From positions 171,625 to 235,624 of the IMG/VR virus record IMGVR_UViG_3300027844_001828: a DNA stretch of 64,000 nucleotides; one strand, written 5' to 3'. Shown piece after piece: positions 1 to 64,000 of the stretch. The notes below the pieces were generated by a model. The model worked only from the letters and a program-made list of their open reading frames with translations. It searched no databases and had not been told where the DNA came from. The position numbers and the translations under genes were made by a program. Position 1 is the first letter of the stretch. Every line of letters begins with the position of its first letter.

Positions 1-1458
1 GCGGCGAGTGTCAATTCAGCCACGGATGTGTTGCGCCTTGCAATTGGATTGTCCGATGGTGACATAACCATGCGAACCAACACGCCATTTAGAAACTTTA
101 CGCGGAAGGAAAGACGTTTCTTGCTCACCTTGATTGAAAATCAGAATGATTGTGAGGAAGACATCGCTATGGACAAGAATCGTTGGAAGAAGCTTTTAAA
201 CAGATTGCATCCAGGCGATTATAAGAATGCTTTCCCGAATGTGGTGAAGGCAAATAACAACTTGTACAACAACAACGTTGTCAGCTTCAATTCAAAGCTT
301 GAGAAATATCTTGAGACTGAAGACGCATACGCTCTCGTTCTTCTTAAGAGCAGACCCGGTGTCTTTGCAAGAAGATTGTCTCACGCTATTTCAATATTTG
401 GAAGCGCGGCCATCGACGCTTTCGCAGAAATTTGTCCAAAGCTCACGGTTATTAAACTCCTTAAGGTGAAGAAGTTCTTTTCAACCTTGAAGGAAAGAAA
501 TCATCTTGTTTATCCGCCGAAGAGTAATTGGGCCAAGTTGCAGATCGTTGAAAACTCAAAGGCGATACGTCACAATCCACAGGTCATAACTCTTATTGGG
601 AAGATCGACGATGCTCTTAATGAGAAGATGAGTGGAATTTCTGTCAATCTTGATTCCAGAACGAGTCTCGTTAAAATCCAGGGCAACGACTCTGAATTAA
701 CGAACTATGGTCGTGGAACCGTGTTCCCGATTCCAGAGAATATTAATTTCATCAGAAGCGCAAGCTATTGGGAATTACCTGACACTTTTAACAATTGGTA
801 CGACAATGGTTGGAACTTCTTTAACAAGGATTGGAAGGAAAAGGGCGCGTGTTGCTGGGCGAATATGACTTTCGCCAGAAAGGGATGCGCATTCTCTGGC
901 GATCCAACCAACTCAAAGACTGCTGACGGAAAGGCGTGTCAAATGATCGACTTGTACATTGACAAGTTGTTAGCTTTTGGAGTACGTTATGCTGTTTGGA
1001 ATGTCTTGTGCTATTCTCATAAGAAGTTCAGCGAGGCCACTGAGGTCTTTGGTGCGCTTCAATGGGGTGAGGCTCCGCAAAAGGGTAAGCTCTTCGAGCC
1101 AAGCCGTTGCCAACTCTCATTTCCAATTACTGGTGAATGCTATACCAAGTATATCGCATACATTGACTTGGAGAAGCGTGAACTTGTCTACATGGACGCT
1201 AACTTCAAGGCTGACGTTTCTTCCGCAAAGGAAAATGGTCGTATGCTTTCAGAAGTAATGCCAGCCTACATTGAATACTTGAATTCGTTGCCGAGCGTGT
1301 TCGATCTCTTCTCACATGCGAAGCAGGACGTGAATGGGACCGCTGTAGCCTATGACGATAGCAATATCGATATCAAGGGCACAAGTGCCTATGTATTCAA
1401 TCCGACAAATGAGAACAACTCGTTCGAGCAGCTTGAAGTCGCCAAATTTTTATCTTAA
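1..1458 (+). CDS. Conserved protein with TerD-like C-terminal region (MXAN_6230/SCO0854-like family); 5'-truncated by window edge
   Basis: Frame is open from base 1 (ATDVLRLA). Motifs RPGVFARRL, FSGDPT, RYAVWNV, YIDLEKRELVYMD recalled from this family. Confidence 0.5.
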   Translation, partial: AASVNSATDVLRLAIGLSDGDITMRTNTPFRNFTRKERRFLLTLIENQNDCEEDIAMDKNRWKKLLNRLHPGDYKNAFPNVVKANNNLYNNNVVSFNSKLEKYLETEDAYALVLLKSRPGVFARRLSHAISIFGSAAIDAFAEICPKLTVIKLLKVKKFFSTLKERNHLVYPPKSNWAKLQIVENSKAIRHNPQVITLIGKIDDALNEKMSGISVNLDSRTSLVKIQGNDSELTNYGRGTVFPIPENINFIRSASYWELPDTFNNWYDNGWNFFNKDWKEKGACCWANMTFARKGCAFSGDPTNSKTADGKACQMIDLYIDKLLAFGVRYAVWNVLCYSHKKFSEATEVFGALQWGEAPQKGKLFEPSRCQLSFPITGECYTKYIAYIDLEKRELVYMDANFKADVSSAKENGRMLSEVMPAYIEYLNSLPSVFDLFSHAKQDVNGTAVAYDDSNIDIKGTSAYVFNPTNENNSFEQLEVAKFLS

Positions 1459-1528
1459 TTGGTTATCTGATAACCACTTGAAATTTTCTGAAACCATGTT
1501 ATGATAATAAGGTAACAGGAGGATCAGG

Positions 1529-1870
1529 ATGGGTAAAGGTAAAAAAGAAATCAGGTGATTATTCCGGTCTTCGGTATTTAAGCGTGACGACTATACATGT
1601 GTATGTTGCAAGGTCATTGGGGATGTAGACGCACATCATATTATAGATCGGAATCACTTTCCTGACGGCGGTTATGTCATAGACAACGGGATTACCCCAT
1701 GTCCAGATTGTCACATCTTGGCAGAAGTTTATCACGATGGCGATGGCAGGGAGTATTCAGAAGGGAAGCACCCTCTCGACTTGTTAAAGGCAATAGGGTC
1801 TTCATTTATAGACAACCCACCGTGTTCATGTAACAACTGTGTTGTTTGTGATCACTTTATAAGAAAGTGA
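1529..1870 (+). pseudogene. HNH endonuclease with in-frame TGA at codon 10 (not in ORF track)
   Basis: AGGAGG SD, then MGKGKKEIR*LFRSSVFKRDDYTCVCC...DAHHIIDRN...NGITPCPDCH; TGA at 1556-1558. Confidence 0.75.
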
Positions 1871-1877
1871 GGCTTAC

Positions 1878-3851
1878 ATGAAAAAAATTAATCGTGACGA
1901 GTTGATCGGTAAGATTAAGGAAAGAGAGTCGAAGCTTGAAAACGCTTCGATTGAACTCAAAAAACATTTCGTTGGTCTTAATCCAACAATCGATGAAATA
2001 ATCGATTCAATAAGAGTCTGGTACATTATGCCAGAAATTATCACACATCCGGTAATCGTAAATCTTTGGGGAATGACTGGAGTTGGGAAAACCGATTTGA
2101 TTCGTCGCCTTGTACAGCTTCTTGATCTTAGTGATCGTTTTCTTGAAATGCCAATGGACATTGAAGACACAAGTAACTTCCACTGGCACAGTTCAATTCA
2201 AGGTGTTCTTGGATGTAGCAGTCTTGAGCCCGAAACTCCAGGCGTTGTTCTCTTTGACGAATTCCAACGTTATCGCACCATTGACGAGCATGGCCATGAG
2301 CGTACCGATCTTAAGAGGTTTCAAGATATTTGGACCCTTCTTAGCGATGGAAAGTTTTCAAACTCCGGCAAGGGTAAGAATGAGATCCTTGAGATGTTAA
2401 TGGACACTCTTTATTATGAAGAGAGAAGTGGAGACGACGACGCCGATGTAGAGCCCCCTATTGAACATGGTAATTTGACAACTAAGAGTAAGAACAAGAA
2501 AAATAAGGAAGTCAGCACTAAGAAGCGCTTTAGCTTCAGTTTCTATTCTGCCAAATCATTAAAGAAGACTCTCAGAATCCCTGACACCATTGAAACCATA
2601 ATGAAATGGACCGCCGAAACCAAAAAGAAGAAAATCATGGAGGCAATGGAAAGAGATGATATCCTTCATGGTGAAAGCTATTCCCAACTTTTGATTTTCA
2701 TTTGTGGTAATCTTGATTCTGCATTCTGGATGGCCTCCCGCGCTGAAGATGCAGATACCGATGCAGATATCTTGCACAAGCGAAGTCTTGATATTAACAC
2801 AATAGATATCCGCACTTCATTGAAAACGAGATTCAGGTATGAACAGATTGCCCGACTTGGCAATACTCATATCATTTATCCGTGCTTGTCTTCAAAATCT
2901 TACCGGGAACTTATTTCTAGAAAGATCATAGACGCAACCAATAGTTTTAAGGCAAGCACCGACATTGACATCAAAGTTGATCGTTCGGTAAACAATGTGA
3001 TATACAGAAATGGGGTGTTCCCCGCTCAAGGTGTAAGGCCAGTATTTAGTACGATCAACAGTTTGTTTACAACTTCAATGCCACCATTTATCATGGCGGC
3101 GCTCTTAGAAGACTGTAATCAAATTGACGTATCCTTCAAAGACAACAAAATGGTTTGTAAAATACGCGATCAAAATCTCAGTAAGAAGGTGACCTGTAGT
3201 ATTGACAATATTAAGGGCAAGACTTCTGAGGAACAAAAGCATCTCGTGGCGTTGCACGAAGCTTCACATGCTGTTGTTTATATGTTGAAGTTTGGCGTTG
3301 CGCCATGTCAGATTAAAAGTAATATATCAATGTTCTCTGGCGGCTTTGTAATGCCACACTCTATGTTAGAGTCAAAGAATATCTTGATAAGCTTGATTCA
3401 GGTTTATCTTGCTGGCCGTCTCGGTGAAATCGCATTTTTTGGTGACGGGATGACCTCGTCAGGGTGCGCTTCCGATCTTATGGAAGCAACTAAGTTGGCC
3501 AGTAAAATGCTCCGTCGTTACGGCATGGGTGATAGCTTGTCAGTTGTTGTGACATCTAACTTTGAAGATGCCAGTCTTCTTAATCTTGATGTTGACGGAA
3601 CAAACAAAGATATTGATTTGATACTTGACAATCGAGCCAAGGAAACGTCTATTATCATTAACGAAAATTTATCCTTCATTGGCGCAATCGCTGATGAATT
3701 GATGAGAAAGAATGGTGAGATGACAGATAAAGAGGTCGCTAAAATAGCCGAAGAGTTTTGTGAAAATAAAATTGAGTGTCTCCCAGCTGATCATAAAATC
3801 ACTGAGAGTTATGTTGATAAGTATAATGAGAGGCGAACGGATGAAAATTAA
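1878..3851 (+). CDS. AAA+ ATPase fused to C-terminal peptidase M41 (FtsH-like) domain
   Basis: Walker A GMTGVGKT, Walker B VVLFDE; M41 motifs HEASH, LAGRLGE, SSGCASDL; no TM segment. Confidence 0.8.
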   Translation: MKKINRDELIGKIKERESKLENASIELKKHFVGLNPTIDEIIDSIRVWYIMPEIITHPVIVNLWGMTGVGKTDLIRRLVQLLDLSDRFLEMPMDIEDTSNFHWHSSIQGVLGCSSLEPETPGVVLFDEFQRYRTIDEHGHERTDLKRFQDIWTLLSDGKFSNSGKGKNEILEMLMDTLYYEERSGDDDADVEPPIEHGNLTTKSKNKKNKEVSTKKRFSFSFYSAKSLKKTLRIPDTIETIMKWTAETKKKKIMEAMERDDILHGESYSQLLIFICGNLDSAFWMASRAEDADTDADILHKRSLDINTIDIRTSLKTRFRYEQIARLGNTHIIYPCLSSKSYRELISRKIIDATNSFKASTDIDIKVDRSVNNVIYRNGVFPAQGVRPVFSTINSLFTTSMPPFIMAALLEDCNQIDVSFKDNKMVCKIRDQNLSKKVTCSIDNIKGKTSEEQKHLVALHEASHAVVYMLKFGVAPCQIKSNISMFSGGFVMPHSMLESKNILISLIQVYLAGRLGEIAFFGDGMTSSGCASDLMEATKLASKMLRRYGMGDSLSVVVTSNFEDASLLNLDVDGTNKDIDLILDNRAKETSIIINENLSFIGAIADELMRKNGEMTDKEVAKIAEEFCENKIECLPADHKITESYVDKYNERRTDEN

Positions 3852-4011
3852 AGAACTCCAAGAATTAGTCAATGGTAGATTCATTGACGCCTTTGGCAGA
3901 ACACCACTTCGGCAGCGACAGGAAGATATTTTGGGCGAGGCGATTGAACTCAAAAACGCAACAGATATTACGAATCTCAGAGAAGAGACGGGGGATTTGC
4001 TTCAACAATGA
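3841..4011 (+). pseudogene. MazG-like N-terminal part of a frameshifted MazG-NadD fusion
   Basis: DILGEAIEL...NLREETGDLL (EExGD) continues in another frame as MMLCSESGWSVEELVQSTLNK. Confidence 0.55.
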
Positions 4012-4718
4012 TGTTGTGTAGTGAGTCTGGCTGGTCAGTAGAAGAGCTTGTGCAGTCAACTCTTAATAAGACAGAGAGAAGAAAGGAGCAATACCACACG
4101 TTGGGGAGAAAGACAAAGGTCGCTCTTCTTGGTGGGGCTTTTAATCCGCCTACGATTGGCCACTTAAGGCTTGCACAGTTCATTCTCGATACAAGTAAGA
4201 ACTTCGATGAGGTTTGGTTTGTACCGTGTTATCAGCACATGTATAACAAAGAACTCGTTACACCAGAGCATAGATTGGCTATGTGTAACTTGTTATGCGC
4301 TAACGATTGCAGAATAAAGACATTTGATTATGAGATCAAAAATCAATTACGTGGTGAGACTTACCATTTTGTAAAGAGATTGCTTGATGAAGACTTTGCA
4401 AAAGACCAATATGATTTTAGTATGATAATTGGGTTGGACAATGCTAACACATTTGATAAGTGGGTGAACTACGAAGATCTTGAGAAGATGATGCGCTTTG
4501 TCGTGGTGTCTCGACAAGGGACCGAAAGAGATGAGTCTGTAGACTGGTACTTAAAGCCACCACACATTTATCTTTACAGTGGTGGTGATGTCCCAGAGAT
4601 ATCTTCAACGGAAATCAGAAGGTGTATCGTCGAAGACGACACATCACAAGCCGCTTACGTTAAAGAGTTCATGGATGATGGGGTATGGAAATACCTTTGT
4701 GATAACGAACTTTATTGA
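4008..4718 (+). CDS. nadD: Nicotinate/nicotinamide mononucleotide adenylyltransferase
   Basis: GGAFNPPTIGH, HRLAM, IIGLDN, ISSTEIR and terminal LY. Confidence 0.85.
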   Translation: MMLCSESGWSVEELVQSTLNKTERRKEQYHTLGRKTKVALLGGAFNPPTIGHLRLAQFILDTSKNFDEVWFVPCYQHMYNKELVTPEHRLAMCNLLCANDCRIKTFDYEIKNQLRGETYHFVKRLLDEDFAKDQYDFSMIIGLDNANTFDKWVNYEDLEKMMRFVVVSRQGTERDESVDWYLKPPHIYLYSGGDVPEISSTEIRRCIVEDDTSQAAYVKEFMDDGVWKYLCDNELY

Positions 4719-4730
4719 ATTAAGGCATAG

Positions 4731-4763
4731 AAAAGGGGCGGCAATTACTTGCCGCCCCTTTTT
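4731..4763. terminator. Bidirectional intrinsic terminator
   Basis: AAAAGGGGCGGCAA-TTAC-TTGCCGCCCCTTTT between convergent genes. Confidence 0.85.
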
Positions 4764-4782
4764 ATTTAAGCTTGTCTTAAGA

Positions 4783-5130
4783 TTAGCTTGAGCTTGAGCT
4801 TGAACTTGAAGCAATGCTCTCTGGCAATTCAACGTCCAGGTTGGTCTTAAGTCTGAAACGATAATCAATTTCGGCGATCATCGAATCACTAATTGTTGAA
4901 TACTGCCCATTGTCCATAATCCCTTCAAGGAAAAACTTAAGACTTTGGAATCCCGCATCGACAACAGCTGTGCCGCCAACGTCAAGGTATTCATATGATG
5001 TTTGCAATTTTCCAGCGGTCACGAGGGAAGTCAAAAAAGTCACAATTTCATCGACAGTTGGACTGCTGTTGAAACTATTGTCATTGTCATGATCAGCCAT
5101 CGCTGCTAATGTGTTGTATATTAGGCTCAT
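4783..5130 (-). CDS. Hypothetical protein with poly-Ser tail
   Basis: AAGGAG SD on the minus strand; 115-aa ORF. Confidence 0.65.
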   Translation of the reverse strand: MSLIYNTLAAMADHDNDNSFNSSPTVDEIVTFLTSLVTAGKLQTSYEYLDVGGTAVVDAGFQSLKFFLEGIMDNGQYSTISDSMIAEIDYRFRLKTNLDVELPESIASSSSSSSS

Positions 5131-5296
5131 TCTTTAGTCTCCTTTTTAAATTAAGGCTATATAACCGTCCAATGTATGAAATCGGTCTTCATAAAATGAA
5201 TATACTCGATCAAAGTGCCTGTACCCTTTAATTAGACAAGTTTTTTCATGGTATTATAAAGGTATTGTTAAAAAGAAATTAGAAATAAATTTTATT

Positions 5297-5815
5297 ATGG
5301 AAGAACCTGAAGTACAAACCAATAAAAAGAAGTATAAAATAGTCATCTGGATAATCACAACTGTGATGCTTCCAGTCATCGGCTATCTCGCTATATTCCT
5401 TATCCAATCAACCCTTCAATTGTCTAAAGATATGTCAGCTGTTCAAACAGAGATCACTACTCTGAAAGAAGATAGCGATTCAGACAAGGCTATGTGGGCG
5501 ACACTGTCCGAGCATAGAAAGAGCCTCGCGGCCATGGAAACCAAATTGGCGGTGATGAAAAGTCTTACTAAGAACATCGATTCAAACAGAAATATCAATG
5601 TCACCATTAGTGGATTGAAGGGAAATGATTTCACCGCTTTCCCATTAGTCACACCTGATAATGCATTAATGCCTTCACCAGAAGCGCAAGGCCCAATAGG
5701 AGACGAGTTTCCAGAAGGGCTTATTGAAAAGCTTGAAGATTTTAATATGATTCAGCAAGAATCAGAAATTGACTTTAGGCAAAGAACTATGATGGAATAC
5801 GAGCAGAAAAATTAG
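5297..5815 (+). CDS. Membrane-anchored coiled-coil protein
   Basis: N-terminal hydrophobic helix followed by heptad-rich segment. Confidence 0.6.
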   Translation: MEEPEVQTNKKKYKIVIWIITTVMLPVIGYLAIFLIQSTLQLSKDMSAVQTEITTLKEDSDSDKAMWATLSEHRKSLAAMETKLAVMKSLTKNIDSNRNINVTISGLKGNDFTAFPLVTPDNALMPSPEAQGPIGDEFPEGLIEKLEDFNMIQQESEIDFRQRTMMEYEQKN

Positions 5816-6181
5816 CTATTTCAGCATCTTATGGAATGTTTCGCCATAAGTTTTCTTTGCGTAGTCAAGATAAGGCGTGATTTCATTCACTCCAACCACT
5901 TTAAGGGGCCTTCTGAATTGTTTTATCTTTGATTGGCTCTTCTTATCAAGCTTGCCCTTAATCTCTATATACTCGCCGTCTATGATGAAATCAGGGTAGT
6001 ATTTACGCTTCTTACCATAGTACTTATAAACAAAGCCACGATTATTGCGCTTTATGTCGGTCCCATGATCAAGATGATATAAGAGAAAGGCCAATTCCCA
6101 GGAGCTATCACACCAGATACGTTTATAGTATCCGCAATGCCCCCAACTCCACTTCTTTTGTCTTTTCCTATCGAACTTCAA
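5816..6181 (-). CDS. PD-(D/E)xK (TnsA-N-like) endonuclease
   Basis: DSSWELAF...YYPDF...YIEIKG. Confidence 0.7.
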   Translation of the reverse strand: MKFDRKRQKKWSWGHCGYYKRIWCDSSWELAFLLYHLDHGTDIKRNNRGFVYKYYGKKRKYYPDFIIDGEYIEIKGKLDKKSQSKIKQFRRPLKVVGVNEITPYLDYAKKTYGETFHKMLK

Positions 6182-6185
6182 GGGA

Positions 6186-7847
6186 TTAACCGCTTGAACT
6201 GCTTGAGCAACTACTTGAACTGCTTGAGCAACTACTTGAACTTGAACTACTGTTACATGCCGCCGCAGTTATAGTACAGCCACCACCATATCCATTATAG
6301 GCACCAGTGGCTGGAGAGGTTCCAGAATCGAACACGTAGCAACGTGGATTATCTCCTCCGTATGAGTTTTCATTAGCAAGAATCCATAATCCACCATCAT
6401 AGTCACTGTAGAACAGTCTAAATAATTCATTGTTGTCTCTATGGGTATAAATCCAACGACTTCCACCTGTTACAAATGACAACGTTGATGTTTGCCAGTA
6501 TCCTTTACCACCAGTTGCACAGTAGATTCCAGAATATTCATCTGCGGTTCCAGTGACCTTATATGCTTGTTCGATAATTGAATCGGCAGAACTCGAACTG
6601 CATGAGCAGCTTGAGCTACTTGACGGTGAAGGGTCAAGGGACATGCTACTACTACTACTGCTTAAGCTACTTGAGCTACTTGAGCTACCACATGCTGCTG
6701 TAATTAATGTGAGGTCATCATTTCCCCAAACTCCAATTGGAGGCGAGTCGGCACTAAAAGGGATCGATACGGCTTTGTTAAAACCATTATATGTACTTGG
6801 AGCAAGAACCCATCTTCCCACTTCTCTTTCTTCATAAAATAAGATCTTGGTGGCATCGGCGGCGTTTTCATAAACGAACTTGCTTCCGCCAGCAACAAAT
6901 GCACCATCTAAGAAATAGGCGACATGATCAGGGCAGTAGACGCCATTGTATCCAGAGGTTTCAAATCCGGTTATCTTATATGATTGGGCTCCAAACGGAT
7001 CGACGCTGGAACTACTTGAGCTACTAACCCAACTTGAACATGAGCTTGAACTACATGAGTTTGAACTTGATGAAACCCAACTTGAACAAGATGAGCTTGA
7101 GGAACTTGAGGAAGATGATGAGCAACTACATGAGCAACTGCTTGATGAACTTGAGGATGAGCTACCACATGTTGCCGTTGCAATTACTGCGCTCCCGTCC
7201 CATGATCCAGTGGGTGGAGTCGTTCCATTGTCTTGTATTAAATCTATTTCGTTTTGGCCGTCATATAAATCTTCATTTGCCAATATCCACCATCCACCAG
7301 CATAATTGTTGTAAAACAAGAACAAATCATTAGTTGGATCTTGATATCTCAATCTGCTTCCACCAGATACCCATGAACCGTGATCATAATAACCAGAGTC
7401 AAAGGCGCAATAAACACCGTTCTGAGCTTGGGTTAAACCACCAACACTAAATGCTGATACAGCAAGATTGTCGAGGGAGCTTGAAGAGCTTGAGCAGCTA
7501 CATGATGAGGAAGAACTTTGGGAAACTGAGGAACATGAGCTACTTGAGCTTGAACAATCGACATTTTGTGTTATGGTAAGACCACCGTCACCCCAGACAC
7601 CGGGTGGCGGCACTAAGGCGGAATGCTTCAGATTAGTGTATTGATTGAAGCCGTTGTAACTTTGAGCTATGGTCCATCTATTAATAGTACCGTAAATCTC
7701 ATAAAAAATCTGCTTGGTGGCGTCATCTCTATTGTTATAGATTTGTCTTGTCCCACCGCCAACGAAGGCTCCGCTTTCATAGTACCCTAAAGAGTCTTCA
7801 CAATAGACACCATCAAAACCAGTTGAATTGCTAATTCGTATAGCCAT
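6186..7847 (-). CDS. Four-repeat protein with Ser/Cys-rich linkers; possible virion surface protein
   Basis: Four ~90-aa units (GxYC...GY...GG.R..Y...W..A...PP.G.W...I..A.C) separated by poly-Ser/Cys runs. Confidence 0.7.
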   Translation of the reverse strand: MAIRISNSTGFDGVYCEDSLGYYESGAFVGGGTRQIYNNRDDATKQIFYEIYGTINRWTIAQSYNGFNQYTNLKHSALVPPPGVWGDGGLTITQNVDCSSSSSSCSSVSQSSSSSCSCSSSSSSLDNLAVSAFSVGGLTQAQNGVYCAFDSGYYDHGSWVSGGSRLRYQDPTNDLFLFYNNYAGGWWILANEDLYDGQNEIDLIQDNGTTPPTGSWDGSAVIATATCGSSSSSSSSSCSCSCSSSSSSSSSSSCSSWVSSSSNSCSSSSCSSWVSSSSSSSVDPFGAQSYKITGFETSGYNGVYCPDHVAYFLDGAFVAGGSKFVYENAADATKILFYEEREVGRWVLAPSTYNGFNKAVSIPFSADSPPIGVWGNDDLTLITAACGSSSSSSSLSSSSSSMSLDPSPSSSSSCSCSSSSADSIIEQAYKVTGTADEYSGIYCATGGKGYWQTSTLSFVTGGSRWIYTHRDNNELFRLFYSDYDGGLWILANENSYGGDNPRCYVFDSGTSPATGAYNGYGGGCTITAAACNSSSSSSSCSSSSSSCSSSSSG

Positions 7848-7941
7848 GTAAAAAATTTCCTCCGCTTGGGCTCAAGCCATTCTAAAAAGTTATAGTGTCT
7901 TAGTATTTCGCTATATTTCTGCTTGTTCCCTTCCTGAGAGC

Positions 7942-7970
7942 TTGACAGACACCACAAGTGGTGCTATATT
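7942..7970 (+). promoter_or_regulatory. Sigma70-like promoter
   Basis: TTGACA-N17-TATATT upstream of ORF 8018. Confidence 0.65.
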
Positions 7971-8017
7971 CCTCTAATTTGTAACAATATTACGACACGA
8001 CCGCTTAAGGACATATT

Positions 8018-8578
8018 ATGAAAATAAGAAAAGCCGTATATGCTGGCAGCTTCGATCCTGTGACCAATGGGTATCTTGATATCATCAAGAGAGCGTCCAA
8101 AATTTTTGATGAGGTTATCGTTGCAATTGGTATGAATCCTGGTAAAACACCAATGTTTTCTGCTGATGAAAGATATAAATTTGTACATGAAGCCACGTCA
8201 GCGAAGAAATTTGGATCGTTGTTGAGCGTGACATATTCGAGGAAGGATTCTAAAAAGATAGAAAAATTTATTCTTTCGACTGAGGCCGGGGTAGATTACA
8301 GTTGCTTGACAGAAAGACGCCTTCATGGTCTTGACTATTCAATAATTGCAGCCCCAAGGAATATTTACGAGAAGTACGCCAAGGCAATCGCCAGTGAATA
8401 CATTGTTCATGGTGGTTGCACAATAAATGAATACGTGAATGGTAGACATAAGTTTTTGAAGAGCACAATAGAGTCGGATGTTTTCTTGACTGACGAATTT
8501 GCACCATCAGAAGCAATGGCTCAGGAAAACATGGAATGGGAAATTGAAAATCTTTATAAAATAGCGGGGTCAGAATAA
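8018..8578 (+). pseudogene. coaD: Truncated phosphopantetheine adenylyltransferase (~60 aa) fused to unrelated sequence
   Basis: [32 protein letters not shown]...PMFSADER; GH motif reads GY; the RGLR and SSS motifs are missing. Confidence 0.65.
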
Positions 8579-9227
8579 TGGAATTCCCAACAGATCCAGG
8601 GAAATCAAGAATAGAAGACACAATAGGGAAGTCTTCAATAGAAAAAAAAGAAGTCGTATCATATGTTGATACTGAACATAGTGGGCTCCCTCCTGAACAT
8701 CGTCCACATCCATTGGATAGAGTCCTTGTAGATTCTTTCTCTTCGATTAGTGACTCAGAGATTAATGAATTGACTTTTTACGTTCCCATCACGGTATCAT
8801 TTAAGGACGCTGCCGAAATGGCTGAAAAGATAAAATCAATTAGAACATTGTTCCCTAATTCAACCTTGGAGAAAAGATGAAAACATTAGACCTCAAAAAA
8901 GTAGCTGAAAAGATCGTTAATTCAGGAGGCTCTCGTAAAATGCTCATGTCATCTAAAGATTTTTGTGAGGTGTCGAAGAATAGGGATGAGCGGTTTTGGG
9001 CTGTCCATTCTTCCTTTTGGGAAGGCGGTGAGAAGTTTGTCATGGTTTGCCCATATATTATGTTGAAAATTTTGAGCCCTCGCCCCAGACGTGTCGTAAA
9101 CATGGACCCTTTCCAAGTTATAGTGAAATATTTGTCGCAAACCCCTTGGAATTAACTTTTGCTGAGATATAGTGATCACGTTGATATTTAATCCAAACAA
9201 TTTCTAACTCAGATCGGAGAATATAAC

Positions 9228-10670
9228 ATGGGCCTCAAAGCACACAAGTTTGGCACACATCCGTTTGACACAACCTACGATGTGATTGATTCCGCCACAC
9301 TCCAATGCACTGACCTCAAGAAAGGGTCTAACAAGTTCTATCAGATGGAGTTACACAAAAACGCCTCTGGTTATTGGAGGATCTTCACAGCTAACGGGCG
9401 CACAGGCTCATACTCTACCCAATTGGAGCGTATGCCTGAAGACGAGACGGCAGGACGCGCAGAGTACGCAAAGATTTTCCGCACCAAGACCACCCGCAAG
9501 AGTCAGCCTTATACTAAGGTTGATGTTGTGAATTCCAACCTTGGAACAGATGCTGGGAACCAAGTTGTTCAATCAGACGACTTCGATCAGAAGAACATCA
9601 CCGTTGCCGACACAGGCAAAAAGAATAAATCAAAGAAGGTTATTCCAATCAAGATTTCTCAGTTGGTTTCCAGGCTCTACAGTGAAGCCGGTAACGCTTG
9701 TAAAAGCCAGCTTCATGGAAGTGTTCAAGCGAGTGAAGAGAACCCTCTTGGGACTCTTACAAAAACTCAGATTGAAGATGGTAGAGCCATTCTTCAAGAG
9801 GCGAATGCCATCTTGGTCGCTGACGCCACTCGTATTGACTCAATTGAATCTGAGGTTATCGCTATAACTGACAAGTTCTACAGCACTATTCCACAGGAAA
9901 TTGCTCTTCGCCCGAAAACTAAAGCCGGAGAAGATGCCCGTGATGATTGGATGCGTGGAATTGCCCTCAACAATGCTACAATCCTTGATGATAAGTTTGA
10001 TCTTCTCGACCTTCTTGGTGATGTGAAGGGAATGATGGGCGGTTTCGCCACGACAGATGAAGAAAAACGTTTGAAAGAGGCGAACTGTGAGTTTTCTGAA
10101 GTGGACAGTGCCACTTTCAAACAGGTCTGCGATCTTATTGTCAATACTCAGTCGAAGCACCACAATTGGAAGTTGAATCCAAGGCGAATTTTTTCAATGA
10201 AAAGCAAATCTCAATCAAGTCATAAAAAAACAATGGGGGAAACCGGGAATTGTCAAGAACTTTTCCATGGATCTGGATCTCAAAATATTTTGGGAATATG
10301 TAAACGAGGAATTTTAATACGTCCTCCTGGGGTCTATATTACTGGCGCGTTATTGGGAAACGGGGCTTATTTCGCTAATAATAGTACAAAATCAAGTCAA
10401 TATTCTACTGGCAGATTTGGTGGATCTGGATCTTCCAATGGAAATACTTCATTTATGTTTGTTGCCAACGTGGCTCTTGGGAAAGTGAAAAAATTAAGCA
10501 AGGGTAGCAGTTCTATTGTCAAAGCACCGAATGGTTTTGATTCTGTTATGGGGGCTGCTAATTATACAGATTGTGGATGGAGTAAACTCCTTCATGATGA
10601 ATTTGTAGTTTATGATGTTAAACAGCATACTCTTGACTACTTGATTGAATTTGAACAATCTTATAGATAG
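9228..10670 (+). CDS. WGR-domain poly(ADP-ribose) polymerase
   Basis: WGR-like SNKFYQMEL...NGRTG; regulatory PLGTLTKTQI...FYSTIP; catalytic LFHGS, GAYFA, KSSQY, VALG, HDEFVVY (H-Y-E triad). Confidence 0.88.
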   Translation: MGLKAHKFGTHPFDTTYDVIDSATLQCTDLKKGSNKFYQMELHKNASGYWRIFTANGRTGSYSTQLERMPEDETAGRAEYAKIFRTKTTRKSQPYTKVDVVNSNLGTDAGNQVVQSDDFDQKNITVADTGKKNKSKKVIPIKISQLVSRLYSEAGNACKSQLHGSVQASEENPLGTLTKTQIEDGRAILQEANAILVADATRIDSIESEVIAITDKFYSTIPQEIALRPKTKAGEDARDDWMRGIALNNATILDDKFDLLDLLGDVKGMMGGFATTDEEKRLKEANCEFSEVDSATFKQVCDLIVNTQSKHHNWKLNPRRIFSMKSKSQSSHKKTMGETGNCQELFHGSGSQNILGICKRGILIRPPGVYITGALLGNGAYFANNSTKSSQYSTGRFGGSGSSNGNTSFMFVANVALGKVKKLSKGSSSIVKAPNGFDSVMGAANYTDCGWSKLLHDEFVVYDVKQHTLDYLIEFEQSYR

Positions 10671-10761
10671 AGAGGGATTTAACTTTAAGGGTATACTATT
10701 GACGAGAGAGAGATTTCTGGTCCAGAAGTAGAGAAGAAAAAAAATATTTTTAATCCAGAGC

Positions 10762-11409
10762 TTGAATCACCGAGATGAGGGGGTTATATTGAAAACAGTA
10801 AGAACAACAGTGGATGGAAAGACTGAGTTTGAGATGATCGAGGAAGGTGCGGTTGTGGCGGCTTGCAAATACACTCAGGGAAACGCATCGTTCATACCAA
10901 CCATTTCAAATCTTAAGGTGAAGCTAAGTGAGAGAAAGAAAGGGTACGCTCGAAAACTAATGATGAAGATCATGGAAGGGTTTGGCCCTCCGATCCAACT
11001 ACAGGCGATACCATTTAGAGATTTGGGAGAGAAACAAGATCCTATCACAGTTGAAGATCTAAGAAAATTTTATGAGTCATTGGGTTTTGAAGGATTGCCA
11101 GGAACAAAGTTTATGCTCTGGTATTTGAAAGACAATGATGAGAACATAGCCACGAAGCAATTCTCTTTGTATCTATGGGAAGCGAGACTAACGAACATCG
11201 AAGGTATCTTTGGTACAGGAAAAACTGAAAAGGAATCAATTGGAGATCTTGTTTCAAGGTATCCAGTAATTTTCGGAGTCAAGAACATTGGAAAATCAGA
11301 AGACAACGATGCTTGGGCAACTGGAGATCTTGCTTCAAGGTATCCAACAATTTTCGGAGTTAAGAACATCGGAAAATCAGAAGACAAAGAAGTGGCGGCA
11401 ACTCATTAG
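10762..11409 (+). CDS. GNAT-family acetyltransferase with duplicated C-terminal segment
   Basis: LKV...RKKGYARKLM and LRKFYESLGF; true start uncertain. Confidence 0.7.
   Translation: MNHRDEGVILKTVRTTVDGKTEFEMIEEGAVVAACKYTQGNASFIPTISNLKVKLSERKKGYARKLMMKIMEGFGPPIQLQAIPFRDLGEKQDPITVEDLRKFYESLGFEGLPGTKFMLWYLKDNDENIATKQFSLYLWEARLTNIEGIFGTGKTEKESIGDLVSRYPVIFGVKNIGKSEDNDAWATGDLASRYPTIFGVKNIGKSEDKEVAATH
11241..11387 (+). repeat. Two diverged copies of a ~66-bp segment (GDLxSRYPxIFGVKNIGKSED)
   Basis: tggagatcttg(t/c)ttcaaggtatcca...tcagaagacaa occurs twice, 81 bp apart. Confidence 0.85.
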
Positions 11410-11769
11410 AGTGTTAAGTGTTGAGGGAGAACTTGTTAATATTGTCATCCCTGGATTTAGTGCCACAGAAGTGATCACCATTACAACTGATAACATTCCA
11501 TCCGAAGTTTTATCAATTTTTGAACCAGACACAAGGGTTTATGCAAGAGTTAATATTGGGGTGGAAGATTCCCAACACCTTGATTTTTCAGATTGGAGTA
11601 CATCATGAGATATAGAATAACACTCTCAAACTCCACCGTCCCCTTGATTGCCAGAAAACATTTTTCAACCAGATGCCATGTTTGCAATAGTTTGTTTACC
11701 AGACATGGTTGTTCAAATTGTCCGCCAAGTCCAAGATATAACACCAAACAAAAAACAGGAGAGAGCAAG

Positions 11770-12417
11770 ATGCAAAAGACATTGACAGTAGCAGTGAGTG
11801 ACGAAATCCACAATGGATTTGTAGCCAACGGCTGTGAATTCAGCGCCCATGACATCACCGTTGCCATTCGTAAAAAGATCAACGCGGGCGATTTGGAGAT
11901 TCACGGTCTTCCGTTTCAAGATGTTGACGGGACTCCGAATACGCAGCGTATCGAACATGACGCTGTACGAACTGAAGTTCATGGTGTCTGTGGTGTTGAT
12001 AACATCACCGGATATGCTCGCAAGTGGAACAGAACTGTCGGCTATTTTAGCTGGACCTTAGATGCTGCCACCGATGACGATGACGATGACTTCGTAAACA
12101 TTGCAACCAAGGATGGCACTTCCGTTATCTGGAATTCGCAAACACCAGCGCCCGCCCTCCCGCCAAAGACGCCGACGATCAAGGCCAATGCGGCGGCAAA
12201 TCCGAATGATCATATCGTCATCGGAAAGATCCTAAACTATGTCAATGGCAGAGTTAACGATGGTGTCAACCCCACGTTGAAGGCAACACAGAGTTGCATC
12301 AAGCGTAACCCTCTTACGGTCAGACAAATCTCTGATATCGTACAGAACAATGGTTACAAGATCAGCAATGATGGAGGAAAGGCGTACTGTTATTCCGAAA
12401 TCACACCCTCAAGCTAA
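11770..12417 (+). CDS. Hypothetical protein
   Basis: AGGAGA SD and ATG at 11770; terminator downstream. Confidence 0.65.
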   Translation: MQKTLTVAVSDEIHNGFVANGCEFSAHDITVAIRKKINAGDLEIHGLPFQDVDGTPNTQRIEHDAVRTEVHGVCGVDNITGYARKWNRTVGYFSWTLDAATDDDDDDFVNIATKDGTSVIWNSQTPAPALPPKTPTIKANAAANPNDHIVIGKILNYVNGRVNDGVNPTLKATQSCIKRNPLTVRQISDIVQNNGYKISNDGGKAYCYSEITPSS

Positions 12418-12438
12418 TTCGCGGGGTCATGGTATAAT

Positions 12439-12472
12439 AAGATGAGGGCTGCGAAAGCGGTCCTCATCTTTT
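12439..12472 (+). terminator. Intrinsic terminator
   Basis: AAGATGAGGGCTGC-GAAA-GCGGTCCTCATCTTTT. Confidence 0.8.
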
Positions 12473-12879
12473 GGTTATAACTAAACTATTGCTAATATAG
12501 GTAAATATATGGATCAGTATAGAAATCAGGTAGACCGCTTCCTCATGGCATTTAATTCAATGAGTGCCCTGGTGAAGATTCATATGATAATGTTCGATGT
12601 ATCAACTAAAACATTATCATTCTCTGTCTCATTAGAGATTTATGACAAGTATCTCAATGATGATAAGTATGGTAGCATGAACAATTTCGTTCATTTGTCT
12701 CAGGCTTTTTTCGACCAAATACACGTGATTTCGAATTCATACTTCGGTGAATCTGTTGATTGGGACGAGGTCAATCAAATAGGAATGGTAAAAGTAGCTA
12801 TAAAATGATGCAGGGGTTTTAGATTCAATTAATGAATAAATATCTTGTGGTTTAATTTTTATACTAGGGTCATTAAATA

Positions 12880-14487
12880 ATGAAAATAAAAACAGTAAGA
12901 GTCGCTCAAGATGCCAATACTCAAATTAGACAAGATGCAGAAATTGCATTGGCAAACATAATTCAGTATCTTAGCAATCAAAATGTTGATAAGGCAGTGG
13001 TTGATAATTTTTATGATGAGCTTGTCGGTGAGATCTCAAACATTGAGCTTGAAGGCAGAGAAGAAGAGATCGCAAGTATTTACATAGCGAACACTGTCTT
13101 GGCCGACCTTGTTAAAAACATTAAGATTTTAGATGCGGACAAAGATAGAGGTGCCTCCGCCGAGGATGTTGGATATTTAATAGAGCAGACTTATGGGGCT
13201 GGTATTATTGATGCGATCAATGCAAATCCAGACAAGTTGACCCCAGCAGAGATGGATGAGAATATATCAATCGCCACAGGCGGTCTGGATTTCACTCAGA
13301 AGTTTTTCAATCTCATTCCACATATAAGAGATTCGGCCACCACAGTGGCCGCTTACGATTTCAAGAGTGTGTTCGTGGCGTATGCCACAGAAGTAGATCT
13401 TCAAGACGGAGATAGTGAAGAACTAAAGAATATTCAATCCGTTTACCTCGCAATGTTATTGAAAGGGCATTTCAATGCAGATGATCTAAACGCATCATTC
13501 ATTAAATTAAAAGAAGTCGTGTCATCAAACAGGGCGAATCAGAGTCTTGAGCAAATCTGGTCCAGATATAATGATGCCGAAGATAAAGAAATTCCATTAA
13601 GAGATGCGATGGCGGCAATCAATGAGGCTACAACTTCACTTGAGAAATCGGTTTTTGGAACGGAAACATTTAAGGGTGAAGAAATTTCAGAACCAATGAC
13701 CTTCTCTGACGAACCAATGTTCTTCTCTGACGAGCCAACGGTTGAAGAGCAATCTTCTGCGCTCGTCCCAACACCAGGGAATAAACAAGAAGAACCAGCG
13801 GCACAAGCGCCTGCGCAAGAAACGCCGCCGCCGAGTATGGACCCGTCGCCGCCGAAACCGACGCCGCCGAGTATGGACCCACCGCCGCCGAGTATGGACC
13901 CGCCTATTCCACCTGACGTGAAAGAAGAGGAAAAGCCAGAACCACTTCCGGGCGAAACACAATCTCAGTACAATGAAAGAGCAAAGAGAATTGAAATAGC
14001 CGATGACGCCGAAGAAGAAGCGGCGATGGGTGTTATTTACAAAACGTTGAAAAGTCTTAAGATGGCGGACATGAGAATTCGTGCCGCTTGGGAACGTTAT
14101 AGATCCGGGGGAGAGTTTAACGACTTGAAGCAGGAGGTTGAAAAATATTTCTATGTAGAGTTGACGAATGTCGGCTCTGGTATTAAAGGAAAGATGAATG
14201 AAGGAGATCAGGCGGCGAAAGCGAAGGATGACCTTGGCTCTGCCGCTAACCAGAATACTCAGAATATGAATGAACAGGATATTAATGCTGACTTCAGTGC
14301 TTTCGGCTACGACACCGGATACATGGACCCAAATCAAACGTGGACAAGCGTGACTCTTAATAGGCTACCCAAAACTGCGAACTCAGGATTGGAGTTAAGA
14401 CTAAGAATGGAAGACCCATTACCACCTGTCTATAGGGGGCTGATACCTTCACAGTCATCAGATTCTTTCTCTTTGATAAGAAAATAG
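12880..14487 (+). CDS. Large acidic protein with Pro-rich (PPPSMDP)x3 linker; possible internal virion protein
   Basis: 535-aa ORF starting MKIKTVRVAQ; repeat ccgccgagtatggaccc x3. Confidence 0.6.
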   Translation: MKIKTVRVAQDANTQIRQDAEIALANIIQYLSNQNVDKAVVDNFYDELVGEISNIELEGREEEIASIYIANTVLADLVKNIKILDADKDRGASAEDVGYLIEQTYGAGIIDAINANPDKLTPAEMDENISIATGGLDFTQKFFNLIPHIRDSATTVAAYDFKSVFVAYATEVDLQDGDSEELKNIQSVYLAMLLKGHFNADDLNASFIKLKEVVSSNRANQSLEQIWSRYNDAEDKEIPLRDAMAAINEATTSLEKSVFGTETFKGEEISEPMTFSDEPMFFSDEPTVEEQSSALVPTPGNKQEEPAAQAPAQETPPPSMDPSPPKPTPPSMDPPPPSMDPPIPPDVKEEEKPEPLPGETQSQYNERAKRIEIADDAEEEAAMGVIYKTLKSLKMADMRIRAAWERYRSGGEFNDLKQEVEKYFYVELTNVGSGIKGKMNEGDQAAKAKDDLGSAANQNTQNMNEQDINADFSAFGYDTGYMDPNQTWTSVTLNRLPKTANSGLELRLRMEDPLPPVYRGLIPSQSSDSFSLIRK

Positions 14488-14824
14488 GTCAAACAGGTTT
14501 GTAAAGCCGCATTGTTGGGTTATGGTATTGGATGCTGAGCAAATCAGCTTCAACCAAAACAGAATATAACAATGAGGTGTCTGATGACCACGAACAAGCA
14601 GATCGAAGAACTTCGCGAAGAGAACCGTGCCCTCAAGGCCAATCTCGCCAGAGCCAAGGGTTTGTTTCGTTCTCTTGAGTCAATGTTGGACATCAACGCC
14701 TCAATTCTCAAGGGCGACACCACGGGGTGTCACGACGCTTGGCGTTATACGGAAAAGGCAACATTTAACCTTCGCTCATTCTTTGACAGAGTTTATGGGG
14801 TAAAAGAACTCGTGGAGAAGAGCC

Positions 14825-15397
14825 GTGCAGAAAACCATTCATGATACGATAGAGTTCAAACCGGAATTGGTGTTTTTATCTTCGAAATACGGTAAGAAAG
14901 GGGGCATCTTCTCTCTTACCAACATTCCGATTGGAGAATCTATAACGATTGGGCGAAGCCCTAATTGTGACGTTTCGCGTCCGACAAGTAGTGCCTTAAG
15001 TAAAATACACTACAAAATCGTTAGGGTGGAGACCAAAAGGTTTGTTCTTGAAGACTGTGATAGCACGAATGGAACATTCATCAATGGTTTGCAAGCTCAT
15101 GAATCAAATATTGATGCCGGTGACATTATAGGCTCCGGTGATATTGAGATCTTGTTTAATGATGGCAATCCTCTCAACACAAAGAACAAGGCAGTAATTG
15201 ATTGGACTACAGAAAGTTTCAATGCCGAAGACATGGACAGCTTGAACCCATTCAACAATGGTGATTCAGCAATCGATAAAATTAAAAAGAAAAAGACTGA
15301 CTTAACGGTTAAGGTGATTTTATTTACCTTAGTCATCATCGCTTGCTTGGTCGGCGGATCATTGCTCGCATTATTAATCGGATTGGGGATACTCTAA
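14825..15397 (+). CDS. FHA-domain membrane protein
   Basis: IGRS..CD, SKIH, DSTNGTFING; C-terminal TM helix. Confidence 0.85.
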   Translation: MQKTIHDTIEFKPELVFLSSKYGKKGGIFSLTNIPIGESITIGRSPNCDVSRPTSSALSKIHYKIVRVETKRFVLEDCDSTNGTFINGLQAHESNIDAGDIIGSGDIEILFNDGNPLNTKNKAVIDWTTESFNAEDMDSLNPFNNGDSAIDKIKKKKTDLTVKVILFTLVIIACLVGGSLLALLIGLGIL

Positions 15398-15922
15398 ATG
15401 GAATATAAATACAAGGCAATGGATGGGCAAGGCAAAGAGTGTAAAGGAACTGTTGCTGCCAAGAGCGAGAATGAGGCCTGTTCTCTTATCAAAGAAATGG
15501 GTCAGTTCCCAATAAGTATTACCCCTGTTGGAGCCGAAAATGGTGAGAAAGAACATAGTAAGGCTCGTAAAGGTTTCGCTCTCATTATGGACAACCTCAA
15601 AGAGGCGGTTGAGACCTGGGATGGGCCAAACAAAGATGAGCCCGAATTGTCCGATTTAGAACGGGAGACCTCAAACGCTCTTAAACTCTCAGGGTTCGGC
15701 AAACACATAGTTGATTTTGTTTGCAAGTGCGTCAAAGACCGCAAGAATCCAAAGGAAGTTTTGCTTCACATGTATACAGCAGAACAAGAACTCCCCATTC
15801 AATTGTTGTTCGCATGGATCGAGAATCCCACCGATGAAAATGTGAAAAAACTTGGAAAGAGATTGAATATTGACATAGACAAGACTATCTTGAACATGGA
15901 GCAAGAAAATGCAAAGGAATGA
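15398..15922 (+). CDS. Protein with PilC/GspF-like N-terminal domain fused to unrelated C-terminus
   Basis: YKYKAMDGQGKECKGTVAAKSENEACSLIKEMGQFPISI; no TM or T2SS-F body. Confidence 0.65.
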   Translation: MEYKYKAMDGQGKECKGTVAAKSENEACSLIKEMGQFPISITPVGAENGEKEHSKARKGFALIMDNLKEAVETWDGPNKDEPELSDLERETSNALKLSGFGKHIVDFVCKCVKDRKNPKEVLLHMYTAEQELPIQLLFAWIENPTDENVKKLGKRLNIDIDKTILNMEQENAKE

Positions 15923-16098
15923 CACGCGAGTAATTGAACCATTCGGTTTTATGGGATTCTTTTTCTTGTTATGTTTGGAGGGGAGGCAGGTTCCCCAAGA
16001 AACAACAGACCTAAGATGAATCCGTGGTTCATTGTGTCAGTAATTTTTGCGGAGGCAATCTTAATTATAATAGTTTAACATAAACATCGAGAATTAAA

Positions 16099-16611
16099 AT
16101 GAAAAAACCTGTGCTAAAAAGATTTACATTTATTGAAATCCTTGTGGTTGCAGCTATAGTTTTTATCATAGGACCAATGATTTTTTCTGGTGTTTATCAG
16201 AAAACTGTTTATGATAAACACAAGGCTATTAAATCTCTTTATATATTCACAATGTCAAAAGAACAGTTTTATGAGTTCTACAATGTTGACAATGATGTTA
16301 TGAAAGCCGAGTTGAATGCATTATCCGAAAATAAATTGCACCCAAGGGACTCTTTACACTTTAAATAGTGGTTTCCTATTGATAAGGTTGAAACGGTGAC
16401 GAAACCATCCGGGAAAAACTTTTATCACACATGGCGAGCTTATGAAGAGGATACTGAAATTAGTGAGAAGGGATTTTATCTCTTGTTTTACGCTAATCAA
16501 ATTCCAAATTTTTCATCTTCATGGTCAGCGTATTCAACAATAACCAAAAACCCAAGTGGCCTTACGGAAGTTTCTTTCAATATTCTTCTTGACGCCAAGG
16601 AGATCCGATGA
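16099..16611 (+). pseudogene. Prepilin-like protein interrupted by an in-frame TAG (16366-16368)
   Basis: KRFTFIEILVVAAI N-terminus; ORF 16396 is in the same frame and is paralogous to the C-terminus of ORF 16608. Confidence 0.6.
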
Positions 16612-17036
16612 TAATCCGTAGACACAACTTTGACCTTGTTGCGCTTCTTGTTGCAATCTTTGCAATATTAATATTAGCCGGGCTCCTTTTTCCAGCCTGG
16701 AATCAAGCGAGATCGAAAGCGAGATACAAAAAACTTATTTTGAAAACTGAAGAAAAAATAGAGGCCCCTGTTGATAATGCTCAAGAAGCCGCTATAGTAG
16801 AGGTGATTGAATCAGATACTATCAAAGGCATTGATAAAGATAGTATTTATTATCACTGGCGGACATATGAAACTAAAAGCGATCTTACCGAGAAACAGTT
16901 CTACATCTTGTTTTATGCAAACGATTTGCCAGGGTTTAGCGACGTTTTCGAGGCGTACTGTACAATTACCAGAGAAAAAAGTAAATTAACGAAAAGTCAA
17001 TTTGACTTATTATTCAACGAGAAAGCAATACATTAG
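16608..17036 (+). CDS. Degenerate PVC-type prepilin-like protein
   Basis: RRHNFDLVALLVAIFAILILAGLLFPAWNQARSKAR resembles FTLIELLVVIAIIAILAxxLLPALxxARxxAR. Confidence 0.65.
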   Translation: MIIRRHNFDLVALLVAIFAILILAGLLFPAWNQARSKARYKKLILKTEEKIEAPVDNAQEAAIVEVIESDTIKGIDKDSIYYHWRTYETKSDLTEKQFYILFYANDLPGFSDVFEAYCTITREKSKLTKSQFDLLFNEKAIH

Positions 17037-17045
17037 GAGAAATAT

Positions 17046-18065
17046 ATGTCATCATCAACGAACGCCAGCATTGAAGCAGAAGAGGATGACCTACAGACAG
17101 CTTTAGAGTCTGACACCGGATACGCAGAGTCAAAGGGGCAACCCACTTCTGACGAGGGTTCTGTAGAGTGCGACAAGAGTGTTGATCCCACAAAGAAGAA
17201 AGATGTGATACAGTGGTCTTTGATCGGCGACAACAAATTTTTCCCTTGTGGTGAAACGGCAGGCCAGTTGATCCCTGGTGTTTATGAAATATCATCAAGC
17301 GATCATGGTATCTTCTTTGAAAAGATCCCAATTAAATTGGAAGGGTTGATTCGATTCCCGCAAGTAAACTCTGAATTGGTCATTGATGAAATTCAAAGGT
17401 TCTGGACCTTGGAAGATCAATTCAAGAAACATTCTCTCTCATATAAGAGAGGAATGTTACTCTGGGGTCCACCCGGATCTGGTAAGTCTTGCACGATCCA
17501 ATTGCTCACACATGATGTTGTGGCGCGAGGCGGCATTGCATTGAACATTAATAACCCGAATCTCTTTGGGCAAGGGTTGAGGATCTTGAGAAAGATTCAA
17601 CCTGAGACTCCAGTCATCGTGATCATGGAAGACCTTGACGCCTTGATTTATCACTACAACGAATCTGATATCTTGAATATCTTGGATGGCGTTACAGAAT
17701 TGCACAAGATTGTTTTCCTCGCAACAACCAACTATCCAGACAGACTTGGCGCTCGTGTTATTAACAGACCGTCAAGATTCGACAAGAGATTTAAGATTGG
17801 TCACCCAGATGATGAATCAAGAAAGATCTATATCGAACACTTGTTCAGAAATGACGAGTCAGATCTTGAGTCAATCGATATCGAAGGATGGGTTGAAGAC
17901 ACAGAAGGATTTTCTCTTGCACATATCAAGGAACTCTTTGTGGCGCATGTGATCCTTGGTGACGGTTATGATGATGCTGTTAAGATCTTGAGCAGCATGA
18001 GAGAAAGAGTCAAGCCGGAAGAGGAATTCGATCAGAATACGGTTGGATTCGGAAAAAGCGAGTGA
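17046..18065 (+). CDS. AAA+ ATPase (classical AAA clade)
   Basis: RGMLLWGPPGSGKS, IMED, ATTNYPDRL, RPSRFD. Confidence 0.88.
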   Translation: MSSSTNASIEAEEDDLQTALESDTGYAESKGQPTSDEGSVECDKSVDPTKKKDVIQWSLIGDNKFFPCGETAGQLIPGVYEISSSDHGIFFEKIPIKLEGLIRFPQVNSELVIDEIQRFWTLEDQFKKHSLSYKRGMLLWGPPGSGKSCTIQLLTHDVVARGGIALNINNPNLFGQGLRILRKIQPETPVIVIMEDLDALIYHYNESDILNILDGVTELHKIVFLATTNYPDRLGARVINRPSRFDKRFKIGHPDDESRKIYIEHLFRNDESDLESIDIEGWVEDTEGFSLAHIKELFVAHVILGDGYDDAVKILSSMRERVKPEEEFDQNTVGFGKSE

Positions 18066-18070
18066 TAACA

Positions 18071-18481
18071 ATGGGCCATGTTGATCAGTTGGTGAGTGAT
18101 GAAGAAGAGTTGCAGGGGCTTCTTGCCTCTGCGCCCTTCGCTCACTCAATGGAAGACCAGTCGCACATGTTCAAGAGCAATTATCAAGAACGGTTAATGA
18201 TCCCAAATTGACATTTGGTCTTCAACCTGGACCATTTTATATTTTCTCAGGAAACCCCCGAAGAAAAATGTTTCAGGAGTTCGGACAAGATGAAAAGTAT
18301 ATCAGAAAAACTGTTGGGAGAAGAACTTGAGCTACAGGATATTTTAGCAGAGTTCCCAGATGGTAGTGAAGAGATTGACCCACCATTAGATTCGATGACA
18401 AAAGTTTCTGATATCAGAGGACGGATCTTCTTTATAGACAAAGAGGCTGAAGTTCATTCAATGGAGAGTTCCGTAGAATAG
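18071..18481 (+). pseudogene. Hypothetical gene with in-frame TGA at 18209
   Basis: ATG 18071 and ORF 18215 share a frame, separated by a single TGA. Confidence 0.45.
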
Positions 18482-19227
18482 CAAACGCTGGGGCTCAGAG
18501 TCCTGGGTAACAGTGGTAAGCCGTTACCCAGGACTAACCTGTTACATCTAACCTCCAAAAGGAGATCACAATGACGATGCTTAAAAACATCCTGCACCAA
18601 CTCGCTATTCTTCTCGGTTTGCGCAGTGCTGTGAACTATGGCAATGGCAGACTCGGTAAGGTTTGTCTTGACAGCGCCTTAGTTCTGTAACGTCGTCAGG
18701 CACTCAGTAACGGCCCCGTCCCCATCCTTGCTCCTCCGCGTCATGGAATGTTCTAAGACAATAAGGGGAACGAGTCGAGATTTAGGGGATACGGAGGAAT
18801 TTTTTGCTTATGACCTTGAGTCGTTTGATGAATTTACTGAAGAACATGACGTTTCAGGATTTTCTCGTTGGTTTGACAGATTGATTCCTATGACATATAA
18901 TTACTTCCATTGGGACAAAGATCGGTCGCTTGACGAAAAACCATTCTTAGATCTTTTTGAAAAGCATCGTTGTCCGATATTCGTTCTCAAAAATATTGAA
19001 CGAATGTCAGTCACTGTAGAGTTGAATCCTTGCCTCAAAGATATGCAGTTCTATCGGTACCATGATGCTCATACGGCATATCAGGAGATTTCTCAGTACT
19101 TAGGCAATGAGCTTGCTGTTCAGAAAGATCCTAATGTTCCGGTTGGAAATGACGTAACCCTTGCTTCCAGTAAGGGATTCGACAAGTGGAGCTTCAGAAA
19201 AGAATCCAATAAAAAGAAGAAGAAAGG

Positions 19228-19255
19228 TTGACATCGACGTTTGGTGGGATATGGT
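19228..19255 (+). promoter_or_regulatory. Sigma70-like promoter, 16-bp spacer
   Basis: TTGACA-N16-TATGGT. Confidence 0.65.
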
Positions 19256-19302
19256 AGTTGCACGTTGAAACAACGCCAAACACCAAACGGAGCACATCAA
19301 GC

Positions 19303-20427
19303 ATGAATGACGACATCAGAGCACTTTGGATGAAGAGAATCTTCTGCGAGATCAACAACTTGCAGTGGGCAATGAAGAAGCTTCAGGGACAGCATCCAAG
19401 GCTCATTGATCAATTGGAGCTTCCCAACATCATTATCAACGATGAGCTTAAACACGCTTGGGGCCGTTATCACAATAGTTCCAACACGATTGAACTCTCA
19501 GTGCGATTGCTCAACGATCATCCCTGGAGCGCGGTGAAACATGTCATTGGACATGAGTACGCGCATTTGGTCGTACATCGCGTTTTTGAGCTTCATGGGC
19601 GTCCACATGGCGAAGCTTTCAAGCGGGCTTGTAAAATTCTTGGAGTTGAAGACTCAACTACGTGCAGTCATGAGTTTCTTCAGAAGCAGGGTTACACAAA
19701 AGATGATTCTATGTTCCGAAAGGTTCAGAAGCTTCTTGCTTTGGCAGACGGCTCAAATGAGCACGAGTCCAGAAATGCAATGGTCAAGGCTCAGAGATTC
19801 ATTGAGCTTCACAATGTTGACTTGATCCGAGGCAATTCGGAGATCGAAGATCTTTATTTGAAAAGAACGGCGGGAAGATGCTGGAAAAGGATTCCGTCTT
19901 ACATTGATGCATTGGCGACAATCATCCGTGAGAACTACAAAGTCAAAGTCATCACGTCCGTCAATTATGGCGTCAATAAATATGGCGGAAGCGTGAGCGG
20001 GAAATGCCGCATGTTTGAATTCTTTGGAAAGCCAGAGCATTTGGACATTGCTGATTACGTTTTTAACTTTCTTCTTGACGCAGGCGAAAACGCTTGGAAG
20101 GAAGTTCAGAAGAGTGGTGAAGCGAAGGATTCTGGTTACAAAAAGATCGGTTACCTCAACGGGTTTTACGAAGGCTTCTCGGAGAAGCTTTGGGAAGCTC
20201 GTGAAGAGGTCGAAAAGGATTTTGACAACGACACAACCGCTATGATCTGCAAAGATGACGATATTCTTAACGAACAATACAGTCGCGCCTACACTCGTCT
20301 TGTGAACAGATACACTGGAAGTTCAAGAACCAGTAGTGGTTGGGGCGCTGGCGCATCTGCTGGCCGCATCTGCTCAATCAGACCTGGAGTCAGTGCCGGA
20401 GGCGGGGGGCCAAAACTTTTGACATGA
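19303..20427 (+). CDS. SprT-like zinc metalloprotease with DUF2786 domain
   Basis: HEYAH...PHGEAF; KVQKLLALA..SNEHE...AMVKAQ. Confidence 0.8.
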   Translation: MNDDIRALWMKRIFCEINNLQWAMKKLQGQHPRLIDQLELPNIIINDELKHAWGRYHNSSNTIELSVRLLNDHPWSAVKHVIGHEYAHLVVHRVFELHGRPHGEAFKRACKILGVEDSTTCSHEFLQKQGYTKDDSMFRKVQKLLALADGSNEHESRNAMVKAQRFIELHNVDLIRGNSEIEDLYLKRTAGRCWKRIPSYIDALATIIRENYKVKVITSVNYGVNKYGGSVSGKCRMFEFFGKPEHLDIADYVFNFLLDAGENAWKEVQKSGEAKDSGYKKIGYLNGFYEGFSEKLWEAREEVEKDFDNDTTAMICKDDDILNEQYSRAYTRLVNRYTGSSRTSSGWGAGASAGRICSIRPGVSAGGGGPKLLT

Positions 20428-21269
20428 ACATCGACATAAACAACGCATTAATACTCGGAGACGTACACGCTGACGTGTCGTTTATCACAATAGCCGTAGA
20501 AAAGGCCATAGAGCATGATCTTGAGGCGGTTATCGTGGTTGGGGACTTCGGGTATTGGCCAGAGGCGTATTTCGTCCACAGAGCCATTAAAGGCTATCCA
20601 TATATCTATGACAGAGATTACTTCGAGAGCAATCCAGAATTTGCATTGAAGGATGATCTTGAAGTGATACCTTCAGTCACGGCTCTTGAATACGATATCC
20701 CTGTTTATTTCATTGACGGAAATCATGAATTCTTTGGCGTCGAGGGAAAGCCTGGGTTGTCACAGTTTACAGAAATTACTGAGATAAACAAAAACCTCTT
20801 CTATGTTCCAAGGGGAATCGTTGAAAGGATTGCGAACACAACTGTGGCATTTGTCGGTGGCGCTGCCTCATTAGATAGAAACCCTGAGAAATTGGGGATT
20901 CATTGGTATGAAGAGGAAACCATAACATTTAATGATGTTAGGACGATACTTGATTACCCTAATGATATTGACGTTGTATTATCTCATGATATACCAATAT
21001 CATATTCTCCCCCTGAAGTACGCTTCGTTTTACCACATGCAATCCCAGGAAGAGAAGAGTTGGAAAAAATACTCACAAATAAATGTCCTAATCATTGGTA
21101 TTCTGGACATTACCACGTAAACGATGTAAAATATGATCGAAGATGTAACACCTTGTTCAGAATTCTTGCGTCAAATAAAAATATCTACGATGATGAACCC
21201 GTATTTGGAATTCATTTCGATTTCGTGAAAAACCAAGAAATCAAAGAAATAAGAGTTAATAAACAATGA
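20424..21269 (+). CDS. Calcineurin-like metallophosphoesterase
   Basis: GDVH, GDFG, GNHE, SHD, GHYH. Confidence 0.88.
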   Translation: MNIDINNALILGDVHADVSFITIAVEKAIEHDLEAVIVVGDFGYWPEAYFVHRAIKGYPYIYDRDYFESNPEFALKDDLEVIPSVTALEYDIPVYFIDGNHEFFGVEGKPGLSQFTEITEINKNLFYVPRGIVERIANTTVAFVGGAASLDRNPEKLGIHWYEEETITFNDVRTILDYPNDIDVVLSHDIPISYSPPEVRFVLPHAIPGREELEKILTNKCPNHWYSGHYHVNDVKYDRRCNTLFRILASNKNIYDDEPVFGIHFDFVKNQEIKEIRVNKQ

Positions 21270-21757
21270 TAAAATTAACAGATAAAGACATTTTAGTCGC
21301 CATGAACTTCATGATCAGCAAGCATGGATTCACCTTAGACGCCAACGGCGACCTCTATATATTCCACCCAATCCGTGTCGCAACTTACTTGATCGAAAGG
21401 GGTTGCAGTGAGTTGAAAATCGTTTGCGCCTTGCTTCATGATGTGGTTGAAGACTGCTATGTTGGACGCCGGGAAGAGGGATTGGACGACATTGAGCGGT
21501 ATTTTGGAACAGAGGCGAGAGAAATCCTTGACGTGATGAGTCACGATAAAAACGATAAGGATTACGATGAATACATTGGCGGGATTATCAGTAGTGCTTA
21601 TAGAGATATTACAAGAGAGATTAAATTGGCAGATATCAATGACAATACTTTGATATGGAGACTCGATCATTTCCCTGAGGATCGAAGGAAAAGAATGGAA
21701 GATAAATATGAGAAAGCTGAATCAAGAATTCGTCAAAGTATATACAATGAGAATTGA
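21266..21757 (+). CDS. HD-domain (p)ppGpp hydrolase-like protein (Mesh1/SAH type)
   Basis: YIFHPIRVA, ALLHDVVED, IKLADINDN. Confidence 0.8.
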   Translation: MIKLTDKDILVAMNFMISKHGFTLDANGDLYIFHPIRVATYLIERGCSELKIVCALLHDVVEDCYVGRREEGLDDIERYFGTEAREILDVMSHDKNDKDYDEYIGGIISSAYRDITREIKLADINDNTLIWRLDHFPEDRRKRMEDKYEKAESRIRQSIYNEN

Positions 21758-22103
21758 ACAAAACAAATTTCCTCATCATGAGGAATCTTCGCATGAGAAA
21801 CATACATAAAACCAAGGTAAATAAACATGGACGATAGTGAACCAAAAGAAGTCGCTCAGTCGGATGTGTCTATAGTACTAAAGGCTTTTAGAAAAGAATT
21901 GATCAAACGAGATATTGTTGATGGCGAAACCATTGACAACATTGATAATCAAGTTCTCCTAAAGGCCCTGTCAACAGCTTATAGAATGCCTGGAAGCATT
22001 GAGACCGTTGTTGAGTGTGCTGTAAACGAAGTTCGTAAAGAACTACAATCCGCTGAGAAGAAAGATTCGACGCTTATCTAATTGAGTGTTAGTCTCATAA
22101 GAT

Positions 22104-22580
22104 ATGGAAAAAATCACAGTAATAGAAGATAACAATATCGACGTTGAAGGGATCATCTGTTTAGATGTCATTTTGCTCCGAGATTATTGCGATCCATTCT
22201 CTAATAATCTTTGGTTAGATATGGAGTCTCCAATCACCAAAGAAGAGATTGATTTCTGTCTTGATCATAATATCCTCATAGAGCCAGACGACAATGATGA
22301 ACCCATGACCGTCTATACAAGAGACCAACACGCTGGAAAGATAGCCTACTTCGTAAAAGAAGGCATCAGAGACCCAATATCAATAGACATTGGCATTCCG
22401 TCTTTAAGCGTCCCTTGTTGGTTCATAGTTGATGGCAACCATCGCTATGCTGCCGCAATAATAAGAGAAGAGCCCAAAATCAAAGCCGCTTGGTCAGGAG
22501 ATCTTGACTTTCTCCAATCCCTCGATATAGTATACGATGAAAGAAAACATAAGGAAGTCCACCAAGCTTGTATAGGATAG
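22104..22580 (+). CDS. ParB/Srx-like domain protein
   Basis: DPISI...IVDGNHRYAAA. Confidence 0.65.
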   Translation: MEKITVIEDNNIDVEGIICLDVILLRDYCDPFSNNLWLDMESPITKEEIDFCLDHNILIEPDDNDEPMTVYTRDQHAGKIAYFVKEGIRDPISIDIGIPSLSVPCWFIVDGNHRYAAAIIREEPKIKAAWSGDLDFLQSLDIVYDERKHKEVHQACIG

Positions 22581-23174
22581 CTAAAAAGATCGCCAAACTC
22601 GGAGTGTAGATATTTATGAAAGCATCTGGAAGGTTAATTGAAAAATTAGACATCCTTGATAACATGCATCCAAATGATCTTGAAGTGTTAAAAGAGTCAT
22701 TTGATATGATGAGGGCAACGGATGGGAACCTTTGTGCGACATATAGCCCTGATCATAGGCTCTATGATCATGCATATAAAATCGCCAAAACATATAGCCT
22801 TGGAACTTGCGTCTTCGCAGACCAAACATATTCTATTAGATTAAATAGCAACGGAATTAAGTTGGCTAAGTTGTACGAGTTGTACGAAGAAATAATATTC
22901 TGAGGTTCTTAAATGATTTTTATTTATGTGTTACTTGTAATTTTAGCATGGCTTTTATTAGGTGTGTCAGTATTTGTTTCCTGGAGGTACTTTGTTGATG
23001 AAGAGAACATAACAGTTGGTTTGTTATCTGAAGACGAGTCGTTTTTCGCTTATTTTATCTGGCCAGTATTTTTGCTTTTCGTATCAAGAGATAAAATTAA
23101 AGATTGGACCCGGGAAAATCGCGATATAGTATTACTTGAACAAAAAAAGACGGATGAACAAAAGGAGAATACAG

Positions 23175-23504
23175 ATGAACCGTGATTGTAGAATCGAGTA
23201 TTATAAAGATAAGAATGAAAAGTTCCGGTGCAGGATCTTCGGAGCTAACGGAAAGCAATTATCTCGTAGCACAAAGGGATACAAAAATAAGGCCCGCTTG
23301 AGATATCTTGTACACACTTGTGGTGATTCACCTGATCAAGTTAATGTTTACAGGGGTAAGGCGGGTGAATATAGATGGAATGCATCTTACCAAGGAGATA
23401 AGGTTATTATGGCTTCAGAGGGTTATAAAAACAGGTCGGAATGCGTCCACAGCTTGAATCTCTCTATCGATGAAAGGGAATTGGATAACCCTCCAGGTAC
23501 ATAA
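23175..23504 (+). CDS. YegP/DUF1508 tandem-domain protein
   Basis: YKDKNEKFRCRIFGANGK...GYKNK and GEYRW...SEGYKNRSEC; AAGGAG SD. Confidence 0.7.
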   Translation: MNRDCRIEYYKDKNEKFRCRIFGANGKQLSRSTKGYKNKARLRYLVHTCGDSPDQVNVYRGKAGEYRWNASYQGDKVIMASEGYKNRSECVHSLNLSIDERELDNPPGT

Positions 23505-24156
23505 TAAAAACTGGAGATATAATCTAATGCGAATAATTAGAAGATCCGATAAAAAAGAAATTAATAAAAAGGGGCAATGGGAAAATGGCGTTGAGACAGA
23601 TCCGTCAGATTATTATGAAGATCCAGATACATCTGTAAAGATTAATCTTACTGACGATCTTGATGCAGACGTTGAAGTTTTATTAAATGCCGAGGGTGTC
23701 AATGTCGAGCCCGCAGAATACGACGGGCCATATGAGTCGTTCCCAGGCTCCGTTGATATTGAAAAGCTAATTGTTGCCGAGTCATTTTCAATCACGGTTA
23801 CATTCCCAGCGGGAATTGAATTCCCTGAAATGCTGGTTCCATATACCGGAGCTAGTAATATGGGAGAACTTCTCTCAAAGGCTTCTGAGAAATTAGGGAA
23901 TTTAGTTACAACAGAGTATTATCCTGATTCAAGGTCAATATAATGGATTGGTATAAAAAAGCTACAGTTAAGACATTCAGTGAGTACAATGAGATCTCCT
24001 TAAAAAATAACGTGCATGTTAATAACGATCAATTAATGGACCTCAAAAACAATAGATTCAAAGATCGTTATAGAGATCTTATGTTGGCTCATATAGAACA
24101 ATGTTCTGAATGCGACAGTAGATACACTGCCTTCACCGGAATATAATTTCTCCCGC

Positions 24157-24184
24157 TTGCAATACCAACCAAATGTGTTATAAT
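24157..24184 (+). promoter_or_regulatory. Sigma70-like promoter, 16-bp spacer
   Basis: TTGCAA-N16-TATAAT. Confidence 0.7.
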
Positions 24185-24526
24185 ATTGGAGGGAAGCAAA
24201 AGACTCCACAGTTGGCTATTTAACCAATATTTATTAATATAAGCTAATCAACTAAGGAAATTTACGATGATATTTTCAAGAGATAAAAGCATCACAGGTA
24301 CGCCATTAAAAGAGATCCAGGATATTGGTGTGACAAGAGCAATGGCTGAGAAACTATGGGCGACACTCGATGACGTTGATACATTATCTGATGTTCTCAA
24401 ACCACATGATGAGGCTTCATATAAGAGGTTTTATGACTCCACAATGAAAATAGTTGCGAAAAGAACTGAGCAATTAACAAGTGATGGATACGAATTGTTC
24501 CTACCAAATGGAGAGCATGCATAATT

Positions 24527-24698
24527 ATGGAGATGATTGAATATTATGGTCCAGCATGTAGAAAATGTGGCAGCGCCACGAACTATGAATACGAACTATG
24601 AATACGAACTCTGTGATCGTTGCTTTGTAAAACGGATTTTGACCATTGCTTATACCTTCTTTGCGGTTATAATAATAGTCATCGTGGCTGTATTATGA
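24527..24698 (+). pseudogene. CxxC/CxxC plus TM mini-protein frameshifted by a 13-bp tandem duplication
   Basis: ACGAACTATGAAT x2; removing one copy gives CRKCG...LCDRC plus TM helix, like neighbouring ORF 24695. Confidence 0.6.
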
Positions 24699-24897
24699 AA
24701 TGCTTAGATTGCAATAATGAAGTTGGTAAGACATATTGGGACTTCTGTATAGGCTGTTGGGCGAAGAGATTCGGAGTCGCAATAGGATTGATAATCTTAC
24801 TGCTTGTGTTGTTGTTAATTTTTGCGTAATGACTTGACATGTGGCGATATAGTAGTGGCATCGTTAGATAAACTTGAAATCAAAACAGGAGGAAGTG

Positions 24898-25254
24898 ATG
24901 AAAGGAATTGTAATTTGGATTGTAGCGTCAATCGCAGCTTTGGTGTTGCTCGGAACCTTAGCATTCGGAGCCGAATGGGCTGGACTTGCATGGAAGGGGT
25001 ATTTCAAACCCAAGCATGCGGCTGTTGAGCGTGAAGTCTTCATGGAGACACGTTCATTCAATCAAGCCGTGATTACAGCACTCGCTGATCATCGACTTGA
25101 ATGGATTCGCGAGGAAGATCCAATCGCCAAGAATGCGATTTTGGCCACTGTCAGGCTCCAGTATGGAGAGTATGATGAATCGAAACTCACGTCACCCGAA
25201 TTGATCAGCTTTCTTAAGACTGCTAAATACGGAAAGAGTAATCCGGGTTTTTAG
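24898..25254 (+). CDS. Membrane protein
   Basis: AGGAGG SD; N-terminal TM helix. Confidence 0.7.
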   Translation: MKGIVIWIVASIAALVLLGTLAFGAEWAGLAWKGYFKPKHAAVEREVFMETRSFNQAVITALADHRLEWIREEDPIAKNAILATVRLQYGEYDESKLTSPELISFLKTAKYGKSNPGF

Positions 25255-25327
25255 CTGGATGAAGAGATCGCACATTTGAAAGCGCATACCTAACCGAAAA
25301 CCAAGAACAAAACATCGGAGAACAACT

Positions 25328-25861
25328 ATGAAAAAGACTATTACATTGATTGCATGCATCATCGGCCTCACTTTTATCACAGGCTGTACGGAAGATAAAA
25401 ACAGTGCGGATTCTATTCAGGCGGAACAAACTAAAGAAGCAATGGTAGAAGCGCAAAGGCAAGTGGGAATGCCAGCTATTGTCAATTATCGAGAACGGAA
25501 AATGATGAAAAGCATTTTCGAATTGCGTGATAAGAACGATCTTATTTGCTACGCATATATTTTCAGTGAAATGACTGGGAAGTACACCTTTCTCGGAAAA
25601 TGTATCGGATATGGTCTCCCGTACTCTGTTCAATTCACAAATCCTGAACGTGTTCGAAAAGTTAGAGGCGCAACCGGATCATATTTAGACACCGTCACAG
25701 TCCCACAGCCAGATCCAAATGGGCTATTCATGCCCGAAGGCTTGTCAGCGACATGGCTTGCTTTGATCAATCCAGAAACCGGCGATCCTCAAGTCGTTTA
25801 TGTCGAACCGTTGATTACGGTCTCACCGTTCCCTTTGCCCAGTACCGTTGTCCAACAATGA
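25328..25861 (+). CDS. Putative lipoprotein, conserved phage family
   Basis: Signal peptide with ITGC lipobox; GYGLPYSVQFTNP, QPDPNGLF. Confidence 0.75.
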   Translation: MKKTITLIACIIGLTFITGCTEDKNSADSIQAEQTKEAMVEAQRQVGMPAIVNYRERKMMKSIFELRDKNDLICYAYIFSEMTGKYTFLGKCIGYGLPYSVQFTNPERVRKVRGATGSYLDTVTVPQPDPNGLFMPEGLSATWLALINPETGDPQVVYVEPLITVSPFPLPSTVVQQ

Positions 25862-26412
25862 CTTACCAACCACCCCCCAGGAGAAGAATATGAAAACATT
25901 GAACATGAATTTGCCAGATATCTTTGTTACAGGAATACTTACATGTGACAAGCCGACAACTAGCAAAGAGCCAAGAGTCATCCTTTGGAAAGAGGGCGCG
26001 ACACCAAAGATACAAGAAGATGGCGACTACTTCCAGTCCCCCGACGACTTCGTGTATGTCAGCCAGTGGGACAGAGCACTCTTTGTCAAAATGTACGGAG
26101 AGATTGAATTGGGATCGTCCCAGGAAATCTCTTTGCAAACTTGGTGACCACAATGCACCCCGATGAATTCATCAAATTAGTAGACAATGTTTTCGATGGT
26201 CCTGACGAAGATATATCTTTGAGGACCAGAGAAAGCTTTGACAAGATAACAGATATTAATGAAAAGAGATGGTTTGTTGGTCATGTGTCATTGAGATTGA
26301 CATCTTTCATAAGCGGAATTATAGGATCGGAGAATAATGAAATGAAACTCTTGATAGAGAGAAGTGTTATTGCTGACTTAGCATTCCGTCCGCCAATAAA
26401 GAGGGAAGAGAG

Positions 26413-26859
26413 GTGAACTATTTAAGAGGGCTCTACAATTCTCTTAAAGAGATGAATAGGCGGCAAACAAAGTCCTTTACGGCATGGAAGGTTATAGATT
26501 GTAATCGGCGCTCTGTAGTCGTTTCAAATGTTCCTGGCATGTCCATGAAATATAGTCTTAATAAATGGGTAAAAAAAGAATTTATGAAAGGACCTCTTAT
26601 GGCTTTCTATACGAAAGAGCAAGCAGAGAGATTCGTGAAAAACAACTTAGCCGGGAACAAAGCGAGAGTTCAATTACTTGATAGACTTGAACACTCTCTT
26701 ATTGTAAAGGCCGAAGTCATTGAATTCAATGAGGCTGAAGAGCCAAAGTGGTCAATTAAAATGATTAGTGAATCAGATTGCAGTATGACAGAGTCGTGGA
26801 GAGCTTGTTCATGGCCAAAGGGAACAATATTTTGTGAACAAATAAAATGTGTGGAGTAA
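26413..26859 (+). CDS. Hypothetical protein, paralog of ORF 30063
   Basis: Shared WKVI...P(L/I)MA...WxKGT..CE.IKC. Confidence 0.65.
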   Translation: MNYLRGLYNSLKEMNRRQTKSFTAWKVIDCNRRSVVVSNVPGMSMKYSLNKWVKKEFMKGPLMAFYTKEQAERFVKNNLAGNKARVQLLDRLEHSLIVKAEVIEFNEAEEPKWSIKMISESDCSMTESWRACSWPKGTIFCEQIKCVE

Positions 26860-28280
26860 CATATTATGAATGAAGAAAAAGAGACTGGAAATCCCATTAT
26901 CAGCCTTATCCCAAAAAAATAAGTCATTTATTTGGGGATTCGTTATCTGCTCATTGTTGGTCTATGTAACATCTGGTCCAAAGCAAGAGGCGGAAAACCA
27001 AAGTGGAAGGGACAAAAACGATTGAAAAAAACAGAAGTTATTCATAGGGTTGAAATAGCAACAGTTAAACCAGACGTTTCTGGTTTTTAAGTAATTCCAA
27101 ATGTTATATATGATAAGATAGAATATGATGTTACTCTTTTTGATTCGAACCGAAAAGCACTTGCGACATGGGATCTCAGATATATCATAATCAAATAACT
27201 GGCGACCTTCATCTTATAACCAATTCGAAAAAAAAGGGGCGGTTGTATTGAATATCTGGAAAGGGCCATACGGAATCAGTGTGTCTGAATAGATAAATAG
27301 TCTATAACTAACTGTTAATGAATAATTTACGCGGAGTTATGAATAGATGGAAGAGTTAACTAAAGAATCAAGTCGATTGGAGTTTCTCTTTCCGATCATG
27401 ATAGCTAATAGAATGATTAGAACCAATTCTGCTGGCCCTGAGTGTGAAAGGAAATGGTTTAGAAAGCCTCATGGTTGGGAAACACAAAGAAAGACTCCAA
27501 CGTATTTGTATCAACAATGCGCGTTCTGTTCAGACAGGAAGATGATAAGGTTGGCTGAAGGATTTGATGAGCCAAGAGCAAGGGGGTGGGAAGACATAGG
27601 AGTGGTGAAACAAAATGAAAATTGAAGATGACGGGTCGCTCACACTTCACAGGTGTGATATAGCATGGTGGGTTGACCATTTTGAGAAATCAGACCAGCG
27701 TTTTAATGAAATGGATGTCAAAAAAAGAGCTTAGTGAATTGTCTGAGTTCTCGCCAGACGCATAGATCGCCGCCGCCTCTGCTCAGTCGGCAGGTTATAA
27801 AAAAAGACGGTTGAGTGGATCGAACAAAAAAGGTCAATAGAAAAAACATAATGAAGTAACATTATTAACACAATGAAGCGACATGTTCTTTTTTATAATA
27901 GCCGTGCTTATAACAGTCATCTTTATGATGGATGTGGAAGCGGGAATTATTACAACAGGCGTTTGTTCGCTTTTCACCCTAACAATACTTACAGGATTTA
28001 CAAACTGGATATTAATAGTCCTGATTATTGACACAATCATTACTGGCAGCGTTGATGAAACACTGTTTGGAATGACAATGTTTATAACAGCACTATTTTT
28101 ATTTTCAGAAATATGACAATGAGAGAAGAAGATAGAATTGAACTGAAGAAGGCCTTGAAAGAGGCATCGATTAGTACCAGACCATCAAACCGCTTTGATC
28201 GTGTGGCAACAATAGAATTTAAGAGCGGATCGACGAAATCAGCAGAACTAATATTGAACGCGGCAAGAAGCTTCGTCAGG

Positions 28281-28320
28281 ATGAAAGAAGATTAAAGAAG
28301 ATTAAAGAAGATTAAAGAAG
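28281..28320 (+). repeat. 10-bp tandem repeat x4
   Basis: AT(G/T)AAAGAAG repeated four times. Confidence 0.85.
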
Positions 28321-29095
28321 AATAAGTGACAACGCAAGATCTAATGGATTTGGATGGGGGGAACCGCCGTCCTGAAGAGAGGTAACCATGAAAATAAAGA
28401 TCATTCAAGCTGGACAAGCATTAAGATGTAAGAAATCTCACATTTTCAAGTTGATGGAGGTGGGGTCGAATGATCAGATAAATGTCGAATTCAAGTGGTG
28501 TATCTATTATGAGGATGACACCTTGGTTAAGACCAGAGCCGATAAAGAGGAATATGTTCTCCCGAAACAAATGTCCATAACATCAAGAAACGCTACAAAA
28601 GAAAGCGCTGAACTTGTACTCGAAGAAGAATTCTCAAAGTACATAGCATCAATGGAACAACCAGACGGCGACGACGCACTCGTTTTGTTCTTGGAAGGTA
28701 AAGAGAAAAACATTGTCTATCAAGATGAAGATGTATGGGTGGCAATTAAGGAATTCTTCTTGTTTTTGTGCGAATGGGACGAGCCACCAGAAGTTAAAGA
28801 GCCAGAAACCTATACACAAGAAGAACTTGAAGAACATCAAAAGTCCGTACCCGAACTCTGGGACGCAGATCCCGATTGCTGGCATGAACTCGATCCAAAC
28901 TCATGGTCTGGAATCAAATGTATGAAATGCACAGGGTGGTATCGCCTCTAATGAATAGAAACACAGTAATATTTATTATCCTCTTGTCGTTATTTTTATT
29001 AACGGCAGCATGCGGATTTCCAGCTATGGCTTGACAAACACATAATTATCCGGTATAGTACAAGCATTAACAACGACAAGAACTAAGAGAATAAC

Positions 29096-29749
29096 ATGAA
29101 CTTGACAAGAAAACTATTGGCGTCAACAGAGCCGTGCCTCAAAAGAAACGCGATCTATGACAAAGACCCACAACAATTAGCCTACACAGTCAATGCGTCC
29201 ACAAACCCAATGGTCTTTATGGATGCGCAGAAAAGGATCATCGGCGAAGAGATCATTATCAAAGGTGATCTTGAATATATTGAAAAGAACGAAGATAAAA
29301 TGCTCACCGGAATCTTCGACCTTGCACAAGAACACGAAAAAGTCAAATATGATTTCAGAGACTTTAGATTGAGAACGATGATAAGGGCCATCCAGGACAT
29401 TGAAAAACATGATCTCGTCGTCGCAAATATCATCATGGGAATCGAAGACTGGACCCAATTGAATCACTACTACTCGGCTAAAAAATGGAAGAGGGTCTTC
29501 GGAGCATACGCAAAGGTAAGACCCATGACCGAAGAAACCTGGAAAACAACTGGAATCATAGCAAAGATCCAAGGACCAATAAGACCAGTTGATATCATCG
29601 CCCTTCCAAATATGCCAAAAGGACAAATCTACCTCGCTACCAAGGGAGAGTATATTGGAGAAATTAGTTCGTCGGAATTGAAGGATAATGTAAGATCTTT
29701 AACGATCTGTATAACAAGCATGACTGGAGTTAATGTATTAACAACATGA
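29096..29749 (+). CDS. Hypothetical protein, possibly a degenerate major-capsid-protein paralog
   Basis: Order of motifs RKLL, IYDKD, IEKHDLVVANIIM, TGIIAKI.G, MPKGQIY, EYIG recalls HK97-fold MCPs of large phages (from memory only). Confidence 0.35.
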   Translation: MNLTRKLLASTEPCLKRNAIYDKDPQQLAYTVNASTNPMVFMDAQKRIIGEEIIIKGDLEYIEKNEDKMLTGIFDLAQEHEKVKYDFRDFRLRTMIRAIQDIEKHDLVVANIIMGIEDWTQLNHYYSAKKWKRVFGAYAKVRPMTEETWKTTGIIAKIQGPIRPVDIIALPNMPKGQIYLATKGEYIGEISSSELKDNVRSLTICITSMTGVNVLTT

Positions 29750-30062
29750 AAATAAGCAACTTCAAATTAGAAAATGAAGAGAGAGACGGTGAGCATGTGA
29801 TTTTTACAGGGACAGTTGAAGTAGTCACCGGCTCCTGGTTCTGGAAAAAGAAGACGGTCAAAGGAGTCAAGAAGAAAACTTTTTTGTGGTTCTGGACCGA
29901 CAATGGTGAATTAACTCCGGGAGAACTCGTGGAAAACGCCGCCAGAGTCTTTGCAGAAAAATCAGGCAAGCATCCCAAACTCTTGTGAAAGAAACAATAG
30001 ATAAAACTGTTGACAATAAATCACAAGACTTAAGAATAAATTTGAACAGTAGGAGCAAACCA

Positions 30063-30458
30063 ATGAAACCAACTATCGGATGGAAAGTCATTAGTAAAGA
30101 GAGAAAATCAATCCTTACAGGTGATGTGAAAGGATACGGAAAAGAATATCCAATCGGGAAAATGGTGGGAAGATCCAAACGAAGACTCCCAATTATGGCA
30201 ATGAAAACAAGACAAGATGCCGTGGATTTCATAAAGATGGAAAGAAAAAAACACGACGAACAGGAGAACTACTTCACAAGAGCATTAGATGAAGCAGTGA
30301 TCGTTCAAGTGGAAATGTATGGAATCAAAGACAAAACAGAATACGTTAATGATACTAAAATCTTCTTGGTCTCTACTACGCCAATTGTAAGCCAATCATA
30401 CAAAAGACCATGGGCCAAAGGAACCGTCCTCTGCGAAGCAATCAAATGTATAACTTGA
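30063..30458 (+). CDS. Hypothetical protein, paralog of ORF 26413
   Basis: AGGAG SD; shared motifs with ORF 26413. Confidence 0.65.
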   Translation: MKPTIGWKVISKERKSILTGDVKGYGKEYPIGKMVGRSKRRLPIMAMKTRQDAVDFIKMERKKHDEQENYFTRALDEAVIVQVEMYGIKDKTEYVNDTKIFLVSTTPIVSQSYKRPWAKGTVLCEAIKCIT

Positions 30459-31961
30459 TAGGAGAATAAACAATGAAACCAGAAGGATTACTTCTTAAAG
30501 CCGAAAGAGAATACATAGAAAAGAACAAGTCGCCACTAAGAGAAGACTACCACTATGTCTAAAATAATGAGAGGAAATCTTTTAATAAAACACGGATTCT
30601 CAGTAGCTGTTGATGGTGTTGAAATCACAAGCAATCTATGATAACCTTACCAAAAAATAAAGCCATCGATGCCATTATAGCCGTCTACGTCAAACCAAAG
30701 GAAATAAAATGACATATAACACGCATACAGAGGGACTACCGCCAGGAAATGATAAGGACAACAAAGCTAAGAATAGAAGACCAAACGAAGGTAAGATTAA
30801 ATGCCCAGAACTAAACAAAGAACAACAAATAAGATATAATGCATACCTTGAAGGATGCTTGAAATATGTACATATCTGGGAACCAACAGAAGAACAATCT
30901 CAAAGAGAATTGAAATACGCAGAAGAACAATCTCAAAGAGCATTGGAATACGCAAAAGATAAATCACGAAAAAGCTTTCAATAACAACATGAATGAACAT
31001 AAAGAAGAATAAGCATGGGATAAGCAATGTAACCTCGAATTAACTGGGAGAATAAAGAATGACAGGAATAGAATGGTATTGCATATACTGTGGAGGATCA
31101 ATACTTACAAGCCTCGGAATCATTATGAACAACGGTGATAGATTCATAAGAAAAAAACACCCAAGATATGACGCCGATATATCAATCATAGCATGCCCAT
31201 TACTATTGCCAATGTCAATATACGCATTGATAGGTAAATTTTTATACTTAATTAATATAAAGACCACGTACATGACATATAACGAAAAACAGGAGAACCA
31301 ATATGGAACTCAACTTTAACCCGTTATTTGAACAATTGAAAAGAAAAAGAATTATTACTAATAACAAGCCGAAGCACAACCATAAGAAAATTAAAGAACA
31401 AAAACAAAAACAAGAGCAAAAGAAAAGGATGCTGCCAATTATGACAGCGATAACAGGATGAAACAAATTATTAATAAAATCATTGACTGACTCTGGTGGA
31501 TCATTGTAATAAGAAAAAATGAGTCCCACCCATCCCTTAACATGAACAAAGTAAATAAACATGGAATGCTCATAGAACAAAATAGAATCATGAGACTAAG
31601 AAAAAAAGAACATGACATGGATCTTGATAATGAATGACAATGAGGGAGAACAATATGGAAGATGAAGTATAGAAGAAACTCAATTGATTGAGAAAGAGAT
31701 AAAACTAATAAGCACAGACGCAGAACTCGGAGAAGCATGGTACGCTTCTCTCATAAATTCAAAGAAAACCTCGATCAAGAAAGACAAAATGAAACTAAGA
31801 TCCGAGACAGCGATGGAGCAAGACCAGTTGAAATACACGATGGAGGAAACCTCGGAAGCCAAAGATCAGAGATCATAGTATGGAATGCAGATCATGATTC
31901 AGTCGAATACGTTAGAGATAACATGAAGGAACTCTGGAAAGTAGTGTTGTTAGGAGAGTAA

Positions 31962-32715
31962 CACTGAATGTTGCGCACATAGGCGAAGTAGCACTGAATG
32001 CGTATACGATACACACGCACACACAGGTGATACTATCAAATGATCTATAGGAGGCCTTAAAATTGATATAATGACCTGTATATAACCCATTAAGTGACAT
32101 TATGGATCATATATGACGCATTATAGAGTCCTACTGAATGTTGTGCAGGCTCCTATGACATGCACTGAATGCCCACGCAAGGGCGCACGGAACATGCACT
32201 GAATGCCTGGATAGACATGCGCTCGAACATGCGCTCGAACATACGTGTGAGAGCGCATGTTACAAAAAAGCGTAACACTTGTTATAAAATAATGTAACTA
32301 TTATATGAATGGGTAAGGACTGGGGAAAAGTGTTATACAAAAGTATAAATAATAATTAATAGAATCACTTTTTCGAATTTCAGGAGCGCTGCTCAAAAAA
32401 ATTTCTCCTTTAATGATGTTGTGTAAAGATCGCAAAATCAAACACTTACAAAAATGACTAAAATATAATAACTGTAAGGATTAAAATAGGCCGTTTAAGG
32501 GGTTGCACTGGTCGCAATAGAGGTGTATATTGTGTACCATGATGGGCAACTATCGTCGTAGTAGAGGTTAATGTTAGTAAGAAGATGACGAGTTTTTTGA
32601 CATGCACTGAATGTTCGTATGTGCGCATGTGTGTTAGTAAGTATGCACGCCTGTTAATAATGTGACCTGTCGTTTAAAAATGATGACCTGTGATTTCTAA
32701 GAGGTTAGCCAACTT
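31962..32715. other. Long non-coding locus; candidate replication origin or genome terminus
   Basis: CACTGAATG at 31962, 31992, 32163, 32197, 32605 plus TACTGAATG at 32132; AT-rich core; strand composition flips here. Confidence 0.5.
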
Positions 32716-32784
32716 GTGAACTTTAAGTTTCGCTTACGAAACTCAAAGTTCATTTATCAATATATAGGTGTGATACATTTAAAT

Positions 32785-33399
32785 ATGATTGATCCTCAGA
32801 AGAAAAAATTATATGCCTGGGAAGAATATCTACATGATCATTTGGAAATTGTAGAAGAGAGCCTATCAATCGTAGAGTGCCGAAAAATCATTCGAGAGAT
32901 GTGCGAAGACTTTGCTATCATTCCCCCAAAAGTGATAATCGGGAAAAAAGAATATGCCATGGCATCTGGGGATGGGAAATTAATCGAGTTGCCAAAATGG
33001 TTTCTGGAAGAACTATCTAGTATTCATGAGGCATGTCATGTGATCGCCTTTAGCATAGCTCCACAAGAAAATCATCATGGCCCGACATTCGTGAGATTGA
33101 TGATAGATTTTATTAAAAAGAGATGGGCATCTGAGATAACATTAAAAAGACTTGAGGATTTAGCTCTTAAACATAATCTAAAAATTGCGAAGCTTGGGGT
33201 GGTCTCTCCGGTCACGAAACGAGAGAAACAGAGGCTAAGGCGGCTAAGAACAAATGTGAAGATAGCAGACGATATGTACAGGGTGAATCAAAGGGGATCA
33301 AAGCGGGCCATTAATTATAAAAAGAAACGGGACTCTTATAAAAAAGAATTATCTGATCTCGTCGGACTTCTTTATAAAAAGTACTGGTCAGTCTTATAA
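32785..33399 (+). CDS. Zincin-motif (SprT-like) protein
   Basis: IHEACHV...HHGPTF. Confidence 0.6.
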   Translation: MIDPQKKKLYAWEEYLHDHLEIVEESLSIVECRKIIREMCEDFAIIPPKVIIGKKEYAMASGDGKLIELPKWFLEELSSIHEACHVIAFSIAPQENHHGPTFVRLMIDFIKKRWASEITLKRLEDLALKHNLKIAKLGVVSPVTKREKQRLRRLRTNVKIADDMYRVNQRGSKRAINYKKKRDSYKKELSDLVGLLYKKYWSVL

Positions 33400-33481
33400 A
33401 AGTATTGGTAATTTCTGTAAACCCTTTTGGTCATTTTCATAAAAGTCTTTACGTATATGACCAAAAGTCTGGAGAGTTGTC

Positions 33482-33515
33482 GGTTCACTGTATAAAACAT
33501 TTTATACAGTGGACC
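33482..33515 (+). repeat. 34-bp 13-8-13 palindrome, copy 1
   Basis: GGTTCACTGTATA-AAACATTT-TATACAGTGGACC; degenerate copies at 33429-33462 and 33548-33581. Confidence 0.95.
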
Positions 33516-33816
33516 GAAACGAGGAAGCGCCTGGTGTACGAAAACGGACGATTTGGTAAAAACACTTTTATACAGTGGACCGGAGGGTTGGCCGTGGAGT
33601 TTTGGTAAGATCTGTAAAATATCCCTTAATAGGTATAAGAGAAAAGAATCTTTCACAGAGTGCTTGTAATGTGAATGTTGGTGGGATATAGTGTTTGCAT
33701 GATAACCAAAACGACAATCAATGGCGACATTGTTCAGATTGAAACAGCAACATAGCAAGGGTGAAGCAGTAGAGTGGCTTGAAAAAGAGAGTGTACTAAC
33801 TTACGGATGGTGAATT

Positions 33817-34059
33817 ATGGATATCAAATATGCCAAATCTGGAAATGTTACATTGACATCTGAGGCTTTCTCTTACCATCCTTTATGGTGGCATGAGAAA
33901 GGGTTACAGGAAACTGCATCTGGGTATGGATCTAAGCTGACTACACCGTACAAGGTGCGGCACAACAATAGATGGAAGAGAGTCTATGCGATTTGCTGGA
34001 GCAATGCGGCAAGCCATTACATCTTCAACAAGGGACAACGTGAATATATTCATGGGTGA
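33817..34059 (+). CDS. Conserved phage hypothetical protein
   Basis: ETASGYGSKLTTPYKV...RVYAICWSNA motif. Confidence 0.65.
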   Translation: MDIKYAKSGNVTLTSEAFSYHPLWWHEKGLQETASGYGSKLTTPYKVRHNNRWKRVYAICWSNAASHYIFNKGQREYIHG

Positions 34060-35001
34060 AATATGAAAATCTCTGAAATACCGAATCTGGACGATCATTC
34101 AATTGATCCAAATGATTACGATAAATTGATCGTAGAGTTTCTTGTAGCAGGACAGTGCCTTCTTAGGCTCTCTAACTACGCTCAAATAAAGGCTGAAAGC
34201 ATAAAGGAAAGAAAAGCAGGGAACATTGAAAAAGCTTTTCTTCTATCTCGTAATATGGAAAATACTTATAATGAATTGCCAGATTGGGCGAGGTGGTGAG
34301 ATGAAAGCAGTAACAGGAGAATTGTGGCAAAATAAATCACCTCTGTCAAGAGTGAATGACAATCTGGTAGAACGATGAATGGGATAGGGGTTCAGCCCCC
34401 CAAGAAAAGATCACACGACACATCACAACGGAGGGTTGAGAGATGACTATCGAACACCCAGAATATTTTTACTATGCAGAGCTGGAAGGCGACTTCTTTC
34501 ATTCGTTTGATTATTATACGGATTTGGTTATCAACATCCACTGCACCTCAATTGAAATCCGTAAAACCTCGATGAAAAGGTACACTTGGCCTTGGCGGAT
34601 GCTCAGGGAGACGCATTGGGAGGCGGTGGAAGACGCCGAGAACCTCCTAAAGAATTATGCCGACGTCCTGTTCCGAAGCCAGCAGAAACCCCACCCTGCC
34701 ATCCCAGACGCAGATGCGGTGAACACCCACATCTTGAAAATGAGGGACGGGGTGTCGTTGCCGTCGCCGGAATACATGCGAGAGTGGATTGGTACTCAAA
34801 CCCTCTACCTGTATGCTGGACCTGGCCAAGTGCATGTGGAACCACTACCCCACGAACAAGGAGACGAGGAATGAGTGAATGACAAGACGATGTGCAGGTT
34901 GCGACTCTGAATCTATATAAGGGATTCTCCGAAGGTGGTCGTCATCGAATGGTTAGTTGATCATGCGACTGAGGTTCAATCCCTGTATCAGACTGCCAAT
35001 C

Positions 35002-35043
35002 TTTCTAATAACGACTTGAAAAGTCAACTTGAGGGGTTAGAGT
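35002..35043 (+). promoter_or_regulatory. Promoter-containing 42-bp direct repeat, copy 1
   Basis: TTTCTAATAACGACTTGAAAAGTCAACTTGAGGGGTTAGAGT; TTGAAA-N16-TAGAGT. Confidence 0.85.
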
Positions 35044-35108
35044 GTTATTATGTCAATAACATACAAAGAACTTGCAGCAACGATTTTGTCCTGGAATCAG
35101 GAATAACG

Positions 35109-36689
35109 ATGAAGATTAAAGTTGGTCACGAGTTCTTCCGCAAAGAGCGGTACTCCGCATACGCTGATTGGAAAACCGCATTCTGGCGGGAACTGGAACA
35201 AAATTCAGATGATGCCAAGTCAAGGCGCGTCGATATCAATATAGTTCCTGATGGGAATGGCTGTATTGTTGGATTCGATGACAACGGCTGTGGTATGAGT
35301 GAGGCTGTCATTCGGGATGTGTTTATGAGTCTTGGTGAGACTACGAAGTCGGGTGATTCTACGGGTGGGTTTGGTCGCGCTCGTATGCTGACTCACTTTT
35401 CAATGCCTAAGTATCAGATCAAATCGGGTTGTATTTATGTGAGCGGCAAGGGATCTGAGTATCAAATCAGGAAAAGTGATAGCTACGTTTTGGGGACGAA
35501 GCAGAAGATATGGATTGATGATGCTTCTATGTCAGACATGGAAATGGCTTTGCATGATTATCTTGGAAAGTGTAATCTTGCCCATGACATCTACGTCAAT
35601 GGTGTACGGTGGAACAAGTGGTTGTACAGGCGTAAGCTTATCAGGGATATGACATTTGGTTCAGTCTACGTGAACAAATCCTCAGACCTTAAAAACACAG
35701 TCGTGTTCAGGGTCAACGGGGTGATGATGTTCACTCGATATACATCGGCAAATGCGTTGGTGGTGATCGAAATCTATCCCAGTATTAGTCGTGATGTGCT
35801 TACTTCTAACCGTGATGGAATTCACTACAAGTATCAAAGCGAACTGGATATATTTCTTAACAAGTTGGCTATCGATACGACTTCGACTCTAAAGCGTAGA
35901 CGGACAAACAAGAGTACTCGCAGACAAGGACAAGGTTGTTTCATCTCCTGTGTAAAGCGGAAGGAATTGTCGGTGATGAAGCGGGATTCTGATCCATCCG
36001 ATTCCTACTCTGGTAACGGTGGCTACACTATGGATACTTCAAGTGATGAAGCCACGATAAAGTCCTTCACAGGTGTGGTTTTTGGTGGCACAAGTCAGGC
36101 AGATTCTGAGCCGATTGCAGCCTTGTACGGTGGTGATGGCTATTATGGATCTGAGTCTGAGTGTATCGCCAAACTCGTAGAATCTGATCCTACTGAGATC
36201 GATATGTATGATGTGGCGATACTTGATGAGTGTCAGGATATAGGACCGGTTAGTAAGGTGATCGAATCATACGATCCTACGAATTGGAGAGACAAGGCTG
36301 GCGGCACGAAAAAGAAGCTCCTGTCTCTGTGGCAGATTGCGGTCAAGCATTCTCTGGATATTCTTCAAGAGGAAAAACCCTCTGATGGTATTCCTTGGAT
36401 CGTTGGGTGGGTATTCGATGATAGTGAAGAGGCAGGGATGAAGGCTGCACACAAGATGTATGACGATACGCATGGGTTCCTTATCAATCCAGTAGGCTTG
36501 GATGGCAAGTTGCAATTCAAGTTGAATCCTGAGGGCAAGTCTTCATTGTTCGCAATCGCCCTACATGAGGTTACTCATGTTTATTGCGAGATGCACAATC
36601 AGGAGTTCTCGTCCCTTCATACTGCACTGACAATCAATGGGATGTCTCGGATCAAGGAAGTTCTCAGAGACATGAAGGAGAATTCATAA
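35109..36689 (+). CDS. GHKL (Hsp90/MORC-like) ATPase with C-terminal HExxH motif
   Basis: RELEQNSDDA, DDNGCGM, GGFGRA, GT; ALHEVTH...HNQEF. Start placed downstream of the promoter. Confidence 0.8.
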   Translation: MKIKVGHEFFRKERYSAYADWKTAFWRELEQNSDDAKSRRVDINIVPDGNGCIVGFDDNGCGMSEAVIRDVFMSLGETTKSGDSTGGFGRARMLTHFSMPKYQIKSGCIYVSGKGSEYQIRKSDSYVLGTKQKIWIDDASMSDMEMALHDYLGKCNLAHDIYVNGVRWNKWLYRRKLIRDMTFGSVYVNKSSDLKNTVVFRVNGVMMFTRYTSANALVVIEIYPSISRDVLTSNRDGIHYKYQSELDIFLNKLAIDTTSTLKRRRTNKSTRRQGQGCFISCVKRKELSVMKRDSDPSDSYSGNGGYTMDTSSDEATIKSFTGVVFGGTSQADSEPIAALYGGDGYYGSESECIAKLVESDPTEIDMYDVAILDECQDIGPVSKVIESYDPTNWRDKAGGTKKKLLSLWQIAVKHSLDILQEEKPSDGIPWIVGWVFDDSEEAGMKAAHKMYDDTHGFLINPVGLDGKLQFKLNPEGKSSLFAIALHEVTHVYCEMHNQEFSSLHTALTINGMSRIKEVLRDMKENS

Positions 36690-37048
36690 TGAGTTGGTAC
36701 ATAGTCGGTGAAGATGGAAAGTGTCAGGCAAAGGAGAATGATTTGCAGATCGCTTTGATGGTGGCTAAGGGAAAGGGATGTCCTTTCATTACGGATGACA
36801 TTAAGTCACCAAAGAAGCAGTGGATCAAGGTGGATGATGTGATTAGTTGCGGGGCATACATCGAAGATGCGGGAGGCGAAGTGAAAAGCGGCGGATTGGA
36901 GGTAGGTACGATGAGTAATTCAACGTTTGATCGATTAGTTCTTATTGGAGCTAAGAGAAAATGGAAAAGTGTTCCTTTGGTGATTACTTTGAGGATCATC
37001 CATAAATGCAGTGGGGGTCATCCACCTTGTGACGAGCAATGAGACTTA

Positions 37049-37090
37049 TTTCTAATAACGACTTGAAAAGTCAACTTGAGGGGTTAGAGT
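37049..37090 (+). promoter_or_regulatory. Promoter-containing 42-bp direct repeat, copy 2
   Basis: Identical to 35002-35043. Confidence 0.85.
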
Positions 37091-37764
37091 AATTGTTATG
37101 AGCGACACAGACCAAGAAGATCAGTACGAGCGTTCGATGAGTGAAGAGAAAGAAACAAAAGGATCAAGCATAACACAATTTGTTTTGATTTTTGTAGCGA
37201 TTATGTTCACCGTATGTATGAGGGTTTCACTCACAACCATAAGTGGACTTCGGGCGAAAGTTAGTGATCTTACGCAAGAAAACATTTCGCTTCGATATGA
37301 TGTTATAGAGCTTCAAGAGTTCTACGAATGCCCACCGGAGATACCATGAAATCAGTTGACAAATTAATTCGCGCTATTGATCGTGGCAAGCTTGTTGTCA
37401 CGGGCCACGATCTTATTTGTGCTGTGAACATTCACGAAGCCAGGATCGAAGTCAAGGTCTATCATGATTACGAGCATGTTCATTTCGATATCTGTTTCGA
37501 GCAACATGCTATTGACATCAACATCGAAGAGACGGATTTTGTTCTTCTCTATCAGACTTCGGCCCGGAATAATGGCCGGGTGTTAGGTCTCGAAGACTTA
37601 AATATTGTTTTGAAACTCGACTTGACAGAAGCGGCCATTGATGCTATAGTGTTTCATTACAAGTCAATCTTGTTACCCGCGACGGGTTTCACTGACGAAC
37701 AGTTAAGTGATATCGTCTCGGCATCTGAGTCACAACATTCGAATAGACAAGAGGTTACAGCCTA

Positions 37765-38553
37765 ATGCCACGGACTAATAAACCCGTCCCGAAGTTTTTA
37801 CTCACCTTGAAATCGTCAAACATCAAAACCGGGCCGATGGCTGTAAGCACTTCTCCAATGGGTACTTGCCCGGACGCCTGCCCTTTCAAGGGTAATGGTT
37901 GCTACGCTGCCTACGGCCCTGTAAAAATCTGGTGGGACGCCTGTACAGCCAATGGTGACGATCCGGTTGAGGCATACACTGAGTTCCTTAGCCGCGTTAC
38001 TGAAAACATTGACAACGATGCATTTTGGAGACATAATCAAGCTGGCGATTTATTTTCATTGAATGGTCGAACGATCAATCAAAAGGCGGCCCGTGCTTTG
38101 ATTGCTGCGAACGAGGGTAAGAAAGGTTATACTTACACTCACTACGGCGTGATCAAACAGCCTTTCACACAGAAGCGTGAGGCAGAGCGGAATCGTAAGA
38201 TTGTTGAAGAAATGAATGCGAGCGGGTTCGCTACGAATGTATCGGCTAACAGCATGGAGCATGCCGATAAGATCAAGGCGAGCGGTATCAAGGCTCCAAT
38301 CGTTACGTTGTTGCCGGAGCGGTACAAACATGACAAGAAAGCTTTCTTGACACCTGGGGGCAATAAGATCGTTGCTTGTCCCGCGATTACACATGACGAC
38401 ATTACTTGTGTGAAGTGTAAGCTTTGCATGCATCCTGAACGTGATATTATCGTGGGGTTTCCATCACATGGTAGTGGTAAACGCCGGGCTGAATCAGTGT
38501 ACACTGAATGGAGTCCGGACGAGATTAAAACAACAGCCAAGGGAAAAATCTAA
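37765..38553 (+). CDS. Cys-rich conserved phage protein (gp88/radical-SAM-like; putative Fe-S or Zn binding)
   Basis: SNIKTG, TCPDACPF...CYA, RHNQAGD, YTYTH, CPA, CVKCKLC, FPSHG. Confidence 0.6.
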   Translation: MPRTNKPVPKFLLTLKSSNIKTGPMAVSTSPMGTCPDACPFKGNGCYAAYGPVKIWWDACTANGDDPVEAYTEFLSRVTENIDNDAFWRHNQAGDLFSLNGRTINQKAARALIAANEGKKGYTYTHYGVIKQPFTQKREAERNRKIVEEMNASGFATNVSANSMEHADKIKASGIKAPIVTLLPERYKHDKKAFLTPGGNKIVACPAITHDDITCVKCKLCMHPERDIIVGFPSHGSGKRRAESVYTEWSPDEIKTTAKGKI

Positions 38554-38925
38554 TGGGAAAGGAACAGAAAGTTATTTTAGAGGGTTCGTATTTAACTATC
38601 TCACACTTGGCTTAGATCATGTCCTTATGAGATGAAACCTGGCGAGACCGATTGTTTCGCTCCTTCTGAGCTTCAAGAGTTTTATGATATCGTATCTAAA
38701 ACTGGGTTTTTTATTTTTCGCGGTTTGGATTTACTTATTTTTTGGTTTTTCAATAATTGTTGTAATCTCTCTTGTGTTATTTACTCTCATTAATGTTTTC
38801 TTTTTAATAGCCTTATTTAATAAGGCGGAATATTTTGATGATTGACTTGACAGGAATGCCCTCAGCGGTTACAGTATGGTTAACTGTAACTGTTAACATA
38901 ACCAACCAGGAGTTGTAAAGCCAAA

Positions 38926-39093
38926 ATGGCGAACAGATCAAAAATCATTAGTAAGTTCAATCAAAAGAACAAAACCCGTCGTGGATTTGACGATGGATAT
39001 TCCGCAAACCGTGAACCGACGAGGAAGAAGAAGCGCAGCAAGCGCATAAAGCCTCCGAAGGAAGACAGTTACGAGAGAAATGGTCGCGACTAA
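38926..39093 (+). CDS. Small basic protein (55 aa, below ORF-track cutoff)
   Basis: Upstream promoter TTGACA-N17-TACAGT and AGGAG; Lys/Arg-rich. Confidence 0.55.
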   Translation: MANRSKIISKFNQKNKTRRGFDDGYSANREPTRKKKRSKRIKPPKEDSYERNGRD

Positions 39094-39434
39094 TTTATAA
39101 CAACTCCTTGACAAAAACTCAACCCGTGCTATGTTGTAGGTATGAAGAACATCAAACAGGTACGGGTAACACTTGAAAAATGATAGTTGCCCTATCAAGA
39201 GAAAGTGTCTAAGGTGGATGGCAAAGCCAGGACTAAATGCAGACGGCGGGTTCGAAGAATGGCTGGCCGATATTTTCGCGAAAGAGGGTATTGATGTTCC
39301 CCATTCTGCCCTCGGAATGGTCAAAGAGCGCATCAAATACTTCGATAATCGGCCCAATCGTCAAAGATCTGAAGCGCCAGTTTAAGGGCTTAGATGTCAT
39401 CAAGGATTATTAATTTAACCAAACAGGAAAGAAG

Positions 39435-39758
39435 ATGAACAACGAAAGAATTGCGAGACAGCTGGTAAAGATTGCCGGTGAGTTAGTAGGAGCAAGTAGA
39501 GCCAAACCCAAGGACAAAAAAAGTCCTTTCGATAATGCAGTCGATAAATATGAAGACATGGTGAAGGACGGGTATAGCCACGCTGATGCTTTGAAACATA
39601 CCAAGAGTTCTTTCCCAGGATTGACAAAGACAGATGAGAAAGATATCTCGAAGGTCAAGAAGCTCTTTGGCGATCACCGACTTACAGCCGAGGGAATTTC
39701 GACAGGCAGAACGGCAGCCAAAATCATCACGGTTGGAAAGTACAAGTTCAAATGGTAA
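39435..39758 (+). CDS. IAxEL-leader family protein
   Basis: MNNERIARQLVKIAGELVGA. Confidence 0.7.
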   Translation: MNNERIARQLVKIAGELVGASRAKPKDKKSPFDNAVDKYEDMVKDGYSHADALKHTKSSFPGLTKTDEKDISKVKKLFGDHRLTAEGISTGRTAAKIITVGKYKFKW

Positions 39759-39950
39759 TGACATTAACTCCAGCGAAGGAAGAGGCATTATGCGAGTTGC
39801 TGTAGGAACAATTAGTCCCATGATCCTTTTCCATATGGCTTGTGTCAATTCAGAGTGAAACATGAGCATGCAACGTTCGTTGGCGAGACTCTCAAGTCTC
39901 TTGATGTTGAGGAATACGAAATTAAAACAATAACCATCGAGGATTGATCC

Positions 39951-40688
39951 ATGGAAAAGCTTTTTCAAGGTACGTTATCTGTCTGGAGTGGTTGCGTTTA
40001 TGCTCAGGCGAGGCCTTTTACTTATGAAGACTTCGAGTTTTTCGATCTTTCTGTTTCAGAGAAAGGGGGAACCAGCAAGTATGCGTCGGTGACAAAGGCC
40101 TTTCGATTGAAACAAGAGGTTCTCGACGAAGTCGTTTCAGAAAGTTGCCTCAGTATTGGCAAGGGCTTCTTCATGGAATGGGATAAGATAAAGAATCATT
40201 ATATTTATGTCACACAAGACATCAAGTATAATGGCTGTCGGACTTTGGCTTCGAAAGTTGCCAAGTATGATAAGGCCTGTGCGGAAGTTATTTATCGCTG
40301 GAATGAGATTGGCGACTCCTTGGTTGAGAAGCGCATCGAAGAAATCAATGAGGACTTTCAAAGGTTGTTGTCCCGGTCTCGTGAGGATTACCTTCAGCGG
40401 TACACTGAATTCCTCTCAAACTTGAGAGGGTACGAGCAATCAGAGTTGATCGAAGAGTCTGGCACAGCTTCTGATATTCTCATGCTTGATGAGATGGGAA
40501 AGGCGGTCATGGCCTTGGAGAGATCAATTAATTCTAGGAAGTACGCTTGTCTTTTAGAATCATTCGAGTTGCCTGATAAGGGCAGCTGGATCAACGAGCT
40601 TCCCACTGAATTGACTGAGCAGGTTATTTTGAACTTGAGAAAAAGTGTTGATAACTCAGTTCCGGAATTCCGAGGAGTTTTGACTTAA
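39951..40688 (+). CDS. Hypothetical protein
   Basis: 245-aa ORF with GGAGG SD. Confidence 0.65.
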   Translation: MEKLFQGTLSVWSGCVYAQARPFTYEDFEFFDLSVSEKGGTSKYASVTKAFRLKQEVLDEVVSESCLSIGKGFFMEWDKIKNHYIYVTQDIKYNGCRTLASKVAKYDKACAEVIYRWNEIGDSLVEKRIEEINEDFQRLLSRSREDYLQRYTEFLSNLRGYEQSELIEESGTASDILMLDEMGKAVMALERSINSRKYACLLESFELPDKGSWINELPTELTEQVILNLRKSVDNSVPEFRGVLT

Positions 40689-41460
40689 GGTGAAAGACCC
40701 CAGGAACATCAGCGAATTTACAAGTAATCGAAAACCCCCTCCTGAACCATCAAGCAAATCTGAAAAAGAATTGTATTGGGCTCAACAGATTGCCGAGATG
40801 TTCTCAGAGAAAGAACAGAAGGACAAGGCGGGTGAAGTCGTAGGTTACTGTATTGAAGAGGGTTACGACTTGCTCGATATATTTCGAGCGTTAGTGGTTC
40901 TTAACTCGGCCTATGAACGTGAGAAGTTAAAAGTATTAAACCTCCAAGAAAAAACTTAGAATGGAGTTGTAAAGATCTTCATTTAACGGTATAGTAATTG
41001 GTGTTAAGGGGCATATTGCCCAGAGGTGAAAAAGCGAACAAGGAGAAGGCTTATGAATATAACTGTGAGACAATTTGCTCAGATCAACAACATGTATCCA
41101 CCTAATTTGGCGGACATGGATTACAAGACCCGTAAGAAGGTAGAGGCCAAGGTGTATGCGAGAGCCTCGGCGGTTGTTAACTATCTCCTTACGATCAATG
41201 CAATCACTGATACTGGCAAGAAAGTGCAGGCACGTGGTGGTATTGGGCGAAGTTCGGTCGTGTACAGCGTACCAGCCGGTGCGATTCATTTGACCTTGGT
41301 TGCAGAAGGCACCGATGTTCCTGAGGATACCCCTTATCCTGAGAAGCCTAAGGCAGAAGAGACCACACCAGAGGTAGATACAAACATGACTACCACTGAG
41401 AATGAAGAATCAACGGAGCCTGTGGAAGCGTCAGCGTAGATCCTGAGAAGTTGTAAGATG

Positions 41461-41496
41461 GTGCTCGTCGGGGAACCCGGCGGGCACTTTCTTTTT
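41461..41496 (+). terminator. Intrinsic terminator
   Basis: GTGCTCGTCGGG-GAA-CCCGGCGGGCAC followed by a T-tract. Confidence 0.8.
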
Positions 41497-42450
41497 ATTA
41501 GGGCTTGCATCCACTGAATGTGGGGGTATCGTATGTGTATGAACACCCACACACCCCCGGAGACATATTAAGATGGACCCTCAAAGCTACAATACCTTTC
41601 GCACCATGTTCCAACGTGGTGAGATCACTGGTGAGATCACCCAGTTCGGTGCGGATGAGGTGAAGGGTGATACCAACTTTGGTCATGCACAAACACTTAC
41701 GCCAGAACAGTATCTGGGTCTTGTTACCGACCCTCTCCAAGAAGTAGCTGCACTTTTGAGTTCTCGCTTCGGTCTTGGTCTTGTTGACATCGACGAAGAG
41801 ATGGCGATTCGTAATTTAGTGGAAGGCTCTACGCCAGAAGCTATTGTGAATGATATAGAGACTAAACAAGACCTTGATCGTAATGATCAAGGCCCCTACG
41901 GATTGGGGTTACAGGGTTGGATTTGAACAGGTCTTAAACACTTCTGTGTCGTATAATATACATATATCTACAGGAGATGACATGTTAAAGATACTACAAA
42001 CAGAATTAGATAGAACATCAATAATTAAACAACTATCATCGGAGTAGATTGTGACTCATATGGAATTAGTAGGATGGTATGCAATAGGCTTTTTTGTAGT
42101 ATATGTATTGTTTTATGTATTAGAAATCATAGAAATTTCATGAGAAGAAGATGATGAGTTTCCAGGAGGCGCAAGCATGTCACTTAAAGCATTGCTTGTT
42201 CTTCGTTAGAAAGATAGGTTCTGATGAGTCTGAGCCGTTAGAAACGGCAAAGCTTTTGAAAGACAAGACTCACGTATTTTTTCAGGCTTAGCTTATTCTA
42301 AGCGCATTGAAGCCGGTCACATATTAGTCCCTGCCCATCCTCCGTCCTCATCAACGAGGCGACCGCCAAGTATACACCCGCGAAGAGTTCGATGCTGAAT
42401 ATGAGTGGGTGGGCTGCTCCTACCCGCCACAATCGAGCGGGTCCTAACTT

Positions 42451-42484
42451 GGTTCACTGTATAAAAACTTTTATACAGTGGACC
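42451..42484 (+). repeat. 34-bp palindrome, copy 2
   Basis: GGTTCACTGTATA-AAAACTTT-TATACAGTGGACC. Confidence 0.95.
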
Positions 42485-43683
42485 GTAGTGATAGGCACCC
42501 GGAAGTCTTTTTCCTAAAAACTCCTCAAGTGAGCTTGTAACCAACGAATGATGGGTTATTGTGTGAGTATGTCAAAAACAATCCAGATCAAAAAGGGCTG
42601 CGAGTGTGGTAGCCAGAGGTTCAATGCAGATCGATTGATCCGCGTTGAAATCATTGTTGACGAGAACAATATGTTCGTTGAAAATATAGCTGGCGGCGAT
42701 GCTGTCTCTATTGTTGACGACAAACCCCCAGAGGGACCGTACACTTGTGTTGAGTGTGAGTGCGAGTACGACACCCTTGATGGAGAATGATGCCTACCAA
42801 ACGTAAGTTTTACCGTACTGTTCTTGCTATCGAAGTTCTTAGCGAGACGCCCATTTCGGCCTGTACTTCATATCAGGACATTCTTCGTGAAGCTGAAGAG
42901 GGTGATTTCTCTCATGCTTCACTTCCTCAAGAGGTATACAATCAGGAAATAGACGGGCGAAAATGCGCTGAGCTTTTGGTTAGGCAGGGTAGCGATTCTG
43001 GTTTTTTCCAGTTGACAGATATTGGGGAGGATGTCGAGGATTATGATGGATAAATTGTATGTTCCTTATGTGACGGAAAGGTGGGTAGTGATACCGCACA
43101 CCTCAATCAAGATAAATGGATCGGAGAGTGTTGCTGGGATGAAAGACTCCGGGGGACAGAATAATGGCTGAGTTAATAGTAATTTCTGTGGTTATTTTCA
43201 TTTCTTGTGTGGTGTGTACGTTCGTTGCCACACAAAAGCAGGCGAAACCTTTGATGATCTTGCAAGGGGTTATCAGAAAGAGATCGAAGAGCTTTACAAG
43301 CAGATCGCCAACATGATCGAATTTGTCCCATTCACAGCCTGGAGAATTGTGTATGAGAATAAGATGTTCATTGTAAAAAGCGAACAGATTAATATACGCA
43401 GGATTGTAAATGGAGAAATCCGATATATGGTTAGCACTGGCATGTTCTGCACTGGGATGTTTTCGACTCTTTATGACAGTCGAGACGACATTCCTAAAGG
43501 TAGGGGGAATTCCCGCACATGGTATCACCATGCTCTTTTCAAAGATGAAATTGAAGCGTTGCTTGCCATTCAAGGGTTGGCGCAAGAAATTTTGAAGACT
43601 CGCAACGATTCACATCAAGAAGACGTTTTACCGCTTCACAAATCAATCGACTCAAACGCCAAACGCTTAAAGGAACTCGGAAT

Positions 43684-43860
43684 ATGAAATACATTCGCAG
43701 AAATCCGCTGGAAAAAGACTTTGGTTGGGGAAAATTAAAATTAAGAAGTTGGGATAAAATTAAAAATGAGCTTGACAAATGCGATCTTCTTTGTGGAAAT
43801 TGCCATGATGAAGCGCATCAAGAAATTAGAACTGGAACTATTTTTACCCCAATAGCTTAA
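43684..43860 (+). pseudogene. HNH endonuclease C-terminal remnant running into tRNA-Arg
   Basis: NPLEKDF...WDKIKNELDKCDLLCGNCHDEAH. Confidence 0.7.
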
Positions 43861-43920
43861 GGGATAAAGCAGTGGATTTCTAATCCACATATTCAGGTTC
43901 GAATCCTGGTTGGGGTACCA
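43846..43920 (+). tRNA. tRNA-Arg(UCU)
   Basis: Acceptor ACCCCAA/TTGGGGT, anticodon arm GTGGA-TTTCTAA-TCCAC, T-loop GGTTCGAATCC, encoded CCA. Confidence 0.92.
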
Positions 43921-44138
43921 GAATTAACTTAATTAACTGCTTGATAAATTTCAAAACGGAGATAGAGTAACAGTATGCAAGAAATACTCACAACCTTAAT
44001 TGCCTTGGGGGCCTTACACTTTACATCGTGTGGAACATTTCCTACACCCTCTCACATTTTCATTGGTGTCAATAGGACTTACGAAAATACCTTTCGTGAG
44101 TAAAGATCCTGATAACGTAACCTGTTGTAGCGTAACCT

Positions 44139-44236
44139 GCTTCAGTCCATTAGGCGGGTTCGCCTGGCTGCGAGTTCCAGGGGGGTGCGGAACTGTTCGC
44201 AATTGAGACGGTAACGCACAACACGGAGGACTGAGC
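44139..44236 (+). ncRNA. Candidate multibranch structured RNA
   Basis: TCAGTCC/GGACTGA closing stem; inner TAGGCG/CGCCTG and TGCGA..GTTCC/GGAAC..TCGCA. Confidence 0.4.
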
Positions 44237-44314
44237 AATAACTGCGCAAAACTATCGCACATACCGGCGCAAGTACGATACTACCATCAAACATAAACCA
44301 AACGAGGCTGAATA

Positions 44315-44941
44315 ATGAGTAAAGCAACCATCATGGCTGGCATCGACAGCGACAGCAGCCGCGTCATCGCCAACAATACAGTCGAGTACACTGTTGGCAA
44401 AGCCCGTACAATACGGCTGCATTCGACGGACGTCATCACCTTCGATGCGCTCGGCGGCGTGACGCTGGACACGGGGGGCTGGCTAACCCCGACCACCAAA
44501 GACCGGATAAACCAATTCCAAACCGCTGCTCGGTTGCACAGCGAGCGGGGGATCTGGTACGCTACCATCGGAGGCAAGCGGTACATATATCAAGACGGCC
44601 TCCGCATCGGGCCACGCGGCGGCGTCACGGGCCACGCTGGTCCGGCAGCGATCAAGGCGCAGCGTAAAAAAACTAAGCAAATCAAAGCTTACTGCGATGC
44701 TATTCGGGCGCTGGATACGTTGCCAGAACCAGAACCCGGTGACTGTTTTATTTGTAGTGGTTTTAAAGGCACCGATTGTCTGCAAAGTCACCTGGATGAG
44801 ATGTATATACACGGGTCACTCATTAGGCGCGCAATGGAGGCGCGTGGATACAGCGAGTTTGCGCTGCGATTTGCCTATCAGATCGACAATCGTGACACAG
44901 TTGTCCGTGCAGTCCTAGCCTATTTCAAGGCCAACTGCTAA
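44315..44941 (+). CDS. Conserved phage hypothetical protein in a GC-richer island
   Basis: RLHSTD...TLDTGGWLTPTTKDRIN motif. Confidence 0.65.
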   Translation: MSKATIMAGIDSDSSRVIANNTVEYTVGKARTIRLHSTDVITFDALGGVTLDTGGWLTPTTKDRINQFQTAARLHSERGIWYATIGGKRYIYQDGLRIGPRGGVTGHAGPAAIKAQRKKTKQIKAYCDAIRALDTLPEPEPGDCFICSGFKGTDCLQSHLDEMYIHGSLIRRAMEARGYSEFALRFAYQIDNRDTVVRAVLAYFKANC

Positions 44942-45472
44942 TCCACCGGATCGTCCGCTCTGATAGGCAACTCATCCCAGCACCAACGCAGTCTAATCAG
45001 CCATCGCATAGATCGTGATCTCGCTCATTGAAGTTTACATTCGGCGCGATGTTTCCATTGTAGAGGCCGAGGAATGGATTTGGGACAGACATGGGCGTGG
45101 ATTCACGAAACTCAAGGATTTTCATTGTGACCGGCCTTATATCGCCTTCATTCGTACACATGATGGGTTCACTCGGCAAAGAATTGGCAAAAGGTTACTT
45201 TTCAAGGCGACTGGGATCATTCAGGACAGGTTAGGCCTCGCCGGTATCCATTCAGGGGAAAGTTCGACCAGAGGTACTGGTGGCCGGGCGTTCTTTACTT
45301 ATATTGAGCGTTACTATAGGCATCGATTGAAATCTAAGAATCTCCCAGGTTCCCGCAAAAAAGATTATGTTATTGTTTGACATTTCGACAATCTGCATTA
45401 TGGTAGGGCATCATGAACAAACACAACTTCTAAGCACATCTCAGCCAACTTAAATCAACAGAGGAATTAGAA

Positions 45473-46114
45473 ATGTCTTTTCATGGAATGATAGATCGAA
45501 TAGCTGGTGCAGCAGTTAAGACTGCTATAGATTGGGCACCAGTAGAAGAGGGTTTGGATTATTGGCCAGTTGAAAAGCAACAATCTGAATTGGATAATGC
45601 TCAAAAGGTTTTCAAGAAATCTCTTCAAGATGGTTCGTTTAGGAAACTGCATGCAATCATAAAAGGTCGCAGTACTTACTATAATGCTACATCAGATCCT
45701 AAGGCTTTCTCTTTTCATGCTCCTATCGCATTGATGTTGGATGCCATGAATGAGCTTGGGTGGAGAGGGCTTGAGGATGACATATCAAGATTGGTGGCAA
45801 GAAGGGTATATGAGAATCCAGATTCTGGCATCAAGATAATGAAAGGTGAAGGTGATACGTTTGTAGCATTTCTTCCTTCTTCAAGTGCAAAGCCGGTTGA
45901 TAGGCGTAGTAGCGATAAGACTGCCAGTAAGTATATCCTTACTGTTGATGATTCTGTTGAGGCTCACAAGTTGGAGAGTATGGCAGATGATTTGAAGGAT
46001 GTGGAGTATGACAACTATGATGTTTACTCTACAGATAAGGATGGTCTCAAGAAGCTGAAGAGTGAATTGAATAAAAAAGGAATTAATTCTGAAGCAATAA
46101 AGACACGTTGGTGA
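45473..46114 (+). CDS. Two-domain protein with RIA/KTA motifs (leader-family relative)
   Basis: MIDRIAGAAVKTA; internal DKTA. Confidence 0.6.
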   Translation: MSFHGMIDRIAGAAVKTAIDWAPVEEGLDYWPVEKQQSELDNAQKVFKKSLQDGSFRKLHAIIKGRSTYYNATSDPKAFSFHAPIALMLDAMNELGWRGLEDDISRLVARRVYENPDSGIKIMKGEGDTFVAFLPSSSAKPVDRRSSDKTASKYILTVDDSVEAHKLESMADDLKDVEYDNYDVYSTDKDGLKKLKSELNKKGINSEAIKTRW

Positions 46115-46452
46115 TCTTAACGTAGGGATCTTAACGGACCTCGATAAGGGGAGAGACGAGCCAGTTAATAAGACAGTAGAAAAAACAATCGGATTCAATT
46201 TAATCATCAAACACTCAAGGAAGGTATCATGTTGTTAGGCTTAATTTAATTTATTACTGTGACGATCTGGGCTTGGTTAATTCCGGCTGGAGTTTCAGCT
46301 TTGATTTTGATTGCTGGACTCTTTATCGTTTTTGTTAAATTAAGGGATGATGGTACAGACGAAGAGGATCAATGTGTTGTTGGATACATCTTCGTAATCC
46401 TTTTCGTCTGTCCTTGGCTTGCTTACTTTCTTATCGTATAGGTGTTTGTTTA

Positions 46453-46586
46453 GGGACCGTAGCACAATGGTATGTCATAATTGTCATGGAGAGATACATG
46501 ATGAGCTAATTCCTAAAAAACAAATTTTAGAACTTCAAATTAGTAAATGGAATCGTGGCCAAACGGTTAAGGCTGCATGCTCATAA
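46453..46586 (+). pseudogene. tRNA 5' fragment fused to HNH C-terminal remnant
   Basis: GGGACCGTAGCACAATGGT joined to (M)VCHNCHGEIH. Confidence 0.6.
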
Positions 46587-46624
46587 CATGTTGATTGTAG
46601 GTTCGAACCCTACCGGTTCCACCA
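46549..46624 (+). tRNA. tRNA with CAU anticodon (elongator Met or Ile2)
   Basis: Acceptor GGAATCG/CGGTTCC, anticodon arm GCATG-CTCATAA-CATGT, GGTTCGAACCC, encoded CCA. Confidence 0.9.
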
Positions 46625-47580
46625 TTTCTTTTCAATAACGCTTGTAAAAATTCAAACCAGTGTCATTGTACCTCCATGAGCAAAAGCATTTCAGATCGAC
46701 TCGAAGAGTTGAAAGTTCACCTTCGTAATAAGCATCGGATTAAGTATGGCGCTGACTATACAATCTTGATCAGTAGTGAGCAACTCCATATATTATGTGT
46801 TGATGCTTACACTGATGCTATCATTGAACACTTTCGAAGTTTTGATATTGCAATCTCAACGTTGTCAATCATAGGGAAAAGGGAGTGGTAAGTATGAAAT
46901 TCTTACTCGCATTCTTTCTTTGTTCGAATCTCTATGCGGTAGATATCTTCGAATAGTTCGACCGAATCGCTGCAAAGGACTACCATTTGCAGGTTTATTA
47001 CTGTTCTAACATGTGTTCCGAGTTCATCATCGCGATAAATCGTTCACTGTTACCGGCGCGAATCACCGCGCCAGACAACCCTGGAGAAAGAATCTGATGA
47101 CTACTAAAGCCGGACATTTCAACCTTGATTGGATCGCGGAATGCCGATCAAATGAAGGTGACGACGAAACGCTTGAGGCATGGGTATGCAGAGCAAGAAA
47201 TTGTGAGATGACTGAGATCGACAAAGATGGTAGTGTCTGGTGCGGTCGAAAGCGGCGGTACGAATACGATGGCTTTTGGCTATCACAAGAAGCGTGCGAC
47301 GAGACCGTAGCCACTATCGAGCGAGGGCTATAGCAAGGGACCAAACCACCGTGGCGAAACGCACCTGCGAGTGCGTCACGTAAAGGAGATTAGATAGTCA
47401 TGTTGTTATGCGCCAACTGCCCAAACTATTATGAGAAGCACGGTACGTGATAGTACTATGCTTCATCCAGCTATCTATAAGAAGAATTTCTCAGCTTATG
47501 GGTATGAAAAACATTTCAATAAAGCTTTGGGTGGACAACCAAGATACTATTAACATTGAAAAAAATCAAGGAGAAAAATA

Positions 47581-47799
47581 ATGAGGACAATCGTCCATGT
47601 GAATCAGCATGTGATAAAAGCTAATAGAAAGAATCAAAAGAACGATCCAGTTTTGACAGTCAAGACCTATAAAAGTAATGACTACGCACATGAGGTCATA
47701 ATAAATGGACCCTCGAAGATAATCTATAGACCGGACAAGCCATTGCCTTGCGGAGCGCAAGTTTGGATTGAAACAGAATCAGATGTAGAAAAAAGGTAG
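47581..47799 (+). CDS. Conserved small phage protein
   Basis: HVNQHVIKAN...PDKPLPCGAQVWIET; AAGGAG SD. Confidence 0.75.
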   Translation: MRTIVHVNQHVIKANRKNQKNDPVLTVKTYKSNDYAHEVIINGPSKIIYRPDKPLPCGAQVWIETESDVEKR

Positions 47800-47880
47800 G
47801 AAGCTTTTTTGTGGAAAATATATTGCCCAGAATGTATAATAAAAGAGGGCGAAGTCAATAACAAACACAGAGGATGACAA

Positions 47881-48036
47881 ATGAGTATCGCTGAACGACT
47901 TGAATATTTACGTGGGGAAATTAAACAAGAACGAATCAGCTACGGAGAAATTGCTGAATTGCAATCACTTGCGACACACATTGACGAGGGTGACGTTCAA
48001 CTCCGAGAATGGGCAGGGATTCCAGAGAGGGAGTAG
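47881..48036 (+). CDS. Small phage protein (51 aa, not in ORF track)
   Basis: GAGGA SD; RLEYLRGEI..ERISYGEIAELQSL...EWAGIPE. Confidence 0.65.
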   Translation: MSIAERLEYLRGEIKQERISYGEIAELQSLATHIDEGDVQLREWAGIPERE

Positions 48037-48130
48037 AGTGGTACAAGATTGTAGACACAGTGATTCCAGCCAATGCAAGGAAAAGAGAGATGGATGAAAA
48101 ATTAAAGCGGATTGACCATTCGAGGCGATT

Positions 48131-48580
48131 TTGAGATGTAACGCAGGAATTAGTCCAGAGCACATGGCAGATCAGCATTTGTGTGAAGCAAGTGAACTTA
48201 AAATGGTGCCTGGCACCATAAAAAAGAGATTAAAATTTAACATAACAAAACCCATCCCAGATAAGTTTTGTTTGAATGGAGGACATATCTCGTTCTTCTA
48301 TGATAAATTGCACTATTTGCGCCTTCGCCATGGTCATGTATTTAAGGAATGCATAGCCAGAGGTAGAAAATGCCAGAGCTTATTTTATGATCTATCAGAT
48401 TTTCCTGACAATCTGATAAATGATTGGCATCCTACTTTAGATGATAGTAGGATAGTAAGAACCCGCATGGTGAAGAGATTATTTCAGAAACCCAAATTTT
48501 ATCGCTATAAAGGAGAACCTATAGATGATATGGAAGACTTTTGCTCTAGGATCATGCTGAGTCCTTTATATACGAAGTAA
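48131..48580 (+). CDS. denV: Pyrimidine-dimer DNA glycosylase (T4 endonuclease V-like)
   Basis: ADQHL..E, IPDKFCL.GGH..FFYDKL.YL, EC..RG, KPKFYRY; may lack one residue near the catalytic Glu. Confidence 0.78.
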   Translation: MRCNAGISPEHMADQHLCEASELKMVPGTIKKRLKFNITKPIPDKFCLNGGHISFFYDKLHYLRLRHGHVFKECIARGRKCQSLFYDLSDFPDNLINDWHPTLDDSRIVRTRMVKRLFQKPKFYRYKGEPIDDMEDFCSRIMLSPLYTK

Positions 48581-48827
48581 GATGGCTTTAAGCGGTAATA
48601 AACGATACAAGAGCGACAAATAGGGCTCAAATGGTACCCACTCCCTTAAAAAAATAGAAGATGCACGGCATTCACGCAGTCTAACCACACGCAAGGATAT
48701 TTACAGGGTCAGTGATTTGCCAAATAGTATCGCAGCGAATCTGGAGATCGATGCCGTCAATAGTAGCGATCACTTCGCAGCAGACTTTGCCTTCGCCCCC
48801 TTGATAGAATAAATTTTCCAACACGAG

Positions 48828-48855
48828 TTGACAGGACGAATTCGTGAGCTATAGT
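48828..48855 (+). promoter_or_regulatory. Sigma70-like promoter, 16-bp spacer
   Basis: TTGACA-N16-TATAGT. Confidence 0.75.
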
Positions 48856-49297
48856 TGATCATAGTCCGAAACCACAATCCAAATAACGAGGATAAGGCGA
48901 TGGTTCTAAAACAGTTTCTTTACAAAGGTAGAACGGGCAAGACGCGAGTCAACAATGTGACAAGCCGCGTTAAGCGTGGCGTGATGGTCGCAGTAAAGGG
49001 TGCGGGTCGCACAGTCAATGTCGGCTGGAGCAAGTGCTCCCCTGGAGACTACTTCGACAGGGATCGTGCTCACGCCAATGCGATTGCCCGGCTCGTCCAG
49101 CCGGATCATGTTGAATTCCCGGCCTCCGAGTCTGATCAGCGTCAGTTCGATCACTTTGCAAAGCGGGCGGCGAGCGCATTCAAAATTTTGATCAAGAACG
49201 TGAAGGTGGTCTGATGCAGAAGTTGATACGCGGCGATCAACCAAGTAGTCTCGCCAGCCGCCCCTATTTTTCTTAAAACAACTAATGGATAGAAGCA

Positions 49298-49597
49298 ATG
49301 AATTTTGAACAGAGAATCGCACATAAGCTTGTCGGTATAGCTGAAAGGTTAATAGTTGTCGGTGAGATTAGAAAGCCTGCCGATGTAGATCAGAAGTTCT
49401 GGGAAGCATTAGTCGAAGCAGCAGACGATGTTGTGGATGGTAAGGGTAATTTTAAGAACCATGTCAAGAAATTAAAGAAGCAATTCCCTACTTCAGATGA
49501 GGAAGACATTACTTCCATAATGCAAGAAATGATTGGCCACTCTGAAAGGCTTGCAGCTGATCGGGGAACTTTGGTTCATAGGTGCTCGTGTCTATGA
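49298..49597 (+). CDS. IAxEL-leader family protein; 3' part apparently disrupted
   Basis: MNFEQRIAHKLVGIAERL; internal ERLAA. Confidence 0.6.
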   Translation: MNFEQRIAHKLVGIAERLIVVGEIRKPADVDQKFWEALVEAADDVVDGKGNFKNHVKKLKKQFPTSDEEDITSIMQEMIGHSERLAADRGTLVHRCSCL

Positions 49598-50087
49598 GAA
49601 CCCTGCTGTTTTTGAAGAGGGGCGACAAGTCTGAGTTTGAGACTAATGGCACGAAATATCGTGGCACAGTTAGTCGTGTTTATAAGGATGAGGCTGATCT
49701 TGAAAAGATTAATCCCCCTACCTCAGATGATGATGATGAGGCTACAGTTCTTCTCACTCGTTTGAAAAAGGTGTAATGTAGTGAGATATAATGCGATATC
49801 TAATGCGATATCTAATCTAATAGATGCCGCAGAGAGACTTGCAGCTACAGATATCGTTTTAGATGCCCTTGAGGTTGCAGAGCGTATTACTAAGGATTTC
49901 ACTCGAAAGGGTGAGATTTCCAAGAATGATGTCAAAAACATGGGTGTATCAAAATGTGTCTGTTAGCGCCTTTGGCGATGGTTTCAACTCGAAAGAGAAG
50001 GCCTCAGAGAAGGGCTACTTTGCAATCGCCATTGAACAAGAACCGTCACAAGTTGTGGCAAAGGAGAATGGTTAAGTCTCAAGTAGA

Positions 50088-50229
50088 GGCTTAGCAAGGC
50101 AGTACTGGTGTAGCCGGTTAGGGTTTTGAGCCCGGTGGCAGTCGCACCCTTAAGATACAAAAGTATTGATAAGGCACCAGTTGGGAATAAGCTGCACAGT
50201 CGAAGCGGACGTAGAGATTGCCAAGTCTC
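50088..50229 (+). ncRNA. Candidate structured RNA upstream of HNH gene
   Basis: GGCTTA/TAAGCT and ACTGGTGT/GCACCAGT stems enclosing two hairpins. Confidence 0.35.
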
Positions 50230-50255
50230 GCCCCACCGTTTCATTTTGGATAACT

Positions 50256-50672
50256 ATGAAAGAAACCATCATAAAGAAAAAGCAAGACCTCGAAAGAACG
50301 GGTGGTCACATCAAACCTGAAGATGTATTCCCATTCATTGAGCCAAGCACGAAACCGAACAGGAGTCCAAAGCATGATTTCCTGGGACACTCAGTAAATG
50401 TTTCGTCTCCCCGCTACAATGTCTTCGCAAACAAGGGATGTGACTGTGTTACTTGCGGAGTTAAGGGTAAGTATTTCCTCCTTGAAAGGCACAAGGCCTC
50501 CGGCCCCAAGCAGCCCTATCATTTGAATCTCTACGCTATCGATTTCGAAGGGGATGAGGTACTTATGACTGTTGACCACATCATCCCAGCTTCGCATGGT
50601 GGACCCAGATCCTTCGACAACCTTCAGCCCATGTGCAAAGTTTGTAATGAAGAAAAGGGTAACACAGTTTGA
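50256..50672 (+). CDS. HNH endonuclease
   Basis: CVTCG...MTVDHIIPASHGG...NLQPMCKVCNEEKGN. Confidence 0.88.
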   Translation: MKETIIKKKQDLERTGGHIKPEDVFPFIEPSTKPNRSPKHDFLGHSVNVSSPRYNVFANKGCDCVTCGVKGKYFLLERHKASGPKQPYHLNLYAIDFEGDEVLMTVDHIIPASHGGPRSFDNLQPMCKVCNEEKGNTV

Positions 50673-50697
50673 CAAACACTGAATCATGCAGTAGGTT

Positions 50698-50878
50698 ATG
50701 TGTGCATGGTGAGTAACGCTCGCCCGTAAGGCGCACGTAGCCGCTATATAGGTGATCCTCAGATGATCAAGAGGGGATAGGGAGTTCGTCGTCCCGAACA
50801 ATCAAGATGGCGATAGGGTAACTTAGAGGTTGGGGGGTGACGTTGAAGTCACGGCTCTTTGATGGAGTCATCACAACC
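50698..50878 (+). ncRNA. Candidate structured RNA or leader downstream of promoter
   Basis: Serial hairpins and a three-way junction GGTTG[GTGAC/GTCAC][GGCTC/GAGTC]CAACC. Confidence 0.4.
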
Positions 50879-51281
50879 ATTTAACTTTATTAAGGAAAAT
50901 CATGAGCAACACCGACACAATCGAAGCAGTTGAAGAAGTTATCGAGAGAACCGATTTCATTCCTTCGCGGGATCTTGTGCCTCCCCCGTTTGACCCGAAG
51001 GCTTTCTTCGTTGATGTCGCAGAGAGTGATAGATACACCTTCACGATTAATGGTGAGCACTTTGATCATAACTCTCCTAACTTGGAAGACACCAAGAGGC
51101 AGGCGAGCATCTTCGCACAGAATCTCGAAAAAGGCTTCCATCGAGTTGTGATCTTCAAGAAAGAGGGTCTTTTCTTAGAGTTCGATGTTCATCAAGAGAA
51201 TGGTGACTTCGCCCCACGAAATCATCATGACCATACCAACAGGTACGCTCATCTCGATACTGATTGGTGGAAGACCAAGCC

Positions 51282-51572
51282 GTGAAACGTCATCGTATAA
51301 TCAACTGGCTTGAGAACAATGGCCATGATGTTATTGATAACCCTACAATACTCTTATTAGATGGACTTGACGAGGCATTCATGGGTGTGACAGAGTTGTG
51401 GAGAGAGAGTACTATCGTAACCGTAGCTAATTACGACTACAAGAAGTGTGTCAACACTCTCATGAAACGAGATGGGATGCCTTACGAAGAGGCTATGGAA
51501 TTCATTGAATCTCAATCCATTGGCGCATACGTCGGAATCTACACTCCAGTTTTTAGTCATAACGTGGCTTGA
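51282..51572 (+). CDS. Conserved phage hypothetical protein
   Basis: DGLDEAFMG...YDYKKC...DGM.YEEAMEF...GAYVG..TPVF. Confidence 0.65.
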   Translation: MKRHRIINWLENNGHDVIDNPTILLLDGLDEAFMGVTELWRESTIVTVANYDYKKCVNTLMKRDGMPYEEAMEFIESQSIGAYVGIYTPVFSHNVA

Positions 51573-52557
51573 CCTTTTCAGATGGCGTGATATGTTGTTT
51601 GCACTTTGATAAGCACTGAATGTTTTCACACACACCACGGGACGCACTGAATGAATACGCAAGACTTGGCGGAAGACATGCAATACGCGGGGTTGATACC
51701 ATCTCAGGGGATCATTACGACAGCTGTCAAAGAATTTTTTGCCAAATACCTTGCCAAAGAGGTCTCGATTTCCTTTTCTCTCGACGAGGTCAAGGGATTC
51801 GCAGAGGATAACCTTGGTATTGCCATTACTGACGAGGACGCTGTGAAGATTTTGGCGAAGATCCGGCAGCGACTATCGGCCTCAACGAAAGCGTGGTCAT
51901 TCAAGCTATTACAGATTACTATGCCTAAGAAAAGGACAAGTATATGCAAAGACTGCAAAGACGTTGGTATGTTCTTGAAGGATGGGGCAATTGAGAGTTG
52001 TCGTAAATGCAGCAAGCTTAACGCTCCGCAGTCCCTTGAGAATTCATTCGAGATATTCCGCCAAGTGATGTTAGCATATGAGGGGTTTTACGACGATTTG
52101 TACGACGACCCTGATTTCGATGAGAAGTGCCTTAAACTTTTTGAAGCCATGATAAAGCAAAAGCGGGAGATGAAAGATGGACAGCAGTGAGACCGAAGAA
52201 GAAGCTATGAAAAAGGGAGACGAACTCCTTGCTATGATGAAAGGTGATGGCTGGGAGCTTAGTGTTCACGAAAACATGGGGTGGCACTACAGTGTTCGAA
52301 ATGGCCCCATGCAGATGCAGTCAAGCTCTTCCGGTGGAACCACCACATATTCGATACTTCTTGGCGGGAGCTTGGTGGTCCGCACCGCCGGTGTGTCACA
52401 CTTTCTTGTTGAAGACTGGTACGCCGACCCGAACGAAGCTGTTGAAGCACAAATCTATAAGGCAAAAGAGTTCGTTCTCTCACAGGTCGAGTTGTTGACC
52501 CACATCATAAAGTGTTGTGTTTAACCAACAAACGTAACACATCCAGAAGATTTATCA

Positions 52558-52591
52558 AGAGCCTCGACGAAATATTATCGTCGGGGCTTTT
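52558..52591 (+). terminator. Intrinsic terminator preceding palindrome pair
   Basis: AGAGCCTCGACGA-loop-TCGTCGGGGCTTTT. Confidence 0.7.
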
Positions 52592-52643
52592 GCGTGTACG
52601 GCCCATTGAGGTGATCGCCGAGGGACTCCCTTCCACCTCGCTT

Positions 52644-52677
52644 GGTTCACTTTATAAAATGTTTTATACAGTGGACC
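52644..52677 (+). repeat. 34-bp palindrome, copy 3 (inverted spacer)
   Basis: GGTTCACTTTATA-AAATGTTT-TATACAGTGGACC. Confidence 0.95.
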
Positions 52678-52746
52678 GAAACGGTTTGCCGTCGCTGGCG
52701 GTCGGGGCCCCCGATATCGCCAGCTCTTCAGGCTCATGTTGCTCCT

Positions 52747-52780
52747 GGCTCACTGTATAAAACATTTTATACAGTGGACC
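52747..52780 (+). repeat. 34-bp palindrome, copy 4
   Basis: GGCTCACTGTATA-AAACATTT-TATACAGTGGACC. Confidence 0.95.
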
Positions 52781-52855
52781 GAAACGGATAGGAGCCGGGC
52801 TCCCTGGTGAGACAAAATGACACACATTATTTTCGAAAATAGTCTTTTATCAAGC

Positions 52856-52883
52856 TTGACATAAACGTTTGGTGAGTTAGAGT
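52856..52883 (+). promoter_or_regulatory. Sigma70-like promoter, 16-bp spacer
   Basis: TTGACA-N16-TAGAGT. Confidence 0.75.
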
Positions 52884-52927
52884 CATTGCATGCATCGAAA
52901 AATCATCATCCAACTCGGAGTTTAATC

Positions 52928-53557
52928 ATGGACCTTGTACCCGGAACACTTGCAGTTCATCGTGGCAGTATTGTTTTCGTCACCAGAGTCGAAAACGCGA
53001 AAAAGTATCCCATCATCTTCAAGAAAGCGTTACAGGCGAAGGGGACATATCACGACAGAGCCACCGGCTTTTCTTCTGTGATCGGCTCATTTGACTTGAA
53101 GCAGTTCAACGAACTCTCCGGGTCTCCGGCGCGAACCATTGAAGCTGACGATGACGTTGATCTCGATGCGGTGGAAGTTTACATTAAGGGGTTGAACATC
53201 GATGATGATCTCCTCTTGAAGAGTGGTAAGACAGCGAAGTATCGCGGATGGGTATCGCGTCGTCCAGTGATGCCAATCTCAGCCACTATCAATGGTAGGC
53301 CGTTTAAGCTCCGGCCCGACAGCATTGTCCTCCCGAAAGATAAACGTTCTGAGGATGTAATCATGGAAGAAGTCCTTGATGTCTACTGCGGTCTCTCGCC
53401 GGAAAATCTTACCAGTGACGGTGAAGTGAGAGCCTCGGCGGTTGTTAACCAGCGTTATCGTGAGTTGAAAAAGCAGCTTCGCGGCTTGTGCAGTGAACTT
53501 GGCCGTGATGTCAGCGAGACAGAAGCGTACTCTTATCCCGGAAACATGAACAAGTAA
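52928..53557 (+). CDS. Hypothetical protein with LSPENLxxDGE domain
   Basis: GGAG SD; C-terminal motif common in large phages. Confidence 0.65.
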   Translation: MDLVPGTLAVHRGSIVFVTRVENAKKYPIIFKKALQAKGTYHDRATGFSSVIGSFDLKQFNELSGSPARTIEADDDVDLDAVEVYIKGLNIDDDLLLKSGKTAKYRGWVSRRPVMPISATINGRPFKLRPDSIVLPKDKRSEDVIMEEVLDVYCGLSPENLTSDGEVRASAVVNQRYRELKKQLRGLCSELGRDVSETEAYSYPGNMNK

Positions 53558-53567
53558 CTGGAGAATT

Positions 53568-54260
53568 ATGATGTCTGTGATCCAACTCAATACCGAGCAT
53601 GAAAACCGAAGTGAGACATGGGACGGGGGGAGTGATCTTCCTGACGGCCTGTCTGTCAAAGAGATTCCTACCACCTATCAGTATGATGGTAAGACCGTAT
53701 CTTACTCATACAAGCGGTATACCTATCCCGAACTCGGCTCACCCCGGATGTATGACAGCATGATGGGCGGCGTCATCGTCCCCATTAGCGGGAAGAAGTA
53801 TCGCATCATCATTGAAGTCAATTACTATGATGATGTTCCAAGTAACGCTATCCTCACGTTCATTCCGACCGACGAGTCAGAGACGGAATTCACTCCCTAT
53901 GATGTAGTTGCGCATCACAAGATGCTCGTCGAAGAGATGAAGAAACGTCGAGACAATTATCTTGAGGAAGATGATGAAGATTATAACCTCTTCTACAAGA
54001 ACATGGCAGCAGAGGAACAGCACAACATTGATCAGATTGAAATGGGCGATTATTCCTATTCTTCCGGGAGCAAGGTCAAGTTGTTTGGTCAACCGGACTT
54101 CGTTCAAGATGGAATGTTTCCACTTTATGAAGGACGCATCGCTCGCCACCTTGTCACCTTTGAAGATAACTGGGGTGACTCTGGGAATACCAACATCATG
54201 ATTGGTCTTGATGAAGCCGGAATCCCAGCAAAAGCATGGTTCGAGGCAAGTTGTTGCTAA
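53568..54260 (+). CDS. YwqG/DUF1963-like protein
   Basis: KLFGQPDFVQ...WGDSG...terminal CC. Confidence 0.5.
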   Translation: MMSVIQLNTEHENRSETWDGGSDLPDGLSVKEIPTTYQYDGKTVSYSYKRYTYPELGSPRMYDSMMGGVIVPISGKKYRIIIEVNYYDDVPSNAILTFIPTDESETEFTPYDVVAHHKMLVEEMKKRRDNYLEEDDEDYNLFYKNMAAEEQHNIDQIEMGDYSYSSGSKVKLFGQPDFVQDGMFPLYEGRIARHLVTFEDNWGDSGNTNIMIGLDEAGIPAKAWFEASCC

Positions 54261-54276
54261 TCTTTTCAAAAGTGGC

Positions 54277-54304
54277 TTGAAATTTTCACAACCTACGTTA
54301 TAGT
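54277..54304 (+). promoter_or_regulatory. Sigma70-like promoter, 16-bp spacer
   Basis: TTGAAA-N16-TATAGT. Confidence 0.7.
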
Positions 54305-54362
54305 ATTATCAACGTCAGCAAAAGTTGACAGTAACTGAAACCGCCACCAATGGGAGGCACTT

Positions 54363-55427
54363 ATGAGCGCAGGAATCATACCCGGAGTCGATGCAGGATG
54401 TATTGGCTACAAGGAACATTTCGGGGGTACCTGGCATGGGTTCCCGGAGTACGAAGTTATCGATGGCCCAGTCTCAATGGAACAGACCCGTAAAATTCTT
54501 GAGCATGAAGTTGTCATGAATCCGGTAACGTTGACTGGTGACTTCGAAGGCGAGGAAACCGAGATGTTCGCTCTTGTTCGCAAGGACACTGGCCGCGTCC
54601 TTTACAAAGAGAGCGTGTCGGATGAGTATTACATCACCCAGAACAAGGCGTTTCTCGACCAGCTTCAGTTGCGTATCTTGACCCCAAACCCGCAAGTTTC
54701 AATCGAATCCACCGGTACGCTCTTCGCCTTCCGCGTCGGTTTCGTGAACTTGCTTCTCAATCGGTTCCGTGTCAATGGTGATGACAGTGAGACAATCGCT
54801 CGTCTCATGTACTACAATGCGTTCGGTGGTCGCAGCATTACAGCTGGCGCACACACCACTCGTATCGAATGTGCCAACACGATGAACATGGCCGAAGCGC
54901 AAGCTTACGCTAACGCAACGATCAAGAAGTTCAAGCATACAAAGAATGCTGAGAAACGTCTTGCTGACCACCTCGTTGACTTGGGCGAGATGTATTCGCT
55001 CATGGAAACGCACAAGGACGCACTCAACTGGCTTTCTTCGCAGACTATCAACTCAACGGAAGTTCAGCGGTTCGTTGGTAACCTCTTCGCCCTCCCAGCC
55101 AAGGCTTCGAAGACGATGATCAGTCGGCGAACCAGAGAGCGGGGCGAACTCTTGCAACACTTCGAGGACTGTGACAATCTTCAGGGTGCGATTGCGAGGA
55201 CTCGATTTTCCATGCTTCAGGCTGTTATCTGGTACGCGAACAACAACAATATCCGTGGGGATAGTGACATGGCGTATTCGTACTTCAATACGGTTTCCGG
55301 CGGGACACGTGATGCCTTGAATCAGCAGGCGTTCAGGCTCTTGACTTGTCAAGACATCCCGCTCCCAGTCGTTGACATCACTGAACCGGAAACGGCGGGT
55401 GAGACGGAACTTGCTCCCGCAGAGTAA
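54363..55427 (+). CDS. DUF932 (TIGR03299-like) protein
   Basis: WHG, VSDEY..TQN, ESTGTL, RIECANT, KHT. Confidence 0.75.
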   Translation: MSAGIIPGVDAGCIGYKEHFGGTWHGFPEYEVIDGPVSMEQTRKILEHEVVMNPVTLTGDFEGEETEMFALVRKDTGRVLYKESVSDEYYITQNKAFLDQLQLRILTPNPQVSIESTGTLFAFRVGFVNLLLNRFRVNGDDSETIARLMYYNAFGGRSITAGAHTTRIECANTMNMAEAQAYANATIKKFKHTKNAEKRLADHLVDLGEMYSLMETHKDALNWLSSQTINSTEVQRFVGNLFALPAKASKTMISRRTRERGELLQHFEDCDNLQGAIARTRFSMLQAVIWYANNNNIRGDSDMAYSYFNTVSGGTRDALNQQAFRLLTCQDIPLPVVDITEPETAGETELAPAE

Positions 55428-55812
55428 CGTCCACTGAATGCGCACACGGGGGAGGGGTTTCCTCCCCCATTAACATCTGAGGTAAAATTATGAGTCGTAA
55501 TTAGATTCATGTATCAAGTACAGACAGTTTTTTTGGCAGAGCGAGATCGACAGGTATCTTTTTGGTGGTTACACAGTTGTCCCACAAACAACTACGATTG
55601 TTATTTCTGGTGAAAAGAAGTTCTTCAGTATGTTCATGAATCCACCGAAGGAACGCGAGGGTGATTCGATCACTGATGAAGATTAAAAGAAATTTCACAA
55701 TACGGTTTGTATTTAATTCGATGCGTGTCATATTGTGATTGTTAAGGCCGAATGTGGGGTTTGCCACCACAAAATAAACACCAAACATGTTCAAGCAATG
55801 GAGAACACCAGC

Positions 55813-56178
55813 ATGAGCGAGAATCAAAACGAGAATGAATGTGCCGATGGTGCCGAGACTCAGGTGCCGACAACGAATCAGCGTGGCCGGGCGAAGGGTT
55901 CCGTGACTGCCGCTCAGAAGGAATCGATGCAGAATGGCCGTATCGCTGCTGGCAAGCGCAAGGCAGCGGCGATCAAGGTCATCGAGAAGAACGATGCCTT
56001 CACGAAGGCTTCGACTTGGCGCAACGTTGACCCGACCATTACGGCGGCGATCATCGACGCGGCAACCGAAGGCGGAGCAAAGGCGCAGGACAAGCAGGAT
56101 GCGGCTCGTGCCGTGGCTCAGTCCCGCATTAACGCCATCGACGCTGAACGGGCGCAGTTGGTTGCAGACCTCGGCTAA
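55813..56178 (+). CDS. Ala-rich hypothetical protein, probably highly expressed
   Basis: GGAG SD; GC-rich codons; own promoter and terminator. Confidence 0.65.
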   Translation: MSENQNENECADGAETQVPTTNQRGRAKGSVTAAQKESMQNGRIAAGKRKAAAIKVIEKNDAFTKASTWRNVDPTITAAIIDAATEGGAKAQDKQDAARAVAQSRINAIDAERAQLVADLG

Positions 56179-56206
56179 GACAGCCGAACGTCGAATATTA
56201 GTAAAG

Positions 56207-56238
56207 AAAAGCCCCACCGGGAAACTGGTGGGGCTTTT
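56207..56238 (+). terminator. Intrinsic terminator preceding palindrome
   Basis: AAAAGCCCCACCGG-GAAA-CTGGTGGGGCTTTT. Confidence 0.85.
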
Positions 56239-56297
56239 CTGTTTTCCCGGCTCGCCGATCTTTACCCCCTTGGCGAGACCTCCTGGTGACCTCGGCT

Positions 56298-56331
56298 GGC
56301 TCACTGTATAAAACATTTTATACAGTGGACC
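56298..56331 (+). repeat. 34-bp palindrome, copy 5
   Basis: GGCTCACTGTATA-AAACATTT-TATACAGTGGACC. Confidence 0.95.
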
Positions 56332-56424
56332 AAAACGGGTGGTCTCGATCAGACCAGGGCTGACCTCTCATATTTCTTTTCAAGAACAGCTTGCAATGTT
56401 GAAGATGCGATCTATATTGTTGAT

Positions 56425-56571
56425 GTGTATAGCACAAGCTACCTCACAGGGGTGAGGGGAAATGCATCAATCGGAGAAAACGGTTGAAGTGCAGGAGGGA
56501 TTCTACTCCTTTAAGTACAGGTATGAGCTGCGTTTTTGCGAAGTATCAGTGGCTTGAATCCTGTTACATAC
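56425..56571 (+). ncRNA. Candidate multibranch, possibly pseudoknotted RNA directly after a promoter
   Basis: CAAGCTAC/GTGGCTTG closing stem, 3-4 hairpins, loop GGATTC complementary to GAATCC. Confidence 0.5.
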
Positions 56572-57680
56572 TAACTTAACAAGGGGGATGAGATGAATGA
56601 TGGGAATAAAAATCTCAAACTTGATCTAATGCTTCTGGGCAACAAGCTCGTGACTGAGTATGGATACCCGACGGGGAATCAGATGATCGGATCGTCATGG
56701 TTCCTGAATGCAGTGAACAATTTTACAGAAGCTTTGAACGAGGCACCACCAGAGGTGCTGGAACTCCTGTCAGAATTTGGTTACGATTGGCCTGTTGTTG
56801 AAAAATGAAATAGGAGAAACAGAGGTAGCGTAGATGGAAATTAATAAAAAACGAATCAGGGTGACCTACGAGATTATCACACCTGAGTCTTCTGCCAACG
56901 GAGATGTTGCAGAGAGTGGGTGGCTCGATGAGGGGGGTAGAGACTTCCGTCTACCTCTTTGTCCGAGTAGCCCTGAAGGAGATACCCCAGTTGCTTTCGC
57001 TATTGATCACCTGAGATGTGAGGGAGCAACCAGTGATGGGGGTAGTGAATGGTTGACTGCCTACGGGGATATGGAAACTGACGGTAGCGTGACCAATACA
57101 TCCTTCCACCTTGTCGAAGGTGAGTGGACTGACGAGGAAATTGATGAAATTCATAGAGCTTTGTCGCCAGCACCATATAACGCAGCAGCATATGCTGCCA
57201 AAATGAGAAATAAAAAATGAAAAAGACCATCGATTACTACACAGAGATGTGCGTTGACGGAAGTGGACGAGTAGTTCTGATGCGGGAAGATAGCGATAAC
57301 TATGTAGAGGAAGTGACCATCGTTGAAGGGACGAAATACTCCTCTGGCTATAGCGTGACAGCAATGGATGTTCAGGCAGCTATCACACAGGACATCATGC
57401 GAAACTGTGTCAGGGTAGATTACCGACTGTCCCCTGACGTAGACAAGGGCGACAATAGGACTACTCGATACGAGACTCCCCAGTACGCCAATTGTGAGCC
57501 TGTATTACCTTCCCGTAAATAAAAAAAACAGGAGAAACCAGATGAGTAATGAGTTTCCCCTTGCAATAGTTAGGTGAAGAGAGAGAAACCTAACAAGGAG
57601 GAAACGATGTTTAAGTCAGAGTTTGCAATCAAGGCACTGATTCTCGTGTGTGGTCACCCAACTAACTAAGGAAAGGAACA

Positions 57681-57980
57681 ATGAACAATCAAGTGATAGC
57701 TAATGAATTGGTGGCAGGGTCAACGGCAAAAGGGCTTTTCGATGCTATTATGATGGATATAATGCCACGGGCATCTGTCACTGTCGATTTTGGTATCGAT
57801 TCAAAGAAGCACTATGAAGCTTTATATTATCCTATTAGGTCAGGCGAGATTGATTTACAAGATTTAGAGAGAGTGGTGGGAGATGGTCCTGCTATTACGG
57901 ATCTCGTGAGAAAGAGCAAGGGAAATCCTCATCGGAACATCACATTTACAACCAGCTATGATGGCAAGTATGGACAATAA
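57681..57980 (+). CDS. IAxEL-leader family protein (short leader)
   Basis: MNNQVIANELVAG. Confidence 0.7.
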   Translation: MNNQVIANELVAGSTAKGLFDAIMMDIMPRASVTVDFGIDSKKHYEALYYPIRSGEIDLQDLERVVGDGPAITDLVRKSKGNPHRNITFTTSYDGKYGQ

Positions 57981-58299
57981 TAAAATAGCTAATGAACTTC
58001 TGAAAGTGGCTGAAAGCCTGATCGCTGGGAGAGGTTTCACCAAACAGCGCACAGAACCACTTCCGGATGTGAACGGGGTGTGGCGAAAGGTTTGGTTCAA
58101 CTACCACCCTGATGGAACTATGGAGATTCAACTCTCTTCAACGGCAAAGATCGAGTTTGGGTTCAGTACCTATGTGGACAGAGATTGGGGGATTTGGGAT
58201 ACGAATCAATTGGATGACCTTTACAAAAACATTCGGAATGGCAAGATGCCAAGAGGATTCGTCCACACAGAGGGTGCCAAGTTCATACCTGAACAATGA
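57970..58299 (+). CDS. IAxEL-leader family protein
   Basis: MDNNKIANELLKVAESLIAG. Confidence 0.75.
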   Translation: MDNNKIANELLKVAESLIAGRGFTKQRTEPLPDVNGVWRKVWFNYHPDGTMEIQLSSTAKIEFGFSTYVDRDWGIWDTNQLDDLYKNIRNGKMPRGFVHTEGAKFIPEQ

Positions 58300-58682
58300 A
58301 TCAGAAAATAGCATCTGAGTTAGTGGATATGGCTGAGAGGGTCGCTGCAAATAAAACTCTCTTGGATTATGATGGGGATGATGCAGAAATAGCTGATGAC
58401 TTGGAAGCGGCATTGAGTTATTTTCTTGGCGGTTCTTCAGAGGTGAACAAGACTGAGATCATTTTCTATGAAGAAGAAACACGAAAGGGTGAATCAGTTC
58501 AGATATCGGTAACGGTGGAAAATCAATGGCGGAATCTTTTAGTCGGTCTCTACATCACAGGGGAAAATGGTGATGGACCCACATACGAGGACGGTATGTG
58601 GAGCTTTGATATCACCGATTCGGTTCGAGAAGTTGCCAAAACCATTGGACAAGCTGCTCAAAAAGTACTCAAAAAGTTCTAA
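58296..58682 (+). CDS. IAxEL-leader family protein
   Basis: MNQKIASELVDMAERVAAN. Confidence 0.75.
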   Translation: MNQKIASELVDMAERVAANKTLLDYDGDDAEIADDLEAALSYFLGGSSEVNKTEIIFYEEETRKGESVQISVTVENQWRNLLVGLYITGENGDGPTYEDGMWSFDITDSVREVAKTIGQAAQKVLKKF

Positions 58683-58697
58683 ACAAGGAGAGAAACA

Positions 58698-58883
58698 ATG
58701 AATCAAAAAATAGCAAGTGAGATGGTGGAGAAGGTTGTGAATAGGGTTGCTGCTGGTGTAGCTTCCGAGGCGGGATTGTATCACAGGTTTACAGGCACAA
58801 TTAGTGTAAAAAACGCAATTTTTGAACTAAAGAGAGACGGAAAAATAGATTGGAAAAAAGGAACTTGGGTAGCTGGAAAGTAG
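58698..58883 (+). CDS. IAxEL-leader family protein
   Basis: AAGGAG SD; MNQKIASEMVEKVVNRVAAG. Confidence 0.7.
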   Translation: MNQKIASEMVEKVVNRVAAGVASEAGLYHRFTGTISVKNAIFELKRDGKIDWKKGTWVAGK

Positions 58884-59489
58884 CGCAGTAGAACCACACT
58901 TTAACGAGCGTCTTGGAATCAAAACTAACTAAGGAAAGGACAATGGACAATCTATCGTTATCCGATATCAAGAAGGCAATTCAAGCAGTTAAAAGAGACA
59001 AGTGGCGTGATGATAGGACCATCATGAGTATTGTTGAAATATTCTTAGCATAGTTTGTAATAACTAAAAATGAGGTTAGAGTAAGAACATGAGTCAACCA
59101 TATTCAATTTTCATTCTCCATGACAATGGTACATGGGAACAACCAACGTTTTGTGTTGAGAACGGAGACCGCCTTTCTTTGGATGAAATTGAGAAATGCG
59201 CACAAAACCAGTTCGGCGGGTTTCTTAGCTATGGCCTTCAATCAGATGATGACGCCCCCGAAGAGAATATCTGTGAAATCCCTAACCCCATTAACAAGAA
59301 GGCGTAACATGGAATCCGATATTATCAATATCCTTACCGAGCTCCTTCAATATTATGGGCCGGAGCACGGTGTCACGAACACTTCAATGGTCGGCACAGA
59401 TTGTTCTGTCGCCTTCGATTTTTCCGGGAAGTCATTTCTTATAAGCTCTAACGATATAAATTTGATCGATGAACTGGTAAATTAGCGAC

Positions 59490-60578
59490 ATGCAAATTGG
59501 CGTTCCAAAAGAAATTAAAAACAACGAGTTCAGGGTTGGGCTAACTCCTGCTTCAGTAGCTGAATTAATTGCTAACAATCATTCCGTCTTTGTTGAACAT
59601 AATGCTGGCAAAGAAATTGGCTTCTCTGATAACGATTACTCTTTAGCAGGAGCAAATATTCTTGAAACTGCTGCCGAAGTCTTCAATGCTGCCGAGCTTA
59701 TTATTAAGGTTAAGGAGCCCATGCAAGAAGAATTGCAATTTCTATCCGCTCGCCACACTCTTTTTACTTACTTGCACTTAGCTGGTGATAAGAAGCATGC
59801 TGCTAATCTAATTAAAACTGGTGTTACAGGCATTGCTTATGAAACTGTTACTTCAGCTAATGGCTCTTTGCCATTGCTTGCGCCAATGAGTGCTATTGCT
59901 GGTCAACTCAGCATAGTGGTTGGCTCCTATCATCTGTTAAAACCAAATAAAGGCAGGGGAACTTTAATTGGATCTTTTGGAGAAATTGATCCAAGAGTTG
60001 TTACTGTTATTGGAGCAGGCGTGGCTGGTACTGAGGCCATTGAAAAAGCAATTAGAAACAATGCTCACGTTAAAATTATTGATTTATCTAAAGAGAGATT
60101 GGCTGAGTTAGAAGTAATTCATGGAACTGACCGCATTGAATACATTGAATCCACCGACGCTGCGATTGTCGAGGCTTTATCACAATCTGACTTGGTTGTT
60201 GGCGCTGTTTATGTTGTTGGCAAACAAGCTCCAAAAATCGTAACAGAGAAAATGCTTGCCAAGATGACCCCAGGAAGTGTGATGGTTGATATTTCAATTG
60301 ATCAAGGCGGATGCTTTGAGACAAGCCGACCAACGAATCATGATGAGCCTACTTTTATTAAAGATGGAGTCGTGCATTATTGTGTTACTAACATGCCCGC
60401 CGCAGTTCCCTTGACGGCGACCCACGCATTGAATAAAGCAACCTTACCTTTTGTGATAGACCTAGCAAACAAAGGTATAGATCAAGCATTAAAAGATGAC
60501 GAACATCTTTTAAATGGATTGAATATAAAAAATGGTGAAGTTGTTCATCCTGCTGTAAAAGAAGCCTTGCTAGGCTAA
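59490..60578 (+). CDS. ald: Alanine dehydrogenase
   Basis: IGVPKEIKNNEFRVGLTP, KVKEP, FTYLHLA, LPLLAPMS, GAGVAG, IDQGGCFETS, HYCVTNMP. Confidence 0.96.
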   Translation: MQIGVPKEIKNNEFRVGLTPASVAELIANNHSVFVEHNAGKEIGFSDNDYSLAGANILETAAEVFNAAELIIKVKEPMQEELQFLSARHTLFTYLHLAGDKKHAANLIKTGVTGIAYETVTSANGSLPLLAPMSAIAGQLSIVVGSYHLLKPNKGRGTLIGSFGEIDPRVVTVIGAGVAGTEAIEKAIRNNAHVKIIDLSKERLAELEVIHGTDRIEYIESTDAAIVEALSQSDLVVGAVYVVGKQAPKIVTEKMLAKMTPGSVMVDISIDQGGCFETSRPTNHDEPTFIKDGVVHYCVTNMPAAVPLTATHALNKATLPFVIDLANKGIDQALKDDEHLLNGLNIKNGEVVHPAVKEALLG

Positions 60579-62380
60579 ATCGTCAATAGCGACTTAGTGC
60601 GCGGGTTCGAGCAGTGTTGGCAGGTATTTGACGGTGACCTATCGAAGTGCATGGCGGTGACTGAATTGATACTTGCCGGTGGCTTTTACGGCATTCGGAC
60701 TGCGGATTACTGCGGCGATAATGGTGACGGGTTCTCGTCTGAGTTTATCATCGACTCCACCGACGTGGACGGACTGAAAGCGATCTATAAACAGTACAAA
60801 GCGAGGGCAACACGATGAGCACGATGCAAATTACGACAATCCCAACATCACCAACTATGCCGAATCGGTATAGGTAACGCCCGTGGGTAGTGTGTTGCAG
60901 CAGCAGGTCTACCTGTCTGCATCCTACGATGCCGCAATGAGCGAGTACCGCGACCGACTGAACAAGTAACCACAACCGCAACGGCGCGCCAGATAACAGA
61001 GAGGAATGAACATGGAAACCCACCACGCATACTACACGCACGACGAACACGACAAGTGGACGCTGATACACCAAGGCCTGCCATGCAATGCACCCCGCGA
61101 TCTCGCAACGTGCCGCAAGCTGGCGAAGCGTTACGGGCTGGAAGTCACGCACGTATGGCTGGCCGAGGACGGAAAGTTCGCGCCGCTAACACAAGTCGGA
61201 GAGGATGGGCTTGTCGAGCGGTGCGTTGACTGCAACGGCACGAACATCGAAGAACAAACCTGTAACGATTGCTTAACTGAGGCGCTAACATGACACGCGA
61301 ACCATCAATCACAATACGCAAGACAAACCGCAAACGCGATATTTTTTTCTTTCAGTGCATTTGTTAGCTCTAAGTTAGGGTTGGCCCCCATGCATGGAGA
61401 GGTTTATGGCTATGGTTCAATGTGCGCACCGTCGCCAACAGCCTTCGCCAAGGATTGTGATTACATTGCGAAGTGGAGGGATATCCTCCGGGGCGAATAC
61501 TCCAGGCTTGACGGTGTGATCATCAGTGATGGTGACTACCGCACTGGGAATATCTTCGTTGTTTTCTTCAAGCCTGCTTGACAAATGACTTGCACTGAGT
61601 AATGTACACGCATGCGTAACATACACGAAATCAATGGAGTTAATATTATGGCAACAATAAAAAATCCCGGAGGCACATCGAATTTACAGGGTAGAGAGAA
61701 CAGTATTCGAAGTCTCTCATTAGTCAATGCCAGAATATGTGGAGATAGTTCAGATGGAATCGTCTCAAAGAGGTGTGATTGCAAGTACCTCAACCCTGGA
61801 GATGTGCTTACGAGTTGCCAGACTGGTTGTAGCGAGCTTCGGACAGTCATTTTCATGTTGGAAAACATGACAGAGGAGGAGTATCAATTAGCCTTGTCTG
61901 TTGGAGCCGAACGCCTTAGAGGTTCCGAAAGAAAAGCCCGGCTCGATAGGTTGCGGGACAAGCTCGATGATGTAGACATTCGTACTTTACAGTCAGAAGG
62001 GCTTGATATCTAAGATTCAGGAGTCATTGTAACACCATGAATCACACACTGACAGCCAAGGAACAATCATGACGCGACATGGAACATGTTATTGGAAGAA
62101 CTTCAACTGTGCTCAAATTTATTATCATGATCAAGGCCATGATGATTATGAGATCAACGACAAACTATATCGTCGTGAGATCATTTGCAATGAGGAGCCC
62201 AAGTGCAACACTGCTGCCGGAGAGATCATCAACGTGGATGAATATGGTCGCTACCTGATATTTGTCCCTGACACGCCTCCTGCGCCAGCCAAGCCGGAAC
62301 CCAAAGCGTTCAATTTGATCATTGGACATTCACGGGAATTGATGTCGTCATAAGTTCTTGGCAGGGTGGCGTTTACATAG

Positions 62381-62408
62381 AGAGCCTCATCGGAAACGGT
62401 GGGGCTTT
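62381..62408 (+). terminator. Intrinsic terminator preceding palindrome
   Basis: GAGCCTCATCG-GAAA-CGGTGGGGCTTT. Confidence 0.7.
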
Positions 62409-62472
62409 CGTGTGTCCAGAGGAAGGGAGAATCCGAGGCTCTGCCTCTCCATCGCTCGATTGGGCCTCTGTC

Positions 62473-62506
62473 GGCTCACTGTATAAAACATTTTATACAG
62501 TGGACC
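62473..62506 (+). repeat. 34-bp palindrome, copy 6
   Basis: GGCTCACTGTATA-AAACATTT-TATACAGTGGACC. Confidence 0.95.
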
Positions 62507-63412
62507 GGGATTTGTTGACGGCGGACACGGCGGACAAAAATATTCCTAAAAAGTGTTTGTACTCAAGGAATGTTGATGTAGATTATTAGCAACCTAAACC
62601 AAAGGATTGATCATGAAGCACTATTTTTTAGTTGGAGTGAGAGAAGTTCACGTATCACATCGGATGGTGTGTGTTGAAGATGAGGACGGGAATCCTTCTG
62701 GTCAATCCCTTGAGGAATGCGCGATTAGCAAGGCGCTCGAAGAGTCTGAAAACGAAGTTTTCTTGGAGTACTCGTACACGATGGAGGAAACAAGGACTCC
62801 AGAGCGAGCTTCTGAGGATGATATTGCAAACTTCTACCCACAAGACGACTCGGAAGAAGAACAGGGGGGGGGATGAACCAGCCCACCAGAGTCGTAGAAT
62901 GTGAAGAACCGGTAGTTCGCAAGTTCGTTGCTGGCGAACTCACTGAGGAAGAAGCATTTGCGGAACACCGAAGGCTCCAATTTAAGCACTTGCGAACAGC
63001 TTATGAGAAGGTGTTCGGGAAGGACTCCAGAGCATTGATCGTCACTGCTATCGAAGATCAGATGACAGCTTTGGGAAAAGTGTCTACCTCAGAAAAGGAG
63101 TGGGCCAGGATTCGTATCGCCGAGTACAAAGAAATATTGATAAACTTGGGCGAGATCGATTGACTTTTTATTTATAGGTGTCATATTGTTTTATTATGGC
63201 AAAAAGTACACATAAGGAGAACACCTATGTTTGAAAACAAAGAGTTTGATGCCGAGCCATTCGACGCCTTTGTGTCCCGTATGAGTGAGGTGGAGAAGAG
63301 CGCGGAGTTTGTACCGACGGTTACGCCCGAGGCAAAGACAGGGAACATCGGCTACTTCGAGATAGAATGCTTTGATGGAGTCTGGTGGGGCTAATTATTT
63401 TCACAAATGAGC

Positions 63413-63440
63413 TTGTAATGAAAACAATCGAGGTTAGAGT
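63413..63440 (+). promoter_or_regulatory. Sigma70-like promoter, 16-bp spacer
   Basis: TTGTAA-N16-TAGAGT. Confidence 0.65.
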
Positions 63441-63730
63441 ACTGGTATGACAAAAACTAATCTTATTCTCGTCATCACTTACGCATACAACGGCATCTAT
63501 GGGCGGCGCGTCGAACAGTTGGCAACGTTCAATGATGACAAAATAGGCCGTGGTCGTGCCGGAACTCATTTCAGGAAGCAATGCAGGGAAAATTTTCCAG
63601 CGTGGGCCACATTAACACGCGCCGAAAGGTCAGACATCCTTGATGATGGCATCTTTGAGAACAACACTCGCTTGGTGACGATCACTCACCAGAGGCAAAT
63701 CAATAACATCATCGACTTTGAGGGTCACTA

Positions 63731-63997
63731 ATGTCTAACATGTCACACTGCCGGTTTACGAATACCTTGGCCGATCTTGAGGATTGTTTTGAACACCTCG
63801 AAGATCCTATCGAATCGTCCGAAGAAGGTGCGCAAGATCACGGTGAACCTATGATAAGCGAAGCCGAGGCCAGTGGACGCGACATGTTGATCGAACTCTG
63901 CACCAGAATCGCACAAGACTACGGAGACATTGACGAATGGAAGGTATCACTTGCACAAAATGCAATACGGAAAACACGTCTGTCGAAGAGATTATGA
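63731..63997 (+). CDS. Conserved small phage protein (MxNMSxCRFxNT family)
   Basis: MSNMSHCRFTNTLADLEDC. Confidence 0.65.
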   Translation: MSNMSHCRFTNTLADLEDCFEHLEDPIESSEEGAQDHGEPMISEAEASGRDMLIELCTRIAQDYGDIDEWKVSLAQNAIRKTRLSKRL

Positions 63998-64000
63998 CGG

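What the first reader, a model, noticed from the sequence alone, without database searches (positions are those of the whole stretch)
33429..62506. Dispersed, polarised 34-bp loxP-shaped palindrome marking gene-cassette boundaries
Seen: six near-identical 34-mers GGYTCACTGTATA-[8]-TATACAGTGGACC at 33482, 42451, 52644, 52747, 56298 and 62473, plus degenerate copies at 33429 and 33548. All are intergenic and in the same orientation: the right arm is invariant, the left arm varies, and (G/A)AAACG follows four copies. None was seen in the first 33 kb. At 52.6, 56.3 and 62.5 kb the layout is terminator, GC-rich non-coding flank, palindrome, GC-rich flank, promoter; the 42.4 kb copy also has GC-rich flanks and a downstream promoter. 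Established: P1 loxP is 13-8-13 with GTATA/TATAC bordering the spacer, the same inner bases as here. Inference: either recombination sites that shuffle or excise early-gene cassettes, or binding sites for a dimeric protein (partition, genome organisation, staged DNA entry, replication). No recombinase is visible in this window.
Basis: partly seen in the sequence, partly recalled or inferred. Interest (0 to 1): 0.9.

Follow-up and report, generated by a model that had tools for sequence, protein, structure and literature searches.

The report
Conserved palindromic sites between phage operons
A giant ocean phage carries at least 32 copies of one 34-bp palindrome in the gaps between the small operons of a 70-kb gene island, and they look like binding sites for one still-unidentified regulatory protein, not like loxP-type recombination sites.

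Summary
Six full 34-mers, one half-site and one degenerate copy lie at the stated coordinates, where chance predicts none.

The description needs correcting. The motif is GGnnCACTGTATAAAAnnTTTTATACAGTGnnCC, a 16-2-16 palindrome. It is not 13-8-13, because the "spacer" is itself conserved and palindromic. The window is the end of a 235-kb jumbo-phage contig. Overlapping contigs show the sites continue to at least 32 copies. They fill one 70-kb island of higher GC and stop at both island edges.

Twenty-eight of the 34 positions are almost invariant, and three dinucleotides vary without keeping base pairs. That pattern points to sequence-specific recognition of duplex DNA, not to a hairpin.

Most sites lie about 50 nt after an intrinsic terminator and 45-108 nt before a sigma-70-type promoter. 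A relative sharing about 45-66% protein identity has a variant of the site at four orthologous positions. A distant relative has a related palindrome with the core in the same register.

I found no recombinase, and no strain rearrangement falls at a site.

Best reading: operators for a lineage-specific dimeric protein that controls or insulates the island's operons. The protein and its effect are unknown.

The parts
33429..33462 (.). Degenerate relic copy at the left edge of the island
   Evidence: It matches 16 of the 28 constrained positions. Only 9 windows in the 64 kb reach exactly 16.
33482..33515 (.). Full 34-bp palindrome, centre CA; the first full site of the island
33548..33581 (.). 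Half-site with an intact right half and a lost left half
   Evidence: Right half 14/14, left half 6/14.
42451..42484 (.). Full palindrome, centre AC
52644..52677 (.). Palindrome with one core change (G9 to T), centre TG; first of a twin pair 103 bp apart
52747..52780 (.). Full palindrome, centre CA; second of the twin pair
   Evidence: The orthologous site in the relative is L089:8311.
56298..56331 (.). Full palindrome, centre CA
   Evidence: The left arm is GGTCCAC, a perfect arm match, in strain variants L019 and L020. The ortholog is L089:11895. The site plus 66 nt downstream is 95% identical to the module at composite-path position 90863.
62473..62506 (.). Full palindrome, centre CA
   Evidence: The ortholog is L089:15827. 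Its immediate flanks are the same as those of the tandem-array units on unplaced contigs.
52560..52595 (+). Intrinsic terminator about 48 nt upstream of site 52644
   Evidence: GC-rich hairpin plus T-run read. Not listed by the terminator scan.
56207..56245 (+). Intrinsic terminator about 52 nt upstream of site 56298
   Evidence: Sequence read. Not listed by the terminator scan.
62383..62415 (+). Intrinsic terminator about 57 nt upstream of site 62473
   Evidence: Sequence read. Not listed by the terminator scan.
33664..33692 (+). Sigma-70-like promoter (TTGTAA-17-TATAGT) downstream of the boundary cluster
42535..42562 (+). Sigma-70-like promoter (TTGTAA-16-TATTGT), 50 nt after site 42451
52856..52883 (+). 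Sigma-70-like promoter (TTGACA-16-TAGAGT), 75 nt after site 52747
56391..56418 (+). Promoter (TTGCAA-16-TATATT) with a TTTCTTTTCAA upstream element, 59 nt after site 56298
62557..62584 (+). Promoter (TTGTAC-16-TAGATT), 50 nt after site 62473
33429..64000 (+). Window part of the 70-kb higher-GC island of small co-oriented genes. The island holds every site and continues about 39 kb past the window end.
   Evidence: GC profile. Composite path and 32 sites. Right boundary: a degenerate site followed by a helicase gene in L078.

Best explanation
The palindromes are cis-acting binding sites (operators) for one two-fold symmetric, sequence-specific DNA-binding protein. That protein is specific to this phage lineage and is most likely phage-encoded.

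Each site belongs to a conserved module between operons: intrinsic terminator, about 50 nt of GC-rich spacer, palindrome, 45-108 nt of GC-rich spacer, then an A/T-rich upstream element and a sigma-70-type promoter. At least 32 such sites punctuate a 70-kb island of small accessory genes that are probably early genes read by the host RNA polymerase.

Binding of a single protein at all sites would let the phage control the whole island together. The most likely effect is to silence or insulate the operons, by action at a distance or as a roadblock behind leaky terminators. Activation is less likely.

Shown: the anatomy, distribution, conservation and co-evolution of the sites.
Inferred: that a protein binds them, that the phage encodes it, and what the regulatory outcome is.
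For: 1. Non-random and specific. No matches occur in shuffles. No bacterial or archaeal species representative carries the site with its outer arms, and none has more than one inner-core match. Only this phage has multiple copies in IMG/VR.
2. Conservation pattern. Over the 32 copies of this phage, the 28 constrained positions show at most 3 departures each, most of them none. Positions 3-4, 17-18 and 31-32 vary.
3. No hairpin selection. Pairs 3-32 and 4-31 are unpaired in 16/30 and 12/30 distinct sequences, and covariation does not exceed shuffles.
4. Purifying selection. Paralogous cassettes that are 77% identical overall keep the core intact.
5. Constant placement. All 32 sites fall in gaps between called genes or likely ORFs. 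Where a terminator is recognisable, its T-run ends about 42-62 nt before the site. A promoter -35 follows 45-108 nt after the site at 22 or more of 32 sites.
6. Association with the promoter. Homology between paralogous 'site + spacer + promoter' modules starts exactly at the left edge of the site.
7. Positional conservation with concerted change. Relative L089 has GGTCTACTGTATAAAAACTTTTATAGAGTAGACC at four positions orthologous to window 52.7, 56.3 and 62.5 kb and to 65.7 kb just past the window end.
8. A distant relative. L091 has GCCCCCyACTTTATmACT-TG/CA-AGTkATAAAGTGGGGGGC in the same terminator-palindrome-promoter layout, with CACTkTAT at the same distance from the dyad.
9. Domain restriction. 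The sites fill exactly the 70-kb island and degrade at both edges.
Against: - No binding protein has been identified. No HTH, ParB or recombinase family appears among the 25 Pfam families listed for 100 island ORFs, or among the larger window ORFs.
- The one nearby candidate is a 181-aa dual-HTH protein flanked by tandem arrays of the site. It lies on short unplaced contigs, and its homologues in the relative's sample and in paralogous cassettes lack the palindrome.
- Sites centred roughly 100-150 bp upstream of the start point, with no fixed helical phase, are unusual for a classical repressor or activator.
- Only about half of the island's promoter-like sites have a palindrome upstream.
- Twenty-eight fixed positions is far more information than a typical operator needs.
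- There are no expression or binding data.
Confidence: 0.5

Rival explanations
1. The sites organise a domain, or act as enhancers or origins, and are not simple operators. A protein bound at the 32 or more sites would bridge or spread. That could structure the 70-kb island as one unit, as matS/MatP, parS/ParB or OB/KorB do. It could also enhance early transcription and seed replication, as baculovirus hr palindromes bound by IE1 do.
For: The sites are confined to a single 70-kb domain with degenerate copies at both edges. Site density rises along the island from one per 3-10 kb to one per 0.5-1.8 kb. Twin sites lie 90-103 bp apart, and tandem arrays with 50-128 bp spacing exist on unplaced contigs. 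Distance to the promoter varies with no phasing. An AT-rich non-coding stretch with six direct YACTGAATG repeats, which share CACTG with the half-site, lies just left of the island.
Against: No ParB, MatP or Rep-like protein was detected. The site resembles neither parS nor matS; that comparison is from memory and was not tested. Nothing bears on replication. The site stays within about 110 nt of a promoter at 22 or more of 32 sites, which fits a promoter-linked role better.
Confidence: 0.2
2. The sites are site-specific recombination sites, of the tyrosine type (loxP-like) or the serine type with a 2-bp crossover. Such sites would excise, invert or shuffle gene cassettes.
For: The site is a long palindrome whose only internal asymmetry is a central dinucleotide. 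That dinucleotide is never palindromic in 32 of 32 sites. The sites lie at boundaries between operons. A copy of the 62473 site with its flanks has been amplified into arrays at another locus. Some paralogous cassettes begin within 15 bp of a site.
Against: The supposed 8-bp spacer is conserved and palindromic, unlike loxP or FRT. No recombinase domain was found in the window or among 100 island ORFs. None of the seven strain-level indels lies at a site; they are 258-2589 bp away. The sites are positionally stable across lineages, while gene content changes inside the intervals. Many direct repeats share the same centre (10 CA, 12 AC), so an active recombinase would delete the island.
Confidence: 0.07
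3. The site is a structural DNA element with no dedicated protein. A cruciform extrudes from the AT-rich centre, clamped by the GC-rich flanks. It would absorb transcription-driven negative supercoils upstream of strong promoters or act as a topological insulator, much like a gyrase or REP site.
For: The site is a near-perfect inverted repeat with an AT-rich centre and GC-rich flanks, and it lies upstream of strong promoters. A GHKL-ATPase gene (34935-36689) lies at the start of the island.
Against: A purely structural role would keep pairing, not sequence. Here the sequence is fixed and the variable positions do not covary. All four sites in L089 carry a G-G mismatch at pair 9-26 in the middle of the would-be stem.
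Confidence: 0.08
4. The site acts as an RNA hairpin in read-through transcripts, as a processing, stability or termination signal, or it is a small mobile palindromic element of the REP or MITE kind.
For: The + strand folds into a stable hairpin with z-scores of -2.7 to -6.1. In the window, the left-arm TT variant would give a G-U wobble only on the + strand. Site modules with identical flanks occur at two loci.
Against: The site lies after canonical terminators and before promoters, so transcription across it is probably low. No U-run follows it. There is no covariation, and the relative has a mid-stem mismatch. No host-genome copies or RAYT-like gene were seen. Orthologous positions conserved at about 45-66% protein identity argue against recent mobility.
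Confidence: 0.06

Closest known systems
Stoperators of Cluster A mycobacteriophages (L5/Bxb1 repressor sites; PMC9283540, PMC6550527), and other dispersed phage operators such as P1 C1 operators and phiC31 conserved inverted repeats (these two cited from memory)
   Same: Many near-identical copies of one site are scattered through intergenic DNA of a phage genome. One protein is presumed to control many transcription units. The sites co-evolve with the lineage.
   Different: Stoperators are 13-bp asymmetric sites bound by a monomer. They are oriented with transcription and lie inside transcribed regions, where they stop elongation. The sites here are 34-bp palindromes in the gap between a terminator and the next promoter, confined to one 70-kb island of a jumbo phage. 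No repressor gene and no evidence of temperate growth was found.
PeSLs, the promoter-early stem-loop cassettes of T4-type phages (PMC2839356, PMC4122927)
   Same: Both are repeated regulatory cassettes with sigma-70-like promoters and terminators that flank small non-essential ORFs in a hyperplastic region. Here too, 'site + spacer + promoter' modules are paralogous among loci.
   Different: In a PeSL the stem-loop is the terminator, and its sequence is loosely conserved (GN-loop-CN). Here a separate canonical terminator is present, and the 34-bp palindrome is an extra element with 28 fixed positions. PeSL-mediated exchanges distinguish close strains, whereas the strain indels here are not at the sites.
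loxP/Cre and FRT/Flp (13-8-13 tyrosine-recombinase sites)
   Same: The total length is 34 bp, with inverted 13-mers ending in GTATA/TATAC next to the centre.
   Different: The central 8 bp are conserved and palindromic except for 2 bp. No recombinase was found, and no rearrangements were found at the sites.
Gammaproteobacterial LexA (SOS) box CTGT-N8-ACAG (cited from memory)
   Same: The half-site CACTGTATA closely resembles the LexA half-site TACTGTATAT.
   Different: The spacing is CTGT-N14-ACAG, six bp longer. The site carries further conserved outer GG/CC and inner A4/T4 blocks. No species representative has more than one inner-core match or any match with the outer arms.
Domain-restricted or dispersed palindromes bound by organising or regulatory proteins: matS/MatP, parS/ParB, OB/KorB of RK2, and baculovirus hr/IE1 (cited from memory)
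   Same: Identical palindromes are dispersed over a defined genomic domain, sometimes in pairs or arrays, at variable distance from promoters.
   Different: There is no sequence similarity, and no cognate protein family was detected. The scale (70 kb of a phage genome) and the strict terminator-site-promoter placement also differ.

Membership tests
loxP/FRT-type tyrosine-recombinase site | Two 13-bp inverted arms around an asymmetric, non-palindromic 6-8-bp spacer where strand exchange occurs | tested here: not met
   The central 8 bp are AAAnnTTT in all copies. Only the middle 2 bp vary, so the element is a 16-2-16 palindrome.
loxP/FRT-type tyrosine-recombinase site | A cognate recombinase encoded by the element | tested here: inconclusive
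   No integrase or recombinase Pfam family was found in window ORFs of 150 aa or more, or among the 25 families listed for 100 island ORFs. The first 171 kb of the contig and the rest of the genome could not be annotated.
loxP/FRT-type tyrosine-recombinase site | Rearrangements (deletions, inversions, circles) with junctions at the sites | tested here: not met
   The seven strain-level indels lie 258-2589 bp from any site. Sites are positionally conserved in relative L089. Read-level junctions could not be examined.
LexA/SOS box (Gammaproteobacteria) | CTGT-N8-ACAG spacing in a 16-20-bp palindrome | tested here: not met
   The spacing is CTGT-N14-ACAG in every copy.
Intrinsic (Rho-independent) terminator | A GC-rich hairpin followed directly by a U-run | tested here: not met
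   No T-run follows any site, and the call-18/19 terminator scans list nothing at any of the six window sites. Hairpin-plus-T-run terminators read by eye lie 42-62 nt upstream; the scans did not list these either.
Structured RNA or DNA hairpin element under selection for pairing | Base pairs maintained by compensatory changes | tested here: not met
   Covariation is no better than shuffles (141-327 of 500 shuffles reach the observed values). Pairs 3-32 and 4-31 are unpaired in 16/30 and 12/30 sequences. Pair 9-26 is broken in all L089 sites.
Dispersed phage operator or stoperator system | Many copies of one specific site in intergenic DNA of a single phage genome, co-varying between lineages | tested here: met
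   There are 32 copies in this phage. A lineage-specific variant lies at orthologous positions in L089. A related palindrome occurs in L091.
Dispersed phage operator or stoperator system | An identified cognate DNA-binding repressor | tested here: inconclusive
   None was recognised. The dual-HTH protein next to the arrays is a weak candidate.
Dispersed phage operator or stoperator system | Sites overlap promoters or lie inside transcription units, so that binding blocks initiation or elongation | tested here: not met
   The sites lie between a terminator and the next promoter, ending 45-108 nt upstream of the -35.
PeSL regulatory cassette | A sigma-70-like early promoter coupled to a terminator stem-loop, repeated in a hyperplastic region | tested here: met
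   The promoter class TTGCAA-16-TAGATT with an upstream element, and intrinsic terminators, recur through the island. Modules are paralogous.
PeSL regulatory cassette | The repeated stem-loop is the terminator itself, and recombination between cassettes accounts for differences between close strains | tested here: not met
   The palindrome is separate from the terminator. Strain differences are not at the sites.
REP/BIME elements with a RAYT transposase | An imperfect GC-rich palindrome in many copies in the host genome, with a RAYT gene flanked by REPs | tested here: not met
   No genome among 185,579 species representatives has more than one inner-core match, and none has the outer arms. No HUH or RAYT family was listed for the island ORFs.
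Integron attC | Conserved R''/R' boxes (RYYYAAC...GTTRRRY), structure conserved but sequence not, and an IntI integrase | tested here: not met
   The ends are GGnnCAC...GTGnnCC. The sequence is conserved but the structure is not. No integrase was found. The attC box consensus is quoted from memory.

The most novel reading that the evidence does not exclude
A jumbo phage marks a 70-kb accessory-gene island with 32 or more copies of a 34-bp palindrome. An unknown phage protein binds these to run the island as one chromatin-like domain: silencing, insulating or activating dozens of host-polymerase operons together. The same protein might also read the related direct repeats (YACTGAATG) clustered at the island's edge as an origin or control region. 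That would be a bacteriophage counterpart of baculovirus hr/IE1 or of matS/MatP-type domain organisers, with a DNA-binding protein from no recognisable family.
Probability: 0.18. Interest if true: 0.8.

Novelty: new variant of a known kind. Interest (0 to 1): 0.58.

Why it matters
Giant phages carry large islands of small, fast-evolving genes, and how those islands are regulated is essentially unknown. This island has an unusually clear cis-regulatory grammar: terminator, palindrome, promoter. It is repeated 32 or more times and conserved across lineages that share only about 45-66% protein identity.

That makes one question directly testable: how does a large phage switch a whole accessory region on or off? 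The 34-mer can serve as bait to find the protein. The way the site changes between lineages gives a built-in specificity test.

If the protein proves to be a tight, orthogonal binder of a 34-bp site, it could also be useful as a tool. If the sites turn out to be ordinary operators, the result still documents a dispersed operator system in a jumbo phage; I know of no earlier report, but searched the literature only briefly.

Tried and rejected
- **Host operator.** An exact inner-core scan of 185,579 species genomes gave 14 single hits, all without the outer arms. Rejected.
- **Isolated phages.** Megablast and a short-query blastn found only a weak single match in a T5-like Salmonella phage. The small-gene terminal-repeat region of XacN1, the closest isolate, has no recurrent palindrome.
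- **IMG/VR.** Scans with the strict core, the L089 variant and the generalised core CACTKTAT-N10-ATAMAGTG found multiple copies only in this phage.
- **DUF932 as the binding protein.** Its gene is bracketed by sites in all three lineages. A fourth DUF932 context (L093) has no palindrome. A good AlphaFold model (pLDDT 80.6) matches no solved fold. There was no sequence hit in the PDB and no functional literature. No conclusion.
- **The 181-aa dual-HTH protein flanked by site arrays.** It occurs only on contigs of 5.3 kb or less and could not be placed in the genome. Its 69% homologue from the relative's sample and its 59% paralogue have no palindrome nearby. Weak candidate only.
- **The 230-aa protein after the twin sites.** The protein atlas gave nothing useful.
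- **Extended stems in the flanks.** Folding showed some flank pairing at three of six sites, which is not general.
- **Fixed phasing to promoters.** Not found.
- **Rfam.** Only the two tRNAs matched.

Full report
**1. The observation**

The right-arm 13-mer TATACAGTGGACC occurs 13 times within two mismatches, against 0.9 expected. The full 34-mer pattern occurs at 33482, 42451, 52644, 52747, 56298 and 62473, with none in 100 shuffles. A perfect right half lies at 33548-33581 and a weak relic at 33429-33462, matching 20 and 16 of the 28 constrained positions. The first 33 kb holds no copy.

The terminator, flank, palindrome, flank, promoter layout at 52.6, 56.3 and 62.5 kb is also correct.

The shape was misread. 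The eight "spacer" bases are AAAnnTTT in every copy, so the element is a 16-2-16 palindrome and not 13-8-13.

**2. Where the window lies, and how far the feature extends**

The window is the last 64 kb of a 235,624-bp JGI and IMG/VR contig, Ga0209501_10000013. The phage is a jumbo phage distantly related to Xanthomonas phages XacN1 and Xoo-sp13, with 48% amino-acid identity on one ORF. It is abundant as near-identical strains in many marine metagenomes.

Overlapping contigs are 99.5-100% identical. I tiled them into a 103-kb composite path that keeps window coordinates. The path carries 32 sites between 33482 and 103336. Spacing shrinks from 3-10 kb in the window to 0.5-1.8 kb further right.

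The last site is degenerate. Right after it, GC falls from about 0.48 to about 0.39 and large genes begin, starting with a ResIII helicase. GC is also about 0.38-0.40 to the left of 33.4 kb. The sites therefore fill exactly one 70-kb island of higher GC. Its small genes are nearly all on the + strand.

Scans of IMG/VR found no further copies elsewhere in the 235-kb contig.

**3. Anatomy of the site**

The 32 copies give GG nn CACTGTATAAAA nn TTTTATACAGTG nn CC. The 28 constrained positions show at most three departures each, and most show none.

- Positions 3-4 and 31-32 vary on both arms. The "invariant right arm" therefore holds only inside the window.
- They do not covary as base pairs. Pairs 3-32 and 4-31 are unpaired in 16/30 and 12/30 distinct sequences.
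- No covariation measure exceeds the shuffles.
- The central dinucleotide always has one A/T and one G/C: CA, AC, TG, GT, AG, CT or GA. It is never palindromic and never a homodinucleotide, in 32 of 32 sites. I cannot explain this rule.
- The flanks weakly extend the symmetry, with CCTCGnTT on the left and AAnCGAGG on the right.

Fixed sequence blocks separated by free dinucleotides, with no selection for pairing, are what a protein reading duplex DNA would produce. A hairpin would not give this pattern.

**4. Context**

Most sites lie between transcription units.

- Where an intrinsic terminator is recognisable, its T-run ends 42-62 nt before the site.
- At 22 or more of the 32 sites, a promoter of one conserved class follows 45-108 nt after the site. 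The commonest distance is 50-61 nt, and there is no helical phasing. The class has a TTTCTTTTCAA upstream element, a TTGCAA -35 box, a 16-nt spacer and a TAGATT -10 box.
- About half of the island's promoter-like sites have a palindrome upstream.

A self-comparison of the island shows that "site + spacer + promoter" modules are paralogous. The module at 56298 is 95% identical to the one at 90863 and 78% identical to the one at 82685. The homology begins exactly at the left edge of the site. A whole cassette duplicated at 77% identity keeps the site core intact. That indicates purifying selection on the core.

**5. Relatives**

- **L089.** This contig has a DUF932 protein 66% identical to the one here and is syntenic with 46-67 kb. 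Its four sites read GGTCTACTGTATAAAAACTTTTATAGAGTAGACC. They lie at positions orthologous to 52644/52747, 56298, 62473 and 65701/65794. The C5-to-T change is mirrored on the other arm. The C26-to-G change is not, which would put a G-G mismatch in the middle of a hairpin.
- **L091.** This distant contig shares only DUF932, at 43% identity. It has three copies of GCCCCCyACTTTATmACT-TG/CA-AGTkATAAAGTGGGGGGC. CACTkTAT lies at the same distance from the dyad, the centre again holds one A/T and one G/C, and the terminator-palindrome-promoter layout is the same.

The sites are old, stay in place and change in concert within each genome. That points to a lineage-specific factor acting on them in trans.

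Between this phage and L089, gene content changes inside the intervals while the sites remain. Among near-identical strains, the seven indels found lie 258-2589 bp from the nearest site.

**6. The search for the protein and for a recombinase**

- Pfam found no recombinase, ParB or HTH protein among window ORFs of 150 aa or more.
- None appears among the 25 families listed for 100 island ORFs.
- Tandem arrays of the site, with 50-128 bp spacing, occur on short unplaced contigs of GC about 0.54. They lie between repeated cassettes that encode a 181-aa protein with two HTH domains and a 349- to 431-aa unknown protein. The array units share their immediate flanks with the 62473 site.
- The homologous cassette from the relative's sample has different repeats and no palindrome. 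Neither does a 59% paralogue. The link to the HTH protein is therefore weak.
- DUF932 is bracketed by sites in all three lineages. It has no known function, no matching solved fold and no palindromes in a fourth context.

**7. Interpretation**

The best-supported reading is a dispersed operator. A two-fold symmetric protein specific to the lineage would bind it, and each site is part of a conserved module between operons. This would let the phage regulate the island's host-polymerase operons together. Silencing or insulation seems the most likely outcome, but that is inference only.

Rivals are listed with their tests:
- a domain-organising or hr-like enhancer or origin role
- site-specific recombination
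- a protein-free cruciform or topological element
- an RNA hairpin or mobile palindromic element

The recombination model loses on the spacer, on the lack of a recombinase, on the lack of rearrangements at the sites and on their positional stability. It is not excluded, because most of the genome was not annotated.

**8. Comparison with known systems**

The closest precedents are the dispersed operators of temperate phages, notably stoperators (PMC9283540, PMC6550527), and the PeSL promoter-terminator cassettes of T4-type hyperplastic regions (PMC2839356, PMC4122927).

This element differs from both. It is a long palindrome with 28 fixed positions, separate from the terminator, upstream of promoters and not inside transcripts, and confined to one island of a jumbo phage.

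It is not a LexA box, because the spacing is N14 and not N8. It is not an intrinsic terminator and not a loxP-type site.

I class it as a new variant of a known kind. It is real, conserved and experimentally approachable, but its protein and function are unknown.

Noticed in passing
window 31962-32613, also 38502, 41512, 51614, 51645, 55432; L089:5465, 7433, 7464, 11040; L091:2941, 6582, 7846: A second over-represented motif, YACTGAATG, is strictly strand-polar and often reads aACAtsCACTGAATG. The window has 12 copies against 1.4 expected. The composite path has 21 on the + strand and 1 on the - strand. Six copies cluster in an AT-rich non-coding stretch of about 800 bp just left of the island. 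The motif is conserved at orthologous positions in both relatives. It could be a phage-specific promoter or an iteron-like element, and it shares CACTG with the palindrome half-site.
   Followed up: partly
60-nt flanks of all 32 sites (for example window 56258-56297 and 52600-52643): CCTC/CCTCC words are about four times enriched on the + strand next to the sites (8.5 per kb against 2.2 per kb), whereas GAGG is not. CCWGG is about three times enriched. The same words recur in the flanks in L089 and L091. This is unexplained.
   Followed up: partly
L040, L049, L062, L065, L071-L077 (contigs of 5.3 kb or less, GC about 0.54): Tandem arrays of the palindrome, with 50, 55, 71 or 128 bp spacing, separate repeated cassettes. 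Each cassette encodes a 181-aa dual-HTH protein (an excisionase-type HTH plus a TerS-like HTH) and a 349- to 431-aa unknown protein. The HTH family has at least 15 diverged members, all on short contigs. The region never assembles, and its place in the genome is unknown.
   Followed up: partly
window 9228-10670 (+): This ORF encodes a phage poly(ADP-ribose) polymerase-like protein with WGR, PARP regulatory and PARP catalytic domains (Pfam E = 1.6e-28).
   Followed up: no
window 1878-3851 (+) and 17046-18065 (+): The first ORF encodes an FtsH-like protein with an AAA domain and an M41 peptidase domain. The second encodes a separate AAA ATPase.
   Followed up: no
window 34935-36689 (+): A 584-aa GHKL-type ATPase, weakly similar to MutL, MORC and HATPase_c_3, lies in the first operon of the island, about 1.4 kb downstream of the boundary cluster of sites.
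   Followed up: no
window 59490-60578 (+) and 60877-60904: An alanine dehydrogenase gene lies inside the island. Directly downstream is a strain-variable insertion point where one strain carries about 380 extra bases. Several assemblies break there, but it is not at a palindrome.
   Followed up: partly
central dinucleotide of every site (for example window 33498-33499): The two central bases are always one A/T plus one G/C, in 32 of 32 sites here, 4 of 4 in L089, 3 of 3 in L091 and in all array copies. They are never AT, TA, CG, GC, AA, TT, CC or GG. No explanation was found.
   Followed up: partly
window 43846-43920 and 46549-46624: tRNA-Arg(TCT) and tRNA-Met(CAT) genes lie inside the island.
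   Followed up: no
window 30000-32000: The + strand shows a strong A-over-T skew (0.37) in the 2 kb before the non-coding repeat region. A 33-bp tandem repeat lies at 30887-30959.
   Followed up: no

What the first reader, a model, noticed from the sequence alone, without database searches (positions are those of the whole stretch)
52644..52780. Tandem site pair in which one 8-bp spacer is flipped while the arms keep their polarity
Seen: copy 3 has spacer AAATGTTT, the exact reverse complement of AAACATTT in copies 1, 4, 5 and 6, yet its arms keep the usual orientation. Copy 4 starts 103 bp downstream. Inference: a footprint of strand exchange or hairpin-mediated flipping at the palindrome centre, suggesting the site is cut or extruded as a cruciform rather than only bound. 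Two point changes (CA to TG) would give the same sequence.
Basis: partly seen in the sequence, partly recalled or inferred. Interest (0 to 1): 0.6.

Follow-up and report, generated by a model that had tools for sequence, protein, structure and literature searches.

The report
Phage palindromic site pair, centre flipped
The two sites are copies of a 34-bp palindrome at the head of small early-gene operons in an uncultured marine giant phage; one copy's flipped centre is a fixed variant, and I found no evidence for an active DNA switch.

Summary
Copies at 52644-52677 and 52747-52780 lie 103 bp apart, and their centres are TG and CA. Only those two bases differ, because the rest of the "8-bp spacer" is itself palindromic. 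Copy 2 has AC, which is not an inversion.

The full element is 34 bp: GGnnCACTGTATAAAA-NN-TTTTATACAGTGnnCC. It occurs 6 times in a 235.6-kb uncultured marine jumbo phage, all in the last 30 kb. It recurs in about 40 distinct contexts in related metagenome contigs. It sits between a terminator and a sigma70-type promoter with an UP-like element, ahead of small ORFan operons in a hypervariable region. Homology breakpoints between relatives cluster at it.

In 40 of 40 sites the centre is one A/T plus one G/C. It is never AA, TT, CC, GG, AT, TA, CG or GC. Under that rule CA to TG needs a flip or a double change, so a single templated event is plausible (template switch or short gene conversion from a copy paired in the opposite sense).

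None of the seven recombinase, transposase or DNA-binding families I searched for was found. No polymorphism at copy 3 was seen. Cutting or cruciform extrusion is not supported. The function is most likely binding of an unidentified dimeric protein, and the element resembles the PeSL modules of T4-type phages.

The parts
33482..33515 (.). Copy 1 of the 34-bp palindromic site, centre CA
33566..33581 (.). Isolated right half-site (TTTTATACAGTGGACC) 50 bp after copy 1; the left half is degenerate
33664..33692 (+). Sigma70-type promoter after copy 1 (TTGTAA-17-TATAGT)
42451..42484 (.). Copy 2, centre AC (a variant that is not an inversion)
42535..42562 (+). Sigma70-type promoter after copy 2 (TTGTAA-16-TATTGT)
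52560..52592 (+). Intrinsic terminator-like hairpin plus T run, ending 52 nt before copy 3
52644..52677 (.). Copy 3, centre TG, with G-to-T in the left arm (CTGT to CTTT); upstream member of the tandem pair
52678..52746 (.). 69-bp spacer of the pair. It contains a G+C-rich inverted repeat (52694-52700 / 52718-52724) and is homologous to the spacer of a second pair found in a relative contig
52747..52780 (.). Copy 4, centre CA; downstream member of the pair
52856..52883 (+). Sigma70-type promoter served by the pair (TTGACA-16-TAGAGT), 76 nt after copy 4
52886..53557 (+). First ORF of the downstream operon (223 aa from the TTG start; an ATG lies at 52919); no family match
56298..56331 (.). Copy 5, centre CA; a terminator lies upstream
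56373..56418 (+). UP-like element TTTCTTTTCAA plus promoter TTGCAA-16-TATATT after copy 5
62473..62506 (.). Copy 6, centre CA. In relatives this position is expanded to arrays of 4 to 6 or more sites
62557..62584 (+). Promoter after copy 6 (TTGTAC-16-TAGATT); ORF start at 62607

Best explanation
The pair consists of two members of a family of 34-bp dyad-symmetric sites, GGnnCACTGTATAAAA-NN-TTTTATACAGTGnnCC.

Shown:
- In this uncultured marine jumbo phage and its relatives, each site lies in an inter-operon module: terminator, about 60 nt, palindrome, 45-110 nt, UP-like element plus sigma70-type promoter, then small ORFan genes.
- All sites lie in a hypervariable end of the genome.
- The sites are the places where homology between relatives tends to start and stop.
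- Centres and flanks are reassorted between copies.
- The two central base pairs are constrained in composition only (one A/T and one G/C). They are nearly free in identity, order and strand.

Inferred:
- The site is bound as duplex DNA by a dimeric protein that has not been identified.
- Copy 3's TG is a fixed evolutionary variant made in one step. Because the arms are palindromic, another copy can pair with it in the opposite sense, most simply copy 4, 103 bp away. A replication template switch or a short-patch gene conversion then copies the centre as its reverse complement and leaves arms and flanks unchanged.
- It is not an active inversion switch. It needs no site-specific cutting.
For: Family and constraint:
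- 6 sites against 0.01 expected, and the only 6 in 235.6 kb.
- 48 metagenome loci hold the core, giving 40 unique sites. 30 of the 34 positions are essentially invariant, while the flanks are unalignable.
- The centre is one A/T plus one G/C in 40/40. The figure is 7/21 in unrelated chance matches (Fisher 5e-9) and 44/80 at the free outer positions.
- Centre length never varies.
- The outer nn positions do not covary, 27/80 symmetric. The conserved GG/CC beyond them therefore argues for sequence recognition and against a mere hairpin.

Module:
- ORF starts lie 105-155 nt after most sites.
- The UP-like motif is downstream in 19/32 sites and upstream in 1/32.
- A terminator lies upstream in 9/32.

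Recombination:
- 29/99 homology breakpoints lie within 40 bp of a site, against 7.6% at random.
- Homology to a relative starts exactly at copy 5.
- Identical 40-nt flanks occur with centre CA in one contig and GT in another.
- Copy number at the copy-6 position varies from 1 to 6 or more.

Flip:
- The homologous pair B keeps CA/CA.
- Pair C in L046 has GT/AC.
- With TG, copies 3 and 4 form a 30-nt, 93% complementary inverted repeat, and the whole pair folds at -41 kcal/mol as single-stranded DNA.
- Template-switch mutation that perfects quasipalindromes is established (PMC7202029).
- TG is identical in three assemblies.
Against: - No binding protein was identified. Resolvase, Phage_integrase, ParB_N, Y1_Tnp, HTH_3, rve, IS110 and HU-type families are absent from the 93%-complete record, and most neighbouring ORFs have no family.
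- An RNA-level role for the hairpin is not excluded.
- The one-A/T-plus-one-G/C rule has no mechanistic explanation.
- Copy 3 has an arm mutation and is the redundant member of a pair. Relaxed selection and two point changes could therefore give TG.
- Only 3 isolated tandem pairs exist, so 2 of 3 with complementary centres is weak evidence (about p = 0.04 on observed frequencies, my arithmetic).
- Site spacings (50-128 bp) show no helical phasing.
- Breakpoint enrichment rests on partly redundant contigs.
- Raw reads were not available, so low-level heterogeneity could not be tested.
Confidence: 0.45

Rival explanations
1. Two independent point substitutions (C to T and A to G) in a redundant, slowly decaying upstream copy. 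The exact reverse complement is a coincidence.
For: - Copy 3 also has an arm substitution and has no promoter of its own.
- Copy 2 (AC) and pairs such as CA/GT and CT/AC show that centres change in ways that are not inversions.
Against: - Both intermediates (TA, CG) belong to the 8 dinucleotides never seen in 40 sites.
- The end state again obeys the rule.
- The other 31 positions of copy 3 and its 7-nt right flank are intact.
- A related TG variant is maintained in two other loci.
Confidence: 0.28
2. The 34-bp site is the crossover site of a site-specific recombinase (13-8-13 lox/FRT-like, or 16-2-16 hix-like). The central dinucleotide sets polarity and compatibility, and TG records an enzyme-made inversion.
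For: - The length and geometry equal loxP/FRT (my knowledge).
- The centre is never self-complementary.
- The sites bound gene cassettes, mark homology breakpoints, and vary in copy number.
Against: - No Resolvase, Phage_integrase, rve, IS110 or Y1 domain is present in the genome.
- Centre orientation is only 24:9 with respect to transcription, whereas a polarity determinant should be uniform.
- The absence of AA, TT, CC and GG is not required by known recombinases.
- There is no heterogeneity in assemblies.
Confidence: 0.08
3. The palindrome acts as an RNA hairpin in read-through transcripts, as a processing site, stabiliser or terminator. The loop bases are free.
For: - It folds at -13 to -15 kcal/mol as RNA, z about -5 to -7.
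- It lies between operons, in the sense orientation of all genes.
- Three arm variants give a U-G wobble on the coding strand.
Against: - The arms are invariant in sequence, with no compensatory changes, in 40 sites whose flanks have diverged completely.
- The outer nn positions do not covary.
- There is no U tract.
- 9 of 32 sites have a canonical terminator about 60 nt upstream, so little transcription should reach them.
- Loop freedom does not explain the composition rule.
- There is no Rfam match.
Confidence: 0.12
4. The element is a selfish miniature mobile element, REP/MITE-like, that spreads in intergenic DNA.
For: - It is an intergenic, palindromic, multi-copy element with tandem pairs and arrays.
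- An HNH endonuclease gene lies 2 kb upstream.
Against: - No Y1/RAYT or other transposase is present.
- No target-site duplications were noticed.
- It holds a strict position within terminator-promoter modules and is confined to one genome region.
Confidence: 0.05

Closest known systems
PeSL (promoter-early stem-loop) cassettes of T4-type phages (PMC2839356, PMC4122927)
   Same: A composite stem-loop plus sigma70-type early promoter is repeated between small ORFan genes in hyperplastic regions. It is associated with indels and module exchange between close relatives. Tandem copies occur.
   Different: - PeSL stem-loops are short G/C-run terminator-type hairpins of variable sequence. Here a separate canonical terminator often precedes an invariant 34-bp A/T-centred palindrome that has no U tract.
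- The palindrome lies 45-110 nt from the promoter, not joined to it.
- The centre-composition rule has no PeSL counterpart.
- The phage is not T4-like: its polymerase is DnaE-like, 35% identical or less to any deposited phage.
loxP / FRT (tyrosine recombinase) and hix / gix (serine invertase) crossover sites (my knowledge)
   Same: The site is 34 bp with inverted arms around a short asymmetric centre. Asymmetry of the centre is the only polarity mark.
   Different: No recombinase gene was found. There are dozens of sites per genome at promoters. Centre orientation is not uniform. The centre varies between sites.
Quasipalindrome template-switch mutation (PMC7202029) and hairpin-associated small inversions in plastid DNA (PMC12371153)
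   Same: Several adjacent bases change at once, so that an imperfect inverted repeat becomes more perfect or a hairpin loop is inverted. No site-specific enzyme is needed.
   Different: Those are generic mutational processes. Here the event would be seen on a functional, selected site family, and it was not observed directly.
Dispersed palindromic operators of global plasmid or phage repressors, e.g. KorB OB sites of RK2 (my knowledge)
   Same: An identical palindrome is repeated at variable distances upstream of many promoters of one replicon.
   Different: The KorB site is 13 bp and KorB is a ParB-family protein. No ParB_N domain is present here. No regulator was identified.
Gammaproteobacterial LexA (SOS) box (my knowledge)
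   Same: The half-site CTGTAT is the same.
   Different: The spacing here is CTGT-N14-ACAG, not CTGT-N8-ACAG. No bacterial genome among 185,579 species carries the flanked site.

Membership tests
PeSL-type promoter/stem-loop cassette | Stem-loop adjacent to a sigma70-type early promoter, repeated between small genes | tested here: met
   Palindrome followed by a TTGYAA-N16-TAnAnT promoter at 5 of 6 window copies. UP-like motif downstream in 19/32 sites. ORF starts 105-155 nt after sites.
PeSL-type promoter/stem-loop cassette | Stem-loop is a terminator-type G/C hairpin of loosely conserved sequence, joined to the promoter | tested here: not met
   The arms are A/T-rich and invariant, with no U tract. 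A separate canonical terminator lies upstream in 9/32 sites. The distance to the promoter varies from 45 to 110 nt.
PeSL-type promoter/stem-loop cassette | Located at indel and exchange boundaries between close relatives | tested here: met
   29/99 homology breakpoints lie within 40 bp of a site against 7.6% at random. Homology starts at copy 5.
Tyrosine-recombinase site (lox/FRT/dif type) | A cognate tyrosine recombinase is encoded | tested here: not met
   PF00589 is absent from the 93%-complete genome, and the control genomes were positive.
Tyrosine-recombinase site (lox/FRT/dif type) | Inverted arms of about 13 bp around an asymmetric spacer of 6-8 bp | tested here: inconclusive
   The site can be read as 13-8-13, but 6 of the 8 spacer bases continue the palindrome.
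Serine invertase/resolvase crossover site | A serine recombinase is encoded | tested here: not met
   PF00239 is absent.
Serine invertase/resolvase crossover site | Non-palindromic central dinucleotide that is the same in partner sites and gives them polarity | tested here: inconclusive
   The centre is never palindromic (40/40). However, it differs between sites, and its strand is 24:9 relative to transcription.
REP/RAYT or IS200/IS605-type hairpin elements | A Y1 (HUH) transposase is encoded | tested here: not met
   PF01797 is absent.
Structured RNA element (terminator or processing hairpin) | Pairing is kept through compensatory changes, or the element matches a known family | tested here: not met
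   No Rfam match. No compensatory arm changes in 8 variant sites. Outer positions are symmetric in only 27/80.
LexA SOS box | CTGT-N8-ACAG spacing (my knowledge) and presence in a host regulon | tested here: not met
   The spacing is N14. The 14 bacterial hits all lack the GGnnCA flank.
Active invertible switch | Both orientations coexist in one population | tested here: inconclusive
   Three assemblies are identical. Only Logan contigs were available; they break at the repeats and cannot show minor variants.

The most novel reading that the evidence does not exclude
The 34-bp sites are the crossover or processing sites of an unrecognised, enzyme-driven cassette-shuffling system in marine jumbo phages, a phage counterpart of integron attC or lox arrays. 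In this reading the never-symmetric, one-A/T-plus-one-G/C centre serves as a polarity or compatibility code, and flipped centres record real strand-exchange events. The enzyme would be one of the many family-less proteins, or lie in the missing 7% of the genome.
Probability: 0.1. Interest if true: 0.85.

Novelty: new variant of a known kind. Interest (0 to 1): 0.45.

Why it matters
Inter-operon repeats that both regulate and shuffle early genes are known from T4-type phages. This is an unrelated, uncultured marine jumbo-phage lineage that uses a much longer, invariant palindrome with a strict and unexplained rule for its two central base pairs. If a protein reads that centre by shape or composition, the site is a clean natural experiment in indirect readout. 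If the sites drive cassette exchange, they explain how the ORFan-rich end of these genomes turns over. For the scan itself, a 'flipped spacer' inside a palindrome reduces to its non-palindromic core, and it should be judged against the whole site family before a mechanism is inferred.

Tried and rejected
- Near and distant DNA searches of deposited phages found nothing. The site is absent from cultured phages.
- The IMG/VR scans gave only one near-identical contig, and it ends before copies 2-6.
- The bacterial genome scan gave 14 single, unflanked chance matches with mixed centres. A host regulon site is rejected; these matches served as controls.
- Read-level test of heterogeneity: all 20 runs are kept as Logan contigs. 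I laid 2,701 letters on 4 runs. The contigs break at the repeats and no variant or joint was seen, so this is uninformative rather than negative.
- Seven Pfam families for recombinases, transposases or DNA-binding proteins were absent from the genome, as was HTH_3.
- Pfam and PHROGs scans of about 50 neighbouring and large proteins gave no regulator.
- An N4-type hairpin promoter read by a virion RNA polymerase was considered. The giant ORFs have no family match, and a conserved sigma70/UP promoter follows each site, so it was not pursued.
- The palindrome is not required for the promoter type: 35 such promoters lie on the + strand genome-wide, and only those in the last 30 kb have it.
- Helical phasing of paired sites is rejected (spacings 50, 55, 71, 90, 93, 103, 128).
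- RuvC, Fis, CRP and LacI-family consensus comparisons from memory did not fit.
- A bulk Pfam scan through a large typed list of references was not attempted, to stay within the limits on typed text.

Full report
**1. What is in the sequence**

The window is the last 64 kb of a 235,624-bp virus record, judged 93% complete and linear. Nearly all genes lie on the + strand: 233 of 273 long ORFs.

The genome encodes:
- a DnaE-like polymerase, 35% identical or less to any deposited phage;
- an SbcCD-like nuclease, a RecB/Dda-like helicase-nuclease, a Lon-like protease, NrdA, and an NAD-dependent ligase.

The runs that hold it are marine or seawater metagenomes. It is an uncultured marine jumbo phage with no close cultured relative.

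At 52644-52677 and 52747-52780 there are two copies of a palindrome, 103 bp apart. The pattern CTGTATAAAA-NN-TTTTATACAG, with up to 3 mismatches allowed, occurs 6 times in the window against 0.01 expected. These are the only 6 copies in the genome, all between 205 and 234 kb.

With flanks, the conserved unit is 34 bp: GGnnCACTGTATAAAA-NN-TTTTATACAGTGnnCC. The centres in window order are CA, AC, TG, CA, CA, CA. Copy 3 also has CTGT changed to CTTT in its left arm.

- Of the '8-bp spacer', six bases continue the palindrome, so only the two central bases differ.
- The arms have no polarity of their own. Direct orientation is shown by positions 3-4 and by the shared right flank.
- Copy 2 (AC) was left out.

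**2. The family**

One scan of the metagenome collection with the centre left free returned 48 loci. Eight are unrelated matches without the GGnnCA / TGnnCC flanks. The rest come from the same phage in other samples and from relatives.

After removing exact duplicates there are 40 unique sites:
- The arms are invariant apart from one or two changes in 8 sites, with no compensatory change in the opposite arm.
- The centre is always 2 bases long.
- Flanks outside the 34 bp are unalignable, except within one array and between one orthologous pair.
- The outer nn positions vary freely and are symmetric in only 27 of 80 comparisons. They are therefore not held as base pairs, yet the GG/CC beyond them is conserved. 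This pattern fits recognition of duplex sequence by a two-fold symmetric protein better than a bare hairpin.

*The centre rule.* All 40 centres consist of one A/T and one G/C. The counts are CA/TG 16, AC/GT 17, AG/CT 7 and GA 1. None is AA, TT, CC, GG, AT, TA, CG or GC.

Controls:
- Unrelated matches to the same arms in bacteria and metagenomes obey the rule in 7 of 21 (Fisher 5e-9).
- The free outer positions obey it in 44 of 80 (2e-8).

I have no mechanistic explanation for this rule, and it is recorded as unexplained. With loci oriented by purine skew, the C of the centre lies on the coding strand in 24 of 33 sites (p = 0.0135). That is a bias, not a rule.

**3. Context**

- Most sites lie 105-155 nt before the first ORF of a run of small genes.
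- A motif ATTTCTTTTCAA, followed by TTGYAA-N16-TAnAnT, lies 45-110 nt downstream. It is downstream of 19/32 sites and upstream of 1/32.
- Five of the six window copies have such a promoter. Copy 3 shares that of copy 4.
- A canonical terminator ends about 55-66 nt upstream in 9/32 sites, including copies 3, 5 and 6.
- The same promoter type occurs 35 times on the + strand and 3 times on the - strand over the whole genome. Only those in the last 30 kb carry the palindrome, so it is an accessory of one region and is not part of the promoter.
- Genes between sites are almost all without family.

The record stops 1.5 kb after copy 6. A relative that is 99.7% identical there runs on for 12.6 kb with four more sites.

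**4. Recombination at the sites**

- Between related contigs, 29 of 99 internal homology ends lie within 40 bp of a site centre, against 7.6% at random. The contigs are partly redundant.
- Homology between one relative and the window begins exactly at the first base of copy 5 and ends 66 bp after it.
- The copy-6 position holds one site here and 4 to 6 or more sites, 50-128 bp apart, in relatives.
- At one array position, two contigs have 40 identical bases on each side but centres CA and GT.

Centres and flanks are therefore reassorted between copies.

**5. The flip**

Pair A (the window) is homologous, from terminator to promoter, to a second pair B that lies beyond the end of the record in the same lineage. 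Pair B has spacing 93 bp and centres CA/CA. One centre changed after the two pairs diverged.

Within each pair the 7-nt right flanks are identical to each other, but they differ between the pairs. This suggests exchange between neighbouring copies.

A third pair, in a more distant relative, has GT/AC, which is again reverse-complementary. Two of three is suggestive only.

Under the centre rule:
- a single substitution cannot lead from CA to TG without passing through TA or CG;
- the sets {CA,CT,GA,GT} and {AC,AG,TC,TG} are linked only by a flip or a double change;
- both sets are common.

With TG, copies 3 and 4 form a near-perfect inverted repeat. The 146-nt pair folds at -41 kcal/mol as single-stranded DNA.

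A replication template switch that perfects a quasipalindrome is an established process (PMC7202029), as are hairpin-associated small inversions (PMC12371153). Either would produce exactly this two-base change and leave arms and flanks untouched. I rate a one-step templated flip at roughly two to one over two point changes.

**6. What is not supported**

- The genome holds no known recombinase or transposase domain.
- It holds no ParB, HU or HTH_3 domain.
- TG plus the arm change is identical in three assemblies. Laid contigs showed no variant, though contigs cannot show minor forms and they break at the repeats.
- A single site is a weak hairpin as DNA.
- Many centre differences are not inversions.

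The inference that the site is cut or extruded is therefore not supported, though it is not excluded.

**7. Verdict**

This is a real, strongly non-random site family. The 'flipped spacer' is a two-base centre variant, best read as a fixed templated flip.

In architecture and likely evolutionary role the element works like the PeSL cassettes of T4-type phages (PMC2839356, PMC4122927). It fails PeSL's stem-loop definition, and it adds an invariant 34-bp palindrome with a novel centre rule. The most likely function is binding of an unidentified dimeric factor at the head of early operons. That step is inferred and has not been shown.

Noticed in passing
all 34-bp sites: window 33482, 42451, 52644, 52747, 56298, 62473 and loci L019-L066: The two central bases are always one A/T plus one G/C (40 of 40 unique sites) and never a symmetric or homo-dinucleotide. 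No mechanism was found.
   Followed up: yes
L039:3770-4170 (also L030, L057, L061): In relatives the copy-6 position is expanded into arrays of 4 to 6 or more sites, 50-128 bp apart. The arrays are interleaved with GGATTTA-like short repeats and repeated GATCACCAGGCCGTCGA segments. The window's own contig ends 1.5 kb after copy 6.
   Followed up: partly
L060:1-12665 (reverse strand continues the window's end): A relative 99.7% identical to the last 1.4 kb of the record continues for 12.6 kb with four more sites and about 35 small ORFs. The record is therefore truncated inside the site-bearing region.
   Followed up: partly
window 33530-33536, 52803-52809, 56282-56288: CCTGGTG lies within 25 nt of copies 1, 4 and 5. 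These are 3 of only 16 occurrences of this heptamer or its complement in the genome. It may be a second motif of the module.
   Followed up: partly
window 52644 and L020:837, L021:6621: The TG-centred sites carry a change at the same arm position (CTGT to CTTT or CTCT). The CTCT variant occurs in both senses relative to the coding strand at two unrelated loci.
   Followed up: partly
whole genome (G000), e.g. window 52856, 56391, 62557: The promoter type TTG[CTA][AC]A-N16/17-TA[GT]AnT occurs 35 times on the + strand and 3 times on the - strand. It often follows an UP-like ATTTCTTTTCAA. This points to host sigma70-type transcription of much of this jumbo phage.
   Followed up: partly
window 50166-50672: HNH endonuclease ORF (168 aa, Pfam HNH 1.4e-11), 2 kb upstream of the pair.
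   Followed up: no
window 59490-60578: Alanine dehydrogenase (AlaDh_PNT N and C domains, E 5e-75), a likely auxiliary metabolic gene inside the hypervariable region.
   Followed up: no
window 48131-48580; 54363-55427; 37765-38553; 34935-36689: A pyrimidine-dimer glycosylase-like ORF, a DUF932 protein, a DUF7227 protein, and a 584-aa GHKL-type ATPase ORF.
   Followed up: no
window 43846-43920 and 46549-46624: tRNA-Arg(TCT) and tRNA-Met(CAT) genes.
   Followed up: no
window 6197-6245: Tandem 21-bp repeat (ACTGCTTGAGCAACTACTTGA-like) inside a minus-strand ORF. Single copies of the same word lie at genome positions 15391 and 104578.
   Followed up: no
G000 15897-31184, 87838-97112: Four giant ORFs (2334, 2759, 1596 and 1494 aa) with no Pfam or PHROG match.
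   Followed up: no
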